A DNA stretch of 63,898 nt, filler included, from Psammoneis japonica (taxonomy: Eukaryota): assembly GCA_008632985.1 (NCBI GenBank). It is 3 parts of 3 records of this genome, joined end to end, with 100 filler letters (N's around TTAATTAATTAA, not from the genome) between each part and the next. Parts side by side here need not be neighbours in the genome. Positions count along the whole stretch, not along the records: positions 1 to 25,087 come from QPGO01000427.1; positions 25,188 to 49,361 come from QPGO01000431.1; positions 49,462 to 63,898 come from QPGO01000496.1. One strand, written 5' to 3'. The notes below the pieces were generated by a model, which did no database searches, was not told where the DNA came from, and worked only from the letters and a program-made list of their open reading frames with translations. The position numbers were made by a program, and so were the translations under genes. Below are positions 1-63,898 of this stretch, one piece after another. The number at the start of each line of letters is the position of its first letter. Position 1 is the stretch's first letter.

Positions 1-1050
1 CACACCATTTCCCACCAGACGTACTCGTATTCGGTTTGGTACCCCAAATGTCACACATTTTGATTGAAGCGTAGCGAGTGGAATCGGTTTTGCCATTGCT
101 TGGCGTGCACAGATTTTGGACAAGCGGTATGCTTTTCGGCTCCTACGGTATTTTTGCTGGGACAGAAAATTAAACCTTTCAAGAGTAACACCTGGTGAAC
201 CGAACTTTATTCGTTGCCGTTTTGTTTGTTTCGTATGCTGGCAGGGCTCTAGAGTAGAGCCCTTCGGTCTTCGGTCGACTTTTCAAAGTTCGTGGCACGT
301 ACGATCTCGTGTTGAATAGAAGTAGGGCCTAGCTAGTTGCTTCTCTGGCCTTGTGCTCTCGTCTCCACACATCTCGACAAAAGCGCTGTAGAGTCATTAC
401 GTAGAAATTGTGTAGGACAGTACCAAGACAAGTCTGTCTGTCTGTCCTTAGTGAATTTTAACTTTGCGAAAAATGGATTTGACTGTTTTCTGATCAGGTG
501 TATTTTTCTTCAACACATTTGCAAAAATACACCTGACCCGATAACAGTCAAGTCTATTTTTGCACAAATTGTGTAAACATAACAGTTTCAGTACAAAAAC
601 GTGTAGATTCTACAGGCGTCCCTAATTATTTTATGCTTTCTACGTCACGGGTCATTTTCAAAAGATTCCTATTGAGTCACGATTAGTCTACCGGCGGTAG
701 AGGCCATAGGAGAGGCTAAAAAAATCGCACATGACATGGACAGCAATGTCCAATGAGTGAGTAGAAAAACGCGATCAATAAGTGCATCATATGCATTTAT
801 TAGTGTTTTTATGTAGCACATTACATGTCCCATGACTCGAGCGCATTCATGGTTTTGTCTTGAAAAGCGAATGATTTAGCTCGTCGTGGAATTCCACGCA
901 GTCTAGTACTGCCAGGCTCCCGCAGCTATCCGCCACGCGGTTGTTTTCGCCAATCGTTCAATCTCACTTCTTGCGCTTTTCTCACAATTCCTGCATCGCG
1001 ACCCCGCAACAGCAACTATCTGCTAAGTGTTTGCATTTGCCTTTTCCACC

Positions 1051-2272
1051 ATGAACAACAGTGAGTTCTCCCGTCAGCAGTTGGAGGCCATGTACGACGA
1101 CATGGCTGACAGGGCATTCCAAGAACACAAGAAACATTTGGACGCCTTGGCAGCCTCGCACAAAGAGGTGCAAGACGCCCACGACATGTGTGAATGGGCA
1201 AAAACTGTGTCCAGTGGGCCTAAAGAGCTTCAACAAAAAGCGCTCGCGCTTCTTGAAGAGAGGTTGCAGGGCGCTTGGGCGGACTACGTCACGAAGCACG
1301 AGGCGTACTTGAATTTCCTCAAGAGTCCCAAGTTCACCGATGAAGCAATCCGTCCGTGTGAGCTCGCTCTCGAAGTAAGTGGCATTTGTTAATGCATCTT
1401 GCTCTGTTGCTGCAAAGAATCTTTCACTCATTATGCTCGCCGTCTTGCATTCGTTTTTTGTGACCGAGCAGAAGCTTCGCCGGGACTGTGGTCTACCGGA
1501 GCCCCCTGTCGAGCCCCCAATCGAGCCGGCTCCAGCACGAGTTGCCAACGACACTTCTAAAAAACGAAAAGTCCCACCCCAGTCCACCGCTCCAAGCGCC
1601 CTTGGTCGCACCACTCGTTCTAAAACTCGTAACTCGACGCCGTTTGCGGATGTGGAGAAGTTGAAAGCTACGACCATTCAAGAATTTGTTGTCGATCACG
1701 GGAAAACGGAGGAGATCAAAACTAAAAAGTACTTGGAGGAGAAATTTGGCATCCTATCCGTAGAGTCGTACGGTCGTGAAAGTAAGAAGGTGTTGCACCA
1801 AGTTGACGTCAAAACGGCTAAGTTCTACCGAGTTAATCTTGCCTCAGACGAGAAGCCCTCAACGGTGCTCGTACGAAATCTCAAGGACGGCAATCCTGCC
1901 GTTTTGAAACTCGACAGCGGCATCTTTAATATCGTGAAACTGTATCAGATGCATCAATCCATCCAACTCAAGAGGCAAAGCCGCAATGCCCCTACCTGTG
2001 AATTTCGTTCAACTTTTGAAAAGCACTTCTATACAAAGAAGCCCCAAGAATTCCTTGAAGAGTCCGGTTTGTTGTACCATCTCAAAGAATTAAAAGTTCT
2101 CAAAGCGACGGAGGAGGAGGAAAAAAAATTGGAAGGGTATGGAAAAATTGGCGAATCGGGGGAGATTGTTGACCTTTATGGTATCTGGTTCAAAAAACCG
2201 TTTCTTATCCCGAAGGAGGATCCCGAAGGAGGAGGGGAGTTAGGTGTGACGACCAATCCAGGAGACAACTGA
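1051..2272 (+). CDS. Two-exon gene, hypothetical protein (~374 aa); exons 1051-1374 and 1472-2272
   Basis: ATG at 1051. GTAAGT donor at 1375 and CAG acceptor ending at 1471 (97-bp intron) join ORF 1027..1392 to ORF 1379..2272 in frame. Normal TpA content. No domain recognised. Confidence 0.7.
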
Positions 2273-3243
2273 GCGATTCTGTGCACCACTGTCTTTGATA
2301 GAAAGACCAGAGTTGTAAGTGTCATTGATGAAATGGATTGTCAACACTCGCGGCCATCGTAGTACTCATTGTATAACGTTAGTAGTTTATACATATTATT
2401 TCATGACACACATGCTGATAAGCCGCACTGAATTAATGTCATGTACAATGCGTAGGGCGCACCCTCGACGACCGGCATTGCATTGTCTGTTGTTGGTTTG
2501 CATTGAACGCCGTCCCCGGAAAAGTACCAAGACGTTGCAGGTTTGCGAGACTATTCTGCTCCGTCATCTAGCATATTGCCGCCATTATTCATTGGAGTGT
2601 TTTCTGCATTTGACTTTGCCGCACAGGTTGTCATTTGTTTCGCTGGGAACTAAAGCGAAAGAAGGGATATGCCTCTAAGTCTGATCGACGAGAAGGAGAG
2701 TTCAGAGAGTGCACGTTTGAACTCGTGTGCTGTCTAAAGAGGCGAAAGACTTCCACCATCACGTCGAAGGCAAATATTCATATTGTTAGAGTAATGACAA
2801 TCACAATTGTTTTAGAAGAGCTCCATCTCGTCGGTCGAAACAATTCTTCGTACCCGTCGCTGTCGTACAGTAGACGAAGCTAACTATTGTAGGTGTGTTT
2901 TTTCAAGAACGGAAACAATGGTACCTTAGAGGATGTGCTTTAAGAAGCCTTTTGTCTCGAATGTCGAAGGCTACAGGTTTGCTCTTGTTGACAGAGGGTG
3001 ATTTGAGTTGCAGGTAGGCAACGTTAGAATTTGGTGTGCCCTCTTGAAACGTGGTGACACTTTTACGGAGTAGCGTCAATTCATAAATGTGAAGAGGTAC
3101 CCACCAATAAGCGGTTGTTATTGTTCATGGAAAGTTGCTCTTCGTAGGAATGAAACATTGTAGAACCGAGAGATAGCAAGATCATGAGTGCGAACGAAAA
3201 GACTCTTGGACGCTCATAACTTGCACAGCATACGGTAGAATCG

Positions 3244-5753
3244 TTACGTACCGAGGTTCGTCATATTTCTAACCTCTCTGGGAGCGTAGCCTACCATGAA
3301 ACAACGAAGAGGTCCAAAATTAATATTAACTTGTTTGACCTCGGTACACCGCTCTCCTCCCCATTCACATTCATGAATCGCATGCACAGAACGTTTTGAC
3401 GCTGGAGAAAAAATGAACGGCTTGGCTGCAATGCTTCCATATCTGAAATTGGTAATTGTTTGAAAATGAGACCAATTTGGCGCTTGCGTCTGCTGATGGT
3501 GTAAACGTGCGAGGGATGATTCCCGCAGAGAGCTCGGCAAGCGTTCGCTCAATATTCTCACATACCAAATCGGATCCTTCTTCAACTCTTCGACAGGATT
3601 CTCTTCGGCAATCTCATCTTCTTTTTCGGTGCGATTCACTTAGTTCAGCTCCGCAAGACTGCGCACACCAAGTATTCCGTGCCAATCGTGTGCATCAGTA
3701 CCGGTAAGCTCTTTCAACTTTCAATCTTCTGGCCGTTCTTCCGCGTTACGAGCGCGCTCATCGGGCTCATTTCGAACCAAGCGACGTTTCAGCTCCATCA
3801 TGTTCATGCCATGACCAAAACTGAGCTGATCCAATCCATTGTTCCACTGAACATGCTCACTGTACCACTTGCACCGAACCTCTCTGCCTTCATCCACCCT
3901 CAAGTCGTGCACAATCCATCGCGAACGAATCCAATTCTGAAGTTCATAGTGATAAATGTTCTCAAAGGGTGAACGCATATCCATTCGATTGACAAAGGTA
4001 GGGACTCGCTTGTAGAATTCTCGTTGTTTTCGCAACTCAATTGGTTCCGCAGCCATTGGATCACCACCAATCTCAAAAGTCATGTACTTGGTGGCATCAT
4101 GCACGGTCATCTATCTTCGTTCTCTTCAGTGGAGACGCAAACAAGACGGCTCGTCGTTCTGGTTCTTCCTCCAGCACATACTTGTGCTTCTTGCCATCGT
4201 CTTCGTTGCGATAGACAGATCGTCGTTTGAAACGCGGACGAAACGTCTCATCGGCAAGAAACAGCACATCCTGAAGTTGGGTGTCACGGGAAAGTCTTCC
4301 GACACGTACATGGCATGCGTGACACTCTTGGCGAAAAAAACTTTGCCGGTGTCATTCTCAACAAGTACTCATCCGCCTGCGAGAGTGGTTTCAATCCGTC
4401 GTCGACCCACAAGAGAATCCAACCCTTGTACAGCAACCGACCATAAAGGCCTTCCAATCGTCGTTGTTCCCAATCGGGACGATCCTTGTCTACCTTGACA
4501 CCAAACTTCTCAAGCTGTTCGGATGGAACCTTTTTCGTCGCAAAGTTACAAACAATCCGCTTCCCATCCTCCATGTATTACGATTCCAGATTCAAATCCT
4601 GCACATCATAGCCTAGCGACTGCGTGCACATGATGATATCACATCCCTTGGTTACTTCCTTGGATAGCTCCAGCATGTCAGTTAACACGGACGGAGCATA
4701 ATGCGTCTTGGTGGCGCACTCGGCAACACAGGGCAAGGGTAGTGATCCCAAATGACAATACACATCATCCACGGCACACGTGGGTACCGAGTGTCGTTCC
4801 AAAAAGGCATCGCCCGTTTCATAGGCCGACTCTGGTTTGGGTGCCAGCGTGGCTTGCTTGTACGATTTGGGTTGGGGTAGCGGTGCACCGTAGGGATTCT
4901 TTTGTCCAAGTGCCATGCCAAGAGTTTTTGAATGCCCAGCGACAGTGGCGTCGTGGGGAACCACTACTAGAGATAGTCGGCCGTCTTTGGATAGTCGAGT
5001 CCCGAACGCACCGTGGTCGAAAGCCCCACTTGTCGGGATCCCAAGGGTTTCAAGTTTTCCATAATTTCTGCCGCCCGACTAAGAGACGAGACAGAAGCGG
5101 GCCTGATATCAAAGACGGCTGGTGAAGAGCTCTCGGGACGGTACTGCATGGCTGCAATAATGGCGTCCACTACGTCTGAAACAAACAATAATAAGGAGAG
5201 CTTGGAACTGAGCAACAATCACACACAGCATATCCATCTTCACACAGTTTTACTACAACATACCATCCACAAGCAAAGAGTCTCGTTCGGTATTCGTCAC
5301 ATTGGCCTTGTCCAACAAGTCCCTAGACGTCGACGCCACGTTCAAATGCCAAGCTCGCACGCACCACCGCTTGTGACAAATCGTGTTCGGGCGTATCGAG
5401 TCTACCGTGTGGCCCATAAATGGCTCGTGGCAAACGCAACCAATCCTGCTTTCCAGAAGAAGATGATACATCCAACGATGATGCATACGTCACAGCGGTC
5501 GATTGTGAAAATTTCCCTCACCCGCAACAGAACTCAGCACGTTCCATGGCCATCATACTGGAACGAGCATAATACATGGGTGGGTACTTTCGTCCTTGAC
5601 ATGGGGAGAATTGAAATTGATGCGTCCCTCTTTATGGACCTTAACGTCTTGATACATTTCCGGCGTATACGATGCCAAATTAGACACGCTCGTGTTCACA
5701 CGCTCGTGTTGCATATGAATCGGATTGAGGGGATCATACCTACGCAGCTGCAC
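3244..5753 (-). pseudogene. Fragmented coding region of unknown function (stops/frameshifts, or unresolved introns)
   Basis: Chain of abutting protein-like minus-strand ORFs (5553-5753, 5253-5486, 4578-4964, 4284-4574, 3721-4110, 3244-3639) separated by single stops or frameshifts. Confidence 0.4.
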
Positions 5754-6759
5754 ACTGTGTAAGAATGCTGTTTGGTGATTGCTGATACATCAATTGCTTT
5801 CGAAACGGCTGCCACTCACTCATTTGCTTATTCTACCATTCACAGTATTGTATCGTTCCACTAGCTAGGTTAGTCGGAACAATACATTCAGACGTTTGTG
5901 GTCTGATGCCGCGATGAATTCACGACTGCAGCGTCTCAGTTTTTCGCCTCGGGCGGCATCTGCTGCTGTTCTGTCACACAACAAAGGTATGAAACATGGC
6001 CACAAGGCTCAAGCACAACTCTCATTAGCCTGTACTGTACTGGCCAGAACCTTCTATTTCACAGTATTGGCAAGGCCAAGGATTTATAAGTCTGTCAGGA
6101 TGTACAAGCTGCGTAGAACGCGTGTTGCCATGCGTGGTCAACAGCCTCTAAGTAATCTTGACGGTGCGAACTCCGCCGTTAAAGTATATAAATTTAATTT
6201 CATTTTATATATGTATTTGTAAAGCAAGAGACCGGACACGCGACGGACGACTCCTCATTTTTTCAAGGGATCGCGCATCATTCTCAATTCATCAAAGCAC
6301 CACACACCATGATAATCGGAGCGCCGCTTATTAGACTATTGACGATCCTTTCAACAGTACCAACGCTATCTACTAGTCTTTACCTTCATATATAAACAGC
6401 TTATGTTGCTTTTTCGAAGGTAAGCGGCCAATTGTAAGGTGAAAAAAGGATGTTGTATTGACACCACGGTTCGAGACTCATTGTCGCTCTCTGTCGCAAT
6501 CGAATTAAATTGTGCTTTTGTTTCGGAATCTCACTCATTTTCTTTGACATGTTCGTCTTTATAACTCATATAGAGAAGCTGTTGAGCAACGTATCACCCC
6601 TACGGACGAACAATATCTCATAGTTTCGTGTCGATGTCGACACCATTTCTTTTCAACTCATGTTCTTCCTTATATCGGAACGGGGCTGTGGTGTGTCCTA
6701 CGCTCTCTTTTGGACTGAACCAAGCAAGCTACAGTTGATACTTTCACGAATTATGACAA

Positions 6760-7296
6760 TTACAATGTGCAATGGGATGGATATTGACGTCCATGACCTT
6801 GCCGAGTGCCGGTTAGCAGCACTCCCTCGTTCGGGGACCGAAAACTGGGGTAAATCTTGGTGGCGTGGAGACTCTGCGATTGGAATGCGAGCGAGCGGGC
6901 TGGAATCTCGTGCAGTTTACTTCTGAAGGATGTGTACAATAAGGTATGTTTACATTTAAAGCAGTATTGATGCATCATGCATTTACAGTACCGGCATGAC
7001 AAACAAACTAACAATGTCATTCTCCATCTCTATCTTTCCCATCTAGGTGGTGTCTTATTTTTGATTCTTGGCCAGTGATGAGGGGTAATGCATAAAATTT
7101 TAGTGCTTCTCTCGGGCTTCAAGTAATGGACAATGCTTTGGACGAGACGCTTGCATCGTGTGTTTTGCGTCACGCGTATCCTTGCCAGCGGGCGACCCCA
7201 AAGTGGATCATTAGCGTGAATCAGCGCTTGTCGAAACACATGACAATTTGGCGAACTACAGCAGCATACATCATCACTCATCGTTACAACAATCAA
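6760..7296 (-). pseudogene. Cys/His-rich, possibly THAP-like zinc-binding protein fragment
   Basis: CCCSSPNC...LCITPHHW spacing resembles the THAP C-x2-4-C-x35-50-C-x2-H pattern. Interrupted by a stop at ~7030. Confidence 0.3.
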
Positions 7297-7780
7297 TCAG
7301 TCATTGGGTTGATTGGCAATCGGCGGCAGATTTTAGAGCTATGACATTTGAAATTCCATTTCGTCTCTGTCTTCATCCACGCCACGCACGCACCATCACA
7401 TTTCGTGCCGTCTGTTATCCCCCCTCCATCACGTTTCGTGTGCCGTCTGTTTTCTCCCCTCCATCACGTTTCGTCTTCGAGGTATCTATGATATTTGTGC
7501 ATGGTTATTTATAAATGATAAGTTCGTCCCGTCAGAAGCCCTACGTAGACTGCCGTAAAACGCAGTACAAATTTTAACGGTGTTCGTACCACGCATGGCA
7601 ACAGGCTCGTGCGTAGATTTGTACCGGAGCTTGTACATCCTGACAGACTTATAAATCCTTGGGCAAGGCGGTGTCTATCGCTTCCGTCATGATGCAACGT
7701 GCAACATCCAACATACCGCTCGCCGTTATCGTCGCAGAACCATATGCGTAGATTCTACGCAGGAAATGTACTGAAAAACA

Positions 7781-7960
7781 CGATGCATTCGACGAACGAA
7801 AATATATTTATATATACGTACCTAAAATGTATATTGCGATGCATTCCACGAACGAAAATAAATGTGTATACTCGTACTCAATACGTACATTGCGATGCAT
7901 TCGACGACCGAAAATACGTGCTTATTACATACATTGCGATGCATTCGACGAACGAAAACC
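7781..7960. repeat. Four-copy direct repeat (TGCGATGCATTCGACGAACGAAAA) with AT-rich linkers
   Basis: Core copies start at 7781, 7837, 7893 and 7937 (periods 56, 56, 44). Confidence 0.85.
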
Positions 7961-8136
7961 CACACAGCTGTGGGTGGGGACGCCGTAAAAATCACGTAGA
8001 GACGAATTTTCTTGGATCGAAACGAGAGTTACCTTAGTCGATAGAGGGTGTTACGGCGGTCTTAAAATGGGGGGTAACTTTTTCATTTGCCTTGTATTCG
8101 TCGATAACGAGATCGATGAAGTGACCGCCATTTTCC

Positions 8137-8563
8137 CGTACTTTGCCGTGTAATCACGACTGAAAATATTTCGATTTTTCGAAAATCCTACCGTTACTTG
8201 TTTGTAGTTTTGGAATGTTAGTGCAGCTTTTATGATGCCAATACTGGCCAATGTCAAAAGTAGAGGCTCTTGCGTCTCTAATAATGTATCTACCAAGTCA
8301 CCTGACTCCGTAGTTGGAAAGAACGTGAAATAGTACTTTTGTTGCTTTTGCCGTACTTCACCGTGTAATCACGACTGAAAATCCTTGATGTCTCGTTTGT
8401 AGTTTTGGAATGATATTGCGGCTATTATGATACCAAAAGTGACCGATATCAAAAGTAGAATCAATCACGTCTCTAATAATGTATCTACCACTTCAGCTGT
8501 CTCTCCAGTTGCAGAGAACGATCAATAGTATCTTTCTCTCTTTCGCCGTACTTCACCGTGTAA
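8137..8563. repeat. Diverged tandem duplication, ~200-bp unit, about 2.1 copies
   Basis: CCGTACTT(T/C)(G/A)CCGTGTAA recurs at ~8137, ~8351 and ~8546; TCTCTAATAATGTATCTACCA occurs twice. Confidence 0.8.
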
Positions 8564-9239
8564 AAATCTGCCGAGCACAAATTACACGCCTATTTTGCGG
8601 ATACTAAGTCCCATTTACAAACATATTCGACTCTATACAGTCTTTCTCCTTTCTACAATACTGCCTAGAGTAATAGTCTGACTCTTCCCATTCATCCTCT
8701 TCAATTTCAAAGTCTGAATCCTCCTCCTGGTCTCTCCGCGACATCGGCTGTTGCGTTTTCCTTGCTTTTCGCCAAGAAAGCCACGGGCGACTGCATTGGC
8801 GTGTCAAATGAATGTAGCAGACTTTTTATTTGCCTCATGCTTCTCTTCAAGGTACGTCTGCACATAAACCTTTACAAACAAATGGAGGATTTGCTCTTCA
8901 TTCAAGTCTTCCACGTTTTGCTCCGAAAGATTGCTTTTTCCAATCCGAGCAGGCCACAGAGTGGTACGGTAGTTCCTACTACACTACTACTCTACAGTAC
9001 AGTAGAGATAGAGTACCAAATTCAAAAACCATTCTTCTCCTTCCTCCTTCTCTCGATCGCTGAGTAGAGTAGTACCTACTAGCGGAGACTAGTACTCTGT
9101 AGTCTACCGACCATACCGTACTAATTACACTAAGCAGAAGAATCTCCAATTTTGAATTTACCAGCTGCTTGTTCTGTATTTTTGTTGGTGGTACGAGTAG
9201 GCCCTAGTCTTACCGTAGCATTCTAATTTTAGGGCATTT

Positions 9240-10414
9240 CCAGATGGGCATACTAAATCTGTTCCAAAGCTTTTAAACATTGGGAAAACTTCTGTCACCC
9301 AGTTTGTCTATCCAGAAGGTAGCATCATCTCTTTCCGGTAGATAAACCGGATACCCCTCGTTGGCATTACTAGAGATATTGAGATCACCTGAGGTTAGAA
9401 ATAATATTGGTAGTCAATCAAGGCACACTGTCAAACATAAACTTCGCACAAGCCCATTCAAAGCTCTACACACCTGGAGAGCCCGATATCGGTACTATTT
9501 GCTGAAGTGAGCACATCAACTACAGTGCTCAATGTTTCCTTTGACCAGTAGTCGAGCTCCAGCAAGTCAGACAAGATATCACTAAGTTCCTTGGCCAATC
9601 TCGCGTCTTTATCATCTTGAAATCTGCATTTGAGTCGAGAGCGGTAATGCGGAGACGGTGGTGAGCTGAAAGGTGGCACACTTTTCAGATTAGTTGCATC
9701 GTCTCCTTACCACTATATTATCAGCATCAATAATATCTTCGATTTCCTCCAATGACGGTGACGGTTTGAGGTCACTGGGTATGCTCATTTCATTCCCAGC
9801 CCATCGCTCTGCTCTGTGGTGAATAGGTTCTTGAACACCAAGATAATGTCGGTGACAGTAGCCTTCGTCCGCATAAACTTCCTCCAGTTGATCGTCATTT
9901 TGTCCAGACGCATTAATACAGAACTGCCCGCCTGCTCTATGGTCCAGATTGGCTCTTCTGCAAAAGCATACGGAGAATTGAATTTATAATCCTCAGAAGA
10001 ATCGCATTCGTAGCGCTTCCTTTTTCCAACACTCCAACGCCAATCTTGAGAAAGGGCTCACCGTTCTTTGCTTCAATGTATCTAAGCACTCCATCGGAGA
10101 CGTCTGATACTCCATACCACCCACACTGAAAGTTACAAAAGGCGCCATTGTCTCCTACACCAAACTCGGACGCGACATGTGGGTGATCGTGGAAACTTCA
10201 AAAATACTCGATGAGATTGCTGTCAAAAGTTGTACTTCTGACCACCCCGCCTAATTCGATGACGGCGGACACTATGGTAACAAAAGTACAACTTTTTATA
10301 ATGATCCTGAGGGTACGAAAGCCATTTGGTGAGAAATTGTAGGTTGATTTGGTTGTCGCTTAGCGAAGGCTGTGGCGGGAGTTGGAAGCCTGGCCTTGCG
10401 CGTTGTGACCGCAC
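9240..10414 (-). pseudogene. Degraded unidentified protein-coding sequence
   Basis: Protein-like fragments in shifting frames (ORFs 10223-10414 and 9458-9679 plus intervening open stretches). Confidence 0.3.
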
Positions 10415-10869
10415 GTTGAGTCTTATCCCTGCTTATTTTTCACGAGCTCTAATTTGCACACGAACCACATGCTGGTTCCTGTGCATTTACGTACATTTTA
10501 TACCAGTCGCATCGTAGAGGGGTGTTGTTCGCCGGCCCTGACGAACTCTTTCTCAGACATAAAATACTTTTCACGACGTTCCGGCACATGACTGCCGGCT
10601 CGGTGGACACTGTTTCGAGTGCGTTTTCACGTAGAGCCTACTGCAGATGTAGGCATTCAGATTTAATTCGGTACAAGGTGGTTCGTGTGCACCCAAAAAT
10701 GCACACGGACCACCAGGTGGTTCGTGTGCATAAGCAGGGTTATGAATCGTGATGATGACACTTTTTTTTTGTCACGACGTCGACGACCGCCATGGTCCAT
10801 CTGGGCAAAGAGGTTGATTTTTCTAAAAAAAAATAGCACCTACGTGATTTCTACGGCGTCCCCACCCAT

Positions 10870-12410
10870 AACAGCGCGCGGCTTCAGACAACCAGCCCCT
10901 GACTTGCTTCACTTGCGGCTGGAACATGTCTTTGTTTTGTCTCACTTGCAGGTTCCAACAGTGGCGAGGCTGCCACACACATGGGCCACAGCATTCATTT
11001 CAGCCAGAAACTTTTTGAGCTCAACAAAATGTGTGCCGCACAGACAAGAACTTTTCCCTGCTTCCTTCAAATTTGTCCTCCTCCTCATCAAAGTCATCTT
11101 TGAAATGCTGCTCAAAATGGGTTGGAGGCAGCTGTTTCATCAAATGCAAGTCATCCGCCATGTGCATCTCCTTTTTGTTGGGCAAGAGGATGGTGTGACA
11201 GGGAAGCAGCTTGTCATCAAAATGCACCTTGAGAATCTTTCCTCATGGGAAGAGCTTTCCTGACTCATCTTTGAAAATTGCTGCTTTTGTTCTTGTTTGT
11301 GCCCCTGGAGTCAAGCAACTTGATCACAGCCTCCAGCCCTTCCTGAAACAGCCTCCATTGCAAGACTTGAGCATCTGTGGAGCAAAATGTGCCAGAAAGC
11401 CAGAGATGCAGCAAGCCTTGCGTCAAGTCCCTGAGCCAGTGCAGCGACAATTTTTCCAGACTTGCCTTTGAGAGCTGCAGTTTGTCCTTGCCCCTTGTCT
11501 GCAATTGGAGTTGAGCAATTTAATTGTCGCCTCCAGTCCCTTCCAGAAATGGCCTTTGTTGCAACACTTGAGTGTCCACAGAGCAAAGCGCCAGAAAACC
11601 ACCAGAGAGACGAGCTGACAGACCACAACACCAGCAACCTTCTTGTCAGTGGTGCAAAAACAACTTCTCCAATGTCAACACTGGCCAGTGAGGCCAAAGG
11701 GTCTTCCTTGGATCCAGTGCTGCATGCACTCCCTTTGACTGTGTTGAGCACTTTCTTTCAAAAAGGAGTTTGACAATTGCTTCCATGACAGGAGTTGTTT
11801 TTCCGCCACCACCTGTGCTGTGAACTCCATCAATGTGCTCAACTGCGGAAGAAGACAGTGGTTTTTTTCATTGTCCCAATGAGATTTTGCTGTGGATTGA
11901 TGCTTGCTCCCAAAATGATGTCAACCAAAGACAGAAGTGCGCAGCTGTGTTCTTGGTTGCAAGATGGGATGTGAAAAAAATGTGCAAAGCCCTCTGCACA
12001 TTGATGCCAGTTGCACAGCTGCAACAGAAGGCAGCAAACATTTGAGCAAACTGAAACAGGGAAAACCAGAAGAACTTGACATCCTCTTCTTCACAGCAGT
12101 CATGGCTGTCAACCAACACTGGCTCCTGCATCAAGGTGGGGCAACAATGCAAGAGTGCTGTTGGATGTTGTGGACATGATTGTCAAAGTGCAAAACGTGG
12201 ATGACAACATCACACAAGGAAGTTGTTCACTTGCCATTCTTGTCCAGCTCTTTGGAAACACCCAAGGAAAGAGGTCAAAAACATGGCAACGGAAAAAGTG
12301 AGCACACAGATTTTGGCACCCCCCAACAATTGTTGGTTGTTGCAGATTTGGGGGGTGGACCCATGCTTTCAAAAAGCAATTGAGTCTCAATGCAGCCACT
12401 TCATTGAGTG
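10870..12410 (-). pseudogene. TpA/CpG-depleted block with a ~195-bp internal duplication, possibly a degraded ankyrin-repeat gene
   Basis: Segments ~11310-11405 and ~11510-11600 are similar. Translations QEGLEAVIKLLDSRGTNKN and KGLEATIKLLNSN resemble the ankyrin G-x-LE-x-VKLL-xx-GA-x-xN pattern. Confidence 0.35.
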
Positions 12411-12737
12411 AATCAATTGTGAGCCCTTGTGCGAGCAAAGTGTGGGTCAGTGAAAACCGTGTTGAGACGCAGATTCGCAGATGGTTTGCGGAGATGACTC
12501 TTTCCGCTTTCCGCACCACACCCAAACTCAGACGGGACTGAAATACCCCCCCTAACAGCATTATCGAGTCCCAGCAACTGTGATCTTGGGGACGGACAGA
12601 CTCGACAGGCCTCCGCATTCTTCCAACTCGCTTCCAACTTGGAACTCGACATTTTTTCTTCCCTCGGCATGAGAGGCACGAGTTGATTGCTGCCATTTTC
12701 ATTGCTCATTGACTTTTGCAGCCCTTGTCACAACAAC

Positions 12738-13387
12738 ATGACAGATATTGAATCGGTTCCTCGTCGTCGTCGTCAAGGACGAACTGCAGCTGCACCAAGC
12801 AACGTCGACAATGATTCTCCGCCTACGCGCGACTTGCTTCCACCACGGCATCCGCTCAACGTTATGAAACGATGTGCCATTATCTTTGGGTGTTTGTATT
12901 TGTTGCATTTTCATTTTGAATTGCAAGACGTCGTATTAAATTCCTCTAGGATTCGACACGGTTGGTTAAAGCTGGGACTTGCGACTAGTGTTGGTAAGAA
13001 AAGAAATCAAACTTATGGATGATATATTCCTACTCTCCTCCTACTTACACGTCATCACTCTTTTTCCAACTCGTTCGTTAAACCAACAACGACAACACAG
13101 CCATTCTTGCCATCAAGAGCTATGTCGAAACCTTTGCTTCCAAGCAAAAAAAGGTTGTCTATGACAATTTCAAGTCGACAACCCACGCCGTCATTCTCCT
13201 GCTGTTCTTTTCTGGGATTTGCTTCACGTTGGCACTCTGTGACGAGTACGGCTTTTTCAAGTCTTGTGTGATTCTCAATCTCATTTTGTTTGGAATTATA
13301 CTCTAAGTGGCCTTATTTCTCCCTAATTCAATTCAGAACTTGATTGGAGCTATTGTGTTGACGTGGATGCTTCAAATGTACATCTAA
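12738..13387 (+). CDS. Small multi-pass membrane protein, TMEM128-like; exons 12738-12993 and 13101-13387; in-frame TAA at 13304-13306
   Basis: GTAAGA donor at 12994 and CAG acceptor at 13100. Exon 2 reads AILAIKSYVETF...THAVILLLFFSGICFTLAL...GIIL*VALFLPNSIQNLIGAIVLTWMLQMYI*, with several hydrophobic helices. Confidence 0.6.
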
Positions 13388-13559
13388 TGAGCAGAGTATG
13401 GAAATCGCGTAGAGGGGAGTGGGACACCATAAACTCTTGGTAAAGTACAGCAAGCAAATATCGTTATATGCTACCATTCTGTCTGTTTCTTTGGTCTCAT
13501 CTCGATCATGCACAATAAAGAAATCGAGCAATGACAATGAAGGGTCGTCGTACCGCTTC

Positions 13560-14198
13560 TTGCATCTTTTTTCCCAAAGGCCGTGGCCGTTCCACCTGAC
13601 TGAATGCCTAGAGACATTGAAAAAAGTTTGCAGTCGCTTAAGGTATATCACTATCGGGATCTCGAAAGATAAGCTTGGTGCCGCCTACGAATCCCAGAAT
13701 GTTAAACAAGACGATGGACTCGCATTTTGTGAGACGGTCAATGTTCTCGAACTTGATCTTTCCCCAGCCGACGCCATAGCCAGCGCCAAGTACAGCCCCC
13801 TTTGTGTTGCCCTTAAGGTGGTAAACCTTTCCTTTGTAGTTGAACTTGATGGAGACCCCTGACCCAACTTCCAACTTGGCCTTGACTTTGTGGCGTTTGG
13901 ATTTCCACCACTTGAATTTCTTGCCTCCACGGGGAATTGCTGCTACTACTGCCGCCGCATCTGTGTGATCAAAGGACTTGAAACTAAATGCATGGATGTT
14001 TTGACGTTTGAAGAATGCGGCTTGCGACATGGACACGCCGGCAAGCACCAAGAGCGAAATCTGCACAGATACGTTCGAGCAGCAAGATGAGAGGTTCTCT
14101 CCAACTCTCATACAGTTCATCAGATTCTTGAAACTTGGAACACTTGCTCGCAAAAGAGAGATCACACGCACGGTGGTCGTTGTAGGCGTGCTTATCAT
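13560..14198 (-). pseudogene. Secreted protein with a VapA/VapB-like beta-barrel, probably pseudogenised
   Basis: Hydrophobic leader ISLLVLAGVSMSQAAF (probable intron after MISTPTTTT) and a diatom-type AIPRGG motif. LKGNTKGAVLGAGYGVGWGKIKFENIDRL...LIFRD resembles the Vap Gly-rich strands. Stop at 13638 followed by a frameshift. Confidence 0.4.
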
Positions 14199-14564
14199 GA
14201 ATCTTTCGACAAAGCTAGAGAATAGGCTTCTCGGATAATGATGCTTTTGCCAAGGGGTTCACTCTTCATAGCGGAGCTAGATCAGAATCGGGAGCTATTT
14301 GATCCCGAGTCGGAGTTGCACCTGAAGTAGCGCTATCTTTGGAAGGTGATAGCTCTAGAAAATGCATGGGTAGGACCAAAAGACGGGATTCAGTAGTGCC
14401 TGCTTCCAGTGCCGGTATTTAGGTGGCGCGCCCAAACAAAATAACACGGTGTTTCCTCGTGAACACTTGTTTTCGTATGGGAGGAAAGAGTGCTATTCAT
14501 AAGCCGCGCCTGCATAGTTGCACCTAACAAATACTGTTGCGAAAAGAGCGTGCGTAAAATAATA

Positions 14565-15130
14565 TGCCTTATTGTTTACTGTATGAATGACAAGGTAACT
14601 TTGAATCGGAGCCGAAGCGTCCATGACTTCAAACCTCATCGCTCAAAAGTGGCTGACGCCAGTTATACCCCTATTCCCTTATTCTAATCACCATTCGAAA
14701 TCCAGCCCATGTCTCTAAAGACCAGAGCCACCTTTTCGGGAAGGAGTCATGCCAAACGAAAACGCATCTTCATTGACAACAGACATGAGGCTCTCACGCT
14801 AATTCTCGTCAATGGCACAAAAGTACTCGTCAACAATCTTGACATCTAAGATATAGTGAATGCGCTTTATTGTTTACTATAGATGATAAGATAACTATGA
14901 ATTAGATCCGAAGTGTCCTTGACTTCAAACCTCATCGCTCGAGAGCGGCTAAAGCTCTACCCACATCCCCATTCCCCTACTCTAACAACCTTTCGACAAC
15001 CAGCCCATGTTTCTAGAGACCAGAGCCAAAGTTGAAGTGCTGAAAAGGGTCGTCGCGCTACGTTGGCATCAGGCATGAGGCTCTCAGACTCATTTTCGTC
15101 AATTGCACCGAAGCGCTTGGCAAGACGCTC
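14565..15130. repeat. Diverged tandem duplication, ~295-bp period
   Basis: TTATTGTTTACT...GACTTCAAACCTCATCGCTC...CAGCCCATGT...GACCAGAGCCA occurs at ~14568-14730 and ~14866-15028. Confidence 0.8.
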
Positions 15131-15494
15131 GAACTCTTCCATGGCAATCTTGTATCTTGTGCCGAGTCGCTCTCCAGCAGCAAGGATGCTTTCCAAGGCT
15201 CTCATCACCTTGAGAATTTCAACGTCATTGACTTCTTGTACAGAGCAAATGGCTTCCAGGGCACGCTGAATTAACCCCGCTCCCGGTGTGCATCGCGCAC
15301 GATGCACACGGGAAATTCAGAAAATCGCCCAAAATCGCTGACGTGCATCGTGGGCGATGCACGTGACGTCTTTTTTTGCACTACTTTATCGCTAAAACTT
15401 GTCTCTTCAAGAGCCTCCGTTAATAAATATCAACACGTCCTCGTCTTCTACTACGCTTGACGTGCTTTATGTTGTTTTTCTAGGGTTTGATTGG

Positions 15495-15617
15495 CTCAGC
15501 TCGTCCTCCAATAATTGTTTCATTGACTACCACTCGGAAAGTACGCGACAACAACACGATAACAAGGCGCGAAAACTTCCGACCGCGTTGTACTGTCTAG
15601 AAACATTTCCGGGTTAG
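15495..15617 (+). repeat. Dispersed repeat (TpA-retaining copy) homologous to 42408-42527
   Basis: TTGACTACCACTCGGAAAGTACGCGAC...GGCGCGAAAACTTCCGACC here, versus TTGACTGCCACTCAGAAAGCATGCAAC...GGCGCAAAACTTTCTGACC at ~42437. Confidence 0.7.
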
Positions 15618-16184
15618 GGAAGCAAATCCGGGTAATTATGGCGATTTCACACGTAGAAAAGACGTAGAAACCTACTTAGTGCATCGCCCAAAGTGCACAC
15701 GCGTAGAAGCTACGCAAGTTTTACCGCCATAAACACCCAATGTTTGCATGTCAGCTTCGATAAGAACGGTTGAACTTGGCGCATGCCCTCACCCCACTTC
15801 TGGATTCGATGGTGTGCGATGCCGATCTCATCTGGGACTGGGCCAAGGACCGCCTTGCCAAGAACCACTGAGAAGCAACTCGGCATTAGAGCGCTTGGAA
15901 GTCTCATAGAGCAGAGTTTTTGGCAACACTCTACTCCGCACTGGGGGGGGGGGGTGGGTGAACCCACACCCTCCGCAGGGTCTCGAGTGAAACTCGAGGG
16001 CTCGAGGTTTGGTTCATCGGACCACACTCCGGGCGCTTCCGAACAAACCTGGTGGGGGGCACCTTCGGCATTGCGCGACGTCGGCACCCCAAACTGAGGG
16101 ATTCTCGAACTCGGAATAGAAGAGGACGCCAGACACCATTTGTTTGCCTTCGCAGTTGGGCGTCATTGCGGACATGCTGGGACC

Positions 16185-16975
16185 GACGCGCTCCAGCTCC
16201 AGGTGGGACCTCGCACTGCTGCACTGTGACATCAATGGTTTTTTGGATCGCGTCGTGTGTCGCGCACATGCATTTCTACGTGCAAAATTCTACGAAATTG
16301 TTTCACACTTCCTGTTTTGCGAAGCCAACGTGTTCCAGGTCCAGGTGGGACCTCGCACTGCTGAACTGTGACATCGACAGTTTTTTGAGTCTCGTCGTAT
16401 GTCGCGCACATAGATTTCTACGTGATTTTTTCGACATTTTGTGTCATTTTACGGTGCACTCATTGAGCGATCCATCCAACAACTTTTGACATTTTTTGTT
16501 GCAGCGCGATTCTATGATGTCTTAAGAATCGCGCAGGGCAGGCGAAGTTGCAAAAACGTCAAGTGGTGAGAGGCATAATTGCACCACAAACTTGGGCATT
16601 TATTTGATGTTGAAGACAAATGCATCCATTGATTAAATTCTCGCACTACGGAGCTCGCACGCAGAATTCTGCGGGCCCAATGTCACACGGAGTCCCACCC
16701 AGGGCTGGAACGCGTCAGCCAAAGGCTTTCCATTTTCAACATTTGTGAGAATGACAATGCGCTGGGTGCATTCTTTAATGTCTGAAGAACACACCCGGGC
16801 AAACTGTCAATGATGTGCTCCAAGTGTGAAGGAAGAGATGCGTTCGTAAAATTGCCTCTTTTTCTGTTGGTGATCACTCACATTTTCATTGCAGCACAAA
16901 TTTGCTACGGAGCTCGCACGCAGAATTCTGCGGGCCCAATGTCACACGGAGTCCCACCCAGGACTGGAACCCGTC
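16185..16975 (+). mobile_element. MITE family 1, subfamily A, TSD GACC; contains a nested copy
   Basis: Ends GACGCGCTCCAGCTCCAGGTGGGAC and GTCCCACCCAGGACTGGAACCCGTC. The empty site is visible in the paralogous repeat at ~17670. Confidence 0.9.
16327..16716 (+). mobile_element. MITE family 1, subfamily B, nested in a subfamily A copy, TSD AGCC
   Basis: Same TIRs; AGCC at 16323-16326 and 16717-16720. Confidence 0.9.
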
Positions 16976-17829
16976 GACCGAAAGAAACCGATCTAGACTT
17001 CATCGATGGACTCCCGCGGTCTGATTGACAAAGGTGAGCACAAATCCAGGGAGTGGTGGGTGGGCAGCAAAAATGGCTTTTCCAATGCTTTGGCATGGTC
17101 CAGTCACGTTGATCAGGGTTCCTGTCTCAACAAAGATGGAAAAGTGAGAAACAGGATGCCGGCAAGTTTGACCGGTCACAGAAACCGGTCATCTTGGCCC
17201 AGAGGCACCCTCCTCTGGGAGAGGCACATGTCGATGGTCTGACCAGATGAGAGGTCTTGCTTCGCACGGTTCGTCTCCATCCAAACTTGGGTGCGAAGAG
17301 GATTCGATGGTGTGCGATGCCGATCTCATCTGGGACTGGGCCAAGGACTGCCTTGCCAAGAACCACTGAGAAGCAACTCGGCATTAGAGCACTTGGAAGT
17401 CTCGTGGAGCAGAGTTTTCGGCAACACTCTGCTCCGTGCCAGGGGGGTTGGGCAAACCCATGCCCTCCACAGGGTCTCGAGCAAAACTCGAGGGCTCGAG
17501 GATTGGTTCATCGGACCATGCTCCGGGCGCTTCCGAACGAACCTGGTGGGGGGCACCTTCGGCATTGCGTGACGTCAGTGCCCCGAACCAAGGGATTCTC
17601 GAACTCGGAATGGAAGAGGACGCCAGACGCCATTTGTTTGCCTTCGTAGTTGGGCGTTGTCGCGGACATGGGACCGAAAGAAACCGATCTAGACTTTGGC
17701 GATAGACTCCCGCGGTCTGATCGACAAAGGTGAGCACAAATCCCCCCCGATGAGAACTCCCAGGCAGTGGCCACCCGCAGAGACTAGCTCGCACCAAACA
17801 CACCCTGAGGGTGTGATCGAGCCGGTCTT

Positions 17830-19700
17830 ACATTTCCTGAGTGCATCTCAAGAAGCAAGGGAGGAGGAGAGAGATGTCTGCGCAGTGTTGCCTCATCTTA
17901 TGAGACGGCCTCATCCCTCCAGCTCGATCCTTCTTTTTCCACCGATTCACCACGTCAATGTCGTCCTCCGACACATTTCGAGTGATGGCTCTAGAGACGT
18001 GTTCCAGCTCTAGGTGGGACCTCGCACTGCTGAACTGTGACATAATTATTTTTTATCATCCGTCGCATGTTTCGCACGTGCATTTCTACGTGTTCCATTA
18101 TAAAAAATTGTTCCACACTGCCTGTTTTGCGAAGCCAAAGGCTTTCTGTCATCTGCACTTGTGTCAATAAAAATGCGCTGGGTGCATTCTTTAATGTCTA
18201 AAGAACACACCCGGGCATGCTGCAAAGAATGTACTTCAAGTGTGGAGGAGGAGATACGTTCGCAAAATTGCCTCTTTTTCTGTTGGCGATCATTCATACA
18301 TCCATTGCTTGACAATTTTACTACGGAGCTCGCACGTAGAATTCTACGGGCCCAATGTCACAAAAAGTCCCACCTGGGACTGGAACCCGTCTAGAATCCG
18401 ACCCGCGCCGGAAAGACCTGCTGACATCGTGCTTGTCCTCAATGTCCGAATGAGAGGTGATGTCTGCCCCAAAGAGGGACGGGTGGTCGTCAAAAAGCTC
18501 TGAGAGGGAGAGGTGAAAAAGCACATTTGGGTCATGAGAGGACAAGACCTTTCCACTGTCATCCGACATGGCTGGTCCTCGAGTGCGACCCCTTGAAGCT
18601 TGAAAGGTCACAACTGCCTGGACCCACTGTTGAAGGCGAACACCTGATCCCGCGACGTTTGCACTCGGAAGCAGGTGTTGGCACTCCCCGTGTTCTCCCT
18701 TCACTCGACCGAGAAGCGGGATCACCACGTGGGATTGATGGAGAGGCAGGTGTTCCCGCATGGTGCCCAGATCCATGAGCAAGCCTTCGGGCCCACGGAG
18801 GGACAACGTGAAACTTGCCGCGAAGTGCAGGCCGCCAGTCAAGTGCCTGAGGCAATCCCCGGCTGCGGTGGCCCGGTTGAACTTTTCTTCGATCCTGGGC
18901 AGAAGGTGTTGCATGATCTGCGCCGAGATGGCCCTGTCTGGTCTCCAATCTTGCCCCATGCGCCTTTTGCAACCTGTCACAAACCTTTGGAACCAGAGGG
19001 AAGCGCAAGGGTCCTTGCAAATGCGGAGATGTTGTTTGCCCTCAAGGTCGGCAAGAGCCAAGGCTCGCGAGTTTGCAGAAGCCGAAGATCTCACCTGATT
19101 CGAGTGGGCAGTGCGCAACTTCCTGACAGTGTCGAACTGGGTGCACGCGTCAGAGCAGCGGCCCGGGGACGTCGAGGCCAAGACCATCTGCATCGCCGCC
19201 TCATGTCCACAATGATCAAAAGACGGCAGAGGTCCTGGCTCCAAGTGAGGTCCTTGGAGTCCTGAACGCTCTGAGAGAACCAAACCCCGGGTGACTTTGG
19301 ATGCATTGTTCTCTGCCGTGGAGGTCTCTCCACTCCAGAAGGCGTCCAGGTTCACCCGCCTGATGCAAGCCAACGCCACCTCGTTGCGTGGTGAGGTGGG
19401 GAAGGGGTCTCTCTGGCACAGCTTGTGGAAGATGCACCCATCGCACTCGAAAGCCACCATCAGATGGTCCCCGGTTCGCGCGCGTGTGAACTTGTCCTTG
19501 TCCTGTGGCTTCCAAAACCAGGTGTTGTCCTCGATCCGAGCGGCGTCCTCACCGGGAAGGTCCTCGTCGTTGTTTCATTGGTCGAGGTGGAGGATCCCCC
19601 CCAGGTGGAACATCACGTTTTTGCTTGAAGTGTGGCACCCGGGACACCACGCCTTTCGGCACGCGGGCCAGCCCCCGACACTGTGAACAAAATTTGCGCA
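17830..19700 (-). pseudogene. Tyrosine recombinase of the YR retrotransposon, split by a MITE
   Basis: LSLRGPEGL (box I R-x-x-E), IPLLGRVKGE, and SRSFRRGSDSR|AITRNVSEDDIDVVNRW (box II) once MITE 17996-18391 is removed. Upstream CRKAWCPGC and FECDGC Cys motifs. Confidence 0.85.
17996..18391 (+). mobile_element. MITE family 1, subfamily A, TSD TAGA, inserted in the recombinase gene
   Basis: TIRs present; removal restores GSDSRAI. This copy retains many TpA. Confidence 0.92.
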
Positions 19701-21869
19701 GAAGATCCCCTTCGTCCACTTCAGGGTCCTCCCACACTCTCCGCAGCGCCCGGTCCATTGAGCACATTTTTGGGGTGCCCCGGAGTTGCCACGGACTGCG
19801 CAGAACAAACGGAAAAACAAGGCCCACGAGCAAAGGTTCGAACATCTCATCGGGCCAGAAAGGCCCGGCCCCGGACGGAACTCGAAACACCAAGTCGGCT
19901 GCCTTGTGCAGTTGTTTGTGCCATTCAGGAGTCATCAGGCGGGGACACACGAAGACATGGAAAGAAGTCTGACGCTTGAGTCGGGCAATCCGCAGCTCCT
20001 CGAGTGCGTTCCTTGCTGCAGCCGGGGGCGGAGCCCAGACCCAGGTGCCAGAACAAAAGGTCGGCATTTCAACTGCTTCGTGGGGTGGGCAAAGCCACCC
20101 AGATGTGTCATGCCCCTTCTGATGCCAATCAAGCGGGGAGAGCAGATCGGCCGCAGGAGATCCGGCCCAAGACTGAATCCACCCCAGGAGAGGAGGAGCT
20201 CGGTCAGTTGCCGGCAGGTGCAGAGGGACAAACGAGAGCATCTTAGCTCCATTCACAATGCCTTCCGAGAGGACCCCTCCAGAAACTCCGTCCGCACCCT
20301 GGGCCATCATGCGACTCCCCGAAACATGGATCAAGTGAAACACAAACCCATGCTTGGCCTCCAGGACTCTGAGCCGTGCCACTTGTTCCAGGAGTTAAGG
20401 GTTGGAAGAAGTTCCCTTGTAGACGGTGATTTCCGAAACAGAGTTGTCCGTGAAGAAATGCAAAACAGCACGGTCGAGTTCTCCCGCCTCGGCCAGCTCC
20501 TGGATGGAGTCCACTGTGTTGGTTAGTTCCTTCCAGTTTGACGAGTTCGATTGGTCATCATCGCCCCAAACACCAATCCCAAACACTGTCACCCCGTCCT
20601 TCGTTTCTGCCGAGGATCTGAGTCCCTTTCCAGATGCGTCCACAAACCCACACAAGACCACCACGACCTTAGAGGACCTGATTACCCTGGTGGTTGGTTT
20701 CTCAGGCTCCAGGATCCGCTGCAGAGCATTCAGATCCAACCGGAGTCGCGGACCGCGCGAACAGACTCGGGGTGCCTCGCGTCGTGCTGGATCCACACTG
20801 CATGTTCTTTGTTGGACACAGCCCATCCATCGGGATGACGGTTAGGGTGCCACCCATCCAAGGTCAAGTGAATTCCTTTGAGGAACGGGGCAATGAAAGG
20901 GCAGGTCATGGCCGCGTGCACTGAGTGTCCTCGTTTCCTTTCCAGATCCTTGAAATTGAACAGTGGGAGGGAGGAGGCAGGCAAGCCGTCGTAGAAGCTC
21001 AACAGGTCTGCGATCATCGTCTCACTCTTGTCCCACTTTGCTTGAGACAGGGATTGGGTGACGTCTCCCTCTGTCACCCGAAAGATCGCCCCGTCCCAGG
21101 CCCCGGTTTCGCGCTGAGATGGCGGGCGCACCTTCCGGGCCGCATTTTGGAGGCCAAGGCACTGGAGTCTCGATGCCATTTGATGACCCACTTGCCAAGC
21201 CTCTTCTTCGCTCGATCCCATGCCCCGCAAATCATTGATGAAAGTCTTGATGTCGCATGCGATGACCTCTTGACAGGAGTTCCACTTGGTCACCAGCGGG
21301 CTCTTCACATTGCAATCGGGGTCACCCGGCAGGTTCAACAGGACCTTGTCAAAGCCCATCGGGTTCCCCGACCGTCTCGGGTCCCCCCGGGCCACCTCGT
21401 CAGCCCAGTGGTGCGCACACACGGCCAGGTGAGGACTGGGTTTCATGCCCATGAAGAGGCGGTTCCACCTCTCCAGGCCCACAGGGGCCTGACCTGCCAA
21501 AGGTCTCGGCAAGTGGCCCCGCAGCAGGGTCAGGTCGATCCCGGCACAAGGCCGAATGCGGGGGTCCATGAAAAAGTTAAGAAACACATCGGCCAAATCC
21601 AAGTCAACAGAGAAGGTGGATGGGGTCATGCAGCCAAGTGCTGAGGATGCAGTCGGGAGGAAAAATGAAGGAGCCCACAGAGCGTCGTTGAGTCCCGACA
21701 AGGTCCCATTGTAGACCGTGCGAATGTCTTCCACGACCTCCTCCACTCCTCCATCGCCCCTCAGTTGCAGAGACACCGCCTCAGGGACCCAAAAGCAGTC
21801 GGTGAGGCTGGACACAGGCCCCGCCTCGATGCAACCGTGATCCCAGACCTTCTGGAGTTTTGTCGCCAT
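19700..21869 (-). pseudogene. Reverse transcriptase and RNase H of the YR retrotransposon (frameshifted)
   Basis: RT: DIRTVYNGT-SGLND, VDLDLADVFLNF, MGMKPSP, TFINDLR (YxDD site). RNase H: GFVDASGKG, SSNWKEL, FFTDNSV, LIHVSGSRMMAQGADGVS. Confidence 0.85.
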
Positions 21870-22208
21870 CCGCTGGATCTCATTGGACGTGCCGCGGATG
21901 CGTTGCCGCCGTCTGTTCCGCGGGAGGGTGGTCTGGACAAAGATCGGAATGCCGTCGTGTGGGCCCCATCCCGCTGCTCAGGAGAGGGCCAGTGCCAGAA
22001 GAAAAGTGAGGACCCCGGGTCCCAACTCCATCAATCAAGACCTCTGTTCCCAAGTTGGCGTCCAACAACAGGGAGGGAAGTGGTGGGTCCCGGTGCAAAC
22101 CCCCCTGCAGACTCGCAACAGAGTCCCCAAACCGTCGCCGAAGTTGTGCAAGATGGACCATCCACCCTGGACCACAACCCCGACGCAGGAAACTCAAGAG
22201 CGACCGCG

Positions 22209-23276
22209 TCAAGCGCCGCCGCCACCACCGGTGAGCCAACCCGCGCAGGGCCGGGAGCACCGGCTCGAACATGGGAAACAAAAGAGTGACACGCTTGTCC
22301 CAAAGGCGACAGAGTCCCCTTTTGCAGCCTTGGCAGCAATCAGAGACAAGTCGATCCAATCATGGGACAAATGCCGACCCAGTTGCGGCAGCCATGTGGC
22401 CCAAGGACCAGAAACCGGAAGCTCAGGAGACCGTGCAGCCGGGGGTGGCTCCGGCGGCAACCGGGAGCTGGAGCGTTGTAGGATGAAACCATCCGTCACC
22501 GTGTGGAGAAGATTTGAGGGAACCAGCTGAGTGAGGGCGTCCCCCCCCAACTGGTCCCGAACAGCTTGAGTGCGAAACCCAATGGGCAAATCCCACCCTG
22601 CGAGGAGTTCATCTCCCGTGAGAGTGTGGAGAATCCACCCCGTGGGTGAGCGATGGGACTGGCAAAGAACCCTCCGCCCCAAATGGTGGGGGTGCAACAA
22701 ATCGCACTCACGGTGCACACTCTCCCCAGGGTCTGGGGGACTAACCTGCCCCGCGCATTTGTGGTCAATGATGTGACCGATGGTCCGCTGCAGCCCATGA
22801 TCAAGATGTGGCAACTCGTCACCGATGCAGAAGAACGCAGTCCGGAAGGAAGTGACGCCTCCAACCCCCGAATGGGAAATGGCCGAATGAGGGAGGTGCT
22901 GGAGCCCCTTCAAAGCTCGTCTCGAAGCTCCCCCGACCGGGACCATGTGCGTTGGGCACGTGGTCCCCACCCGAGAAACTCTCTCCAAAACACCGGGAGG
23001 CCCCAAAACCAGGGCCAAATCTGAGCTCTCAAATGCATGAGACACCCCGGAGAATGGGATGCGCTGAAGCGATGCGCCCTCTTGCGACTCAAAAAGGGTG
23101 ACAAGCACCAAGTCCAAGGGTGATGGGACAGGATCAATCGAGCAAAGGACAACTCGAGGCCACTCGGAACAGCGGAGGGCCAAGAGCCAAATGGGGGGGG
23201 GGCCCAGAGATGACCAAACATGTCCCACGAAAGGCAAAGATTTTGCAACCGCGAATGGCATGCCCTGCATTCTCAT
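22209..23276 (-). pseudogene. Putative degenerate C5 cytosine DNA methyltransferase-like domain carried by the YR element
   Basis: DLALVLGPP (motif IV-like, no catalytic Cys), ISHSGVGGVTSFRTAFFCIG (motif VIII-like), LTGDELLAGWDLPIGF (motif IX-like) and LTQLVPSNLL (motif X-like), in canonical order. Confidence 0.45.
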
Positions 23277-23304
23277 TCACCTGTGGTTCGCCCCCCGCCT
23301 GGCT

Positions 23305-25087
23305 TCATTTCTTTGCCTCTAGGGCCTTCAGACGACGGTTCACCTCTTTCAACTCCGTTTTTAACTTGCTCACCTCTTGGTGTGCTGCATCGGCTCGCGC
23401 CTGCGCTGACTTCGCTTCCGTGCCCGCATTCTTGGCCTTGTCGGTTGGGGTTACAACCGTGGCCTGCAAGGCTGTCACCACTTCAAAACCCGAATTGGTG
23501 GCGAGAAACTTAACATGCTCCGACGCCATTGAGGGGTGGTCCTTAAAATTGTGCGCCGTGTGTTCACCCATCACGTCCTGGGACCTGAAAACTGCCCAAA
23601 GAATTTGACTGCACACCGCATCGGGGTCGGTCCCTGCGATCGAAGTGAAAAACCCCCGATCGAACCTGGTTGAGGTCGTCGAAGATGCGGTGCACCAGTT
23701 TTGACGTTAAGGACCAAGCCTGTTTCTGAGAAAATTTGCTCAACTGAACAAGATTTTCGCAGGTCTCGTCCATAAACTGCATCAGGGCCCGCACGAACGC
23801 CACGGACTTCAACAGAGCGTCTCGAACAACCTGGCTCTCAAAGGAACCACTCGGGATCCTCTGGGAAATGTCATTCAAAGCATTGCGTTTGATCGTGACG
23901 ATCCTTTACATGATGAAATGTTTTGCACCAGTGGAACCCGTCGTCCAATGGTCATGGGTTGACACCTTGTCCAGGAACAAGGGATGTGGCCCAGGTGACT
24001 GAGCTCCTTTCGCTGATCCCGAGTCGAGAATCCTCGGCATGCTGCATTGGAAACTGGCAAGTGTCCGTGCATCCTCTTCCGTGCTGATTTTCAAGTCCAT
24101 CCGTTTGGACAATCCAGCAAGGAAGTGATGCAGGGCGGCCGGCTCGGTGCCCGCAATTTGGTCCAACAACAAGTTAGTGTCCGTGAGGCACCCATGCGCT
24201 CTGGAGGAAAAATGCTGAACCATCCAGGCTTCGCATTCTGCGAATGAAGAAACGCCTGCACCCGAGAATTTGATGGCTGAAGATTCCGATTTTGATTTTA
24301 GCTCATTGACCGCCTGGCTGAGGTCTCGGATTTGACGATCGAGTGTCGCAAGAGGCGCGACTCCCGCTCCACTGGCCCCGCTGCCCAAGCTGGCGACTCC
24401 TCCACCCGATGCAGCGACGTTCTCCAATCTCTGTACTTTCGCCACTGGTTGGTTGCAGACTCTTGGGGTCCCCGCCCTCAGAGACTCTAGGTCGTGTTCA
24501 GGAGCAAACCCGGAGAGCTGGGTCTGGACCCTCTGCAGAGCTGCATTGAAACTTGACGCCAATCTGTTGGAACCGGCCCGAGCACTGCTTTCCAAGCGGG
24601 CCAACTCCGTAGAGAAATCCCGGGATTGGAGTGCTCCCGGACTGAGTGTCGACAGGTTGGCGAGCGTCCCCCAGATGGTCGGGGCTTCCACTTGCTGGTC
24701 GAGCTCAGACAGAGGGGTGCCAAGAGAGGCATCGAGCTGTTCCAATTTCTGACTCAACACATCAAGTGCCAAGTCCGAGTCCTTGAACCGAGAGCAGGCT
24801 TTGTTCCCCAACTCGACTAGAACTTGTCCCGTTTCCGACAAGTTTCGCTTGACCGACTGAACCACACGAGCTGGGGCCGCAGGACTCTTGTTTGCAGCAA
24901 GAAATTGGGACGGGGTGGTGGTGATGGCCCGCTGGCAAGGCTCGAACTGCCCAAACTGTGCCCCCGGGAACATGTCGCTCCCATGACACTTGGTTTTAGC
25001 TGGGGTTTTGCAGGCCGCAGCCTCTTTGTGCTGCTTTCAGGGACTCGCCAAACTGGTCCTCCATCGGGAACCACGACTCACTGTTTC
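23305..25087 (-). pseudogene. Gag-like ORF1 of the YR element (frameshifted, coiled-coil rich)
   Basis: Consecutive ORFs 23906-24973, 23564-23878 and 23305-23616 upstream of pol; C-terminal coiled coil. Confidence 0.6.
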
Positions 25088-25187
25088 NNNNNNNNNNNNN
25101 NNNNNNNNNNNNNNNNNNNNNNNNNNNNNNNTTAATTAATTAANNNNNNNNNNNNNNNNNNNNNNNNNNNNNNNNNNNNNNNNNNNN
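25088..25187. other. Assembly gap with artificial TTAATTAATTAA spacer
   Basis: N-run, TTAATTAATTAA (25132-25143), N-run. Confidence 0.95.
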
Positions 25188-25899
25188 CTTGCATGGAAAA
25201 CAGCAAACTGCCAAAACAAGTTGCTGCTGTGTGCTTCATCGCTGTCGTGCACACACCAACAACTGTTGTTCGCTGCTGCTGCTGCTGCTGCTTCCACACC
25301 ACAATGAAAAGGACTCCTTTTTTAAAAGCAAAAATGCAGTGTCTTAAAAAAGCACCTGTCAAGGTGATGTGTGTCACAGGCAACCACCAGCCATTTTGCA
25401 AAGTTCTCGCTCAAGAGTTTCAAGGTCAACAGGACCATTGTGTTGCCAAGAGTTGCAGCTGACGCCGCAACCCCCGCTGATGCCCCCCTCCTTTGTGTGT
25501 GTGATGTTTTTGTTTGATTTCTCAAATGGAGAGAAAATTGCAAGTCAACATGAGTGGCTGGACTTGCAGCAAAACAATGTTCAAACAACTCTTGGCTGGC
25601 TTTTTTAAAACTGCTCTTGTTGGACAAAGAGGGCAGTTTCATTTGATCCCAATGTGCAGGAGCATTGATGTCAGAGGAGTGATTCTACACACAAAAGAGC
25701 AGCAAAGAGCAAAGTCACTGCAGTGTTGTGCAACAGTGATTTTGCGCATTGCCAAAAATTTGTTGTGCACAGCATTGTTTCTCAACAAGAATGTGAGAAT
25801 GTCTGCTCAAGAGTTGTTTTGCACATTGTTTGTAACACAGCACACCACATTGCATCCTTTGTCAATCCTCCCACACCCCAGACACAAAAGAAAGCTGTG

Positions 25900-27110
25900 G
25901 CAACAACAAAGTCAGCCATGCCACTCTGGAGCCCCTCTGACTGCATTCATCTTGGCTTTTTGTGCACCTGCGCATGGTCCATGCGCTGCTTCATGGCAGA
26001 GGACAAGATGCTCTCCTCAACACCTTCCATGATGGCAATCTTGACCTTGCTGTCATTGCCATTGCGTGCAACAATTCAAATTCAACAAGGCTCCACAACC
26101 AGCTTTTTTGCACATCTGCGTGGTCTGCATGTTAAAAACTCATGGTGGGCACAATGCTTTCAATCCCTTCCACAGCAGCAGCAATCTTGACCCAGTTGTC
26201 ACCATTTGCACCAAACAAGTGCCTCAAGGCAGAGCAACCGGCTTGCTGCACACTCAGCACACCATGCTCCACTTGTTTGTTCATTGTGGATGCAATGCCC
26301 CCAATCCTTCCCATGGTGGCATTCTTGACCTTGTTGTCATCATTTTGCAGAGCCAAAATCCTCAAGGCTCAACAACAACCAGCTTCTTGCACACCCGCGT
26401 GTGTCAGTTCATGGTGGACACAATGCACCACCAGCCAACCCCTCCCACAATGACAATTTTGACAACCTGAGCAAATGAAGGGGCTTGTGATTTGAGCATT
26501 TTTATTTTGGACAAGACATGTTGGTTGATGAACTTGACTCATGTTCTCATGTTTGAGCTTGAGGTTTTGTGATTTGGGTTTGAGAGGTTTTGAGCTTTGG
26601 ACAACAAGGCAGAGCAGCACTCAAAGAATTGAACTTGTGGAAGATTTTGCAAATCTCCTTTGGCCATTTCAGGCCACATCATTCTTTCTCCTTGTTGCAC
26701 AAAATTGTCTGAGAGCACCTGGGCATCAACAACAGAAGATTCTCAATTCCCCACACTGCTGCATCTGCAGTGGTGGGGGGTTGCCTTGGTCAAATGGGTG
26801 GTGCTCAAATGTGATTCTTCTGGTGGAGGCAACAGAAAGGCTGGCTCTCCAATCCAAAGATTGAAACATCCACGTGAACTTGCAGCACCATCAGAACATG
26901 ATGCTTGCACTGTCTTTCAGCATCAAATGCAAGCACAGGAGCTGCAAATGGGGGCATGAGGCAGTTGTGCCAAGCAGCGCCAATTGTCAAGCCCTTTCCA
27001 ACTGTGATGCTCACTCCAACACCCATTTTCAACAATTTTGCAAAGATTGCAGCAGATTTCCAACACATGCCAACAACGATCAGCACCGCCAAGGTCTTGC
27101 ACACTCAAAC
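25900..27110 (-). pseudogene. Armadillo-repeat pseudogene, possibly with an upstream U-box-like domain, inside a TpA-depleted block
   Basis: Repeated VQEAGCC.ALRILALQNDDNKVK..., VQQAGCSALRHL...NWVKIAAAVEGIESIVPTM and VQKAGCGALLNL. Upstream TLAVLIVVGMCWKSAAI...ITVGKGL is weakly U-box-like. Confidence 0.6.
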
Positions 27111-29008
27111 AGCACATCGAAGCTTTGCTGCTGCTTGTTCCTTTTTCCCATGACTCCTGGCATGCTTCACCCACTGCCCGTGCTTGTGTTGCCAATGTTT
27201 TCTTGCTGCAGCCCTGGCTTTTGGCTTTCCTTCTTTGAGCTCGCTCACTGTTCTTTAACAAGGGTTTTGGGCAAATTTTCAAAGTTTGACTCAGGGCTCA
27301 ACATGCAGTCTTCCCAGCAACTGCAACAAAAATCCATTTGGGCTCCACTCAACTGAGTGCTGATTGTCCCCAGCTCCTCACATTCTAACACTCAGTTGTC
27401 AGTGTCCTGCACATTTTTAGAAACATTGCTCCCCCAACCACTGTTGATGCTGCTGCAATTTAAAGGATGCTTGTTCTGCCTTGAGGGACCTCTCTCTTCT
27501 GCTCTTGTCATTTTCTTTTCAGTTGTGGGCTGTGCATTGCAAAGCCAGAAAAAACTGACAAAAGTGTCAACTTCCTCACAAAATCACTCACTCAAATGCC
27601 AGCACTTTGAAAATCTTGTCCCTGTCTCTGACGCCTGTGGCTTTGGCATCCAGGCAAGTTGTGGGTGCATCATTTCAAAACCAGAACAAGAAGGGCCTGT
27701 GGTGCAGTTTTTTTTTGGCGCTGGTCTCTGCACTGTTTTTGCAACATGACAACTGATGTGCACACTTGCCTTTCTCAGTGCTGGCTTTGCAAATGCAGAG
27801 CTTCAATCAACAGAACATTCAGCACTTTCCCAGCAACTGGACTCTTCTTGCCTTGCACATTGGGGTGCAAATGAGCAGATGTCCACAGGTTGGGTTTTGC
27901 TGGAGTCATTTAAAATGCTCGAATGACGGAATGCACAAAACTGGCAAATGGTTTGTCAAAGGTGTTCGTGATGAATGCATGGATCTTGAGTCCATTGGGA
28001 TTCAAAGTCAAGAAGAAGGTGCCAGACTGATGGGTCCATCTGAGTCAGGGCACAATCATCTGGTGGTCCACCGCATCTCACATGGTTTTGCTTTCACAGT
28101 CTTCATCTTTGAATTTTTAAGCACAATCAGAATGAAAATTCACAAACTGTTGGTGCAAAATTTCCCACATGCTGGGGCCATCAATGCCAGCATCAGTCTT
28201 GGCATTTCCCACTCTTTGATGTCTGTCACTTTGACAAACAATGAGTTCCACCCACATGTTTGAAGGAGTGCAAGTGCTCACAAGATGAACAACTGTGCTG
28301 AAGCATGATGAAAGAGAAATCACCTTTGTCACACAAATGTCAAGAAGAGCGGCTGTGTGCAAGGATTCCAGATGGAAAATGACTCATGTGCAGCAAGCAT
28401 GATTCTTTGTGAAAGATCACGGCAGGAAAATTTCGAAGAAGACCACAAGCGTTTCAAGCACAGGAGTGATGAGAATGGGAAAGATCTTCTGTTGCACCTA
28501 CATTGCATGAGGTGCCACCCTAGCTGGCTCTAACTAGCTAGGCTGGGCGGTGGTCATGTAGCCTTCTGCTGGCTCGTAGTCGTTCTAAATAATGATGTGC
28601 TCAGAAAAAGAATTGACATGTGCTGCATTTGCGTTGACTGTTTTCCGTACTTCTGCATTGTTCTATAAGGGAGACGCGGTTTCTCGCAAATCGAACCCCT
28701 CTGTTGGACTGCACTGCTGCTAGCGAGACGGTGTGATTTCTCCTGGAGAGAAAGTCAGTGTCAGCCAATGATGATAGTCACCAAGAATACCCTCATTCAT
28801 CTAGACATATTCACAAAAAAATTCTCTTCTACTACGGCCATCCTAAGCGACTACTCCTTCTCCCCGGCACAACCCATTCCGCGAACCGACCTTGTTCTCA
28901 CGACTGGAATAATGTACATCGCACTTACTCTTACAAGTCCTCCATTGATTTTGATTGAATCTCTATTGACTTGTGTAAGAAATACATTGCATGAGCTTCT
29001 TCCCATCA

Positions 29009-30142
29009 TCACGCCAACAGGGAGGCTCGACGCGTAAGGATGGATTGGATTGCCAATCGACAAACGTCAGTCTTACATGCTAGTTCCTTTAAGTCTTGCA
29101 AAATCTCATAATCTGCACGGTAGAACTGTGCAAGACATTGTTTAGCCTTGGGTGATAGAGGAGCATGATACTTGTCGGTTGTAACGGAAGAATGAAGTCT
29201 CGACGGGGACGTGCGAGGGGCATTGTTCCTCTTCTGCTTGCAATCCATTTGAACAACATTGGCTTGTCGCGAAGCAAAGTCAGACGCATTGAAGAATCTT
29301 GTATGATTATGGATCCAACGAACCGCATCATCAATTTGAGCATAATAGTCAAAATTCTCCTCCAGCACAACTGGCATAATGGACGGTGCTGCTGTTTTCC
29401 ACCAGTCGATTCCCAACCAATCCTCTATGGAGAATCGAGCGTGTACAATTTGTTTCAAATCCATCCTGGCGTCCGCCTCAGTAGAATCATTGCAAAGGGC
29501 TTCTGCCAAGAGGTTTGCATTTTGCTCATACTTGTCAAAAATAATTTCCTGCTCGGCACGCACACGAGAATGATTCTGACAATGCGTGTAGGGACCGCCT
29601 GCTGGATAACCCGGTTCGCGATCATCGCCGTGTGGATTGCAGAGGACAAGGTCTCGCCAATAAAAGGCCGAAACAAAGCGATCGATCGGATCTCGAATTG
29701 TAATGACAAATAATGCAGCCGTATCGGACACCAAGCGCTTGGTACAAGGAGTCGGATGACATTCTCTGGGTTTGATCCGCCATGCACGAGTTGTTCGGTC
29801 TCGAAATGTACCGCCTCCGGCTTTTCCAATGTGCAACAGCATGAATTTATCTCTTGATAGAGATATCATCTGTATATTACTGAGTGATTTCTCCTTTTTT
29901 GAGGACTGTGAGGTACATTCTGCGCTGAGATCGTTTTGGATTAATGACGTGGTTTCATTATTGTGTTGCGAAAAAGGTGCGATCTTTTTCTGCACCAGCT
30001 CATGGTGTTGTAATTTGCTCCTCGGATCCGACAGGATAACAAGCACACAATAAGCAACTAGAGCAACTGGAGCCACTGAAAGGAAAACTGGTCTTGTCAT
30101 TGTCATGGCGTTTGATGTGTATCGGCAGCGGATCGTCATCAT
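29009..30142 (-). CDS. Golgi-type carbohydrate sulfotransferase (Sulfotransfer_2-like), type II membrane protein
   Basis: N-terminal TM anchor; 5'-PSB motif LLHIGKAGGGTF; 3'-PB motif IRDPIDRFVSAFYW; C-terminal FYRADYEIL. ORF is intact. Confidence 0.85.
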   Translation of the reverse strand: MMTIRCRYTSNAMTMTRPVFLSVAPVALVAYCVLVILSDPRSKLQHHELVQKKIAPFSQHNNETTSLIQNDLSAECTSQSSKKEKSLSNIQMISLSRDKFMLLHIGKAGGGTFRDRTTRAWRIKPRECHPTPCTKRLVSDTAALFVITIRDPIDRFVSAFYWRDLVLCNPHGDDREPGYPAGGPYTHCQNHSRVRAEQEIIFDKYEQNANLLAEALCNDSTEADARMDLKQIVHARFSIEDWLGIDWWKTAAPSIMPVVLEENFDYYAQIDDAVRWIHNHTRFFNASDFASRQANVVQMDCKQKRNNAPRTSPSRLHSSVTTDKYHAPLSPKAKQCLAQFYRADYEILQDLKELACKTDVCRLAIQSILTRRASLLA

Positions 30143-30389
30143 TGTGTGGTGCGCTTCTTGGAGCTGTTTTTTTTTGCGACGATGCTGTGCGTGCGTGCGT
30201 GCGTACGCGTGCGGGGAGGCGTGGGTCGTCTGTCCACCAACCCGAATTCTCAATTGTGTCTGTACTTCTGTCGGTCGGAATTCTGATTGAAATTATTTTC
30301 GCGCCACGCGTCTCGATTCTCAAACCGCTTGCTTCGAGGATCATAGGTGATGCACAGACACTGGACTAACCATAGATTGGTTCAGCAGC

Positions 30390-32800
30390 ACTAGGATGAT
30401 TGTTGTGAAAGTGGTTAACCCTGAAACTTGCACTGGTCTCTGGTGCAAGTGCACCGATGAACCTCTCCCATTTGGCACACTCAGCAGATTCAGTCCAGGT
30501 GGCTCATGGTTTGGTGAAAGACTTCTGACTGAGTGCTGGTCATTGCCAGTTGGCAGTTGCTCTCCACTTGCACTCTGCCTGAGGCATTGGTCTGGATTCC
30601 ACATCCAGTCAGTGCATTGTGGGAAGAGGCGCACTCGGCAGGAGCTCCATGGGCACGTGCAAGCACTTCGGCTGGTCGGCTCGCCCAACTGGGGCAAATT
30701 AACACATTCTGTGCTTCCGCATGGGGACACCCAGACCAGTGCAACCATCCATGGATCTGATGCTGTCATTGCTGCCCTCCATCCATGCTCCGTGCTTTTG
30801 ATGTCAAGCACTGGTGTGCCTGACTCTGTCAGCCGAACAGCTGGCTCCACCAGAAGGTGTGTTGTTGATTTTGCATGTGCACCATCTCAGGCCCTGCTCC
30901 ACCCATGGCCCACCTGAGGCCCAAGAGAGTTCTCTGAGCTTGTGTCCTTTGATTGAGAATGTCCCAAATGATTGGCCCAACTCAACAGCTTCAAGCGTGC
31001 TGTCGGACATGGCTGACTGCCCCGAGATCTTCGTGGACCAGCCTCCCAAGGATCAACCTCCGCCAGAGGACAATCCACCCCCTCAGGACCCCCATGATTC
31101 AGATGACAAGTCCATTCCAGCTTCAGGGCCCCACCTGGATGCTGAGGACAACTCAGATGATGAGTCCATTGCAGGAGATGGCACAACAATGGCCGACGAA
31201 CGTTGCTCTCTTCAAGCCATGGCTGCAATGGCAGTGGGGCAGTGATGCCAAAGACCAAAGTCCACAAGCCCAAGGCTCCCAAGACAAAGGGAGTTGTCTC
31301 TGTTGAAGCTGCTGAAAAGGTGGCTTGGACTGGCAGGAAACCCAAGACTGACTTCAAGTGTTGGGGTCTCTTCACAGAATTCAATGGCGTGGACACATCC
31401 ATCAATGTGATGATTCTGTCTTGTTTGCCTGCCATGGATGCATTGACTGGGTCCTCTGTTTGCATGGTTGGCTGCAACCTGCTGCAGATGAGGTCAACTC
31501 TGATTTCATGGCTGCTCCTGTTCCTGTTGACTTGACTTCTCAATTGTGCTCTGGCACAGGGGGTCCTGTGAAAGGCACACCCAAGCATCATGAATTGGCA
31601 GGAAAGCACAGGGTTTTGGGCATTGCACTCTTCTTTGTGAGTTGTCACATGCTTGCATGATTTGTTGTCTCAAGATTGACTCTGCCATCACTGCACTCTC
31701 CAAGTTCAAGTTGCACCCAGCTCCCATCTGTTGCACGGCATTGAAAGGCGTTGCCAAGTGCCTCCGATGCACAGAGAACTGGGACATCAGCTGTTGCAAG
31801 CCATCCAAGGACACTTGTTTGCCACCGCACTCACATGAGTGACTTGTCTCTGATGACTCCTTGCTTCCTTTCCTGACCCTGGACTCCCTGTCTCAGCTGC
31901 TTGCTTTTTGGACACGGCTTGTGGTGATGACCTTCACAACCATCACTCAACTGCTGGCCATGTGTGTGTCTTGGCTGGCGCCACCACAGCATGTTGATGC
32001 AAGACAGAGACAGTGATCACCACACCAGCTTGACAGAAGCAGAGTTCTGTGCTGCTGGCACTGCCACCAAGCTTGTTTTGCATCTTCACTTGGTTCTTTG
32101 AGAGCTCAGTTTCATCAAGATGACCCTGTTGTTCATTGACAACAAACTGCAGCCATCAAGATCATCATCAATCAAATTCTGACCAAGTGCTCCTGCCACA
32201 TTGGCATCCAGTGGTGTGCTTTTTAGGACTGGAAGGATGATGCAAGGCATGTTGTCACATGACATTGTGTCACTGGCAATGTCAGCCTGAGTGATGACCT
32301 CACCAAGGCTCCTGGCTCAACACTCCATGCCCGCCATGCCCATGAGATGATGGGACATTTCTTTCACTGATTTGTTGTTGCTGGCATCTGCAGAGTTGCC
32401 CTCATTGTTTCATGTTGTTTGAATCCTGCCTCCCTGGAGTCATCTGGTCTGTTTTTTGTGCCCCTTTGGTTGACTGTTTGTCCTCCCTTTTTTCTTGTTT
32501 GGTGATCTGCGTCATCTTTTCCTGGACATGTCAGATCACAGGGGAGGGTGTCAACCCACCCTGCAGAGGCATGTGGGGGCAGACTGTGCATGGATGATGG
32601 TCAGACCATTTGTGAGATTTTCTCTCACTTGTTTCTTGCTGGCACATGTGTTGTCCACTGTCACCAGTTTGCAGGGAGCTCTTTGGCATGTTGCTCATGC
32701 CATTGGCATTCTGTCAGGATCATGCTGGCACTTCTGCCTGTCACAATGTGCTGCACGTGAGAGATTTTTTCTGGGCAAAAAATGCTTTGATTGTCACCAA
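30390..32800 (+). mobile_element. Heavily degenerate copia LTR retrotransposon remnant (RT/RNase H, PPT, start of 3' LTR at 32549)
   Basis: TALKGVAKCLRCT (RT), HIGIQWC and SDDLTKA...LHARHA..MMGH (copia RNase H C-terminus). PPT GGGGAGGG is followed by TGTCA. Right boundary is approximate. Confidence 0.7.
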
Positions 32801-33422
32801 AATGTTGCACAACAGCATGGTGCATCAACAGCACTTCAGGAAGATGCACCTCAAAAGCAGAGCAGTGATGCCTCAACTTGATGCTTTTCATGCAATCTGT
32901 GACATCTGCTCAATTTATGATGGTGAGCAAAGTTCAGCAGCACCAAGGCAGGTTGTGGAGCAAATGTGCAATTTAGACTTGCACCCTTTTTTTTTTTTCA
33001 TGTTTGCCATCAGGCATTTTGTCATTGGCTTCTCTCATTGTGAATTTTCATTGGTGATTGTGCATTCCTGGCATCAAGCATGTCACAAGTGACAGCATGT
33101 CAAAGGTGTCTGGCAGTGCCATTGCTGTGAGTTGAACCCAAATTGGTGTGGTGGCATCTGTTGTTTGGCAAAGTAAAATGGTGAGCATGATTTGTGAGGA
33201 TGCTTCTTCTGCTTTGCAGTTTATGACTTGGACTGCTGAATGTCCAAGAAATTTTCTCATGGACTCCACTGTCTGTTTCTTGTGCCGTTGGTGCCACAGA
33301 ACATGTTTGTGAGTTGTTCAAAGCCAAGTTTGTTTGGTTGCATGTGTTTTGGGTGAAGCAAAATGGTGGCTGCTTGTGCCTCTTGTGAACTCATTTTTGT
33401 GCTTTGTGTTGTTCATGACCCA

Positions 33423-33662
33423 GATGTCAACATGCCACCCGCAAAAGAACTCCGGAGTGACAAATTTACGTAGAAGAGGCACCAGATCCCCAGTGGAAAC
33501 ACCAAACAACATTGTTTGACAACCCTGGTGCTGATTCTACACTGGATTCTACACAGTTTCTGGACATTCCGGACTTTTTTGGCAATTCTGCAGGGGCCCT
33601 GGTGCTGCTTCTGTGTAAATTTGGTTTTCCGGAGTTCTTTTGCGGGGTGGCATGCTGCATCC
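33423..33662. mobile_element. Fold-back/MITE family 2 with ~65-bp imperfect TIRs
   Basis: CATGCCACCCGCAAAAGAACTCCGGA..AAATTTACGTAGAAG..GCACCAG at 33431-33490 is the inverted complement of 33596-33654. Confidence 0.75.
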
Positions 33663-36029
33663 AAGAAAAGCTCCCGCCAATTCTGTGATCTGTTTGTTGT
33701 GCCATTGCCACAGGGAACATTTGCCAGTTGCAATGGGTTTCATTTCAGCTGCTGTTTGGGTGAAGCAGAATTTTGCGTGCACAGCTTGTGAGTGTGTGCC
33801 TTGTGAGCTCACATGTTGTGAGCATTTTGCACTTTGTGGCTTGCACAGCCAAATGTCAAAGACATGCTCTCTCATGGACTTTGTTGTCTGTTTCTTGTGC
33901 TGTTGCCACAGGAATCATCAATGGACCTGTTGCAGTTGAAGCTGATGGGCTGTCATGAGGGCAATGCACCACAGTTTCTGTTGTTTGCACCAATGCTCAG
34001 ACTCATGCACAACACCCACACTGCAAGTGGCACCCAAGTCCATGGGAGTGTTCAGTTGGCAAAATGTTCCCTCTGATGCCAGGCAAGGGATCCAACTCAA
34101 CATGCACTCCATCTTCCACAGCAAGATGCGTGGAGTTCTGGACTCCATTCCTCTCCATCAACTTCAGGCAAAAATGGTTTCTTGCAACAACCATTTCACC
34201 TTTTCCCTTGAATCCTTGTCCTGGCAACCAAACAAATGATGCTCTCAATGCAACAGTGGTGTTTCCTTCTTGAACTTGGCAACAACCCAACAATGGATGT
34301 GCAACATTGGCAGCAATGCAGCACTGAGCAATCTCTTTGCAAAATTGTTTGCAATTGCTCCAATTGTGTTGGCACTGGCCACATGCCAGAATCTTTGACC
34401 TTGGCATGTGGTGCAGACTGCATTGTGTTGATGCAAGTGGTGAAGTTGTTGGGCATGCTGGAATGCAGATGCCAAGGGTGTTGTGCGGAGTGCATTTGTG
34501 CATGGTGGTGAATTGCAAAAATTGCAATTTTGCTCCACAGAAATTCTCTCAGATGCAGCACATGATCATGACAGGTCTTGGGCAGAAGGTCTGTGCCCAT
34601 GGCCCACCTTGTTGTTTTGTCACCAGCGCATCACGCATTTGGCAACAACAGACAATTTGTGCACCTCTGGTCATCTGGCAATCATGATCAATGGGAGGTG
34701 TGGCTCTGCCTGGATCACACAATGTGGTGCCCAATTTTGATTGGAACACATTGGGAACTGGATGCTCCCACAGCAGAATCACAGTTTGGCCACCTCGCAC
34801 ATTGACTTTGCATGATGCATCAGACAGAAAAACCCTTTTGAGTGCAACAGCTGCAACAGGTCTGTTTGAGCAACAAGTGCAAAGTGCAAGACATGTCACA
34901 TCTGCTGCACATTGTTGTTTGATGCCATTTCTGCAGTGGTCAAGTCTGAAGGGGTTGTCAAAAACAATGACAATAAAAGCAAAGAGGAAAGTTTGATGGG
35001 CACAAACATTCCTGCAGTCCTCCAACTTTCTGCCACCATTGGAAAAAGGAAGGCCAAGAAATTCAACAATGACTTCTTCTTGGACAATGATGCACACAAT
35101 GAGCTCCATTGCAGCTCCAATTTCCAAGACATTGAGCAGAGGTTTTTGACAAAGCACAGGACACAACAAGGAAAGAAGCTTGAAATTTGAGAGGTGGTCA
35201 CAGAGTTCAGGAGTTGCCATCTGTTCACATTCTGAAGAATTTGCACTGAATGAGCTCAAGACTGTTCCTTTGGCAGACAAGCAAATCAAGCTGCAGGCTT
35301 TGAGCAATGACGCAGTCTTCCACAATGCACTCAACCACGTTGCTTGCCAAGAATTGAACCACAACAGCTCTGGGGTCAACCAACACATTCTTGCTGTTGT
35401 CATCTGCACAAAGAAAAAGAAGGAGAAGAGGATTTTGAGAAGCAGAGGACATGGTGGTGCTGCCAACAACAACCACAATCACAGCCAACAAAGACCAAGT
35501 GGGCCATGCAGGATTGTGACACCAAACTCAGTGTTGACATGCTTGGCCCCGCAGTTCTCCTGCACAGTGATGAGACAAAGGAGCACACCCCAAAGGTTCA
35601 TGAGATGAGCTGTGACATCCCACCATGTGTCTGGCTTTTGAGCAAGAGCATGGGAACAATCTGAATGAGTGCACAGAACCCGAGTGCAATTTTGCTGATG
35701 ACAAAGATGGCCCAAGTCTGCATCAATGTGTGAACACTGCATCATTTGTCAAAAGATGTTCTTTGAAGCTTGCAATTTGATCCATGGCCCTGCAAGATTG
35801 ACACACAATTGTTGAGAGGGTGGTTGCATTGGCAACAAATCAAAGTCATTCTTGCTGCCAAACAGAGGCTGGCACAAGACAACAGAGTTGAAGAGAAGCA
35901 CATTAAAAGCACAGGAAATGCTCTGCCACACAAGCAAGGAGGCAAGAAAAACAAGTCTGTTGATGTTTGCATCATGAACAAGCCATTGCAGGGGTGATGC
36001 TGTCAAGAGCATTGAGACAATGCTTGCAC

Positions 36030-36950
36030 CACCTGGCACTCCCATGATGCTTCAAGTGCACCTTGTGGAAACCAAAAACATCATTTCAATCAGATTTAGA
36101 TCAAGGAAACATGGGGCAGAATGAATGATTGCAGCCCCCATGGCTTCAATCACATTGACAATGCAGCCCGAATGGTGCACTGACACATTGTCCAGCACCA
36201 CAATGGACCTTGGTTCTCCCAAACTTCAGTCACCAAGGCACAGAAGAAGCTTCTCTTTCACCCACAATTTACAATGCCCCTGATCAACAGCTCCAACAAT
36301 TGGATCCCTCTCTTCATCTCTTGAGTTGCCATGCTGAACAACATTGCATGCTTCCTTTGCACGACCATTGATGTCACAAGCAGCAAGCAACGAATGCCAA
36401 GCACATTTGTCCATCATGTGGGATGCAACCAAACAGGAATTTTGCCCCTTTTTGAAAACCAATGCTGCTGTCTTGCTTCACTTCAGTCTTTGTGAGACAC
36501 TCATTTACATGAGTGAACTGACATCTTGGGTTGAAGAGCCGCAGCTTGCAAAGCATTGAGACAACAGGCCCTTTGTTCCTTGTCCATTTTGATGGCCTTG
36601 TCTGTCATGACTTTGAGTGAGTGCCCTGCATCTTTTTTGAGTTTCTTCCATGTCTGACTTGAACTCCACTTTTTGCCAGTGATGTCATTTATTTTTAGCA
36701 CCAGTTCACCCAAATGCAGCCCAGGTTCCTCATCCACAACATTCTTTAAAACTTTGGTGTGCCACATCGTCCACATGCATTGCTTGCATCCAATGCAAGA
36801 TCTTGTCATCCAATTGCCAGTTTCAGCCAGAGTCTCTCCATGCAGAAGACAATGATCAAAGTGTCTTTGACACTTTGAAGGACTTTCAGTGTCCCGAGGA
36901 AGATGCAGCTCACTCGCTTGCTTGCGCAGGTTGGAGCACTTCATTCGCCA
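36030..36950 (-). mobile_element. IS630/Tc1-mariner-type DDE transposase, degenerate
   Basis: HTH-like EEPGLHLGELV...WKKLKK..GHSLK; GEPRSIVVLDNVSVH; IIHSAPCFLDLNLIEM (derived from the xxPYSPDLNPIE motif). Confidence 0.85.
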
Positions 36951-37737
36951 GCTCCAACTTGGATGACATTTGGACCCAATCCAATCTGAACAAACAAGAT
37001 GATGGCCTGTTAAAAACCATGTTCATTGCAATGCTGCACCATTGGGTCAACCTTCACAGCAATGGATTGCTGATTTCTCCAAGCAATGGTCCGTGCCAGT
37101 TGCTCTTCCGCAACAAAATGTGCACTCGGTGGGTTCCTCAACATTGTTTGCAGCCCATTGTTTTCAACAATGCCAATCACATGGCATCATTTGAGACACA
37201 AAAGGCAATTGTAAGTTGATGGGCAATTTTGGGGTGAAGAGGTGTTTGTCACAAACAAACGATTGTCGTGGACTTCAGGAGGCAACAACAGCCGATGTGT
37301 GAGAGTCAATTTTCGCCATTTCTTGTTCTTGACACATGCCAGTGTCAGCATTTCGCAATGTGGATCAACAGAGCATGTGAGTGCGATTCTAAAACGCCCC
37401 TGGACGTCTCTGGGCGTTGCTTGGTTTATGAGAAATGACACCAAAGAGGCAGAGAGTGGTGTGGAGGTGTTGTGATGAAAATGATAATTAATTTTTGCGT
37501 TTATCTGCATGTGTTTCCACTTTTTGGTGGAAGTTTAGCAACTTGCTAATGTCAATTGTTGTTGGTGCTGCAAGTGCATGACACTGCATCCACTTCCAAT
37601 AATTGCAACACGAATGTGATAGACATTAACATTTATTTTGCAATGTCGAAAACATCAACATGGCAATTCTCCAAGTCCTCCACACCCTCAACTTGGTATT
37701 TTATCCATGGTCTTCACACCGTTAATGGGGGAGTGAA

Positions 37738-38000
37738 CTACTTGTAATCAGGGATTTTGGGGCAGGTCTTCTTGCGGCACTTGACACCGGTTCCCACGAA
37801 TTTTCCTCCGCGCCTGCAGCACTTGGTCTGCTCCAACACCATGCATTTGCCGTTCTTCCAGCAACAGGCACCGGGTGTAGAGGAGCATGTCTTCTTCTTG
37901 CACTTGGTGTCGAATCCGACAAACTTTCCATTGCTCTTATTGACACAAGCATTCTTCTTCAACACGGCACACGATCCATTGGGCAAGCAGCACGCACCTT
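37738..38000 (-). repeat. Duplicate of the last two Cys-rich modules of the surface-protein gene, located after its stop codon
   Basis: [16 protein letters not shown]...[13 protein letters not shown] is nearly identical to 38027-38285 but in a different frame. Confidence 0.85.
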
Positions 38001-38026
38001 TTCCACACCCTCAATCGGGGTACAGA

Positions 38027-41000
38027 CTACCTGTAATCAGGACTCTTGGGGCAGGTCTTCTTGCGGCACTTAACACCGGCTCCCACGAATTTTCCACCAC
38101 GCCTGTAGCACTTGGATTGCTTCAACAACATGCACTTGCCATTCTTCCAGCAACAAGCTCCCGGTTTAGAGGAGCAGGTATTCTTCTTGCACTTAGTTCC
38201 GAATCCAACAAACTTTCCATGCTTCATCCTGACACAAGTGTTCTTCTTCAACACGGCACACGACCCATTGGGCAAGCAGCATGCACCATGAGCGGCAGGG
38301 CACGATTTCATGCTGCACTTGACACCTTCGCCAGAAAAATGCCCGCCCTTCTTGATGCACTTCTTCTCAGGGAGAGTTTTGCATTTCCTTACATCAACCA
38401 AGCAGCATGCACCAGGCTTGCCGCGGCGACCAATGGGACAGGTGTTGTCATCCTTGCACATGGTACCAATGGCGATGAACTTGCCATACTTCCTCCTGCA
38501 CACGGCAGGAACGAGGTTGCGGCATAGTCCACTGTCAAAGCAGCAGGCCCCTAACGGTTTCTTGTCAGGAGCAGGGGTAGGGCTTGGATTCTTGACTGGG
38601 CACACCACATTCTTACAGGAAGTGCCAGGACCCAAGAAGAAGTTTCCGTTGGTAGCGCACGTCTGTTGAGACCAGAAACGGCACTCTCCAGATTTGAGGC
38701 AACAGGCTCCGGGAGAGGTCCTTGTGGGACATATGCCCGGCTTGCACTTGACTCCAAGTCCTAAAAATACGCCCGTGTCACAATCTTCTTCTGCGGTTTG
38801 TTCACATTCATCCTTCATGACATCACAGCACGCTCCAGTCGGAGGAGGAGTAATGGTGGGTTTTTGCGTAGGCGCTGCGGTGCTAGGAGCCGGAGTTGGT
38901 GGTTTGGTCGGGCACAAGCCGAGTTCACATTGCACGCCAAATCCCTGGAACTTGCCTCCTTGGTTGGTACACTCCTTCTTAAAGGTTCGCTTACACCCAT
39001 CCTCCAAGCAGCAAGCTCCCTTGTTGGGGCATTCAGTGTCCTTACACTTTTGGTTTGGTTTCGTGAATGTACCACCGCCCAAAGCGCACGTCTCCTGAGA
39101 AAGGTACTTGCATCCATCAAGCAAGGTGCAGCATGCACCAGGACTCTGATCAACTTTCGTTGGGGGCAGTGTAGGAGCTTTGGTTGGAGCCGGCGTAGTG
39201 GGAGCCATGGTAGGAGCCGGGGTAGTTGGAGCCATGGTAGGGCTCTTTGTCGGAGAGGTTGTAGGAGGTGACGTCGGGCAATCTGCGTCCTCGCACGTTA
39301 CGCCGTTTCCTTGCCAGAGTCCGTAATTTGAAAGACATTCTTCTTCAGTTCCCTTGAAGCAAACCCTATTGGATCCAGCTAGTGGGCAGCAAGCGCCCTT
39401 CCGCACAGTGGGTGACGGCGTTGGCGCTGGTGTAGGGGACGGCGTCGGACTCGGGGTAGGAGCAGGAGTTGGAGACGGCGTTGGCGCTGGTGTAGGAGCA
39501 GGGGTTGGACTCGGAGTAGGAGCAGGGGTTGGAGACGGGGTCGGACTCGGAGTAGGAGCAGGGGTTGGAGACGGCGTTGGCGCTGGTGTAGGGGACGGCG
39601 TCGGACTCGGGGTAGGAGCAGGCGTCGGAGACGGCGTTGGCGCTGGTGTAGGAGCAGGAGTCGGAGACGGCGTTGGCGCTGGTGTAGGGGACGGCGTCGG
39701 ACTCGGGGTAGGAGCAGGGGTCGGTGACGGCGTTGGCGCTGGTGTAGGAGCAGGGGTTGGACTCGGGGTAGGAGCAGGAGTTGGAGACGGGGTTGGCGCT
39801 GGTGTTGGGGACGGCGTCGGACTCGGGGTAGGAGCAGGGGTCGGAGACGGCGTTGGAGCTGGTGTAGGAGCAGGAGTTGGAGACGGCGTTGGCGCTGGTG
39901 TAGGAGCAGGGGTTGGACTCGGAGTTGGCGCTGGTGTAGGAGCAGGGGTCGGACTCGGAGTAGGAGCAGGGGTTGGAGACGGCGTTGGCGCTGGTGTAGG
40001 GGACGGCGTCGGACTCGGGGTAGGAGCAGGCGTCGGAGACGGCGTTGGCGCTGGTGTAGGAGCAGGAGTTGGAGACGGCGTTGGCGCTGGTGTAGGGGAC
40101 GGCGTCGGACTCGGGGTAGGAGCAGGGGTCGGTGACGGCGTTGGCGCTGGTGTAGGAGCAGGGGTTGGACTCGGGGTAGGAGCAGGAGTTGGAGACGGGG
40201 TTGGCGCTGGTGTTGGGGACGGCGTCGGACTCGGGGTAGGAGCTGGTGTAGGAGCAGGAGTTGGAGACGGCGTTGGCGCTGGTGTAGGAGCAGGGGTTGG
40301 ACTCGGAGTTGGCGCTGGTGTAGGAGCAGGGGTCGGACTCGGAGTAGGAGCAGGGGTTGGAGACGGCGTTGGCGCTGGTGTAGGGGACGGCGTCGGACTC
40401 GGGGTAGGAGCAGGCGTCGGAGACGGCGTTGGCGCTGGTGTAGGGGACGGCGTCGGACTCGGGGTAGGAGCAGGGGTCGGTGACGGCGTTGGCGCTGGTG
40501 TAGGAGCAGGGGTTGGACTCGGGGTAGGAGCAGGAGTTGGACTGGGTGTCGGAGCAGGAGTTGGAGCCGGGGTAGGTGAAGGCGTCGGCGCAGGTGTCGG
40601 ACTCGTGGTAGGAGCAGGTGTTGGCGCTGGAGTAGGCGACGGCGTCGGCGCAGGTGTTGGACTCGGGGTGGGAGAAGGCGTCGGTGCTGGAGTTGGACTC
40701 GGCGTCGGCGCAGGTGTGGGCGACGGAGTTGGGCTCGGGGTAGGAGAGGGAGTCGGAGACGGCGTCGGCGCAGGAGTTGGACTTGGAGTGATTGGACTAA
40801 CGTCCAACGAGAAGGTCTCATTGCACACACACTTGGAGCCTGGCTTTGGGTACGCTACAAAAGATGATAGAGATAGCGGAAAAAGTAAGCAGACATGTAA
40901 GAAACTGAGAAGCATGGGACCGAGCAACCAAATTAAAAAAAACACTCGAGTAGACCAACTTCACCTTCCACGGGGACCGTGCAAAGTTTATTGTTTCCCG

Positions 41001-41718
41001 GCGTAGAAGAGGAAACGCAATACGGCAAATCTAACGTGTTGTCCGTGCAGTTAAATGTGAGCTCAACCGAAAAAGTAATGTTGTTGCCATCTGCAATGTC
41101 CCCGCATTCGTCTTGAATACCGGGAACCATATTGTTATCAATAAATTGGTCGTTGGTCATATCCAAATCAAAGAATCCACCATTTCCATATGGAGGCGTG
41201 ACCACGGTGCAGGAGTCTCCGCCTCGAGCGTCTCCAATCGTGGCATTTTCTGAAAAGAAAATGCCAATGTCGTGGCGGTCCCCCCCCATTCCAGTCACGG
41301 CTACCATTATGCTCACGTTAAAAGTGACCATGCCATCGACGCAACCAGTGGTTTCAGTCACGGTCGCTTGTGCAATGTCAACATCACCTGCTGTGCACGA
41401 AGGGTTTCCGGGAGTTGCGGCGTCCAAACACGGCTGCATAGTATCAAATTCGGGTTCGCCCATGTCATTCAGCATTCGGGAATAAGGATCAAGCGGAAGG
41501 TATTCTTCTTGTTGAGGAGGAAAGTAGTCTTCTATTCCCTTTGTACAACGAGTTTATACGGAGAGGGAAAAACCTGGTGAGTAATCAAAAAGGAAGCAAG
41601 AACAAAGCACTCCAAAACAAAGTACACTCGATTCATCCGTCGGTACCTTTAGAGCGCCGCTCCTCTGCGGAGCAAAAGCTGCAGCGAGCAGGAGAAGAAC
41701 TGCTCTACTGGCAAACAT
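38027..41718 (-). CDS. Large secreted cell-surface/adhesion glycoprotein: signal peptide, Cys/Asp-rich N-domain, PTP(A/S) stalk, GACC Cys-rich modules
   Basis: Exon 1 41718-41647 ([24 protein letters not shown]). Exon 2 starts at 41538, in frame with ORF 40933-41475. Second intron ~40965-40855 (donor uncertain). Exon 3 is ORF 38027-40945 with repeated GACC-x-C-x-C-x-G-F-G-G-x-C-x-C units. Confidence 0.8.
39409..40790 (-). repeat. Coding 12-bp-unit tandem repeat (PTPA/PTPS)
   Basis: About 1.4 kb of 4-codon units with higher-order blocks. Confidence 0.95.
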
Positions 41719-42527
41719 CGTCGCGAATGAACAGGCTAGTCACTCAATATTCGATTGGATTTATGAGACACATCGCGAATCAGATCGTCTCCATGATAAA
41801 AGTGACAATGATCCGAGCCCCACAAATTCGCCGAAGTCTTCAAAAATACTTATACTTATTGCGACACCTTACCGTTAATGCCCAACTACAATTGCGACAC
41901 CTTACCGTTAATGCCAACAATCAAGACGCTGAGCTGACGAAAGTTTGTTAAGTAATGTCATGCATGGTGAAGAATAGTTATTTAAAGAAACATCTGGAGT
42001 GCTTTTACTGCATTGCATGAAATAATGTGCCACCGTTCGTTCGTTCCTTCCCTAAATGCCAACAATCAAGAAGCGAAAATGAAGAGAGCGTCGCTGAATG
42101 ATGTTTGTGACAATATTCATATACGGATGGATGGACAGACTGATGATAATTATTTTTGGTGCTCTCCCACACAATTTCTACGTGATGACTCTCAGGACCC
42201 GAATGATTCCTGTTGTTGCCACGTGCGTAGAAAAGCAATGCATTTCTTGGCACTGCAGCATTCAAAATTGATTTGTTTCAGTGCTTTGTGCTCCACTCTC
42301 GCTCGCTGGCTGGCTGGGAGAATGGGATTGCAAAACAGCGGCACAACACGGGGTGTGCTTCGACTCCGTTTGTGCCATCGCTCTTTAGTTTCCAAGGGCA
42401 TGCAACCACTCATCTTGTTCTCTGATGATTGCTTTCTTGACTGCCACTCAGAAAGCATGCAACGACACATGCAAATGAGGCGCAAAACTTTCTGACCCCA
42501 TTTTGTTGTTGAGAAGCACTCCTGGGT

Positions 42528-42922
42528 GAAGTGTTCCAGCTCTGGGTGGGACCTCGCAGCACTGAACTGTGACATCAATGGTTTTTTGGATCGTGCCGCA
42601 TGTCGCGCACGCAGATGGCTGCGTGTGACATTCTAGGAAATTGTTTCACACTTCCTATTTTGCAAAGCCAAAGGCTTTCTATTTTCAACATTTGTGACAA
42701 TGAAAATGCGCTGGGCATGTTCTTCAATGTCTGTGGAACACACCCATGCAAACTGTTGTTCATGTGCTCCAAGTGTGAAGGAGGAGATGCGTTCGTAAAA
42801 TTGCCTCTTTTTCTGTTGGCGATCACACATGTTTCAATTGATTGATGATTTTAACACAGAGCTCGCACGCAGAATTCCACGGGCCCAATGTCACACGGAG
42901 TCCCCTGGGATTGGAACCCATC
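42528..42922 (+). mobile_element. MITE family 1, subfamily A, no matching TSD
   Basis: TIRs present; flanks GGGT and ACAA differ. Confidence 0.85.
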
Positions 42923-45900
42923 ACAACGGTGTTGTCAGGAAATGAAGATGACTGGGTGGAAGAAAACAACAACCCTTGCTGCTGTCTAAACAGCAGATGA
43001 GTCTCTGTGCAGAGACCATTGCAGGAGCCAAAAGACTGGTGTTGTGACATTGGCACTGCTGTTGTCATTCTTGTGAGCCAGTGGCTTCGAAGCAAACTGC
43101 ATCGCCCGTCGCGCATGGAGCTGAAAGCACACACAATTGTGTGTGACAAACTAAAATCTTGTTCAAATCCTGTCACTCCCCAGTTTGCTTGAGGGGTCAA
43201 CAGCAACAGATTTGAAGTCAGATTGGCAGGAAGCTTCGGGATCAAAGTTCCAAAACATCAGGGGACGAAGGAGGGTCCACACCTGGGAGCAACCCCAGTG
43301 CATGGTGGAATGAGAGGGCGGTGCAACTTAGAGTGCGGGATGGTGGCACTGTCCACAACCAACTTGTTGTCCCCAAACATGCAACAGGTTTCACGGATGG
43401 GGACGCCAAGGTGATGTAAAGTGATGTGCAGATCAATGATCTGCTCAACGCAGGTCCTTGCGGCAACAAACTCAGATCCACATGTGGCAGTCTCGACTGT
43501 TGCTTGTTTCTTGGAGAACCAATCAACCGGAAACTTGTTGAGGAAATGCAGGATGCCTGTGACTGAGCGTCCTGTGAGCATGCAATGAAACAAGTTTGCG
43601 TCAACGCAATGGGTCGCAGTGACGAACTTGCCAAGTGGCTCAGGTGCATCTTGTGGGAGCAGTTCTTCTGCCTCCCCACACACAGACTGGGACCAGTCAC
43701 ACACGGGCTTGGGAAGATCCAAATGGTCGGGCTCCTCGGTGCACACTTGGAGGGCACCATGTTGCATCTTGGAGAGGAATCCGCAGACACGCTTGGCACG
43801 GTCTAAGTGGCCTTGGTGAGGGGCTGCACGGAAGCCAGACAAGGACATGACGGCCGCAGTGATGTCAATGTGTCCAAGGGATGCAGCCCATTGCAGGGAT
43901 CCAATCAAGGATTGAAATTGGTGGATGCCATCCGGCTCAAGCAGTTTGGAGGTGTCAAGCTCAGGGTGGTCTCCCTCATCAAGAGGCAAGAGCACATCAG
44001 CACGAGGTTTTTCCCCAAAGAGACGTGCACAGTTGTCAACCATGCGCTCAATGCACTTGAAAGGAGCAAGACACAGGGTGCCGTCTGGGTCACGGGTGAA
44101 GTTGCAACCAAGGTGGAACTCCAATGGTCCAGTGCCTTTGAGCTTGAACTTGTGCTTCTCCATGAGAGTGTCCGCAAAAGCCTGTGGGTCCTTCATGGTG
44201 AAAGCTGGGTCGTCCACGTATGCTGCCACGTGTTTGCAGTGATTGCCATTCCTGTGCAACCAGATGTCGGGTTCGGCGCGGCATGGGAAGAAGCCCTCAT
44301 TGCGCAAGCAATTGGCAAAGCGTTCATGCCACCTGAGGCTGGAGCTGCAGAGTCTGTACAAAGCCTTGTGGATGACAAGGATGTGTCATTCGAACTTGCC
44401 AAATTCAGGGCCTGCCACAATGTACAGCTTCTCCTCAGTGGTGGCTTCAAGATGGGCATTCCCAATGTCGGTCGCCCAGGTCTCTAGGTCGTTGAGTTCT
44501 GCCAGGAAGAACATGTCATTTGCAGGCCACGGAGGGACACTGCCCCAGAGCAGACACTGTCAACGTGTGCGTCCGTGAGGTGCCCATCAGCGACAAGGCG
44601 TGCTTTGTGCCATCTGTTGTGTTTGACGTCACAGAGGAGGTGCACCCTGATCTTCTTGTATCCTGGCGGAGCACTGGAGTCCTTGCAGTGTCCACAGTCA
44701 TGGAAGACCTCGCATTCATCAAGCTGAGTCATCTCGAGGTCCGTTGCATCTCCCCACTTGCGGTTGTCATTGCGTTCATTGAGAGCCAAGGCATGCTTGT
44801 AGTCCCGGGGCACTTTGAATCTGTGCTTGTGTCGTGGTGCGGCATGAAAGGAGCACAGCTTGGCTTGGTTGGCCATGCGGAACAGCTTCTTCTGGCGTCG
44901 AGCTATGGTCCGGAAACGTTTCCAGCCTTCGGTCTTGCCAAGCAAGCCGTGTTCGGGTGCACAAATGGCACAGGTGACGGGATCATCCTTGGCAATGATG
45001 GCAAGGGGTTCAGATGTTATCCCCCCATTCTCCCATTCAAGCATGATGTTGTAGCTTGAGCCTTTCCAAGATGGGCAGTGAGGTCTCAATGGTCCTTCGT
45101 GAGAGACAATGAGTCGGAACTTCCAGAGGGTAGAATCCTTGTCTTCTTGCTCAATGTGGTGCATGATGTCATTGCAGGCAAGAACTTCCTCACATTTGTC
45201 ATTGTTGACAGAGCAAATGAACTTGACTAGTTCAGGGTTGTCTCCAATTTCCCAATCATGGTCTTCAACAGCTTTGACAATGTGGGCTCTGTGACATTGT
45301 CTGTCCTCTTGCGGATTCATGAGGAAGGTGCGTCCGATGACATCCTCGGGGTTGAAGACTGGCATTTTGGGCATCCTGATCGTCTCCCCATCTGGTGAAG
45401 CCATTGAATCCGGAGACTCATGTCGGGATTTGACAATGGGTTCAGCAGATCCTTTTTCAGGAGGTTCAGAGTATAGTGGGCGGAGCGGACGTTGGAACAA
45501 CAAATGATTTTCTGAGTGTCGTCAGAGAGAATCTTGAACATCATTTGATGACCAACATGTTTGGCAATGCCAATGAAGTGACCACAAAGTTTGCGAGATT
45601 CTGACAGCCAGTCAGAATCATCCAGGTGGCAGCACATGGGTTCCCACCATTGAAAGCGAAGGAGCGGGCTGATGTCAGGGGTAGAACCGGAGACAGCACC
45701 TCAGTGGGGGTGCACCGGTGTAGCTTGGCAGACACAGTGTGGTCAAGCACAAAGCACACATGCATGAGGGCGAGGAGCCAGGTGTGTGCGGGAGATCCAA
45801 AGCGATTCATGATTGTGTTGGCCATGGTTTTCACAGTCTGGCAGCGGTGCTCAGCAAAGTTCTGGTGCTGGTGGTGAGGCTCGCTTTGCCAACTAGAGAT

Positions 45901-48900
45901 GAAGAGGGCACGAAGGATGCCAAGGACCTTGTTGCTGATCTCAACCTGAGCACTGTTGTGGATGTCATCTGCCGCAGACATCGGTGACAAGAGATTCCGT
46001 GCCGACAAAGAGCTGTGCACTGACGCAGCAGGAGTTGATGGCGGGTGTGTCAGAGTGCACCGTGTTGGTGGCGACGGGTTCATTGTGCCGGTGGACATTG
46101 AGAGCCGGGTTGGGAGACTTGCACGCCTTTTTCAGGTGTGTGCTGGCAGGCATGCGGGCGCACTGTGTCGTGCAGTCAAAGGTGTGGCGAATGGTGTCCT
46201 TTGGGAGGAAGCCAAAACAGGGGCGCAGAGACTCACAGTTGGGATCTTTGGCATTGATCTTGCACTCATGGCATTCATGGAAGAAGTCGGACGTTGGCAG
46301 GAGGTGGTCATCCAGGACAGAATCAGTGAGCATGGCGTTGTTGACAATGTGGCGGTGACGACAGTTGCCAAACTCATCAAACAGGTTGGTGGTCGGGTTG
46401 TCTTGGAGGTCGGACATGGGCGTCGCACCATGTTTCATCATCAGTGAACTGGTGATTGAGGACAGACGGGTCCCAGGTGTCATCGCCAGCAAGGACAACA
46501 TGAGGGAGTGTGGTCATGTGGCAATGCACGGAAGGCCACCCTTGATGTTGATGGGGGTGATGCAGCCATCGATGGTGGTGATGCGTTGCAGACCGTTGGG
46601 CACCTTGATGGACCTGTCGTTCACATCATGTTTGTGCCACTCAAGTTGGCCGCAAGAATGGATGGTCTTACCCTTGCCAGTGCAAGTGCACTGGTGAAGG
46701 ATGGCGATGACGGATCTGCACTGCATGTGAATGACACCACCTGCAGTGACAATGGGAATGTCGACAAGCTGGTGGTTGTCAATGCCTTGTACATCAACCT
46801 GACGACCAGTGCAATTGATGACATGAACATCATCACCGGTGATGCCACCATTTGCACCACGATCCACGAGAGCGCCCTTGCGAGTTGATGCATGAGTCGA
46901 GGCAGAGCAGATGACATTGTGATTGTCAGTGCAACGGCAAGTGTGGCCATTGATCTTTCGGCATGGCGTTCTTGCCAGAGCAGGCCAAAGGGGGCCTTTC
47001 GGGCATGAGAAGATGTTGTAGATCACCAGGTGGCAAAGGCTTGCGCTTGGTGAGGTGAGCCAGGATGGGGTTGGCATTGGCTGGGTCGGCGGCAACGTCA
47101 GGTGGTTCACGGGCGGACGTGAGGTCATGAGCGTTGGCTGACAAGTTTGCATCACCATCGCTGCCAAGATGGAGGTCGTGGAGATTGACGGCCGTTGAGT
47201 CATGACAATTGCCGGCATGGGCAGTGCGTGAACCAAGGATGATGGCCTTGGTGGACTGAGGCAAGGTGTCCCAGATGCGCTGGTGGTCCGGCGGGATGCA
47301 ACACCATTGTTCCCTGGTGAGGGAGTTGCCACGAGTCTGAGCAGCACAAGCCTGAAGGACGTCAACGTCACTGTCAATGTCATGGGATACGTCATCGTCA
47401 GGGTCATCAGGAGTTGGGTCATGTTTGTAGACGGCGCGGTGGGGAGCGCGTGGGGCTGTCTTGGGGTTGAAAGTGCTGTCGCACTGTGCTGCTGCAGAAA
47501 GCAGGAGCCCACAACACTGCTCACAAGAAAGACCCGTGCCGTTTTGTGTGCGAAACTGATCGGCTTGATTCTTTACCAAACCAAGTTCTTCAACAGGGTG
47601 AACAGCATTCTCGAGCATGACGCGTTTCTGACCATCCAAAAAATGATCCGTGTTGGGGATGAGAGCTTCGTACTTGCGAAGCTGGTCCTGCCAGTGGAGC
47701 ATGAAGGCATGGGTGGAGCTTTTCCAAGTGCCATCACCAAGGTGAGTAGAGGTGGGGCATGTGAGAAGGCTTGAGGACTCCAGGGATGCACGAGTGGATG
47801 CAAGGGCGTACTTGGAAAGTTCGGATGCACCGCTTGGGCATCAGAGGAGCCAACATGTTCACGAACGAGTGCCTTGCCCTTGTCATTTTGCAAGATGCAT
47901 TCAACTGCGGTGAACATGTGCTTCTGTTGTTTGGCAAACAAGGCCTTGTCCTCAGCTGTGTTGGGCTTGCATGTCAAGTTGAGGATGCGATCGACATCCT
48001 GAGAGCGGGTCTGTGCGACGATGGAGGTGTGCCACGTGTGCCACTGCTTGTCTGACTTGAGAGTTGCAAAGGTGAGTGGGTCACGTTTGATGCCTCGCTT
48101 GAAGTCACGTGTGGGGTCACATGGTTTTGGAGGCAACAAACCAGGAGCAGGAGCAGAAGGCGCCGTGCCCATGGAGAGGGATGCTGCGTGCTTGGGGCTG
48201 AGATGACAGTTGGTGAACTCTTCATGTGCAAACAAAGCGGGGTTGTTGCCAACATCAGCGCCGCCGCGTGCTTTAACTGTGCACAAACTAATCAAAGCAG
48301 CAATTTGTGCTTTGCAGCCATGGGGCAAAGGCATTTGATTGGTGCCGTTGTTGTAAACTGGGGCATCAAGCTGCAGCGGAGTAAACGTGAAGAGATCCTG
48401 GCACAAATCAGTGCCATCAATGCTGAGGGTGGAGCGCAACGGACTGTCTGCGGCTTGATTCAGAACAGTGCCTGAGATGTGATCAAAGCCATTGGTTTGT
48501 TGCTGTCTGGTGAAAACCATGGTGCAACTGATTGGGTGCCGGGACTAGAGTTGGAGAGCAGACTGGAGCAGGAGAGTAGACTTGAAATAACTTGAAACTT
48601 GACTTGAAACTTGACTTGAAAACTTGAACTATCTTGCAAGTCAGAAGCCGCCGGGTTGTGCTGTCCCGTTTGTAGTTAATTGCTGAGCTTCCCATCTGGT
48701 CCGCAGAGTTGTGCCGGCACATCCGAACCTGCAGCTGGCGACGCTTTGGGTTGCTTGAGAGCGGAGCAATGGGTTAAAAATCCCTGTTGACAAGCTGGCC
48801 AGAGGTGGACAAGACCCCCAAACCTTTCTTGTTTTGTGTCGGTTGGACAACCCGATCAGGCCGGCCACAATTGGCACTGTGGAGGGACGAACAAACGTGG

Positions 48901-49341
48901 GAAAAGCACCCTCGCCCGATGGGTTCCAATCCCAGGTGGGACTCCGTGTGACATTGGGCCCGTAGAATTCTGTGTGCGAGCTCTGCATTGGTGTTCTACA
49001 GACATTAAAGGACATGCCCAGCGCATTTTCATTGTCACAAATGTTGAAAATAGAAAGCCTTTGGCTTCGCAAAATGGGAAGTGTGAAACAATTTCGTAGA
49101 ATGTCACACGCAGCCATCCACGTGTGCGACATGCGGCACGATCCAAAAAACCATTGATGTCACAGTTCAGTGCTGCGCGGTCCCACCTGGAGCTGGAACG
49201 CGTTGCCCCAACGCAGACCAGATTCACGAATCACTTCCTCTCACAGTTGTCCTTGTGGACCTTGCAGAACTGTAGAAGACCAGCAATCTGGTGCAGACAG
49301 GCAGCAACAGACTCAGTGTGCTTGCAGCAGGACCAGAGTCG
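42923..49341 (-). mobile_element. Copia (CoDi-type) LTR retrotransposon, near full length, degenerate
   Basis: Gag (FKRGIKRD), protease (ALVDRGANGGITG), integrase (SEPHHQHQNFAE), RT (HKARLVADGH, AAYVDD), RNase H (DWFSKKQATVETATCGSEF). PPT TGGGGAG precedes a TGACAGG 3' LTR start at 43175. PBS-like AGAAAGGTTTGGGG at ~48810. Confidence 0.9.
48918..49204 (-). mobile_element. MITE family 1, subfamily A, internally deleted, TSD GCCC
   Basis: Reverse orientation; GCCC on both flanks. Confidence 0.9.
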
Positions 49342-49461
49342 GGTGACAGCATTGTGTGTGTNNNNNNNNNNNNNNNNNNNNNNNNNNNNNNNNNNNNNNN
49401 NNNNNTTAATTAATTAANNNNNNNNNNNNNNNNNNNNNNNNNNNNNNNNNNNNNNNNNNNN
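49342..49461. other. Assembly gap with artificial TTAATTAATTAA spacer
   Basis: N-run, TTAATTAATTAA (49406-49417), N-run. Confidence 0.95.
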
Positions 49462-49476
49462 CCATTTTGCACCATC

Positions 49477-49872
49477 AACGCATTCCAGATGCAGGCGGGA
49501 ATCCGTGTGACATTGGGCCCGCAGACTTCTGCGTGCGAGCTCCGCAGCAAAATCACATGGCAATTAAAGTGCCAATGATCGCCAACAGAAAATGAGGCAA
49601 TTTTGCGAACGCACAAACTCGCCCATGATTGAAGTGCATCATTTTTTACTTGGCCAGTTGCACTCTTCAGACATTGAAGAGTGCAACTGGCGCATTGTTG
49701 TTTCCATGAATTCGTCACACAAAACGTCTGGGGCTTCGCAAAACAGCGAGTCTGGGCAATTTTTTTTAAATGTCACACACAGAAAGCTGTGCGCGAAACA
49801 TGCGACGGATGACAAAAATCATTTGTGTCACACGTCAGTGCTGCGAGCTCCCACCCAGGGCTGGAACGCGTC
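49477..49872 (-). mobile_element. MITE family 1, subfamily A (diverged), TSD CATC/CCTC
   Basis: TIRs present; the empty site GCACCCTCAGTC is at ~53336. Confidence 0.85.
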
Positions 49873-50961
49873 CCTCAGTCATTTTGTGACCTCAGCAATT
49901 TTGTGCCCCTGCCTGGTTTGTGCCCTTTGTGGTTTGGCACCCTCAACAGACTTTTTTGTCCTTTTTGATTTTGTGCCCTTGGCCATTTTGCTGGTCACGA
50001 CAGAGCTGCAGAACAACAAGAACCTGCCCGATGAAGAGCGCGGGGCAAAGAAGAGAAAGTGCGCGAGATGCCTGAAGCACTTCGCGGCAGGGAACTCCAA
50101 GAACAGAGATGCGGAAGGGAGCGCACCCAGGAAACGCAAGAAGGAGGATTTTTACAGGAAGACTGTGGCAGAGCGTGGCAGGAAAGTGGAGGAGGGGGGC
50201 AGTGGGTTGGGGAGCGAGGAAAGCCACGTGACGGGTTGCACTGAGATGCATGAGCTGGAGCCAGCACCTGTTTGGCAGACAATGTGTGAAAAGCGGCAGT
50301 CACGTTTGTTGCAAATGATGTTGCAGACACAATCTAAATTGAGCGGCTGCACTCCACGGCGCCAGCCAGAGAGCAGCTGGAGAAGGGCACAACACAAGCG
50401 GCACTTTGGGAAGCCAGTCAACCGATCTGTTGTCAGCCAGCTGTCGAATGTGTTTGAGTGGGTGTGCCGGAGTTTTTGGCCCGTTTGCTTTCTGCGCGGC
50501 CTGGAACAACCCAAATCTGTGTAGACTCAGTGCACCTCGCCCTGCAGAACAGCTTTTGGGGGTGTTTTCTGGCTCACGGCTCAAAGTGGCACGCAAAATG
50601 ACACGGACAATGGCGTTTCGCCAAACTGAAAAATGCGATCGTCTCTGAGGTTGGAGCCTGGATGCTCTCAACCGAATTTGGTGAGTCACATCATCTTGTG
50701 CGATTTTTCGCATTTTCGCATTTTCGCATTTTCGCAATTTTGCATTTTCGCATTTTCGCATTTTCGCATTTGGCGCTGGGGGCACCTTTGAGATTTTTGT
50801 GCCCTCAGCCATGTTGCGCAATTCTTGGTTTTGTGCCCTTGACCTTTTTGCGCCCTTGGCTGCTTTGCGCCCTTTCCTTTTTTTGTGCCCTTGAGCACTT
50901 TGCCCTGTCTCGTGGTTTTGTGCCCTTGGCCATTTTGCGCCCTTTGTGACTTTGTGCCCTT

Positions 50962-51357
50962 GGCGCGCTCCAGCTCCAGGTGGGACCTTGCACTGCTGAG
51001 CTGTGGCATCGACGGTTTTTTGGATCGCGCCGCGTGTCGCGCACGTGGAGTTGTGCGAGACTTTTGTGAAATTTTGCATCATTTTGTGGCACGCTCATTG
51101 AGCGATCCGTCCAACAACTTTTGACATTTTTTGTTGCAGCGCGATTCTGCGATGTCTTGAGAATCGCGCAGGGCAGGTGCGTTTGCAAAAATGTCAAGTG
51201 GCAAGAGGCACAATTGCACCACAAACTTGGCCGTTTGTTTGATGTTGAAGACAAACACATCCATCGATTGGAGCCAAGTTCTCGTGCTGCGGAGCTCGCA
51301 CGCAGAACTCTGCGGGCCCAATGTCGCGCGGAGTCCCGCCCAGGACTGGAGCCCGTC
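50962..51357 (+). mobile_element. MITE family 1, subfamily B, TSD CCTT
   Basis: TIRs present; empty site at ~52770; copy lacks TpA. Confidence 0.9.
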
Positions 51358-52340
51358 CCTTTGCCATTTTGTGCCTTTTTTGGTTTTGGGCCCGCAGCCG
51401 CATTTGGTGCCCCTCATGATTTTGTGCCTTCAGCAATTTTTGGCCATTGTGGTTTTGTGCCTTTTGCCATTTTGGACCCTTTCTGAATTTTTCCCTTGGC
51501 AGCTTTGTGCCCTCAGCCACCATTTTGTGACCTCAGCAATTTTGTGCCCCTGCCTGGTTTGTGCCCTTTGTGATTTGGCGCCCTCAACAGACATTTTTTG
51601 TCCTTTTTGATTTTGTGCCCTTGGCCATTTTGCTGGTCACGACAGAGCTGCAGAACAACAAGAACCTGCCCGACGAAGAACGTGGGGCAAAGAAGAGAAA
51701 GTGCGTGAGATGCCTGGAGCACTTCACAGCAGGGAACTCCAAGAACGGAGATGCGGAAGGGAGCGCACCCAGGAAACACAAGAGGGAAGATTTTTGCAGG
51801 AAGATTGTGGCAGAGTGTGGCAGGAAAGTGGAGGAAGGGGGCAGCGGGTTGGGGAGCGAGGAAAGCCACGTGGTGGGTTGCGCTGAGACACATGAGCTGG
51901 AGCCAACACCTGTTTGGCAGACAATGTGTGAAAAGTGGCAGTCACATTTGTTGCAAATGACGTTGCAGGCACAATCTAAATTGAGTGACTGCACTCCACG
52001 GTGCCAGCTGAAGAGCAGCTGGAGAAGGGCACAACACAAGCGGCGCTTTGGGAAGCCAGTCAACCGATCTGTTGTCAGCCAGCTGTCGAATGTGTTTGAG
52101 TGGGTGCACCGGAGTTTTTGGCCCGTTTGCTTTCTGCGCGGCCTGGAACAACCCAAATCTGTGTAGATTCAGGCCACCTTGCCCTGCAGAACAGTTTTTG
52201 GGGGTGCTTTCTGGCTCGCGGCTCAAAGTGGCGCGCAAAATGACACGGGCAATGGCGTTTCGCCAAACTGAAAAATGCGATCGTCTCTGAGGTTGGAGCC
52301 TGGATGCTCTCAACGGAACTTGGTGCGTCACATCATCTTC

Positions 52341-52587
52341 CGCATGTTCGCATGTTCGCATGTTCGCATGTTCGCATGTTCGCATTTTCGCATGTTCGCA
52401 TGTTCGCATTTTCGCATTTTCGCATGTTCGCATTTTCGCATTTTCGCATTTTCGCATTTTCGCATTTTCGCATTTTCGCATTTTCGCATTTTCGCATTTT
52501 CGCATTTTCGCATTTTCGCATTTTCGCATTTTCGCATTTTCGCATTTTCGCATTTTCGCATTTTCGCATTTTCGCATTTTCGCATTT
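52341..52587. repeat. Microsatellite (CGCATTTT)n/(CGCATGTT)n, ~30 units
   Basis: Seen directly; only ~8 units at the equivalent site 50701-50770. Confidence 0.95.
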
Positions 52588-52847
52588 GGCGCTGGGGGCA
52601 CCTTTGAGATTTTGTGCCCTCAGCCATGTTGCGCAATTCTTGGTTTTGTGCCCTCGACCTTTTTGTGCCCTTGGCTGCTTTGTGCCCTTTCCTTTTTTTG
52701 TGCCCTTGAGCACTTTGCCGTGTCTCGCGGTTTTGTGCCCTTGGCCATTTTGCGCCCTTTGTGACTTTGTGCCCTTTGCCATTTTGTGCCATTTTTGGTT
52801 TTGGGCCCTCAGCCGCATTTGGTGCCCCTCATGATTTTGTGCCTTCA

Positions 52848-53236
52848 GACGCGTTCCAGCCCCAGGTGGGACTCCGTGTGACATTGGGCCTGTGGAATTC
52901 TACGTGCGAGCTCCGCAGTGCGAGAATTTAATTGATGGACACATTTGTCTTCAACATCAAATAAACTGCCAAGTTTGTGGTGCAATTGTGCCTCTCACCA
53001 CTCGACGTTTTTGCAAATGCACCTGCCCCACGCGATTCTTAAGACATTGTAGAATCGCGCTGCAACAAAAAATGTCAAAAGTTTTTGGACGGATCGCTCA
53101 ACAAGTGTGCCGTAAAATGACACAAAATGTCAAAAAATCACGTAGAATTCTACGTGCGCGACACACGACGAGATTCAAAAAACTGTCGATGTCACAGTTC
53201 AGCAGTGCGAGGTCCCACCCAGACCTGGAACGCGTC
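52848..53236 (-). mobile_element. MITE family 1, subfamily B, TSD TTCA
   Basis: Reverse orientation; TTCA on both flanks. Confidence 0.92.
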
Positions 53237-54401
53237 TTCAGCAATTTTTGGCCACCGTGGTTTTGTGCCTTTTGCCATTTTGGACCCTTTCTGATTTTTT
53301 GCCCTTGGCAGCTTTGTGCCCTCAGCCACCATTTTGCACCCTCAGTCATTTTGTGACCTCAGCAATTTTGTGCCCCTGCCTGGTTTGTGCCCTTTGTGAT
53401 TTGGTGCCCTCAACAGACATTTTTTGTCCTTTTTGATTTTGTGCCCTTGGCCATTTTGCTGGTCACGACAGAGCTGCAGAACAACAAGAACCTGCCCAAC
53501 AAAGAACACGGGGCAAAGAAGAGAAAGTGCGTGAGGTGCCTGAAGCACTTCACGGCAGGGAGCTCCAAGAATGGAGATGCGGAAGGGAGTGCACCCAGGA
53601 AACGCAAGAGGGAGGATTTTTGCAGGAAGATTGTGGCAGAGTGTGACAGGAAAGTGGAGGAGGGGGGCAACGGGTTGGGGGATGAGGAAAGCCACGTGGC
53701 GGGTTGCACTGAGACACATGAGCTGGAGCCAACACCTGTTTGGCAGACAATGTGTGAAAAGTGGCAGTCACGTTTGTTGCAAATGACGTTGCAGGCACAA
53801 TCTAAATTGAACGACTGCACTCCAATGTGCCAGCCGGAGAGCAGCTGGGGAAGGGCACAACACAAGTGGCGCTTTGGGAAGCCAGTCAACCGATCTGTTG
53901 TCAGTCAGTTGTCGAATGTGTTTGAGTGGGTGCACCGGAGTTTTTGGCCCGCTCACTTTCTGCGTGGCCTGGAACAGCCCAAATCTGTGCAGACTCAGCG
54001 CACTTCGCCCTGCAGAACAGTTTTTGGGAGTGTTTTCTGGCTCACGGCTCAAAATGACATGCAAAACAGCACGAACAATGGTGTTTTGCCAAACCAAAAA
54101 ATGTGATCATCTCTGAGGTCGGTGCCTGGATGCTCTCAATGGAGTTCGGCACATTGCATCATCTTCTGCGAGACAAGGTCGAGAACACCCAGGTTCACGC
54201 AGGTGGATCATGGTGAAAATTCTTGCTGAAGGCTCGCATTGACAACGTCGCTTCTGTTGCATCACGACCAACCTTGTGCATTGCCATTCATGCTGTGTGT
54301 TTTGTCGGGGCTTTGCGCGCTTGTGGCCATTTGGCTCACGTGCGATTTCTCTTTCTGCGCTGCTCTTTTGTTCTGCAGGGTCTCCGTTGTCGCGAGGCGT
54401 C

Positions 54402-55276
54402 TGACAGAATTTGAAGAAGAGTTGGATGCTGGCACGTCACTCTCTGGCTGAAACACATCCAGCTGCTGTGTGCAAAAAGCCTCTCGACTTGAGCTGCGCA
54501 GCAAATGGTCCAGCTGGCAACCGGCTGCTTGATGACCTGGGCTCGAATCCTGGGCATCGCATTTTTCAAGTCGTTGGGTTGGATTTGGTCGAGTTGGTCA
54601 ATCTTGATCAAATCCTGTCATGGCGCGATTCTCAGAGTGATGCGCGCATCTCTCTGTCTCAAAAACGGGGCATGCCTGCCTTGGGGGGACAGCATTGTCG
54701 GGAAGCCCCCGCAAAGCCGTTGGGGCAGAATGGGGTGTTGCCGGTGTGCAGAGGGCAGCCGCTCAGCATGCTTTGAACGAGGGGGGCGCGAAAAATTGCC
54801 CAGGGAGTTTGGAATCTGTCAGCGATGCAGTCGACATCGGCGTGCTGTGGGGAGTGCCATGCACTGCAGCAAGAGTCCATGTTTGAGCCCTGTCTTCGAC
54901 TCTGGCATCGAAGATGTGGGTGGGTCCCTTGACAGCAGCGGAGCTTTGTGAGAGGAGTGATTCAACCTGCCCGTCCAAATGATCCTGGGTGACTTAGAAA
55001 CCTTGTGGGGGCGATTCAGGGACAGCCACATCAGACAGATTTGCGACACATGGGGAGTGACAGAATTCGAAGAAGAGTTGAATGCCGGCATGTCACTCTC
55101 TGGCTGAAACACATCCAGTTGCTGTGTGCAAAAAGCCTCTCGACTTGAACTGCATGGTGAATGGTTTGGTTGGCAACCGGTCACTTGATGACCTGGGTTC
55201 AAATCCTGGGTGTCGCATTTTTCAAGTCGTTGGGTCGGATTTGGTCGAGTTGGTCAATCTTGATTAAATCCTGTCA
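54402..55276 (+). mobile_element. TRIM (miniature non-autonomous LTR retrotransposon)
   Basis: Two 219-bp LTRs (54402-54620 and 55058-55276), each TGACAG...CTGTCA. PBS-like TGGCGCG follows LTR1; PPT TGGGGAG precedes LTR2; 5-bp TSD GCGTC/GTGTC. Confidence 0.9.
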
Positions 55277-57189
55277 GTGTCCCAGAGACACTTTTTCTTG
55301 TCAAGAATGTCGCCTCTGAAGTGCGATGGCCACGGCAATTCAATGACAAAGCCAAGTCACAAACACAGCATCAGGAAGAGTTCACAACAAACATGGTGAC
55401 TTGGAGCCATGATGTCTTAAGCTGGGTGAGCTCTCAAGAGCTCAAACACATCATCGCGCAGTTTTGACAACATTTCTCCCCCACTGTCCATGGTGATGCT
55501 GAGTTTGATTTGGCAGACCAGTGCATCATGGTAATTCTAAAGGCAAAAGATTGCTTCTTTTGGCTGCAAGGCAGTTTGCAACCTGGAAACATGTGACTCA
55601 TTTGCACTGTTTGTCAGCCAGCGCAACAACGTCAGAGCGCAAATTGCAGCGATCCTGACCACCCTTCTCACAGGCAATTTTTGCTGCCATCACAGGCACA
55701 AATGTCAAGGCTTCAATCCTTGACAGTTGTGCGGACCGTGATTTTTTGTCACATGGCACAGCGTGCAATTTTTCACCATGGGAACCCACCTTTTCCCATG
55801 GGATCCAACCCTTGACTGTCAGAATGCCGTCCCTTTTTACCTTTTCAATGCAAAATTCAAAATGTTTGGTTTGATGACAAGTCAATGCTGATCATTGCAT
55901 TTCATGGGTTCAAGGAACCTTCCATTGTGAACACTGGTTGTCAAATGAAAGTTTGGATCATGCAACAATGACCATCAAAATGCTTCGTCAAACCCCGCAA
56001 CTGTTTGCATTGAACACTGATGCGTTGCTCACCCGCTCTCCATTCTCACACCAACAAAAGCCTCTGCTGCATTTTCGTGCCGCAGCTTGCTCATCATCTG
56101 CATCTGCGCTCGTTTCGCTTCCCTCATTGCTTTCTTCATCCTCTTCCTTGCTGTCCTTGTCTCCTCTGTTCTTGTCCGTTGCCTCTTCCTCCTTCTCCTT
56201 GTTGTCGCTTGAAAGCTCTGTCATTGTCTGTGTTCTTGCCTCCTTCCCCGCTGGCTTTTTCTTTCTTTTTGATCCCTTTCCTCTTTCGTCACTCTTCCTT
56301 TTCTTGCCTTCGCTGCACCATGTGTCGAGCTGCATGCCCTCCTTGCTCAACCTGTCTTTCTTTGCTTCCGCGAGCAGTTCATTGAATCGCAACGTCCCTG
56401 CATCCTTCCACAAGTCTTGTTGCCTTGACAGGTCCATGTGCTTGGGTGTTGGTTCCGACTCTTCCTCATCCTCTTCGTCTGAGCCCCCCCAGCTCCAACA
56501 GTCTTGTCATGACGGGCCTTGTGCTCCCAACTCTTCCAGCAGTTTTCCAGCATCAACAGCCCCAGAGCCTTGTCGCTTGCTGTGGCCAGACCGGCTGCCT
56601 TCTGCCCCATGCATGCACCAGGCAGTGAAAAAGAAGATGTGTTGCGACTTTGTGTTGTGAAAAATTGTGAGCCAGTTTAGAGCAGAGAAAGTGGGATCGT
56701 GCGAACAGGGAATCTTGCTAAATCCCTGTTTGCTCGCATTTGGATCGCATCAAATCAATCGTGCGTTCGCATCATGGATCGTGTGAATCAAGCCATCATG
56801 CAGTGTGCACAAGTGATGTCATCGTGTGGAATCACGCCACCATTGTGGGCCAGACGATGGGCTGGTGTGCTTCACACGGGTGCTCTCTTGGCATCCTTCT
56901 GGAATTGCCTGAGACCCAGAGCCACGCCCTCCTGTGGTCATGCTTCCCAGGCACGCATTGACAACACTGCGTTGCCATGTGCAAGAGGCTCATGCACGGT
57001 CTCGCCGTGTTGTCCAGCAGCGAGGCACACTGCACACTCCCCCATGATCAGGGCCGTCAAGTGACAGGATGTCTCGCTGGTGACAGGGTGCAATCTGCTG
57101 CAGGTTGTGCGCATCTGTCAGTGCTCCGTTCTGGGTGCGCAACGTGCCGTTGTCACATGCACCGACAACTCTGGCGGGTCCTGCACAGC

Positions 57190-60100
57190 TGTCAGAACTG
57201 CATTTAGAGGATTGTTCCTGTGAAATCTGTTCTCATGGGGGTGTGGGTGGCTCCACATTTGCAAATGGTTGTGGACATGACTGCTTCCATCCATGGAAGT
57301 CGAAGGGCAAGCATCCCGATGCAACTGCATCGTTCATGCACGACACAGGCGTTCCAACGGAAATTGCATTGGACGGTGCTCCTGAGCTGACTGATGGCCG
57401 CACAAAGGAAATTTGTGAGGAGTGCCGGATCAAACAAGGGGTTGCTGTTCCTTGCAGTCCGTGGCAGAACTTGGCCGAAGCCTCCATTCGTGAGCTGAAG
57501 AAGAAAATGTGGATTGCAACAAGGCGCGCGAATGCGCCAAAACGCTGCTGGTCCTGCTGTGCCAAGTGGGGCCATGGCTGTCAGGAGGCTCGCAGCCTCT
57601 GAGCATCCGGAAATGGATGGGAAAGTCCCCAAAGAGGACATCACGGGTTCAACACCAGACGTCTCAGCTCATGCCCTCTTTGACTGGCGCCAGCCGGTGC
57701 ACTTTGTGATGCCTCAGGCAAAATTTCCCTTTGAAAGGAAGTGCATCGGGCGCTGGTCAGGTGTTGCAGAAAACTGAGCAGATGACATGGCATTTGTGAT
57801 CCCACCTGAATCAGGCACACCCATCATTCGGAAGGATGTGTGGGCTCTGCCTGAGGATGACTTGAAGACTGATGCGATTTGGCAAAAGATTGAGCATCTC
57901 AATGCCAGTCTGAAACTCAGGCCAGGGGATGGTCAGGAAGGGAATGACAAGTTCCCAGAACCACCCAAAGACCCATTTGGCAAGGAAGATGCCAATGCAG
58001 AGCCGTTCGAAGAAGATGCAACTCATCCGGAAGCAGATGAGTTCACGCCGGAGGCAATGGATGAGCGTCTGGCAGTGGAACTCAGGCTCTCACGAGCTGG
58101 TGAGCTGCAGCATGCAAAAGTTGTTGCCAGGAAGCGCGGCACGGATGGAAATCCGACAGGGAAGTGGCACAAAAAGCCTGTCCTGGATTCACGGCTTTGT
58201 GAGGCAGAGTTCCCAGACAGATCTGCCGACACGTTCACAGCCAATTTAACTGCTGAGAACATCTGCTCCCAGGTTGATGGGGAGGGACGATCTTGCCAAA
58301 TTGTCAAAGAGATTGCAGGTCACCAAAGTGATGCATGCGCAGTGCACAAAGATGACGGTTTCTTTGTCACAAAGAGTGGCACGTGCAGGCCCCGCCGAAC
58401 GATGATCGGCTGGGACACACAGTTTGAGTGGAAAGATGGAAGCTCTAGTTGGCTCCCTTTGTCAGAGGCAAAAGAATCGTTCCCTGTCCAAGTCGCGGAG
58501 CGTGCTGTTGCAAATGAGATGGCTGGTGAGCCAGCGTTCAACTGGTGGGTTCGAGACATGTTGCATTGTCATGCCAGGATGGTCATGAAAGTCAAGACCA
58601 GGTGCTGGAAGTGCACTCACAAGTTCGGTGTCGAGTTGCCAAAATCCGTGGAGCAGGCTTTGATGCTGGACGAACAGTCTGGGCTTGACCTGTGGGGAAA
58701 TGCAATTGAGAATGAGATGCGCAATGCAATGCCAGCCTTCGAATTTGTCGATGATGACCAGATGGGACACAAGGAAATTAAGTGCCACTTGGTGTTTGAC
58801 ATCAAGTTGGACTTGAACAGGAAAGCGCAACACGTGGCTGGAGGCCACACGACAGCAGCTCTGAATGACTTGGAAGTCATGTGTGCCAACGTTCAGAATG
58901 CTCGTCTGAATGCACCAATGAAAGAGTGCTGTTGCACAATTGCTGGCCTGGAATTTGGCAAGCAGAATGTTGGTCGACCCGTTAAAATTGTCAGGGCCCT
59001 GTGCGGGCTGAAGAGTTCCGGCGCTGCTTTTAGGGAACATGTGGCAGCAATGCCAAGGCTCATGGGATTCACCTGTGGCAAGGGCGATTCCGATGTGTGG
59101 ATGCACAAGAATGCTAAGCTGGGTGGCTTCAAGTGCTGGGAATGCGTGCTTGCACATGCAGATGACCTGCTGGTTGTCTTGCACGAACCCCAGAAGTTCA
59201 TGGATTACACGGCTTTGAGACATGTGCTAAAAGAGGGAAGTGTCAAGGAACCGGAAGAGCACCTGGGTGCCGAAGTGAAGAAGTTCCAACCATCTGACTC
59301 GGATGGCAAAACACGTTGAGCCCTTTCATCTGACTTGTGTGTCAAGCGGGCCACTGCCAACATTGAGTTTGAACTCGGCCGTGCAGGCCGGGGACTCAAA
59401 AAGAGAGTCACAACGCCATTGAGTTTGGGGCATCACCCTGAACTTGACACTGCGCCTGAGCTGGATGCCCGAAGGGTGACTTGTTTCCAGGGACTCATTG
59501 GCATTTTGTGTTGGGTGGTGGAACTGGGGCGCACTGACATTGCAGCGCCAGTCTCTCTTCTGTCTTCTTGCTTGGCAGCGCCAAGGGTTGGGCACCTGGA
59601 TGAGGTGTTTCACATCTTTGCCTGTTTGAAGGCACATGCCAGGTCAGCGATGGTGTTCGATGACACGGAACTGACCTTCAATCAACCACGTTTTCAGGAA
59701 TGTGACTGGTCGGAACACCATCCTGGGGCAGCCGAAGCTGTCCCTCATGATGCCCCTGAGGCCAGAGGGAACAGTGTCGCTGCTGCATGTTTCGTCGACG
59801 TGGATCATGCTGGTTGTCGAGTGATGTGCCGATCCCATTCTAGGATCATTGCATTCATGCAACGGGCCCCAATCTTGTGGTGCTCCAAGCGGCAGAACAC
59901 TGTGGAATCCTCAACTTTTGGGTTGGAATTCGTTGCGATGAAGATTGCCGTGGAGCAGATCGAGGCCTTTTGACACAAGCTTCGCATGATGGGTGCTCCC
60001 ATCGATGGCTCCGCCAACGTCTTCTGCGACAATGAGGCCATGTTTAAGAACTCAATGCGGCCCGAGTCAACACTCAAAAAGAAGCACAGTGCCATTGCTT

Positions 60101-60389
60101 GTCACCGGATGCGTGAGGCGCAGGCTGCTGGCATTGTGCGCATTGCTTGGGAGGATGGCGAGACGAATCTCACTGACGTTCTCACCAAGTTGATGCCCGG
60201 ACCGAGGCTCCGGGAGTCAATTCATCACATTTTTTGTGGTGAGTGTGATTCCAGTGGCGGGCAAAACACCCGAGCCCAATGCAGTTGTGGCACCACTGAT
60301 TGCTTCGTCTTGCAGACGAACCGGGATTTTCCGTTTGCAAAATGGGGATGGTTTTGCCCATCCCGAGACATGGTTTTTTTTCAATTGGC
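57190..60389 (+). mobile_element. Copia (CoDi-type) pol region: integrase, RT, RNase H; degenerate and truncated
   Basis: PCSPWQNLAEASIRELK (integrase); CHLVFDIKLD, ALCGLKSSG, VLAHADDLL (RT); LWCSKRQNTVESSTFG and KKKHSAIACHRMREA (RNase H). Confidence 0.9.
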
Positions 60390-60779
60390 GATGCGTTCCA
60401 GGTCTAGGTGGGACCTCGCACTGCTGAACTGTGACATCGACAGTTTTTTGAATCACGTCGTATGTCGCGCACATAGATTTCTACGTGATTTTTTCGACAT
60501 TTTGTGTCATTTTACGGCACACTTGTTGAGCGATCCGTCCAACAACTTTTGACATTTTTTGTTACAGCGCGATTCTACAATGTCTTAAGAATCGCGCAGG
60601 GCAGGCGCATTTGCAAAAACGTCGAGTGGCAAGAGGCACAATTGTGCCACAAACTTGGCAGTTTGTTTGATGTTGAAGACAAACACATGCACCAATTTAA
60701 TTCTCGCACTACGGAGCTCGCACGTAGAATTCTGCGGGCCCAATGTCACACGGAGTCCCACCTGGGACTGGAACCCATT
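60390..60779 (+). mobile_element. MITE family 1, subfamily B, TSD TGGC
   Basis: TIRs present; TGGC on both flanks. Confidence 0.92.
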
Positions 60780-60949
60780 TGGCCTGGAAAGGGCCAGCAA
60801 CGCAGATGCACAGGGTCGAATTGATCCTGCCGAAGCTGGCGTCCATTCAAGGGGACTGAGTGAGTGCAGTCACACTGTCGCTGAACATGGCATTTGGCAA
60901 AGACCATCACTGTCGCTGACACAGAGGGTGGCACAGAACAGCCTTGCAA

Positions 60950-61520
60950 TTTTCTGGGAACCTGTTGATTGCCGCACCAACATTTTCTGTCGCATCTTGT
61001 CAAATTCCCAGAGACTGCAGCGTGAATTGCTCATTGCAATGGTGCCAGTGCCCCTCACTGCCAGACACCAGGCTTCGCGGATGCTTGACTTGAACATTGG
61101 TCGAGCCATGGCCAACCAGCTGCGCAGTCTGTTGGTCAAACAAGTGAGGTGCTCCTCCACTGAACTGAGCAACTTGGATCAATTGCAAGCTGAACAATTG
61201 TCTGCCTTGGAGTGGATGGCTCATGCTTCTGCCTTGGCGTCACGGTGCTGTGAGGACTTTCTTGTGCCCAAATTGTGCCCATGTGCAGTGTCATCATGGA
61301 GTGTTCCCGCCATTGGGGCCACACAAAACTGCCAGTCGCAGTGGCCCAATCTGAGTGCTTTTCCATGTTCAACAAGGAGCGGCACAATCCAGTTGACAGC
61401 AAGCATGATGGCTGAGCTTTGTTCCACAAAGACGAGAAGCGCCCATTAAAAATCTGTCTCCAACCAATGTTGTCTTGAGCTTGAAACACCGCCACAGCAC
61501 TTTGATGGACATTTGCTGAA
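60950..61520 (-). mobile_element. 3' remnant of a non-LTR retrotransposon (LINE, Ambal-like C-terminus)
   Basis: AQDNIGWRQIFNGRFSSLWNKAQ...WATA..SFVW..W matches the Q-x-x-IGW-x-x-x-x-GR-x-S-x-x-W motif of diatom LINE ORF2 C-termini. Confidence 0.55.
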
Positions 61521-61600
61521 CACAACACCTTGTCGTGAAACCAACACACAAAAAACATTGTCATGTTGACAGACAAGATGTCATGTGCCAAAGATTCAGA

Positions 61601-62060
61601 AACAAACCCCAACCCCAAACCCAACCCCAAACCCAAGCCTGGCCCTTTTTGCATTTTTGCATTTCCACATTTCCGTGTTTTCGTGTTTTTCTGCTTTCCC
61701 GCATTTCTGCATTTCTGCATTCTGCATTTTTTCATTTCCACATTTCCACATTTCTGCATTTTTGCATTTCCGCATTTCTGCGTTTGGGCATTTTCGCATT
61801 TCCTCATTTTTGCATTTCCGCACCTCCGCACCTCTGCACTTCCGCATTTCCACACTTCCACATTTCCGCATTTCCGCATTTCCGCATTTTTGCATTTCCA
61901 CATTTCCGCATTTCCGCATTTCTGCATTTCCGCATTTTTGCATTTTTGCATTTTCGCATTTCCGCATTTTGCGTTTCCGCATTTTTGCATTTTTGCACTT
62001 CTGCGTTCGCGCATTTGCACATTTGTGCATTTGCACTTTTGTGCATTTGCGCATTTCCAT
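61601..62060. repeat. Short (AACCCC/AAACCC)n telomere-like tract followed by a degenerate (TTTCCGCA)n microsatellite
   Basis: AAACCCCAACCCCAAACCCAACCCCAAACCCAA at ~61604-61636; 8-bp periodic tract at 61645-62060. Confidence 0.8.
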
Positions 62061-62699
62061 GCACTGAAGGGGCACAGCCCGCTGGCAAGGGTGCTGGTCA
62101 AACAAGATTTGTGGTGCAAGTGTTTGGGGCTGGGGGCACTGGAGCAAAGCCAACGGGGCAACTGCCACAATTGCCTTGGGAAAGCAGAGCAGGGTTTGTT
62201 GCTTCAAACAACACATGTGTTTGGGCAGAATGGAGTGCAGCGCCGGTGGTGTGGATGGCAACACAAGGGAAGGAGATGAGGAGGCATGCGCCCACAAAAA
62301 TGGAGCTGATGTGGAGCGGACACATCGGCAACAAAAGAGACATCACCTGCAGCTGTGGATTGAAGAACACTCGTGATGAAACCAGGTCAAGCAAAATGGC
62401 TTCTGTGGCACGTCAACAAAAGCGTGCATGGCGCGGGAATGGCATGTTGGGGGAGAGAGGTTGACATGCTCACCCAACATGCTGTGACCCCCAATGTGCA
62501 GAGCCGAGGATGAGCGCATCATGGGGGACAAATGGGCTTCCCCATGGTGCAGAAACTGATTTCACCGATTTGTCCCCTCGCGCGCCGCATCTTGGCTTTT
62601 TTGTAAAATGCAATGACGACAACGTGAGGGCAACTGTGACAACAACTTGAGTCACAAGGGTGACACAACTGCTGTCGCTGCCACCGCCATTTTTCCATT

Positions 62700-63898
62700 C
62701 ATGATTTTGTGCCCTTGACCACTTTGCGCCCTTTTGATTTTGTGCCAATGGCACCTTTTTGCTCTCCTGGTTTTTGCCGTTGGCCACTTTGTGCCCTTGT
62801 GCCTTTGTGACTTTTGCACTGTCCTTGGCCAATTTGTGCCCTTTGCAACTTTGTGCCCTCAGCTGCCACCATGCACTCTCGCTCCGTTCAGTGATTTTTT
62901 TTGTGCCCCAGGAAAGTTTGTGCCCTTTGTGTTTTTGTGCCCTCAACTCCCATTTTTTGTCATTTTTTGTTTTGTGCCCTTGGCCATTTTGCACCTTTGA
63001 GATTTTGTGCGCATTTTTGCATTTTCGCGTTTTTGCATTTTTGCATTTTTGCGTTTTCGCATTTTCGCATTTTCGCACCCTCGCTTGCATTTTCACATTT
63101 TTGCTCGCATTTTTGCACTCTCGCATTTGGCGCTGGGGGCACCTTTGAGATTTTGTGCCCTCAGCCATGTTGCGCAATTCTTGATTTTGTGCCCTTGACC
63201 TTTTTGTGCCCTTGGCTGCTTTGTGCCCTTTTCTTTTTTTGTGCCCTTGAGCACTTTGCCCTGTCTCGTGGTTTTGTGCCCTTGGCCATTTTGCGCCCTT
63301 TGTGACTTTGNCTTGACGCGTTCCAGCTCCAGGTGGGACCTTGCACTGCTGAGCTGTGGCATCGACAGTTTTTTGGATCGCACCGCGTGTCGCGCACGTG
63401 GAATTGTGCGAGACTTTTGTGAAATTTTGCATCATTTTGTGGCACACTCATTGAGCAATCCGTCCAACAACTTTTGACATTTTTTGTTGCAGCGCGATTC
63501 TACAATGTCTTGAGAATCGCGCAGGGCAGGCACATTTGCAAAAATGTCAAGTGGCAAGAGGCACAATTGCACCACAAACTTGGCTGTTTGTTTGATGTTG
63601 AAGACAAACATGTCCGCCAACTAAATTCTCGTGCTGCAAAGCTCGCACGCAGAACTCTGCGGGCCCAATGTCGCACGGAGTCCCACCCAGGACTGGATCC
63701 CGTCCCTTTGCCATTTTGTGCCTTTTTTGGTTTTGGGCCCTCAGCCGCATTTGGTGCCCCCAATGATTTTGTGCCTTCAGCAATTTTTGGCCATTGTGGT
63801 TTTGTGCCTTTTGCCATTTTGGACCCTTTCTGATTTTTGCCCTTGGCAGCTTGTGCCCTCAGCCACCACATTTTTGCGCCCTCCAGTCATTTTTGTGC
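62700..63898. repeat. Further partial copy of the TTTGTGCCC macrosatellite
   Basis: 63000-63898 is colinear with 50700-51520, including the same MITE insertion. Confidence 0.9.
63315..63704 (+). mobile_element. MITE family 1, subfamily B, TSD (C)CTT, same insertion point as 50962
   Basis: Identical flanking sequence. Confidence 0.9.

What the first reader, a model, noticed from the sequence alone, without database searches (positions are those of the whole stretch)
10870..63898. Candidate repeat-directed adenine hypermutation system (TpA to TpG/CpA, a 'reverse RIP')
Seen: the blocks ~10.9-12.4, 15.8-28.4, 30.4-37.2 and 42.2-63.9 kb have almost no TA dinucleotides, while gene islands have plenty. 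Conserved Tyr residues become Cys (TAY to TGY) or His (TAY to CAY) within the same element: ALYGLKSSG to ALCGLKSSG, YVDD to HADD, LWYSKRQ to LWCSKRQ, IAYH to IACH, PYSPDLNPIE to PCFLDLNLIE. The 510-aa copia ORF 57787-59319 has one Tyr. Both change types mean A-to-G on both strands, and DNA transposons and gene-derived pseudogenes are hit as well as retroelements, so the process appears to act on DNA. Established: fungal RIP goes the other way (CpA to TpA), and 5mC decay does not remove TpA. Inference: a genome-defence mutator such as a TadA/ADAT-like DNA adenine deaminase, deamination of a modified adenine, or Pol eta-type error-prone repair recruited to methylated heterochromatin. I know of no description of such a system in diatoms.
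Basis: partly seen in the sequence, partly recalled or inferred. Interest (0 to 1): 0.93.

Follow-up and report, generated by a model that had tools for sequence, protein, structure and literature searches.

The report
TpA-erasing mutation of diatom transposons
In this piece of a diatom genome the transposon-filled stretches have had almost every TA step rewritten to TG or CA, a DNA-level mutation process so far reported only once, in an unrelated alga, and whose enzyme is still unknown.

Summary
Four blocks totalling 42.7 kb hold 214 TpA where about 1,640 are expected from the neighbouring gene islands (O/E 0.085 against 0.66). Borders are sharp, TA-free runs reach 1.85 kb, and TpG/CpA are in matching excess.

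- **Polarity:** in three retroelement polyproteins, 3 of 41 Tyr positions conserved in public relatives are still Tyr. 22 are Cys (TGY), 10 His (CAY), 4 Arg (CGY) and 2 Phe. Other conserved residues are kept at 761 of 906.
- **Native composition:** all 80 related copia loci from other samples have normal TpA (0.44-1.03).
- **DNA level:** a 390-bp element with terminal inverted repeats and 6-bp target duplications has copies with 11, 10, 8, 2 and 0 TA. Both strands are hit, without strand-coordinated runs.
- **Context:** ATAT and GTAC are erased; TTAA is nearly immune.
- **Reads:** read-derived contigs reproduce the sequence.
- **Host:** named gene and transposon relatives are all diatoms.

A 2026 preprint measured the same TpA-to-TpG/CpA signature in the chlorarachniophyte Bigelowiella natans. 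My searches found no report for diatoms. 'Repeat-directed' is not supported, and the enzyme is untested.

The parts
10870..12544 (.). TA-poor block 1: 1 TpA in 1,675 nt, CpG also low (O/E 0.24). Content not identified.
   Evidence: no Pfam hit; no terminal repeats found
15800..28499 (.). TA-poor block 2 (TpA O/E 0.13). It holds a retroelement, repeat units F385 and F400b, one F390 copy and a CpG-poor tail (25.2-28.5 kb).
30400..37250 (.). TA-poor block 3 (TpA O/E 0.047, CpG O/E 0.15). Read depth is about that of single-copy sequence.
42200..63898 (.). TA-poor block 4 (TpA O/E 0.086, CpG O/E 0.63). It runs off the end of the window.
57075..60237 (+). Copia-like polyprotein remnant with three in-frame TGA stops. 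At 20 conserved Tyr codons: Cys 9, His 7, Arg 4, Tyr 0.
43241..45053 (-). Second copia-like RT/RNase H region (RVT_2), a very high-copy family. At 16 conserved Tyr codons: Tyr 2, Cys 9, His 3, Phe 2.
19621..23195 (-). Third retroelement polyprotein. It matches 1,240-1,270-aa public proteins; one of four relatives scanned gave a weak RVT_1 hit. At 5 conserved Tyr codons: Cys 4, Tyr 1.
18324..19574 (-). ORF with language-model resemblance to tyrosine recombinases. This would make the neighbouring retroelement DIRS-like. It is a lead only.
36055..36225 (-). DDE_3 (IS630/Tc1-type) transposase fragment carrying PCFLDLNLIE. The hit is weak and below the Pfam cut-off.
   Evidence: (E 1.5e-4, 22 bits against cut-off 28.6)
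16328..16716 (+). F390 TIR element, copy 1 (10 TA). It is inserted in an F400b repeat, with 6-bp target duplication AGCCAA. The empty paralogous site is at 18133-18138.
50965..51357 (+). F390 copy 2 (0 TA)
52848..53236 (-). F390 copy 3 (8 TA), target duplication CTGAAG
60390..60776 (+). F390 copy 4 (11 TA), lying just behind the copia remnant
63315..63704 (+). F390 copy 5 (2 TA)
29012..30292 (-). Control: sulfotransferase-like host gene in a TA-normal island. All its named relatives are diatoms.
39407..40790 (.). Control: G+C-rich coding tandem array (periods 60/96/156) in a gene island. It keeps TpA (O/E about 0.9).
25088..25187 (.). Artificial scaffold linker N44-TTAATTAATTAA-N44. A second one lies at 49362-49461. 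Together they supply 6 TAs that are not genomic.

Best explanation
A mutator acts on chromosomal double-stranded DNA of silenced mobile elements in this diatom. It converts the dinucleotide TpA to TpG or CpA, and sometimes both base pairs to CpG. Host gene islands only a few bases away are left untouched.

The process works element by element. Younger insertions are only partly converted and older ones are saturated. It hits both strands independently. It prefers 5'-T-A-Y-3' (TAT > TAC > TAG) and almost ignores TAA, so TTAA survives. It outpaces ordinary CpG decay in the same elements.

What is shown here: the signature, its polarity, its action on DNA, its context preference and its confinement to mobile elements.

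What is inferred: the chemistry. My best guess, at about 0.4, is enzymatic deamination of adenine to hypoxanthine, which pairs with C, by a TadA/ADAT2-type deaminase recruited to silent chromatin. The CpG products would arise when both adenines of one TpA are hit and the opposing T is repaired before replication.

I put the phenomenon itself at about 0.9.
For: Size of the deficit:
- 214 TpA observed against 1,644 expected, with sharp borders.
- Mass balance, by my arithmetic: the deficits of TpA (about 1,430) and CpG (about 1,200) compare with an excess of TpG + CpA of about 2,300.

Polarity:
- Conserved Tyr codons in three elements: 3 of 41 are still Tyr, 22 TGY, 10 CAY, 4 CGY, 2 TTY. Other conserved residues are kept at 761 of 906.
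- An independent MAFFT alignment of the first element gives 0 of 21 Tyr kept.
- All 120 homologues of the first element have 2.9-4.5% Tyr, against 0.1% in the window's copy.

Not native to the family:
- All 80 related copia loci have TpA O/E 0.44-1.03 and keep 78-100% of conserved Tyr.

Acts on DNA, after insertion:
- F390 has 24-nt terminal inverted repeats (21 of 24 match), 6-bp target duplications and an empty paralogous site. Its five copies carry 10, 0, 8, 11 and 2 TA.
- At 13 sites some copies read TA where others read TG, CA or CG. At 15 further sites copies read TG against CA.
- A DDE_3 fragment is affected as well.

Both strands, no long single-strand tracts:
- Runs tests of TG/CA order give z from -2.1 to +1.8 in six blocks, like the islands.

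Context:
- Block/island frequency ratios are ATAT 0 (0 against 120, strand-symmetrised), GTAC 0.035 and TTAA 0.45.
- An additive per-strand model gives R2 0.88.

Not an artefact:
- Contigs built from a run at about 50-70x word depth cover 29.6-41.6 kb. One example is a 2,777-nt contig over 34643-37419 with 10 differing letters.

Precedent:
- In B. natans mutation-accumulation lines, 230 of 231 new mutations in two viral inserts were A>G or T>C, all at TpA.
Against: - Everything comes from one 64-kb window. No genome is held, so neither genome-wide extent nor any candidate enzyme could be examined.
- No de novo event was observed here. Activity today is only suggested by the partly converted copies.
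- The run that reproduces the sequence may be the sample the assembly was made from. It rules out an assembly error but is not independent biological replication.
- None of the 80 related loci from other samples shows the signature. Only 2 of 120 public homologues of the second element (P0250, P0240) show a partial one. It may therefore be confined to few lineages. That search was also biased: one of its two patterns contains a Tyr, and only the best 80 of 489 loci were kept.
- Copies also differ by many ordinary changes: 256 non-YpR transitions and 266 transversions in pairwise counts.
- CGY products appear in only one of the three elements (4 of 20, 0 of 14, 0 of 4 changed sites).
- Nothing in the sequence separates a lesion on A from a lesion on the paired T.
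Confidence: 0.7

Rival explanations
1. The phenomenon is the same, but the lesion is made by error-prone patch repair. Frequent repair in methylated, silenced DNA, for example after 5mC deamination, recruits a Pol eta-like polymerase. That polymerase misinserts G opposite T at TpA.
For: The TA-poor blocks are also the CpG-depleted ones (CpG O/E 0.15-0.66 against 0.98), so the two processes share a territory. From recalled knowledge: Pol eta in antibody hypermutation makes A>G changes at WA motifs, TA more than AA. Repaired CpG lesions could restore the CpG while damaging nearby TpA, which would explain why TpA loss outruns CpG loss.
Against: ApA is not depleted at all (O/E 1.25 in blocks, 1.13 in islands), although WA includes AA. 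TAA is the most resistant context. Conversion of both base pairs of one TpA to CpG (4 of 20 Tyr codons, against 0 of 11 His, 0 of 4 Cys and 0 of 16 Trp codons turned to Arg) is not what one-strand resynthesis predicts. Other contigs with strong CpG decay keep normal TpA: L043 has CpG 0.13 and TpA 0.47; L029 has 0.19 and 0.53.
Confidence: 0.1
2. The phenomenon is the same, but the modified base is the thymine of TpA. One example would be oxidation by a TET/JBP-type dioxygenase to 5-hydroxymethyl- or 5-formyluracil in silent chromatin. The modified base then mispairs with G and gives T>C.
For: TpA is its own complement, so T>C at R-T-A is indistinguishable in sequence from A>G at T-A-Y (one search shows only that the neighbour next to the mutated pair matters, not which base carries the lesion). 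A thymine dioxygenase that makes 5hmU and silences transposons is reported for dinoflagellates (PMC11572971; I saw the search listing and the start of the abstract only). The mutagenicity of 5-formyluracil is recalled, not checked.
Against: No evidence here that diatoms carry such a base or enzyme. The B. natans authors propose deamination, but they did not test either chemistry.
Confidence: 0.1
3. Editing happens outside the chromosome, on transposon RNA or cDNA during retrotransposition (ADAR- or APOBEC-style). The mutated copies are then inserted.
For: Borders coincide with element ends (for example 18392), as expected if elements arrive already mutated. Three of the affected elements are retroelements.
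Against: A TIR element with target duplications, and a DDE_3 transposase remnant, have no RNA or cDNA stage and are affected too. Both strands are hit about equally within single copies (first element Cys 9, His 7), with no strand-coordinated runs. Erasure is near total, and nested or younger elements are only partly converted.
Confidence: 0.04
4. The TA-poor sequence is an artefact of sequencing, polishing or assembly.
For: The window is a scaffold with artificial linkers. Systematic base-calling errors at modified bases are known for some platforms (recalled).
Against: Read-derived contigs at about 50-70x word depth reproduce the blocks almost letter for letter. The changes respect element borders, differ between copies of one family and leave neighbouring genes untouched. 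Two public proteins from other sources show the same Tyr-to-Cys/His pattern.
Confidence: 0.02
5. The elements are natively TpA-poor, through their own composition or selection against TA, for example against stop codons or nuclease sites.
For: TpA is mildly under-represented everywhere (island O/E 0.66).
Against: All 80 related loci have TpA 0.44-1.03. Catalytically conserved Tyr are replaced (YVDD to HADD). Pfam recognises only 1 of 69 long ORFs. Copies of one family range from 0 to 11 TA.
Confidence: 0.02

Closest known systems
TpA hypermutation of integrated giant-virus and virophage DNA in Bigelowiella natans (Mettrop et al., bioRxiv 10.64898/2026.01.13.699255; I read the abstract, Results and Discussion)
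   Same: The signature is identical: A>G and T>C only at TpA, giving TpG and CpA, on foreign or mobile DNA, with host sequence at a normal rate. That paper also reports 324 low-TpA coding sequences enriched in reverse transcriptase and DDE domains. An ADAT2-like deaminase is proposed there too, also untested.
   Different: A different lineage (diatom against chlorarachniophyte). Here the targets are transposons and erasure is near complete (O/E 0.01-0.13, against 0.45 for the viral insert there). Here I add a flank rule (TAT > TAC > TAG >> TAA, TTAA spared), TpA-to-CpG double products and co-located CpG decay. The words 'flanking', 'trinucleotide', 'CpG' and 'diatom' do not occur in that text. 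There the rate was measured directly; here nothing was measured over time.
Fungal repeat-induced point mutation (RIP)
   Same: A genome defence that ruins mobile elements by dense transitions at one dinucleotide in chromosomal DNA, with fairly sharp borders.
   Different: The direction is opposite: RIP turns CpA into TpA and enriches TpA. RIP is triggered by duplication as such, whereas here tandem repeats inside gene islands are spared. RIP depends on the DNMT-like RID before meiosis, which is not testable here. Diatoms do carry RID-related DNMT4 (PMC9998398, passages read), but a C5-methyltransferase fold gives no route to A:T>G:C.
CpG decay by deamination of 5-methylcytosine in methylated transposons
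   Same: It yields the same products (TpG/CpA) and is present in these blocks (CpG O/E 0.15-0.66; Arg to His/Cys/Gln and Thr to Met changes).
   Different: It cannot remove TpA. Other contigs show strong CpG decay with normal TpA (L043, L029). Blocks 2 and 4 have lost nearly all TpA but keep about two thirds of their CpG.
APOBEC3 / ADAR editing of retroelements and viruses
   Same: Deaminase-driven hypermutation of selfish elements. According to the preprint's Discussion, ADAR also favours U before the edited A.
   Different: Those act on single-stranded cDNA or on RNA, mark one strand and touch only elements with such stages. Here DNA transposons are hit, on both strands, with no strand-coordinated runs.
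TadA/ADAT2 tRNA adenosine deaminases and TadA-derived adenine base editors
   Same: From recalled knowledge, their natural substrate context is U-A-C in the anticodon loop, which fits the preferred T-A-Y. They give the same A-to-I(G) outcome.
   Different: No natural enzyme of this family is known to me that edits chromosomal double-stranded DNA at scale. No such gene could be looked for here.

Membership tests
B. natans-type TpA hypermutation of foreign DNA | Substitutions are A:T>G:C and fall on TpA | tested here: met
   Of 41 conserved Tyr positions, 38 are no longer Tyr: 22 TGY, 10 CAY, 4 CGY and 2 TTY (the TTY codons are not this type). TpA O/E is 0.085, while ApA and ApT are not depleted.
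B. natans-type TpA hypermutation of foreign DNA | Both products, TpG and CpA, occur (either strand) | tested here: met
   TpG O/E 1.54 and CpA 1.64. Cys 22 against His 10 at Tyr codons. 15 TG/CA mixed sites in the F390 family. No strand runs.
B. natans-type TpA hypermutation of foreign DNA | Confined to integrated foreign or mobile DNA, with host sequence spared | tested here: met
   Sharp borders. Islands carrying the sulfotransferase-like and TMEM128-like genes have TpA O/E 0.56-0.69.
B. natans-type TpA hypermutation of foreign DNA | Measured de novo rate about 1000-fold above background, active only in some lines | not testable with these tools
   Needs mutation-accumulation or strain resequencing. 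Only one sample's contigs could be laid.
Fungal RIP | C>T at CpA, leaving TpA enriched and CpA/TpG depleted | tested here: not met
   The opposite is seen: TpA 0.085, CpA 1.64, TpG 1.54.
Fungal RIP | Triggered by sequence duplication as such | tested here: not met
   The tandem array 39407-40790 and the duplicate 37715-38287 in gene islands keep TpA and show an ordinary spectrum. The erased block 30.4-37.2 kb is at about single-copy depth today.
5mC-driven CpG decay as sole cause | Only CpG is lost; TpA is unaffected | tested here: not met
   TpA is lost more completely than CpG. Contigs with CpG decay alone exist.
RNA/cDNA-stage editing (ADAR/APOBEC type) | Restricted to elements with an RNA or cDNA stage, with one-strand bias | tested here: not met
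   The TIR element F390 with target duplications, and a DDE_3 remnant, are affected. Cys 9 and His 7 within one element. Runs-test z within -2.1 to +1.8.
Pol eta WA-motif mutagenesis | A>G at both TA and AA | tested here: not met
   ApA O/E is 1.25 in blocks against 1.13 in islands. The motif definition is recalled, not looked up.
TadA/ADAT2-type deaminase as the agent | A CDA-fold deaminase gene (HxE, PCxxC) with nuclear or chromatin targeting in this genome | not testable with these tools
   No genome is held for the window, and none lies in the window (Pfam scans).

The most novel reading that the evidence does not exclude
Diatoms, and with B. natans perhaps much of the SAR supergroup, possess a natural, chromatin-guided editor of double-stranded chromosomal DNA. 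It deaminates adenine at 5'-T-A-B-3' on both strands of silenced mobile elements. This would be a genome defence that is the mirror image of fungal RIP and a natural counterpart of engineered adenine base editors. Its near-total erasure of TAA/TAG stops and Tyr codons would also explain why old diatom transposons escape domain searches and yield long spurious ORFs.
Probability: 0.35. Interest if true: 0.92.

Novelty: new member of a known kind. Interest (0 to 1): 0.78.

Why it matters
If it holds genome-wide, four things follow.
- A second, far-removed algal lineage carries the TpA-specific A:T>G:C hypermutation that one 2026 preprint found by experiment. That would point to a widespread and so far overlooked eukaryotic genome defence.
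- Diatoms, for which (from recalled knowledge) genetic tools and mutation-accumulation protocols exist, become a system in which the unknown enzyme can be hunted. A natural editor of adenine in double-stranded DNA would interest base-editing work.
- The flank rule (TTAA spared, RTAY erased) and the TpA-to-CpG double products are concrete constraints that any candidate enzyme must reproduce.
- There is a practical consequence. Hypermutated elements lose Tyr codons and two of the three stop codons (24.6 against 37.0 stops per 1,000 triplets). Only 1 of 69 long ORFs was recognised by Pfam, and gene finders will call false long ORFs in such regions.

Tried and rejected
- **Whole genome:** not held. 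No genome-wide TpA scan, no family consensi and no deaminase or polymerase search were possible.
- **RNA evidence:** no RNA holder listed.
- **LTR-pair test** for post-insertion change: not feasible. I found no clean pair of direct terminal repeats for either copia remnant. The flanking 400-bp repeats are inverted and interrupted by scaffold linkers.
- **Polarised spectrum from singleton differences** in repeat families: too few consensus TA left (30 opportunities). CA>CG 'singletons' may be retained ancestral CpG. Not used.
- **Which neighbour steers the product**: the model with the neighbour next to the mutated pair (logL -18.6) beats the far-side model (-25.0), but barely beats no effect (-19.4). 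It is a hint only.
- **Pfam** on 137 short ORFs inside blocks 1-3 and 126 in the islands: no hit passing a Pfam cut-off in the blocks, and only TMEM128 in the islands.
- **Language-model look-alikes** gave leads (tyrosine recombinase, RVT_1). Only the RT lead was followed up by homology.
- **Names for the Tyr-poor public homologues** P0250 and P0240: none on record.
- **Earlier scan notes:** none for this genome or sequence. The word search returned only phage findings that do not bear on this.
- **Terminal repeats for block 1:** none found.
- **tRNA genes:** none in the window.
- **GC-biased gene conversion:** considered and rejected. A and T outside TpA are kept (ApA 1.25, TpT 1.32, ApT 0.88).
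They might show flank context or double hits there.

Full report
**Observation**

The window splits cleanly into TA-normal islands and TA-poor blocks.
- Per-kb TpA O/E is 0.45-0.92 in 1-10.9, 12.5-15.8, 28.5-30.4 and 37.3-42.2 kb. It is 0.00-0.32 elsewhere.
- Two scaffold linkers (N44-TTAATTAATTAA-N44 at 25088-25187 and 49362-49461) supply six artificial TAs. With these masked, the four blocks (42,724 called bases) hold 214 TpA, O/E 0.085. The islands (20,973 bases) hold 933, O/E 0.657. At the island ratio, 1,644 would be expected in the blocks.
- The longest TA-free run is 1,852 bp.
- Borders are abrupt. TA counts in the 500 bp on either side are 22/0 at 10870, 0/19 at 12544, 1/28 at 28499 and 19/1 at 18392.
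- TpG (1.54) and CpA (1.64) are in excess. ApA, TpT and ApT are not depleted.
- By my arithmetic, the missing TpA (about 1,430) plus the missing CpG (about 1,200) roughly equal the surplus TpG + CpA (about 2,300).
- CpG loss is a second, separable axis. It is severe in 10.9-12.5, 25.2-28.5 and 30.4-37.3 kb (O/E 0.15-0.24) but mild in 15.8-25 and 42.2-63.9 kb (about 0.63-0.66), although TpA is gone in all of them.

**Is the sequence real?**

No genome is held for the window. One public run of the same coded organism holds 88% of the sampled words of 28-38 kb.
- Its read-derived contigs, at about 50-70x word depth, cover the TA-poor block almost letter for letter. One 2,777-nt contig lies over 34643-37419 with 10 differing letters and 2 gaps.
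- The listed differences in that block are mostly CpG against TpG/CpA, plus one adjacent CA/TG pair.
- This run may be the assembly's own source. It excludes an assembly or polishing artefact but is not independent replication.
- The 42-48 kb element has summed depths of 2,000-77,000, so it belongs to a very abundant family. Most laid contigs (2,845 of 4,955) are 90-95% alike. By my estimate, that is about the divergence expected if copies resolved their TpA sites independently.

**Host**

The sulfotransferase-like gene at 29012-30292 (-) has 42 relatives. The four that carry an organism name are all diatoms: Amphora coffeaeformis, Conticribra weissflogii and Fragilariopsis cylindrus. The named relatives of the second copia element are Cylindrotheca fusiformis and C. 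closterium. No identical protein is in the collection. I take the host to be a diatom.

**What the blocks contain**

Pfam recognises almost nothing: 1 of 69 ORFs of at least 170 aa (RVT_2 at 43261-44385 -) and none of 137 shorter ORFs above a cut-off. Homology searches are more telling.
- 57075-60237 (+) aligns to 1,370-aa copia-type polyproteins at 56% identity.
- 43241-45053 (-) aligns to another copia family at 57-65%.
- 19621-23195 (-) aligns over the full length of 1,240-1,270-aa proteins with a weak RVT_1 signal. The neighbouring ORF 18324-19574 (-) resembles tyrosine recombinases by language-model features only.
- A 57-aa fragment at 36055-36225 (-) gives a weak DDE_3 match (E 1.5e-4, below cut-off).
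- A 390-bp family, F390, has five copies. It has 24-nt terminal inverted repeats (21 of 24 match) and 6-bp target duplications (AGCCAA, CTGAAG). One copy interrupts a repeat whose uninterrupted paralogue shows the empty site. F390 is therefore a small DNA transposon.

**Polarity**

For each retroelement I took the columns where at least 80% (70% for the third element) of the public relatives agree, and read the window's codon.

| Element | Conserved Tyr sites | Tyr | Cys (TGY) | His (CAY) | Arg (CGY) | Phe | Other conserved residues kept |
|---|---|---|---|---|---|---|---|
| First | 20 | 0 | 9 | 7 | 4 | 0 | 321 of 382 |
| Second | 16 | 2 | 9 | 3 | 0 | 2 | 241 of 286 |
| Third | 5 | 1 | 4 | 0 | 0 | 0 | 199 of 238 |
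| Total | 41 | 3 | 22 | 10 | 4 | 2 | 761 of 906 |

- A separate MAFFT alignment of the first element gave 0 of 21 Tyr kept.
- The relatives are not Tyr-poor. All 120 of the first set have 2.9-4.5% Tyr, against 0.1% in the window's copy.
- The 80 best related copia loci fetched from metagenome and WGS contigs have TpA O/E 0.44-1.03 (median 0.71), and each keeps 78-100% of the conserved Tyr.
- That fetch was biased towards unmutated copies. One of its two search patterns contains Tyr, and only 80 of 489 loci were kept. It still shows that the family is natively TA-normal.
- The direction is therefore TAY to TGY, CAY or CGY. Thr-to-Met and Arg-to-His/Cys/Gln changes show ordinary CpG decay alongside.

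**It acts on DNA, after insertion, on both strands**

- The five F390 copies carry 10, 0, 8, 11 and 2 TA.
- At 13 sites some copies read TA where others read TG, CA or CG. One site shows CA, TG and TA in three copies, which only an ancestral TA explains by single steps. At 15 more sites copies read TG against CA.
- Across all repeat families in the blocks, pairwise differences include 130 adjacent TG/CA doubles, 108 TA/TG or TA/CA and 241 CpG-type. They also include 256 other transitions and 266 transversions. A tandem duplicate in a gene island shows mostly the latter two classes.
- Residual TAs cluster in particular elements: the F390 copies, the repeat at 17.3-18.4 kb, and 48.3-49.0 kb. The border at 18392 is an element junction. 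Conversion therefore goes element by element, consistent with age since insertion.
- TG and CA products are interleaved. Runs tests give z from -2.1 to +1.8 in six blocks, no different from the islands. This argues against long single-strand tracts, and so against cDNA- or RNA-stage editing.

**Context**

Loss depends on the flanks.

| Context (strand-symmetrised) | Blocks | Islands | Block/island frequency ratio |
|---|---|---|---|
| ATAT | 0 | 120 | 0 |
| ATAC/GTAT | 8 | 104 | 0.032 |
| GTAC | 14 | 166 | 0.035 |
| CTAG | 34 | 70 | 0.20 |
| TTAA | 84 | 78 | 0.45 |

- The island baseline excludes the tandem-repeat gene.
- In the oldest, CpG-poor blocks ATAT, GTAC, ATAC and CTAG are all zero, while TTAA stays at 0.54 of the island frequency.
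- A model in which each strand contributes independently, according to the base 3' of its A, fits with R2 0.88. The loss exponents are TAT 2.7, TAC 1.4, TAG 0.7 and TAA 0.5 (0.84 with the cruder baseline).
- Product choice at Tyr codons favours the neighbour adjacent to the mutated pair over the far-side neighbour, but barely beats no effect.
- The Arg (CGY) products are not two independent steps. None of 11 conserved His, 4 Cys or 16 Trp codons in the same element turned to Arg. Both base pairs of one TpA seem to have been converted together. This was seen in one element only.

**Trigger**

'Repeat-directed' is not supported.
- A 1.3-kb coding tandem array (39407-40790) and a 284-bp tandem duplicate lie in islands and keep their TpA.
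- Block 30.4-37.2 kb is at about single-copy depth today.
- In B. natans the main target is single-copy.
- Co-location with CpG decay suggests that the common denominator is silent, methylated chromatin. This is inference.

**Mechanism**

Shown: the signature, polarity, DNA level, strand symmetry, context and confinement. Inferred: the chemistry.
- I favour adenine deamination to hypoxanthine by a TadA/ADAT2-type enzyme, at about 0.4. The outcome is A to G. The preferred T-A-Y matches the recalled U-A-C context of tRNA A34 editing. Double products follow if both adenines of a TpA are hit and the T opposite each is repaired before replication.
- Rivals are Pol eta-like patch repair and thymine modification by a TET/JBP-type enzyme. 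Intact ApA and the resistance of TAA count against the first. The second cannot be told apart by sequence.

**What is known**

A 2026 preprint on Bigelowiella natans reports 230 of 231 new mutations in two integrated viral regions as A>G or T>C, all at TpA. The rate was about 6e-7 per site per generation, in only some lines. It also reports 324 low-TpA coding sequences enriched in RT and DDE domains, and proposes an ADAT2 homologue. Its text mentions neither diatoms, CpG nor flank context.

Eight full-text searches found no description in diatoms. Word look-ups for hypermutation, dinucleotide and RIP terms in two diatom transposon papers found none, and the passages on RIP and DNMT4 that I read in a paper on diatom DNA methyltransferases describe no such mutation pattern. 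Two of the 120 public relatives of the second element (P0250: Tyr 4, Cys 6, His 4, Phe 2; P0240: Tyr 8, His 5, Phe 2, at 16 conserved Tyr columns, with 93% of other columns kept) carry the same mark. Both are unnamed.

**Verdict**

The interpretation as a DNA-level TpA-to-TpG/CpA mutator aimed at mobile elements is supported. 'Repeat-directed', 'pseudogenes' and the enzyme are not established. It is a new member, in a new lineage and in a much more extreme state, of a kind first described in 2026.

Noticed in passing
25088-25187 and 49362-49461: The gaps are artificial contig joiners: 44 N, then TTAATTAATTAA (stops in all six frames), then 44 N. Adjacency across them is scaffold inference. Their six TAs inflate TTAA counts unless masked.
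   Followed up: yes
38030-40960 (-), array 39407-40790: A 977-codon open frame over a G+C-rich tandem array (periods 36/60/96/156, 77-79% matches), with no Pfam family. It looks like a repetitive low-complexity protein gene. It keeps normal TpA and was useful as a control.
   Followed up: partly
52341-52587 and 61651-62058: Octamer microsatellites inside the TA-poor block: CGCATTTT x31 (97% matches) and TTTCCGCA x47. They share a repeat unit in different register and are related to each other by BLAST.
   Followed up: no
proteins P0250 (ENA) and P0240 (NCBI), relatives of 43261-44385 (-): Two public copia proteins from other sources have lost conserved Tyr to Cys/His (4 and 8 of 16 kept) while keeping 93% of other conserved residues. 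They are possible further carriers of the same process.
   Followed up: partly
42008-45342: Summed contig depth reaches 9,000-77,000 against about 60 for single-copy sequence, so this element and its flanking 400-bp repeat are among the most abundant sequences of the genome.
   Followed up: no
42528-42922 (+), 48991-49203 (-) and 49483-49875 (-): The copia-like RT region is flanked by inverted, not direct, copies of a 400-bp repeat. The same repeat abuts the retroelement at 17996-18391. The true structure of these elements is unclear (inverted terminal repeats of a DIRS-like element, or nested insertions).
   Followed up: partly
13082-13303 (+): A TMEM128-family exon (E 1.4e-6, above the Pfam cut-off) in a TA-normal island. 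It is the only other recognisable host gene fragment besides the sulfotransferase-like gene.
   Followed up: no
blocks against islands, all six frames: Erasure of TAA and TAG leaves TGA as almost the only stop (1,807 TGA against 305 TAA + TAG), giving 24.6 against 37.0 stops per 1,000 triplets. Long open frames therefore appear on both strands of dead elements and could mislead gene prediction.
   Followed up: yes
loci L043 and L029 (metagenome contigs): Related copia loci with strong CpG depletion (O/E 0.13 and 0.19) but ordinary TpA (0.47 and 0.53). This shows that methylation-type decay occurs without the TpA process in other organisms.
   Followed up: partly

Follow-up and report, generated by a model that had tools for sequence, protein, structure and literature searches.

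The DNA analyzed here, a stretch of 63,898 nucleotides joined from three parts of a genome assembly listed under Psammoneis japonica (the window), contains DNA of normal composition together with six blocks, D1 to D6, that are depleted of the dinucleotide TpA (TA). The features of the window, with observed/expected (o/e) dinucleotide ratios, are as follows.

1-10700, 12850-15850, 28500-30100 and 41000-42100, no strand assigned: reference DNA of normal composition (TA o/e about 0.5-0.97)
10900-12600, no strand assigned: D1, TA-depleted, also CpG-depleted, unclassified (TA o/e 0.01-0.2, CG o/e 0.18-0.24)
15802-18391, no strand assigned: mosaic of MITE copies in which TA loss varies by copy (self-BLAST and copy alignments)
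18400-25087, minus strand: D2, TA-depleted, an RT-like mobile element that reaches the end of the first contig piece (homologue alignments span 19621-23219)
25188-28300, no strand assigned: D3, TA- and CpG-depleted, unclassified repeat (TA o/e 0.03-0.13, CG o/e 0.13-0.31)
30400-37350, no strand assigned: D4, TA- and CpG-depleted, unclassified (TA o/e 0-0.13, CG o/e 0.05-0.37)
42300-49361, minus strand: D5, TA-depleted, with Copia-1 and MITE A copies (RVT_2 match)
42528-42922 and 48991-49203: MITE A copies in D5
43318-48520, minus strand: Copia-1, near full-length (tblastn, residues 1-1790 of a 1,859-aa homologue)
49462-63898, no strand assigned: D6, TA-depleted, with internal repeats
50965-51357, 52848-53236, 60390-60776 and 63315-63704: MITE B copies in D6
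57075-60231, plus strand: Copia-2 in D6

Two identical artificial linkers join the parts, at 25088-25187 (44 N, TTAATTAATTAA and 44 N) and at 49362-49461, and the TA at 25133, 25137 and 25141, the source of three spurious TTAA, were dropped because they lie inside the former. Over the six depleted blocks (39,951 b, 170 TA) the TA o/e is 0.073, compared with 0.686 in normal DNA; TpA is thus down about 10-fold, and CpA and TpG are in excess (CA/TG o/e 1.3-2.0, and about 1.8-2.0 in D3). The borders with the normal genome are sharp, for example at 18391/18400, and between 18378 and 20243, along D2, there is no TA at all. The depletion is confined to mobile elements, namely two Copia elements, the RT-like element, MITEs and unclassified repeats (D1, D3 and D4 being unclassified). 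A 379-aa ORF of D2 (20730-21869, minus strand) has 2,380 relatives at E<=0.001 and shows RT-like features in Atlas, which serve as a lead only; Pfam searches were blank for five ORFs of the D2 element (even at E<=10) and for five relatives of 1,200-1,330 aa.

Within the MITE mosaic, a MITE A copy is interrupted by a MITE B insertion (16328/16717), and a second, TA-rich copy of family A occupies 17996-18391. The number of TA per copy is 17, 5, 3, 5 and 4 in family A and 10, 11, 8, 2 and 0 in family B, with CpG unaffected, and one and the same site reads TA, TG or CA among the copies. From the TA-rich copy and from these triad sites it can be seen that ancestral GTAC, ATAC and ATAA are gone in sister copies. 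The changes at TA are, in other words, copy-specific and took place after insertion. Both families probably number thousands of copies in the genome, with a depth of up to 84,880 in sequencing run X1. No locus with the conserved MITE core was returned by exact-pattern scans of genome_contigs, metagenome_contigs or viral_contigs (0 in each).

The direction of the change, from TA to TG or CA, is given by outgroup proteins, which polarize 73 conserved Tyr columns across three elements. Tyr is kept in only 8 of these, the remainder reading Cys (TGY; 38), His (CAY; 16), Arg (4), Phe (6) or Trp (1), while conserved non-Tyr residues are kept in 538/657, 376/470 and 241/306 columns of the three elements. 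Individually, D2 keeps 1/11 Tyr (6 Cys, 1 His), Copia-1 keeps 7/40 (21 Cys, 8 His) and Copia-2 keeps 0/22 (11 Cys, 7 His, 4 Arg). The survival of Tyr (8/73 = 11%) equals the overall survival of TA (0.073/0.686 = 10.6%). The inferred single-step A>G changes are preceded by T in 36/40 and 30/39 cases (66/79 together), and a second, separate class of change is C>T at CpG (77/88). The unpolarized A|G differences between repeat copies (655 in total) are preceded by T in 122 cases, C in 274, A in 130 and G in 129, in a count that excludes TG-versus-CA sites and is dominated by distant pairs and CpG decay.

The TA that remain in the depleted DNA are not a random sample with regard to their flanks. 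A first-pass annotation had noted that residual TA between 18400 and 28400 occur mainly as TTAA, TTAG, CTAA or CTAG, that GTAG and TTAC are occasional and that ATAT, GTAC and ATAC are nearly absent, and this observation is confirmed. This interval contains 43 TA, of which 40 are genuine once the linker TTAA are removed, and all seven of the example positions are as described (20396 TTAA, 20524 TTAG, 22742 CTAA, 23320 CTAG, 25323 TTAA, 27256 TTAA and 27911 TTAA). In strand-symmetric classes, the 40 comprise 14 TTAA, 10 TTAG/CTAA, 3 CTAG, 6 GTAG/CTAC, 4 TTAC/GTAA, 2 ATAA/TTAT and 1 GTAC, with no ATAT, ATAC or ATAG. Grouped by purine (R) and pyrimidine (Y) flanks, this amounts to 1 RTAY, 12 mixed and 27 YTAR, compared with 7.5/19.6/12.8 expected from a first-order Markov model (p=5.5e-6), 8.9/20.6/10.5 expected from the flanks of TG and CA (p=1.1e-8) and shares of 240/417/147 among the 804 TA of normal DNA (p=3e-15), a reference that consists of host non-coding DNA rather than of the ancestors of the elements.

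The same bias toward YTAR, and depletion of RTAY, extends over all six blocks, within a sample of one window, 170 sites and few elements. The RTAY/mixed/YTAR counts are 12/76/82 overall, against a Markov expectation of 33.7/84/52.3, and by block they are 1/1/2 of 4 in D1, 1/9/17 in D2, 0/3/10 of 13 in D3, 0/13/9 of 22 in D4, 9/28/16 of 53 in D5 and 1/22/28 of 51 in D6. Over ten NTAN classes the survivors differ from normal DNA (G=150, p=9e-28) and from the TG and CA flanks (G=105, p=1e-18), and the difference persists after removal of repeat copies (133 TA, 11/54/68, p=2.6e-17). The bias also follows the extent of depletion: across six depletion bins the RTAY share runs.28,.30,.24,.06,.09 and 0, and the YTAR share moves from.17 to.74. 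NTAN counts in depleted versus normal DNA therefore fall in the order RTAY < mixed < YTAR, as had been predicted, and a uniform depletion of all NTAN after correction for composition, which would have spoken against the prediction, is not seen.

The proposal behind that prediction, a 5'-TAY target on either strand, proves sound insofar as the 3' neighbor of the converted A matters, and too coarse in its division into R and Y. The fit is rough (residual p 0.04-0.09) for a multiplicative model that treats the two strands alike and lets each escape on its own, the misfit lying in CTAC/GTAG (34 observed versus 22-27 fitted, p 0.04-0.09). With two references, the fitted relative survival of TA by the +1 base is 2.0-2.4 for A, 1.5 for G, 0.9-1.0 for C and 0.3 for T. 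Also significant is the base one position further on, which lay outside the earlier tetramer model: A at +2 has a protective effect equal in strength to that of the +1 base. This A is found at 51% of survivors compared with 28% of TA in normal DNA, the survivor/normal ratios being 1.78 for A, 0.85 for C, 0.74 for G and 0.53 for T, and conserved Tyr codons followed by A are kept in 6/17 cases versus 2/45 otherwise (p=0.004). The related notion that RTAY offers two chances of conversion is supported by the order of the survivors and not by the polarized Tyr codons, of which RTAY are kept in 5/32 and YTAY in 3/30 cases. In the same columns the Cys:His ratio is 21:6 for RTAY and 17:10 for YTAY, in the predicted direction and not significant (p=0.37), and the few T|A sites that span two codons were 5 hit and 0 kept with Y at +1 and 3 hit and 3 kept with R (p=0.18).

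Which strand was hit can be read from the product itself, and this evidence is free of any assumed ancestral NTAN composition. At 26 asymmetric triad sites (TA, TG and CA all present among repeat copies) the majority of hits is on the TAY strand at 21, on the TAR strand at 4 and tied at 1. By copies, the TAY strand was hit 48 times and the TAR strand 11 times (sign test p=0.0009), although these copy counts are not independent because copies within one family share ancestry. Triad sites of the CTAC/GTAG and TTAC/GTAA classes nearly always end as TGC; that is, the TAC strand prevails over the TAG or the TAA strand. In the proteins, Tyr to Cys exceeds Tyr to His (38 versus 16, p=0.004), and bootstrapped product excesses have 95% confidence intervals of 11 to 43 for ACAA over ATGA, 4 to 32 for GCAA over GTGA and 6 to 30 for GCAG over GTGG. 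A model with an effect of the -2 base alone is rejected by the strand-of-hit, Cys/His and product-excess results together.

Among the contexts, conversion is clearly favored at TAC, slow at TAG and disfavored at TAA, and C as the 3' neighbor is a preference rather than a requirement. TA followed by C is converted fastest, probably together with TA followed by T. TAT is indeed lost (ATAT 0/170 among survivors; TAT codons kept 0/22), yet this loss is ambiguous as to strand. By the strand-of-hit data TAT is not hotter than TAG, with which it is level, and is colder than TAC, the excess of ATGC over ACAC likewise placing TAT below TAC. An effect of A at -2 may be mixed into this result; ATA is involved in 3 of the 4 exceptions at triad sites.

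Taken as a whole, the data are probably best explained by a hypermutation of TpA that acts on mobile elements after their insertion and whose rate is set by the bases that follow the converted A on its 3' side. In such a process, copies once inserted would be changed at the DNA level from TpA to TpG or CpA (A:T to G:C), each TA being hit once and on one strand only. The per-strand rate would be fastest at TAC, also quick at TAT, slower at TAG and slowest at TAA, with added protection from an A two bases downstream. Since TA is its own reverse complement, a site would survive only if both strands escape; RTAY, having a pyrimidine 3' on both strands, would vanish first, and TTAA, like TnAn junctions generally, would last longest.

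This would be the process seen live in mutation-accumulation lines of Bigelowiella natans, where, according to the preprint text, A>G and T>C changes account for 230 of the 231 de novo mutations found in integrated viral DNA and all lie at TpA, and RT and DDE domains are enriched among TpA-depleted coding sequences (Mettrop et al., bioRxiv 10.64898/2026.01.13.699255). The reported process is ongoing in culture, with a raised rate of about 1e-7 to 1e-6 per site per generation. A:T to G:C change at TpA, clusters of depletion and a transposon origin (D1, D3 and D4 again unclassified) are all found in the window. As far as the B. natans account goes, the two systems share a change of TpA to TpG or CpA only, clustered TpA depletion with CpA and TpG enrichment, foreign or mobile targets and an untouched adjoining normal genome. 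They differ in that the depletion is deeper here (o/e about 0.07 versus a Rho of 0.45 in their NCLDV region) and in that the mutations were seen live there and are known here from sequence alone. The words 'context', 'flanking' and 'trinucleotide' have 0 occurrences in the main text of the preprint, which thus holds no flanking-base analysis (10.64898/2026.01.13.699255), and a literature search for further accounts of transposons hypermutated from A to G at TpA gave only this 2026 preprint.

The lesion may be a deamination of adenine to hypoxanthine by a TadA/ADAT-like deaminase that reads 5'-T-A-Y. TadA and ADAT2-ADAT3 act on an A that has U/T on its 5' side (U33-A34 in all substrate tRNAs), and bacterial TadA reads U-A-C-G of tRNA-Arg. 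The 5' T before the target A in the window (36/40 and 30/39) and the rank of TAC as the hottest trinucleotide match this U-A-C. The G that follows in the tRNA-Arg loop (position 36) is not mirrored at +2, where the ratio for G is 0.74 and only A stands apart, and eukaryotic ADAT2/3 substrates differ from the present pattern in having mostly a purine at position 35. An engineered TadA, ABE8e A48E, is described as YAC-preferring in a review sentence (PMC13109818), the only such statement found. The sole ADAT2 with demonstrated activity on A in DNA, that of amphioxus, differs again, with a reported preference for GAA (and for TCG in the case of C) (PMC10354150). It is a tentative suggestion, and a rather doubtful one, that a dedicated DNA adenine deaminase of the tRNA-A34 (TadA/ADAT2) lineage reads 5'-T-A-C/T as an anticodon-loop-like target on either strand of silenced transposon or viral DNA, amounting to a RIP-like defense of opposite polarity in a species or strain distinct from the published Bigelowiella. 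Fungal RIP resembles the present case in being a transition hypermutation that is directed at elements and specific to a dinucleotide, and in leaving sharply bordered blocks of altered composition. In contrast, RIP is a C>T change, mostly at CpA, that creates TpA, and here TpA is destroyed (about 10-fold depletion in place of the TpA excess of RIP) and CpA/TpG are made.

With the process and its context left as they are, the lesion could instead lie on the opposite strand, at the thymine, for example as an enzymatic modification in 5'-R-T-A-3' that is misread as C or repaired to it, and adenine deamination would then play no part. By sequence, an A>G change cannot be told from a T>C change of the complementary strand, all of the context results can be read just as well as 5'-G/A-T-A, and nothing in the window counts against this version, which is fairly unlikely. 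Thymine-modifying systems are not known to yield T>C hypermutation. The preprint, for its part, prefers adenine deamination, solely by analogy with ADAT2 (10.64898/2026.01.13.699255). Less likely still is a context-blind hypermutation that cleared all TA, the residual TA having arisen later by C>T at CA/TG with flanks dictated by their creation (TCA>TTA favored, ACA>ATA avoided). Residual TA are indeed only about 2% of CA+TG sites (170 versus 8,006 strand instances), and their strongest enrichments, T at -1 and A at +1, are those that a TC>TT bias would give. Against this, the log-likelihood of such re-creation is -425.2 compared with -419.8 for survival with an equal number of parameters, its model requires the rate at ACA to be zero, each of the 8 TA in conserved Tyr columns codes for the ancestral Tyr, and 0/143 conserved His, Cys, Gln or Trp columns have become Tyr or stop (about 3 expected). 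Moreover, the bias is present already in partly depleted tiles, and the strand-of-hit bias is left unexplained.

It is very improbable that the rate does not depend on context at all, the elements never having had RTAY for reasons of coding or composition, or the survivors having been selected, for example as stop codons or signals. The host non-coding origin of the ancestral NTAN reference lends this some weight. However, the ancestral GTAC, ATAC and ATAA sites were lost in sister copies, the blocks' own TG+CA flanks give the same result when used as the reference, and the strand-of-hit asymmetry does not depend on composition; selection on the elements is unlikely because of the many Tyr>Cys/His changes that they carry. 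Equally hard to sustain is an ADAR-like A-to-I editing of element RNA that became fixed in DNA via reverse transcription. ADAR tolerates a 5' A and favors a 3' G. The likeness lies in the A to G change and the preferred 5' U, a preference given in the preprint Discussion (10.64898/2026.01.13.699255), and three of the classified elements do encode reverse transcriptases. In place of a one-strand, retroelement-only signature with 3' G, though, the hits extend to MITEs, which carry terminal inverted repeats and lack an RT, a single element shows hits on both strands (TG about equal to CA, and Cys and His outcomes together), the 5' T is near-obligatory (66/79), and G at +1 is not favored and is instead protective; in B. 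natans the reported targets are integrated DNA viruses (10.64898/2026.01.13.699255). The least credible proposal, an artefact of assembly or of base calling where a base is modified, gains something from the fact that a single public run contains the window DNA. A context-driven miscall is ruled out, since the copies of one MITE carry TA, TG and CA in identical flanks; in addition, contigs of sequencing run X1 match D2 with 0 differences, although X1 may be the source of the window, and the protein-level Tyr>Cys/His pattern agrees with real mutation.

The first report of hypermutation directed at TpA in foreign DNA dates from 2026, with an ADAT2 homologue, proposed by analogy, as its sole enzyme candidate, and the window suggests that the process may occur beyond the single strain studied to date. 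The flank preference can be checked directly against the published de novo mutations, and it offers an in vitro test for any candidate enzyme: TAC hot, TAA and TnAn junctions cold, A at +2 protective and the two strands independent. Should the TadA/ADAT2-lineage reading be true, the fingerprint TAC > TAT > TAG > TAA with a protective +2 A would become a biochemical assay, and may help to find the enzyme behind this genome-defense mutation process. The preference also explains the TTAA-rich residue left by scans that count TA only, and conserved Tyr columns that now read Cys or His offer a simple marker of TpA hypermutation at the protein level.

As for the remainder of the window, Rfam and tRNA scans over its whole length gave 0 matches (no rRNA, tRNA or other Rfam family), and Pfam searches with 39 ORFs of the normal regions gave two sub-threshold hits only, at chance level. 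No RNA run with window DNA is listed, the entries being one coded run and two of the same sample. A 414-aa ORF in the normal DNA has a top database match of only 44% identity, so that it probably does not belong to the annotated proteome of the B. natans strain, and its named matches, of 34-40%, are from diatoms or MMETSP. The contigs of run X1 fall into two depth classes.

TpA is depleted to an observed/expected ratio (o/e) of 0-0.15 over 10900-12600, 18400-28300, 30400-37350 and 42300-63898, against 0.5-0.97 elsewhere, with CA/TG o/e raised to 1.3-2.0 in the depleted blocks. Together, the six depleted blocks comprise 39,951 bases and 170 TA (o/e 0.073), compared with an o/e of 0.686 in normal DNA, the reference stretches with ordinary TA. 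The depleted blocks are mobile elements. The window has a eukaryotic look: it carries a Copia-type reverse transcriptase (RT), MITE-like repeats with terminal inverted repeats, and CpG-depleted blocks.

Elements and artificial joins in the window
25088-25187: artificial spacer (44 N, TTAATTAATTAA, 44 N), joining pieces 1 and 2
49362-49461: artificial spacer (44 N, TTAATTAATTAA, 44 N), identical to the first, joining pieces 2 and 3
43318-48520, minus strand: Copia-1, aligning with a homologue of 1,859 aa over its residues 1-1790
57075-60231, plus strand: Copia-2
about 19621-23219 (within 18400-25087), minus strand: RT-like element with 2,380 relatives and, as a lead, RT-like Atlas features
15802-18391; 42528-42922; 48991-49875; 50965-51357; 52848-53236; 60390-60776; 63315-63704: repeat families MITE A and MITE B, about 390-400 bases each

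The relatives of the RT-like element (E<=0.001 in a 1.84-billion-protein library; typical length 1,200-1,330 aa) may represent an uncatalogued retroelement lineage, and Pfam gave no match for the element's ORFs in the window or for five full-length relatives. Both MITE families share termini (GTTCCAG...GGGAC and its inverse), and one MITE B copy is nested within MITE A at 16328/16717. Summed contig depth in X1, a public run that contains this DNA, reaches 84,880 over the MITE stretches and about 25-130 over unique DNA, which implies thousands of MITE copies. The two spacers join three separate contigs into the 63,898-base window, and features that span a spacer, such as 18400-28400, are not contiguous in nature.

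The first-pass annotation had described the surviving TA of 18400-28400 as mostly YTAR with RTAY nearly absent, and all of its example sites read as described. This flank bias is confirmed. Once three artefactual TTAA (25133, 25137, 25141) contributed by the first spacer were removed, the 40 TA comprised 1 RTAY, 12 mixed and 27 YTAR sites (pyrimidine 3' of A on both, one or neither strand), where the region's own first-order Markov model predicts 7.5/19.6/12.8 (p=5.5e-6) and the flanks of the region's TG+CA predict 8.9/20.6/10.5 (p=1.1e-8); against the shares in normal DNA (240/417/147), p=3e-15. The predicted difference in NTAN usage is likewise borne out over the six blocks combined (12/76/82; ten-class G=150 against normal DNA, G=105 against TG+CA flanks), with ATAT at 0/170 versus 57/804 in normal DNA and TTAA at 38/170 versus 37/804. 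Typical survivors are TnAn junctions, e.g. TTTTAAAA. The bias persists without any repeat copy (133 TA, 11/54/68, p=2.6e-17) and is seen in five of six blocks, and 9 of the 12 RTAY survivors lie in the least depleted, 42300-49361, which holds Copia-1. Across TA o/e bins of 500-base tiles, taken in order of deepening depletion, the RTAY share falls (.28,.30,.24,.06,.09, 0) and the YTAR share rises (.17,.20,.26,.42,.44,.74).

The direction of change is illustrated by conserved columns from 71, 45 and 51 homologous proteins aligned to the three coding elements. At 73 conserved Tyr columns, 8 Tyr are kept, the remainder being 38 Cys (TGY), 16 His (CAY), 4 Arg (CGY), 6 Phe and 1 Trp, whereas other conserved residues are kept in 538/657, 376/470 and 241/306 columns; Tyr survival (11%) equals overall TA survival (0.073/0.686 = 10.6%). 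In a single-step reconstruction of non-synonymous changes, 36/40 and 30/39 A>G changes have T before them. TA counts per copy vary (MITE A 17, 5, 3, 5, 4; MITE B 10, 11, 8, 2, 0) with CpG unchanged, and one and the same MITE site can read TA, TG or CA depending on the copy. TA>TG/CA is thus a genuine change, post-insertion and copy-specific, and not a base-calling artefact. At ~18400 the depleted block has a sharp left edge, which coincides with where a TA-rich copy of MITE A stops (17996-18391; 17 TA, o/e 0.58; sister copies 3-5 TA). Hypermutation is therefore scored copy by copy, and the TA-rich copy is young or else was not targeted.

In Copia-2, 4 of 22 conserved Tyr codons are now CGY (57688, 58066, 58501, 58903), and hence both TA bases were converted. 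This exceeds the prediction of a strict one-hit TpA rule and suggests either that CpA/TpG is also attacked, more weakly, or that ordinary transitions followed later. CpG is depleted besides TpA (o/e 0.05-0.3) in 10900-12600, 25188-28300 and 30400-37350, so that nearly all pyrimidine-purine steps there are TG/CA, while 18400-25087 retains CpG (o/e about 0.7-0.8). C>T at CpG also forms a separate class in the reconstruction, where 77/88 C>T changes in the two Copia elements (50/56 and 27/32) are at CpG. A second, separable process, probably methyl-CpG decay, affects only some of the elements.

The proposal of a 5'-TAY target, with two chances at RTAY, is partly supported. A model in which strands escape independently, with a factor per strand set by the base 3' of its A, gave relative survivals of 2.0-2.4 (A), 1.5 (G), 0.9-1.0 (C) and 0.3 (T) with two references, and a modest residual misfit (p 0.04-0.09). 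From survivor context alone, the 3' neighbour of A is indistinguishable from the -2 neighbour on the other strand, but strand-of-hit data separate the two. At 26 triad sites (repeat positions reading TA, TG and CA in different copies) with TAY and TAR strands, most copies were hit on the TAY strand at 21 and on the TAR strand at 4, with one tie (48 versus 11 copies hit; sign test p=0.0009). Tyr codons, whose coding strand invariably reads TAY, changed to Cys more often than to His (38 versus 16, p=0.004). A -2-only model predicts the reverse of both and is rejected. Bootstrapped product excess over normal DNA gave ACAA > ATGA, GCAA > GTGA, GCAG > GTGG and ATGC > ACAC, with ATAG and CTAA balanced.

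The order RTAY < mixed < YTAR and a 3'-pyrimidine preference, above all for TAC, thus stand, but the R/Y dichotomy is too simple. Losses rank C > T >= G ~ A by products and T > C > G > A by survivors. TAT codons were kept in 0/22 cases versus 8/40 for TAC (p=0.04), and three of the four strand-of-hit exceptions involve ATA; the role of TAT is ambiguous, and a -2 A effect may contribute. An A at +2 protects to the same degree as does the +1 base: 51% of survivors have it, versus 28% of normal TA, and of the Tyr codons, 6/17 were kept where the next base is A and 2/45 otherwise (p=0.004). Two chances at RTAY are not seen at Tyr codons, where RTAY (5/32 kept) fares no worse than YTAY (3/30); Cys:His by preceding base (21:6 versus 17:10, p=0.37) is a trend only.

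Were the residual TA new mutations from CA/TG, the fit would be worse at equal parameters (log-likelihood -425.2 versus -419.8 for survival) and a zero rate at ACA would be required; in fact, none of 143 conserved His/Cys/Gln/Trp columns became Tyr or stop, and all 8 TA at Tyr columns are ancestral. Both the triad sites and the internal TG+CA reference contradict ancestral composition or selection as the source of the bias, while the involvement of MITEs and the hits on both strands inside a single element contradict RNA editing followed by reverse transcription. If the lesion instead affected thymine, in 5'-R-T-A of the other strand, the outcome would be the same as with adenine deamination, and sequence alone cannot tell the two apart.

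The bacterial TadA substrate contains U-A-C, which the strict 5' T and TAC preference resemble; the +2 G of the TadA loop has no counterpart here. The context also resembles the YAC preference of engineered TadA quoted in a review (PMC13109818), while the sole ADAT2 with demonstrated activity on adenine in DNA prefers GAA (PMC10354150). A TadA-type enzyme, as the annotation had suggested, is on these likenesses and differences a reasonable lead, not a finding. The TA>TG/CA change matches that reported for Bigelowiella natans, where integrated viral DNA acquired 231 de novo mutations, 230 of which were A>G or T>C, all at TpA (bioRxiv 10.64898/2026.01.13.699255). The TpA process is thus already published in this 2026 preprint, beyond which no other report was found in the literature searched; its main text does not analyse flanking bases (0 occurrences each of 'context', 'flanking' and 'trinucleotide'), and its figures or supplements may hold such an analysis. 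The window contributes a quantified flank fingerprint and a deeply scarred example, from a host whose proteins are absent from the databases searched.

No long ORF with a Pfam match was found in the normal parts of the window, nor any tRNA or Rfam match in the window; the best database match to a sulfotransferase-like ORF of 414 aa, located in normal DNA, is at 44% identity. A lone N lies at 63311. At 39407-40790, left out of the normal-DNA reference set, a coding-like tandem array rich in G (~45%) shows nested 18/36/60/96/156-base periods; its plus frame is glycine-rich, the dinucleotide AT is absent across ~1 kb (o/e 0.0) and the TA level is normal.

What the first reader, a model, noticed from the sequence alone, without database searches (positions are those of the whole stretch)
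17996..51357. MITE copies give direct, polarised before/after evidence and a relative clock for TpA loss
Seen: the shared 3' segment reads CTACGGAGCTCGCACGTAGAATTCTACGGGCCC in copy 17996-18391. It reads CTACGGAGCTCGCACGCAGAATTCTGCGGGCCC in 16327-16716 and CTGCGGAGCTCGCACGCAGAACTCTGCGGGCCC in 50962-51357, a stepwise TA to TG/CA loss. The TpA-rich copy sits inside a TpA-stripped recombinase gene. Inference: it inserted after the host was mutated, so the process is cumulative or episodic rather than a fixed regional composition.
Basis: partly seen in the sequence, partly recalled or inferred. Interest (0 to 1): 0.75.

Follow-up and report, generated by a model that had tools for sequence, protein, structure and literature searches.

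The report
Transposon copies record stepwise TpA loss
Ten copies of a small DNA transposon in this alga-like genome show that repeat-rich DNA has been stripped of the dinucleotide TA by TA-to-TG/CA mutation, and that later insertions escaped most of it, which matches a hypermutation process so far reported only from one other alga.

Summary
The three quoted 33-mers are in the window as written. They belong to 10 copies of a ~390-nt element with terminal inverted repeats and 4-bp target duplications, in two subfamilies that share their ends.

The direction is TA to TG/CA, not RIP-like:
- Of 26 aligned sites where some copy keeps TA, 10 show both TG and CA in the other copies.
- In the host retroelement's reverse-transcriptase-like frame, 5 of 8 Tyr positions conserved in homologs are now Cys or His.
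- The recombinase-like frame shows the same Tyr-to-Cys/His changes.

Timing is supported. Three copies (17996, 60390, 52848) hold 8-17 TA while 2 kb of flank holds 3-9 (p 1e-4 to 2e-6). Two copies that share one older insertion site hold 0 and 2.

The "clock" is only qualitative. The three quoted copies are not one lineage. TA-rich copy 17996 is also 10% diverged at other sites.

The same TpA-only A:T>G:C hypermutation was reported in 2026 from mutation-accumulation lines of Bigelowiella natans. All six named homologs of this window's proteins are from diatoms, so this is probably a second lineage. CpG loss in the window follows a different regional pattern.

The parts
17996..18391 (+). MITE-like copy, subfamily A, TA-rich (17 TA, o/e 0.58). 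It is inserted in the recombinase-like frame of a retroelement. Target-site duplication TAGA at 17992-17995 and 18392-18395.
   Evidence: it keeps 12 of 15 inferred ancestral TA sites
16327..16716 (+). MITE-like copy, subfamily B, nested inside an A copy (target duplication AGCC). 10 TA, o/e 0.37.
   Evidence: keeps 8 of 11 ancestral TA sites
16185..16975 (+). MITE-like copy, subfamily A, split by the nested B copy (own parts 16185-16326 and 16717-16975). Target duplication GACC. 5 TA, o/e 0.19.
   Evidence: keeps 4 of 15
50962..51357 (+). MITE-like copy, subfamily B, with no TA left. Target duplication CCTT. It occupies the same site in the satellite unit as copy 63315, so the insertion is older than the unit duplication.
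   Evidence: keeps 0 of 11; all 9 of its private changes are A>G/T>C
63315..63704 (+). MITE-like copy, subfamily B, sister of 50962 at the same site in a paralogous satellite unit. 2 TA.
   Evidence: keeps 1 of 11
52848..53236 (-). MITE-like copy, subfamily B, an insertion unique to satellite unit 2 (target duplication TTCA). The paralogous sites near 51435 and 63775 are empty. 8 TA against 3 in 2 kb of flank.
   Evidence: keeps 7 of 11
60390..60781 (+). MITE-like copy, subfamily B (target duplication TGGC). 11 TA against 3 in 2 kb of flank.
   Evidence: keeps 9 of 11
42528..42922 (+). MITE-like copy, subfamily A. 5 TA. No recognisable target duplication.
49478..49872 (-). MITE-like copy, subfamily A, very diverged (22% at other sites). 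3 TA, none of them at the 15 ancestral TA sites. Imperfect target duplication (3 of 4 bases match).
48914..49203 (-). MITE-like copy, subfamily A, with an internal deletion. Target duplication GCCC.
17834..25036 (-). Dead retroelement that hosts copy 17996. It has a gag-like frame (23909-25036), a reverse-transcriptase-like frame (20733-21977), and a tyrosine-recombinase-like frame (18393-19574, continuing at 17834-17995 past the MITE). TpA o/e is 0.09 over 18392-25087.
   Evidence: A model of the homolog P0075 matches Cre, XerH and lambda integrase.
49876..54130 (.). Tandem units of about 1.25-1.45 kb (1.64-1.83 kb with their MITE insertions), stripped of TA (o/e 0.02-0.05). They carry the shared and the unique MITE insertions. 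A further partial unit lies at 62690-63898.

Best explanation
The ~390-nt repeats are non-autonomous DNA transposons. They have 12-nt terminal inverted repeats within a longer imperfect one and a 4-bp target-site duplication, and they form two subfamilies with common ends. They lie in a repeat-rich stretch of a probable diatom genome. This stretch has undergone a DNA-level transition process that is largely restricted to the dinucleotide TpA. The A of TpA becomes G on either strand, so TA becomes TG or CA. Over about 40 kb almost no TA is left and CA/TG is in excess. Each transposon copy records how much of this process it experienced after landing. Old insertions keep 0-1 of 11 ancestral TA sites. 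Insertions that came after their host sequence was stripped keep 7-12 of 11-15. The process was therefore cumulative or episodic and was largely over at these places before the later insertions arrived. Shown here: the direction of change, its TpA context, its action on non-retro DNA in place, and the order of events. Inferred: the chemistry, which is most likely targeted deamination of adenine to hypoxanthine in silenced or foreign DNA, as proposed for the same signature in Bigelowiella natans. Also inferred: that it serves as a genome defence.
For: Element anatomy: 10 copies, shared ends and two internal types. 4-bp target duplications are intact in 8 of 10 copies, and two insertions have empty paralogous sites.

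Direction: 85 aligned pyrimidine-purine dinucleotide (YR) sites vary, and 26 of them have TA in at least one copy and no CG. At 10 of these 26 the other copies carry both TG and CA, which needs one step each from TA but two from either alternative. A further 22 sites alternate TG/CA only. Just 4 are CG/TG/CA. The 5' inverted repeat keeps TA in 2 copies at a site where its 3' mirror is TG in 6 copies and CA in 4.

Protein check: in the reverse-transcriptase-like frame, 8 columns have Tyr conserved in 10 homologs. Tyr is kept in 1, is Cys in 3, His in 2 and Phe in 2. Tyr makes up 0.5% of the frame against 1.7-3.6% in the homologs. The recombinase-like frame shows Tyr to Cys/His at 5 places, including two Tyr near the C-terminus that homologs conserve.

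TpA specificity at window scale: TA o/e is 0.01-0.13 while AT o/e is 0.65-0.95 in the same segments.

Order of events: TA in copy versus 2 kb of flank is 17/29.5 vs 9/92.8, 11/27.2 vs 3/117.2 and 8/26.0 vs 3/113.5 (p 1e-5, 2e-6, 1e-4). The copies at the shared older site hold 0 and 2 TA.

Action in place: the two copies at the shared site differ TA/TG at one ancestral TA site (column 188).

Precedent: mutation-accumulation lines of B. natans gave 230 of 231 new mutations in two viral insertions as A>G/T>C, all at TpA, and in only some lines. TpA-poor clusters there were enriched in reverse-transcriptase and DDE domains (bioRxiv 10.64898/2026.01.13.699255; outline with abstract, Results and Discussion read).
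Against: - Only 10 copies from one 64-kb window were available, and sister copies share history. Subfamily B gives about 2 independent age classes.
- The nested case goes the right way (inner 10/26.8, outer 5/25.6) but is not significant (p 0.17).
- Copy 17996 is TA-rich yet 10.3% diverged at other sites, so TA retention and ordinary divergence do not form one clock.
- The process is not strictly TpA-only. The 9 private changes of copy 50962 are all A>G/T>C, but only 1 is at TpA and 5 are at CpA. The 3' shared end, polarised by subfamily A, shows CA>CG there.
- A copy could be TA-rich because it is not targeted rather than because it is young.
- The organism is not identified. If the window is B. 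natans itself, nothing is new in kind.
- No enzyme, base modification or de novo mutation was or could be examined here.
Confidence: 0.72

Rival explanations
1. RIP-like or deamination-only direction: CG decays to TG/CA and CA/TG decays to TA by C>T alone. TA-rich copies would then be the most mutated, and TA-free DNA the least.
For: In the singleton analysis the TA-rich copies 16327, 60390 and 17996 show an excess of apparent G>A/C>T changes, several of them at CpA. CpG decay is real in the window: CG/TG and CG/CA sites dominate the differences between satellite units. TA/TG/CA three-state sites could in principle descend from a lost CG.
Against: This reading needs CG to be lost in all copies at 10 three-state sites, yet copies retain 56-85% of inferred ancestral CG sites. 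It cannot explain Tyr to Cys/His at positions conserved in homologs. It cannot explain a TA o/e of 0.01-0.1 across unrelated sequence types. The apparent C>T singletons at CpA are what majority-rule polarisation produces when one copy alone keeps an ancestral TA.
Confidence: 0.04
2. RNA-level A-to-I editing (ADAR-like, with a 5' U preference) of transposon transcripts, fixed by reverse transcription. The retroelement would then have arrived already edited, and the local order of events would say nothing about a regional DNA process.
For: The host of copy 17996 is a retroelement. A 5' U/T preference fits TpA; the ADAR preference is as quoted in the preprint's Discussion.
Against: DNA transposon copies with target duplications, tandem satellite units and unclassifiable sequence are stripped just as thoroughly. 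Two copies at one shared insertion site differ at a TA site, so at least some loss happened in place. A retroelement with its conserved Tyr positions and its YVDD-type motif changed could hardly have transposed afterwards. That ADARs are confined to animals is recalled knowledge, not tested here.
Confidence: 0.05
3. TA-rich copies are not younger. They escape because targeting is by sequence or chromatin state (for example small-RNA guided) and these copies are not recognised. The contrast with their flanks would then carry no time information.
For: In B. natans the process hit some foreign regions and some lines but not others. Copy 17996 is 10.3% diverged at non-YR sites, which does not look young.
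Against: Members of the same subfamily are fully stripped elsewhere: 50962 keeps 0/11 and 49478 keeps 0/15. In the satellite array, the insertion that predates the unit duplication is stripped, and the one that postdates it (with empty paralogous sites) is not. The target-site TA of copy 17996 survives in both duplicated copies.
Confidence: 0.15
4. GC-biased gene conversion or a general AT>GC pressure in a recombination-active repeat region, rather than a TpA-specific mutator.
For: Copy 50962 has 9 of 9 private changes A>G/T>C in several contexts. It and its sister share A>G changes outside TpA. Stripped segments are somewhat GC-richer (0.47-0.58) than the ordinary ones (0.46).
Against: Context specificity is extreme: TA o/e is 0.01-0.13 while AT o/e is 0.65-0.95 in the same segments, and AA and TT are in excess over the window as a whole (1.21 and 1.26). 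Several stripped segments have the same GC as ordinary DNA (0.46-0.48).
Confidence: 0.05

Closest known systems
TpA-targeted hypermutation of integrated viral DNA in Bigelowiella natans (Mettrop et al., bioRxiv 10.64898/2026.01.13.699255, 2026)
   Same: Same signature: TpA to TpG/CpA. TpA depletion is coupled to CpA+TpG excess in clustered regions, affects transposon-type genes, and does not act everywhere or all the time (outline with abstract, Results and Discussion read).
   Different: - There it was seen as new mutations in a giant-virus and a virophage insertion that still hold 3.3% and 9.2% TpA. Here it is a near-saturated end state (TpA o/e 0.01-0.13) in retroelements, DNA transposons and satellite DNA.
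- All six named homologs of this window's proteins are from diatoms and none from Bigelowiella.
- The preprint's main text has no occurrence of 'CpG' or 'MITE'. Its supplements were not available to me.
- Here some A>G changes fall at CpA, whereas the preprint reports TpA only.
Repeat-induced point mutation (RIP) of fungi
   Same: Context-specific transition hypermutation that inactivates repeated or mobile DNA and leaves a dinucleotide signature.
   Different: The direction is opposite. RIP turns CpA into TpA and enriches TA (as summarised in abstracts listed). Here TA is destroyed. Dependence on duplication was not testable in one window.
5-methylcytosine deamination at CpG
   Same: It also feeds TG/CA. 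It is present in this window (CG o/e 0.16-0.17 at 25.2-27.6 kb and 30.3-37 kb) and in the MITE copies (56-85% of CG sites kept).
   Different: It follows a different regional pattern. The retroelement and the satellites have TA o/e 0.02-0.09 but CG o/e 0.68-0.79. Copy 50962 keeps 0/11 TA but 29/36 CG.
MITEs (miniature inverted-repeat transposable elements)
   Same: Small size (~390 nt), terminal inverted repeats, target-site duplications, many copies, nested insertion, empty paralogous sites.
   Different: No autonomous partner or transposase was found in the window, so the superfamily is unassigned. A 4-bp non-specific duplication is not diagnostic on its own.

Membership tests
MITE / non-autonomous TIR DNA transposon | Terminal inverted repeats | tested here: met
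   The 5' end GACG(Y)GTTCCAG mirrors the 3' end CTGGAAC(S)CGTC, inside a longer imperfect inverted repeat.
MITE / non-autonomous TIR DNA transposon | Target-site duplication of fixed length | tested here: met
   A 4-bp duplication is intact in 8 of 10 copies (TAGA, AGCC, GACC, GCCC, CCTT twice for one event, TTCA, TGGC). One copy matches at 3 of 4 bases and one has none.
MITE / non-autonomous TIR DNA transposon | Insertion polymorphism or empty sites | tested here: met
   Paralogous satellite units lack the 50962-type insertion (near 52775) and the 52848 insertion (near 51435 and 63775).
MITE / non-autonomous TIR DNA transposon | Related autonomous element with a transposase | tested here: not met
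   No transposase domain was found among the 128 open frames scanned with Pfam. One window is too small to decide.
TpA>TpG/CpA hypermutation (B. natans type) | A:T>G:C transitions at TpA on either strand | tested here: met
   10 of 26 TA-bearing sites show both TG and CA products. Tyr becomes Cys/His at conserved positions.
TpA>TpG/CpA hypermutation (B. natans type) | Restriction to TpA | tested here: inconclusive
   The window-scale signature is TpA-specific. However, 5 of the 9 private A>G changes of copy 50962 are at CpA.
TpA>TpG/CpA hypermutation (B. natans type) | Clustered TpA-poor, CpA+TpG-rich regions of foreign or mobile origin | tested here: met
   About 40 kb has TA o/e <=0.13 and CA/TG o/e 1.2-1.95. 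It holds a Copia-type RT (RVT_2), a recombinase-bearing retroelement, MITEs and satellites.
TpA>TpG/CpA hypermutation (B. natans type) | De novo occurrence at about 1e-7 per site per generation in only some lines | not testable with these tools
   This needs mutation-accumulation or population data for this organism.
Fungal RIP | C>T at CpA, producing TpA excess | tested here: not met
   The direction is opposite.
Tyrosine-recombinase retroelement (DIRS-like) | Tyrosine-recombinase fold of the protein interrupted by the MITE | tested here: met
   The homolog P0075 (47% identical) was modelled at pLDDT 87. The matches listed in the PDB fold search are tyrosine recombinases (XerH, Cre, lambda Int), E 1e-4, with whole-chain TM only 0.27-0.42 and up to 0.59 on catalytic cores. 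Pfam, NCBIfam and a PDB profile search gave no sequence-level hit.
Tyrosine-recombinase retroelement (DIRS-like) | Reverse transcriptase next to the recombinase; characteristic terminal repeats | tested here: inconclusive
   The RT-like frame has 28 homologs and a (Y/F)VDD-type motif that reads FIND here, but no Pfam RT hit. Terminal repeats were not examined.

The most novel reading that the evidence does not exclude
A DNA-level, TpA-specific adenine-to-guanine mutator that silences mobile and repeated DNA is not a peculiarity of one chlorarachniophyte. It also operates in diatoms, where it has run to saturation over tens of kilobases. It acts independently of CpG methylation decay and in bouts, so dated transposon insertions (nested, shared or unique) can serve as a built-in stratigraphy of those bouts. 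That would point to an old, possibly SAR-wide genome-defence pathway, opposite in direction to RIP, whose enzyme is unknown.
Probability: 0.4. Interest if true: 0.85.

Novelty: new member of a known kind. Interest (0 to 1): 0.66.

Why it matters
Targeted hypermutation that removes TpA has so far been described once, in a 2026 preprint on a rhizarian alga. Its mechanism and spread are unknown. This window shows the same signature at saturation in what is probably a diatom. It affects retroelements, DNA transposons and satellites, and the insertions are internally ordered. If that holds, three things follow:
- The process is not confined to viral insertions or to a single lineage.
- It can be separated from CpG decay.
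- MITE families give a cheap genome-wide way to date its activity and find its targets.

There is also a practical side. TA-free DNA lacks TAA and TAG stops, so it is full of spurious long open frames, and its transposon genes escape Pfam. Annotators of such genomes need to know this.

Tried and rejected
- Pfam on 128 open frames gave only a Copia-type RVT_2, a weak sulfotransferase match and chance-level hits. The stripped retroelement frames have no Pfam match. NCBIfam and a PDB profile search were also blank.
- Rfam found nothing in the window.
- Identifying the organism: a homolog search with a normal-composition frame (1379-2269) found nothing. The named relatives of two other frames are all from diatoms, at 24-45% identity. 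The species therefore stays unknown.
- Majority-rule singleton polarisation is misleading for TA sites: a lone surviving TA looks like a C>T gain. I used it only for copies without TA.
- A clock from divergence to the subfamily consensus fails for subfamily A, because copies 17996 and 49478 belong to a separate sub-lineage.
- Satellite units as an independent record of TA loss: they had lost nearly all TA before they duplicated, so they inform mainly on CpG decay.
- Literature searches for TpA loss or RIP-like processes in diatoms returned nothing relevant apart from the B. natans preprint. I read only the listings of the other papers.

Full report
**1. What is there**

They are the 3' shared segment of a ~390-nt repeat that occurs 10 times in the window, not 3.

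The copies fall into two subfamilies. They share about 100 nt at the 5' end and about 70 nt at the 3' end but differ inside.
- Subfamily A: 17996-18391; 16185-16326 plus 16717-16975; 42528-42922; 49478-49872(-); 48914-49203(-), which has an internal deletion.
- Subfamily B: 16327-16716, 50962-51357, 52848-53236(-), 60390-60781, 63315-63704.

The ends are inverted repeats: GACG(Y)GTTCCAG mirrors CTGGAAC(S)CGTC, inside a longer imperfect inverted repeat. Eight of 10 copies are flanked by an intact 4-bp duplication with no common sequence. One matches at 3 of 4 bases and one has none.

Copy 16327 sits inside an A copy. Copies 50962 and 63315 occupy the same site, with the same duplication, in two paralogous units of a tandem array, while a third unit has that site empty. 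Copy 52848 is unique to one unit, and two paralogous sites are empty.

These are MITE-like non-autonomous DNA transposons. No transposase was found in the window.

**2. The setting**

TpA observed/expected is 0.30 for the whole window, but it is bimodal:

| Segment | TpA o/e | Other |
|---|---|---|
| 1-10 kb, 12.3-15.3 kb, 37-41.8 kb | 0.55-0.70 | ordinary composition |
| About 40 kb: 17-27.6, 30.3-37, 42.9-63.3 kb | 0.01-0.18 | CA and TG o/e 1.2-1.95; ApT 0.65-0.95 |

CpG loss follows a different map:

| Segment | TA o/e | CG o/e |
|---|---|---|
| 25.2-27.6 kb and 30.3-37 kb | about 0.05 | 0.16-0.17 |
| Retroelement and satellites | 0.02-0.09 | 0.68-0.79 |

The stripped DNA includes four kinds of sequence:
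- a Copia-type reverse transcriptase (RVT_2);
- a retroelement on the minus strand at about 17.8-25 kb;
- tandem units of about 1.25-1.45 kb without their MITEs;
- sequence that no library recognises.

Because TAA and TAG are absent, these regions are full of long open frames that mean nothing.

**3. The host of copy 17996**

The frame at 18393-19574(-) has 2080 relatives at E<=0.001. It aligns with them end to end. The alignment resumes at 17834-17995(-), immediately past the MITE and its duplicated TAGA.

No Pfam, NCBIfam or PDB sequence profile matches this family. I therefore modelled an intact homolog, P0075, which is 47% identical (pLDDT 87). The matches listed in the PDB fold search are tyrosine recombinases: XerH, Cre and lambda integrase. 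E is about 1e-4. Whole-chain TM scores are modest at 0.27-0.42 and reach 0.59 on catalytic cores.

Upstream lies a reverse-transcriptase-like frame (20733-21977) with 28 homologs. The element is a dead tyrosine-recombinase retroelement.

**4. Direction of change**

Across the two subfamily alignments, 85 aligned pyrimidine-purine dinucleotide (YR) sites vary.
- 26 sites have TA in at least one copy and no CG in any. At 10 of these the remaining copies carry both TG and CA. Each is one transition away from TA, but two from each other.
- 22 more sites alternate TG/CA with neither TA nor CG left.
- Only 4 sites are CG/TG/CA.

A C>T-only (RIP-like) history could produce TA/TG/CA sites only from a CG lost in every copy. 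Yet copies keep 56-85% of inferred ancestral CG sites.

The inverted repeats give an internal control. One site in the 5' repeat keeps TA in two copies, one from each subfamily. Its mirror in the 3' repeat reads TG in six copies and CA in four.

The proteins of the host element give independent polarisation.
- In 8 alignment columns where 10 homologs conserve Tyr, the window's RT-like frame keeps Tyr once. It has Cys three times, His twice and Phe twice. Other conserved residues are kept in 64-100% of columns for every residue with at least 5 conserved columns.
- Tyr makes up 0.5% of that frame, against 1.7-3.6% in the homologs.
- The recombinase-like frame shows Tyr to Cys/His at five places, including two Tyr near the C-terminus that homologs conserve. 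That one of these is the catalytic Tyr of tyrosine recombinases is my reading from recalled motif order, not a tested assignment.

TAY to TGY or CAY is exactly TA to TG/CA.

**5. How much each copy lost**

Sites were taken as ancestral TA when TA is present in some copy and CG in none.

| Copy (subfamily) | Ancestral TA kept |
|---|---|
| 60390 (B) | 9/11 |
| 16327 (B) | 8/11 |
| 52848 (B) | 7/11 |
| 63315 (B) | 1/11 |
| 50962 (B) | 0/11 |
| 17996 (A) | 12/15 |
| 16185 (A) | 4/15 |
| 42528 (A) | 4/15 |
| 48914 (A) | 3/11 |
| 49478 (A) | 0/15 |

Both products occur in every depleted copy.

**6. Order of events**

Three copies are far richer in TA than the 2 kb around them:

| Copy | TA in copy (obs/exp) | TA in flanks (obs/exp) | p |
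|---|---|---|---|
| 17996 | 17/29.5 | 9/92.8 | 1e-5 |
| 60390 | 11/27.2 | 3/117.2 | 2e-6 |
| 52848 | 8/26.0 | 3/113.5 | 1e-4 |

Four further points bear on order.
- The only TA in the kilobase to the right of copy 17996 is the TA of its own target duplication, and that TA survives on both sides.
- In the satellite array, the insertion that predates the unit duplication (50962/63315) holds 0 and 2 TA. The insertion that postdates it (52848) holds 8.
- The nested pair goes the same way, inner 10/26.8 against outer 5/25.6, but this is not significant (p 0.17).
- The two copies at the shared site differ TA/TG at one ancestral TA site (column 188). At least some loss therefore happened in place after insertion, at the DNA level.

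TA poverty is a history, not a standing property of the region.

**7. Limits of the "clock"**

TA states are scattered across both by independent losses.

In subfamily B, TA retention falls as divergence at other sites rises. Copies at 1.1-3.0% divergence keep 7-9 of 11; copies at 5.6-5.9% keep 0-1 of 11. But the two diverged copies are sisters, so this is about two independent points.

In subfamily A, the most TA-rich copy is 10.3% diverged at other sites, because it belongs to a separate sub-lineage together with 49478. Divergence from a consensus therefore mixes source-lineage differences with time since insertion.

The measure also saturates at zero TA. A usable clock needs all genomic copies and a tree, which I could not obtain.

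**8. Specificity**

At window scale the signature is TpA-specific. One detail does not fit a strict TpA rule. The 9 private changes of the fully stripped copy 50962 are all A>G/T>C, with no opposite transition and no transversion. Only 1 is at TpA and 5 are at CpA. In the 3' shared end, where subfamily A serves as outgroup, these are CA>CG gains. Either the mutator has a weaker second preference that shows once TpA is exhausted, or another AT>GC pressure acts there.

The 139 TAs surviving in stripped DNA are enriched in CTAA/TTAG, TTAA and CTAG, and none is ATAT. The 770 TAs in ordinary segments do not show this bias. This hints at a flank preference or at regeneration of TA by ordinary C>T. 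It is unresolved.

**9. Comparison with what is known**

A full-text search found one directly relevant paper: a 2026 bioRxiv preprint on Bigelowiella natans, 10.64898/2026.01.13.699255. I read its outline with abstract, Results and Discussion. It reports the following.
- In mutation-accumulation lines, 230 of 231 new mutations in an integrated giant-virus region and a virophage region were A>G/T>C.
- All of them were at TpA.
- They occurred in 11 and 6 of 15 lines respectively.
- The rate was about 1000 times background.
- Across that genome, 124 clusters of TpA-poor, CpA+TpG-rich 1-kb windows were found.
- The TpA-depleted coding sequences of that genome were enriched in reverse-transcriptase and DDE domains.
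- The authors propose adenine deamination, with an ADAT2-like candidate, as a defence.

This window shows the same signature, so the phenomenon is known in kind.

Three things differ here.
- **Degree.** The stripping is near saturation.
- **Targets.** They are retroelements, a DNA-transposon family and satellites, with internal ordering of insertions. The preprint's main text has no occurrence of "MITE" or "CpG". I could not see its supplements, which list the clusters.
- **Organism, probably.** All six named relatives of two window proteins are from diatoms: Cylindrotheca (two hits), Epithemia, Amphora, Conticribra and Fragilariopsis. None is from Bigelowiella. This is indirect, since identities are 24-45% and a third query found nothing.

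Searches combining diatoms with TpA, RIP or mutation spectra found no report of such a process in diatoms (listings only).

Fungal RIP is the closest classical analogue in logic, but it runs the other way.

**10. Verdict**

The direction and the order-of-events inference are supported. The "stepwise series" and the "clock" are only qualitatively supported.

The mechanism is inferred by analogy, not shown: targeted adenine deamination at TpA in silenced DNA, acting in bouts.

I rate it a new member of a known kind. Interest is fairly high, because the known kind rests on a single recent preprint and this would be a second, distant host with a richer historical record.

Noticed in passing
window 25188-27600 and 30301-37000: These segments are depleted in both TpA (o/e about 0.05) and CpG (0.16-0.17), with CA and TG near 1.9. 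The retroelement and the satellites lose TpA but keep CpG at 0.68-0.79. Two separate processes with different targets seem to be at work. No protein family was recognised in these segments.
   Followed up: partly
window 50962-51357: All 9 private substitutions of this fully TA-free copy are A>G/T>C, and 5 of them are at CpA, creating CpG. This suggests a secondary context for the mutator, or another AT>GC pressure, once TpA is exhausted.
   Followed up: partly
stripped segments listed: The 139 surviving TAs are biased to CTAA/TTAG (23% vs 9.5% in ordinary DNA), TTAA (18.7% vs 4.7%) and CTAG (10.1% vs 3.5%). ATAT is absent (0 vs 7.1%). This may be a flank preference or regeneration of TA from CA/TG.
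   Followed up: no
window 25088-25187 and 49362-49461: Two identical patterns of N runs (44 N, 12 bases, 44 N) occur, one at the outer edge of the retroelement and one next to a MITE copy. They may be masked or unresolved copies of one repeat. There is also a single N at 63311.
   Followed up: no
window 39300-40950: A long tandem array with a 12-nt period is G-rich on the + strand (GC skew up to 0.41). It has near-normal TpA and open frames of 559-977 codons on both strands. It may encode a repetitive protein or be a minisatellite.
   Followed up: no
window 50697-50780 and 52313-52720: 8-nt microsatellites (TTTTCGCA / TGTTCGCA units) lie inside the tandem units, and their length differs between units.
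   Followed up: no
window 29012-30292 (-): A 427-codon open frame has a weak Sulfotransfer_2 match. Its 42 homologs reach at most 44% identity, and the named ones are all from diatoms. It lies in a pocket of intermediate TpA (o/e 0.38) between two stripped blocks and is possibly a host gene.
   Followed up: partly
window 20733-21977 (-): The polymerase motif that homologs write (Y/F)VDD reads FIND here. I suspected CpG>CpA changes at codon junctions (Val>Ile, Asp>Asn), which would mean CpG decay also hit this element. I did not check the DNA.
   Followed up: no
window 10001-12300: A 2.3-kb island of low TpA (o/e 0.26) and low CpG (0.55) lies inside otherwise ordinary sequence. It is probably another old mobile-element fragment.
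   Followed up: no
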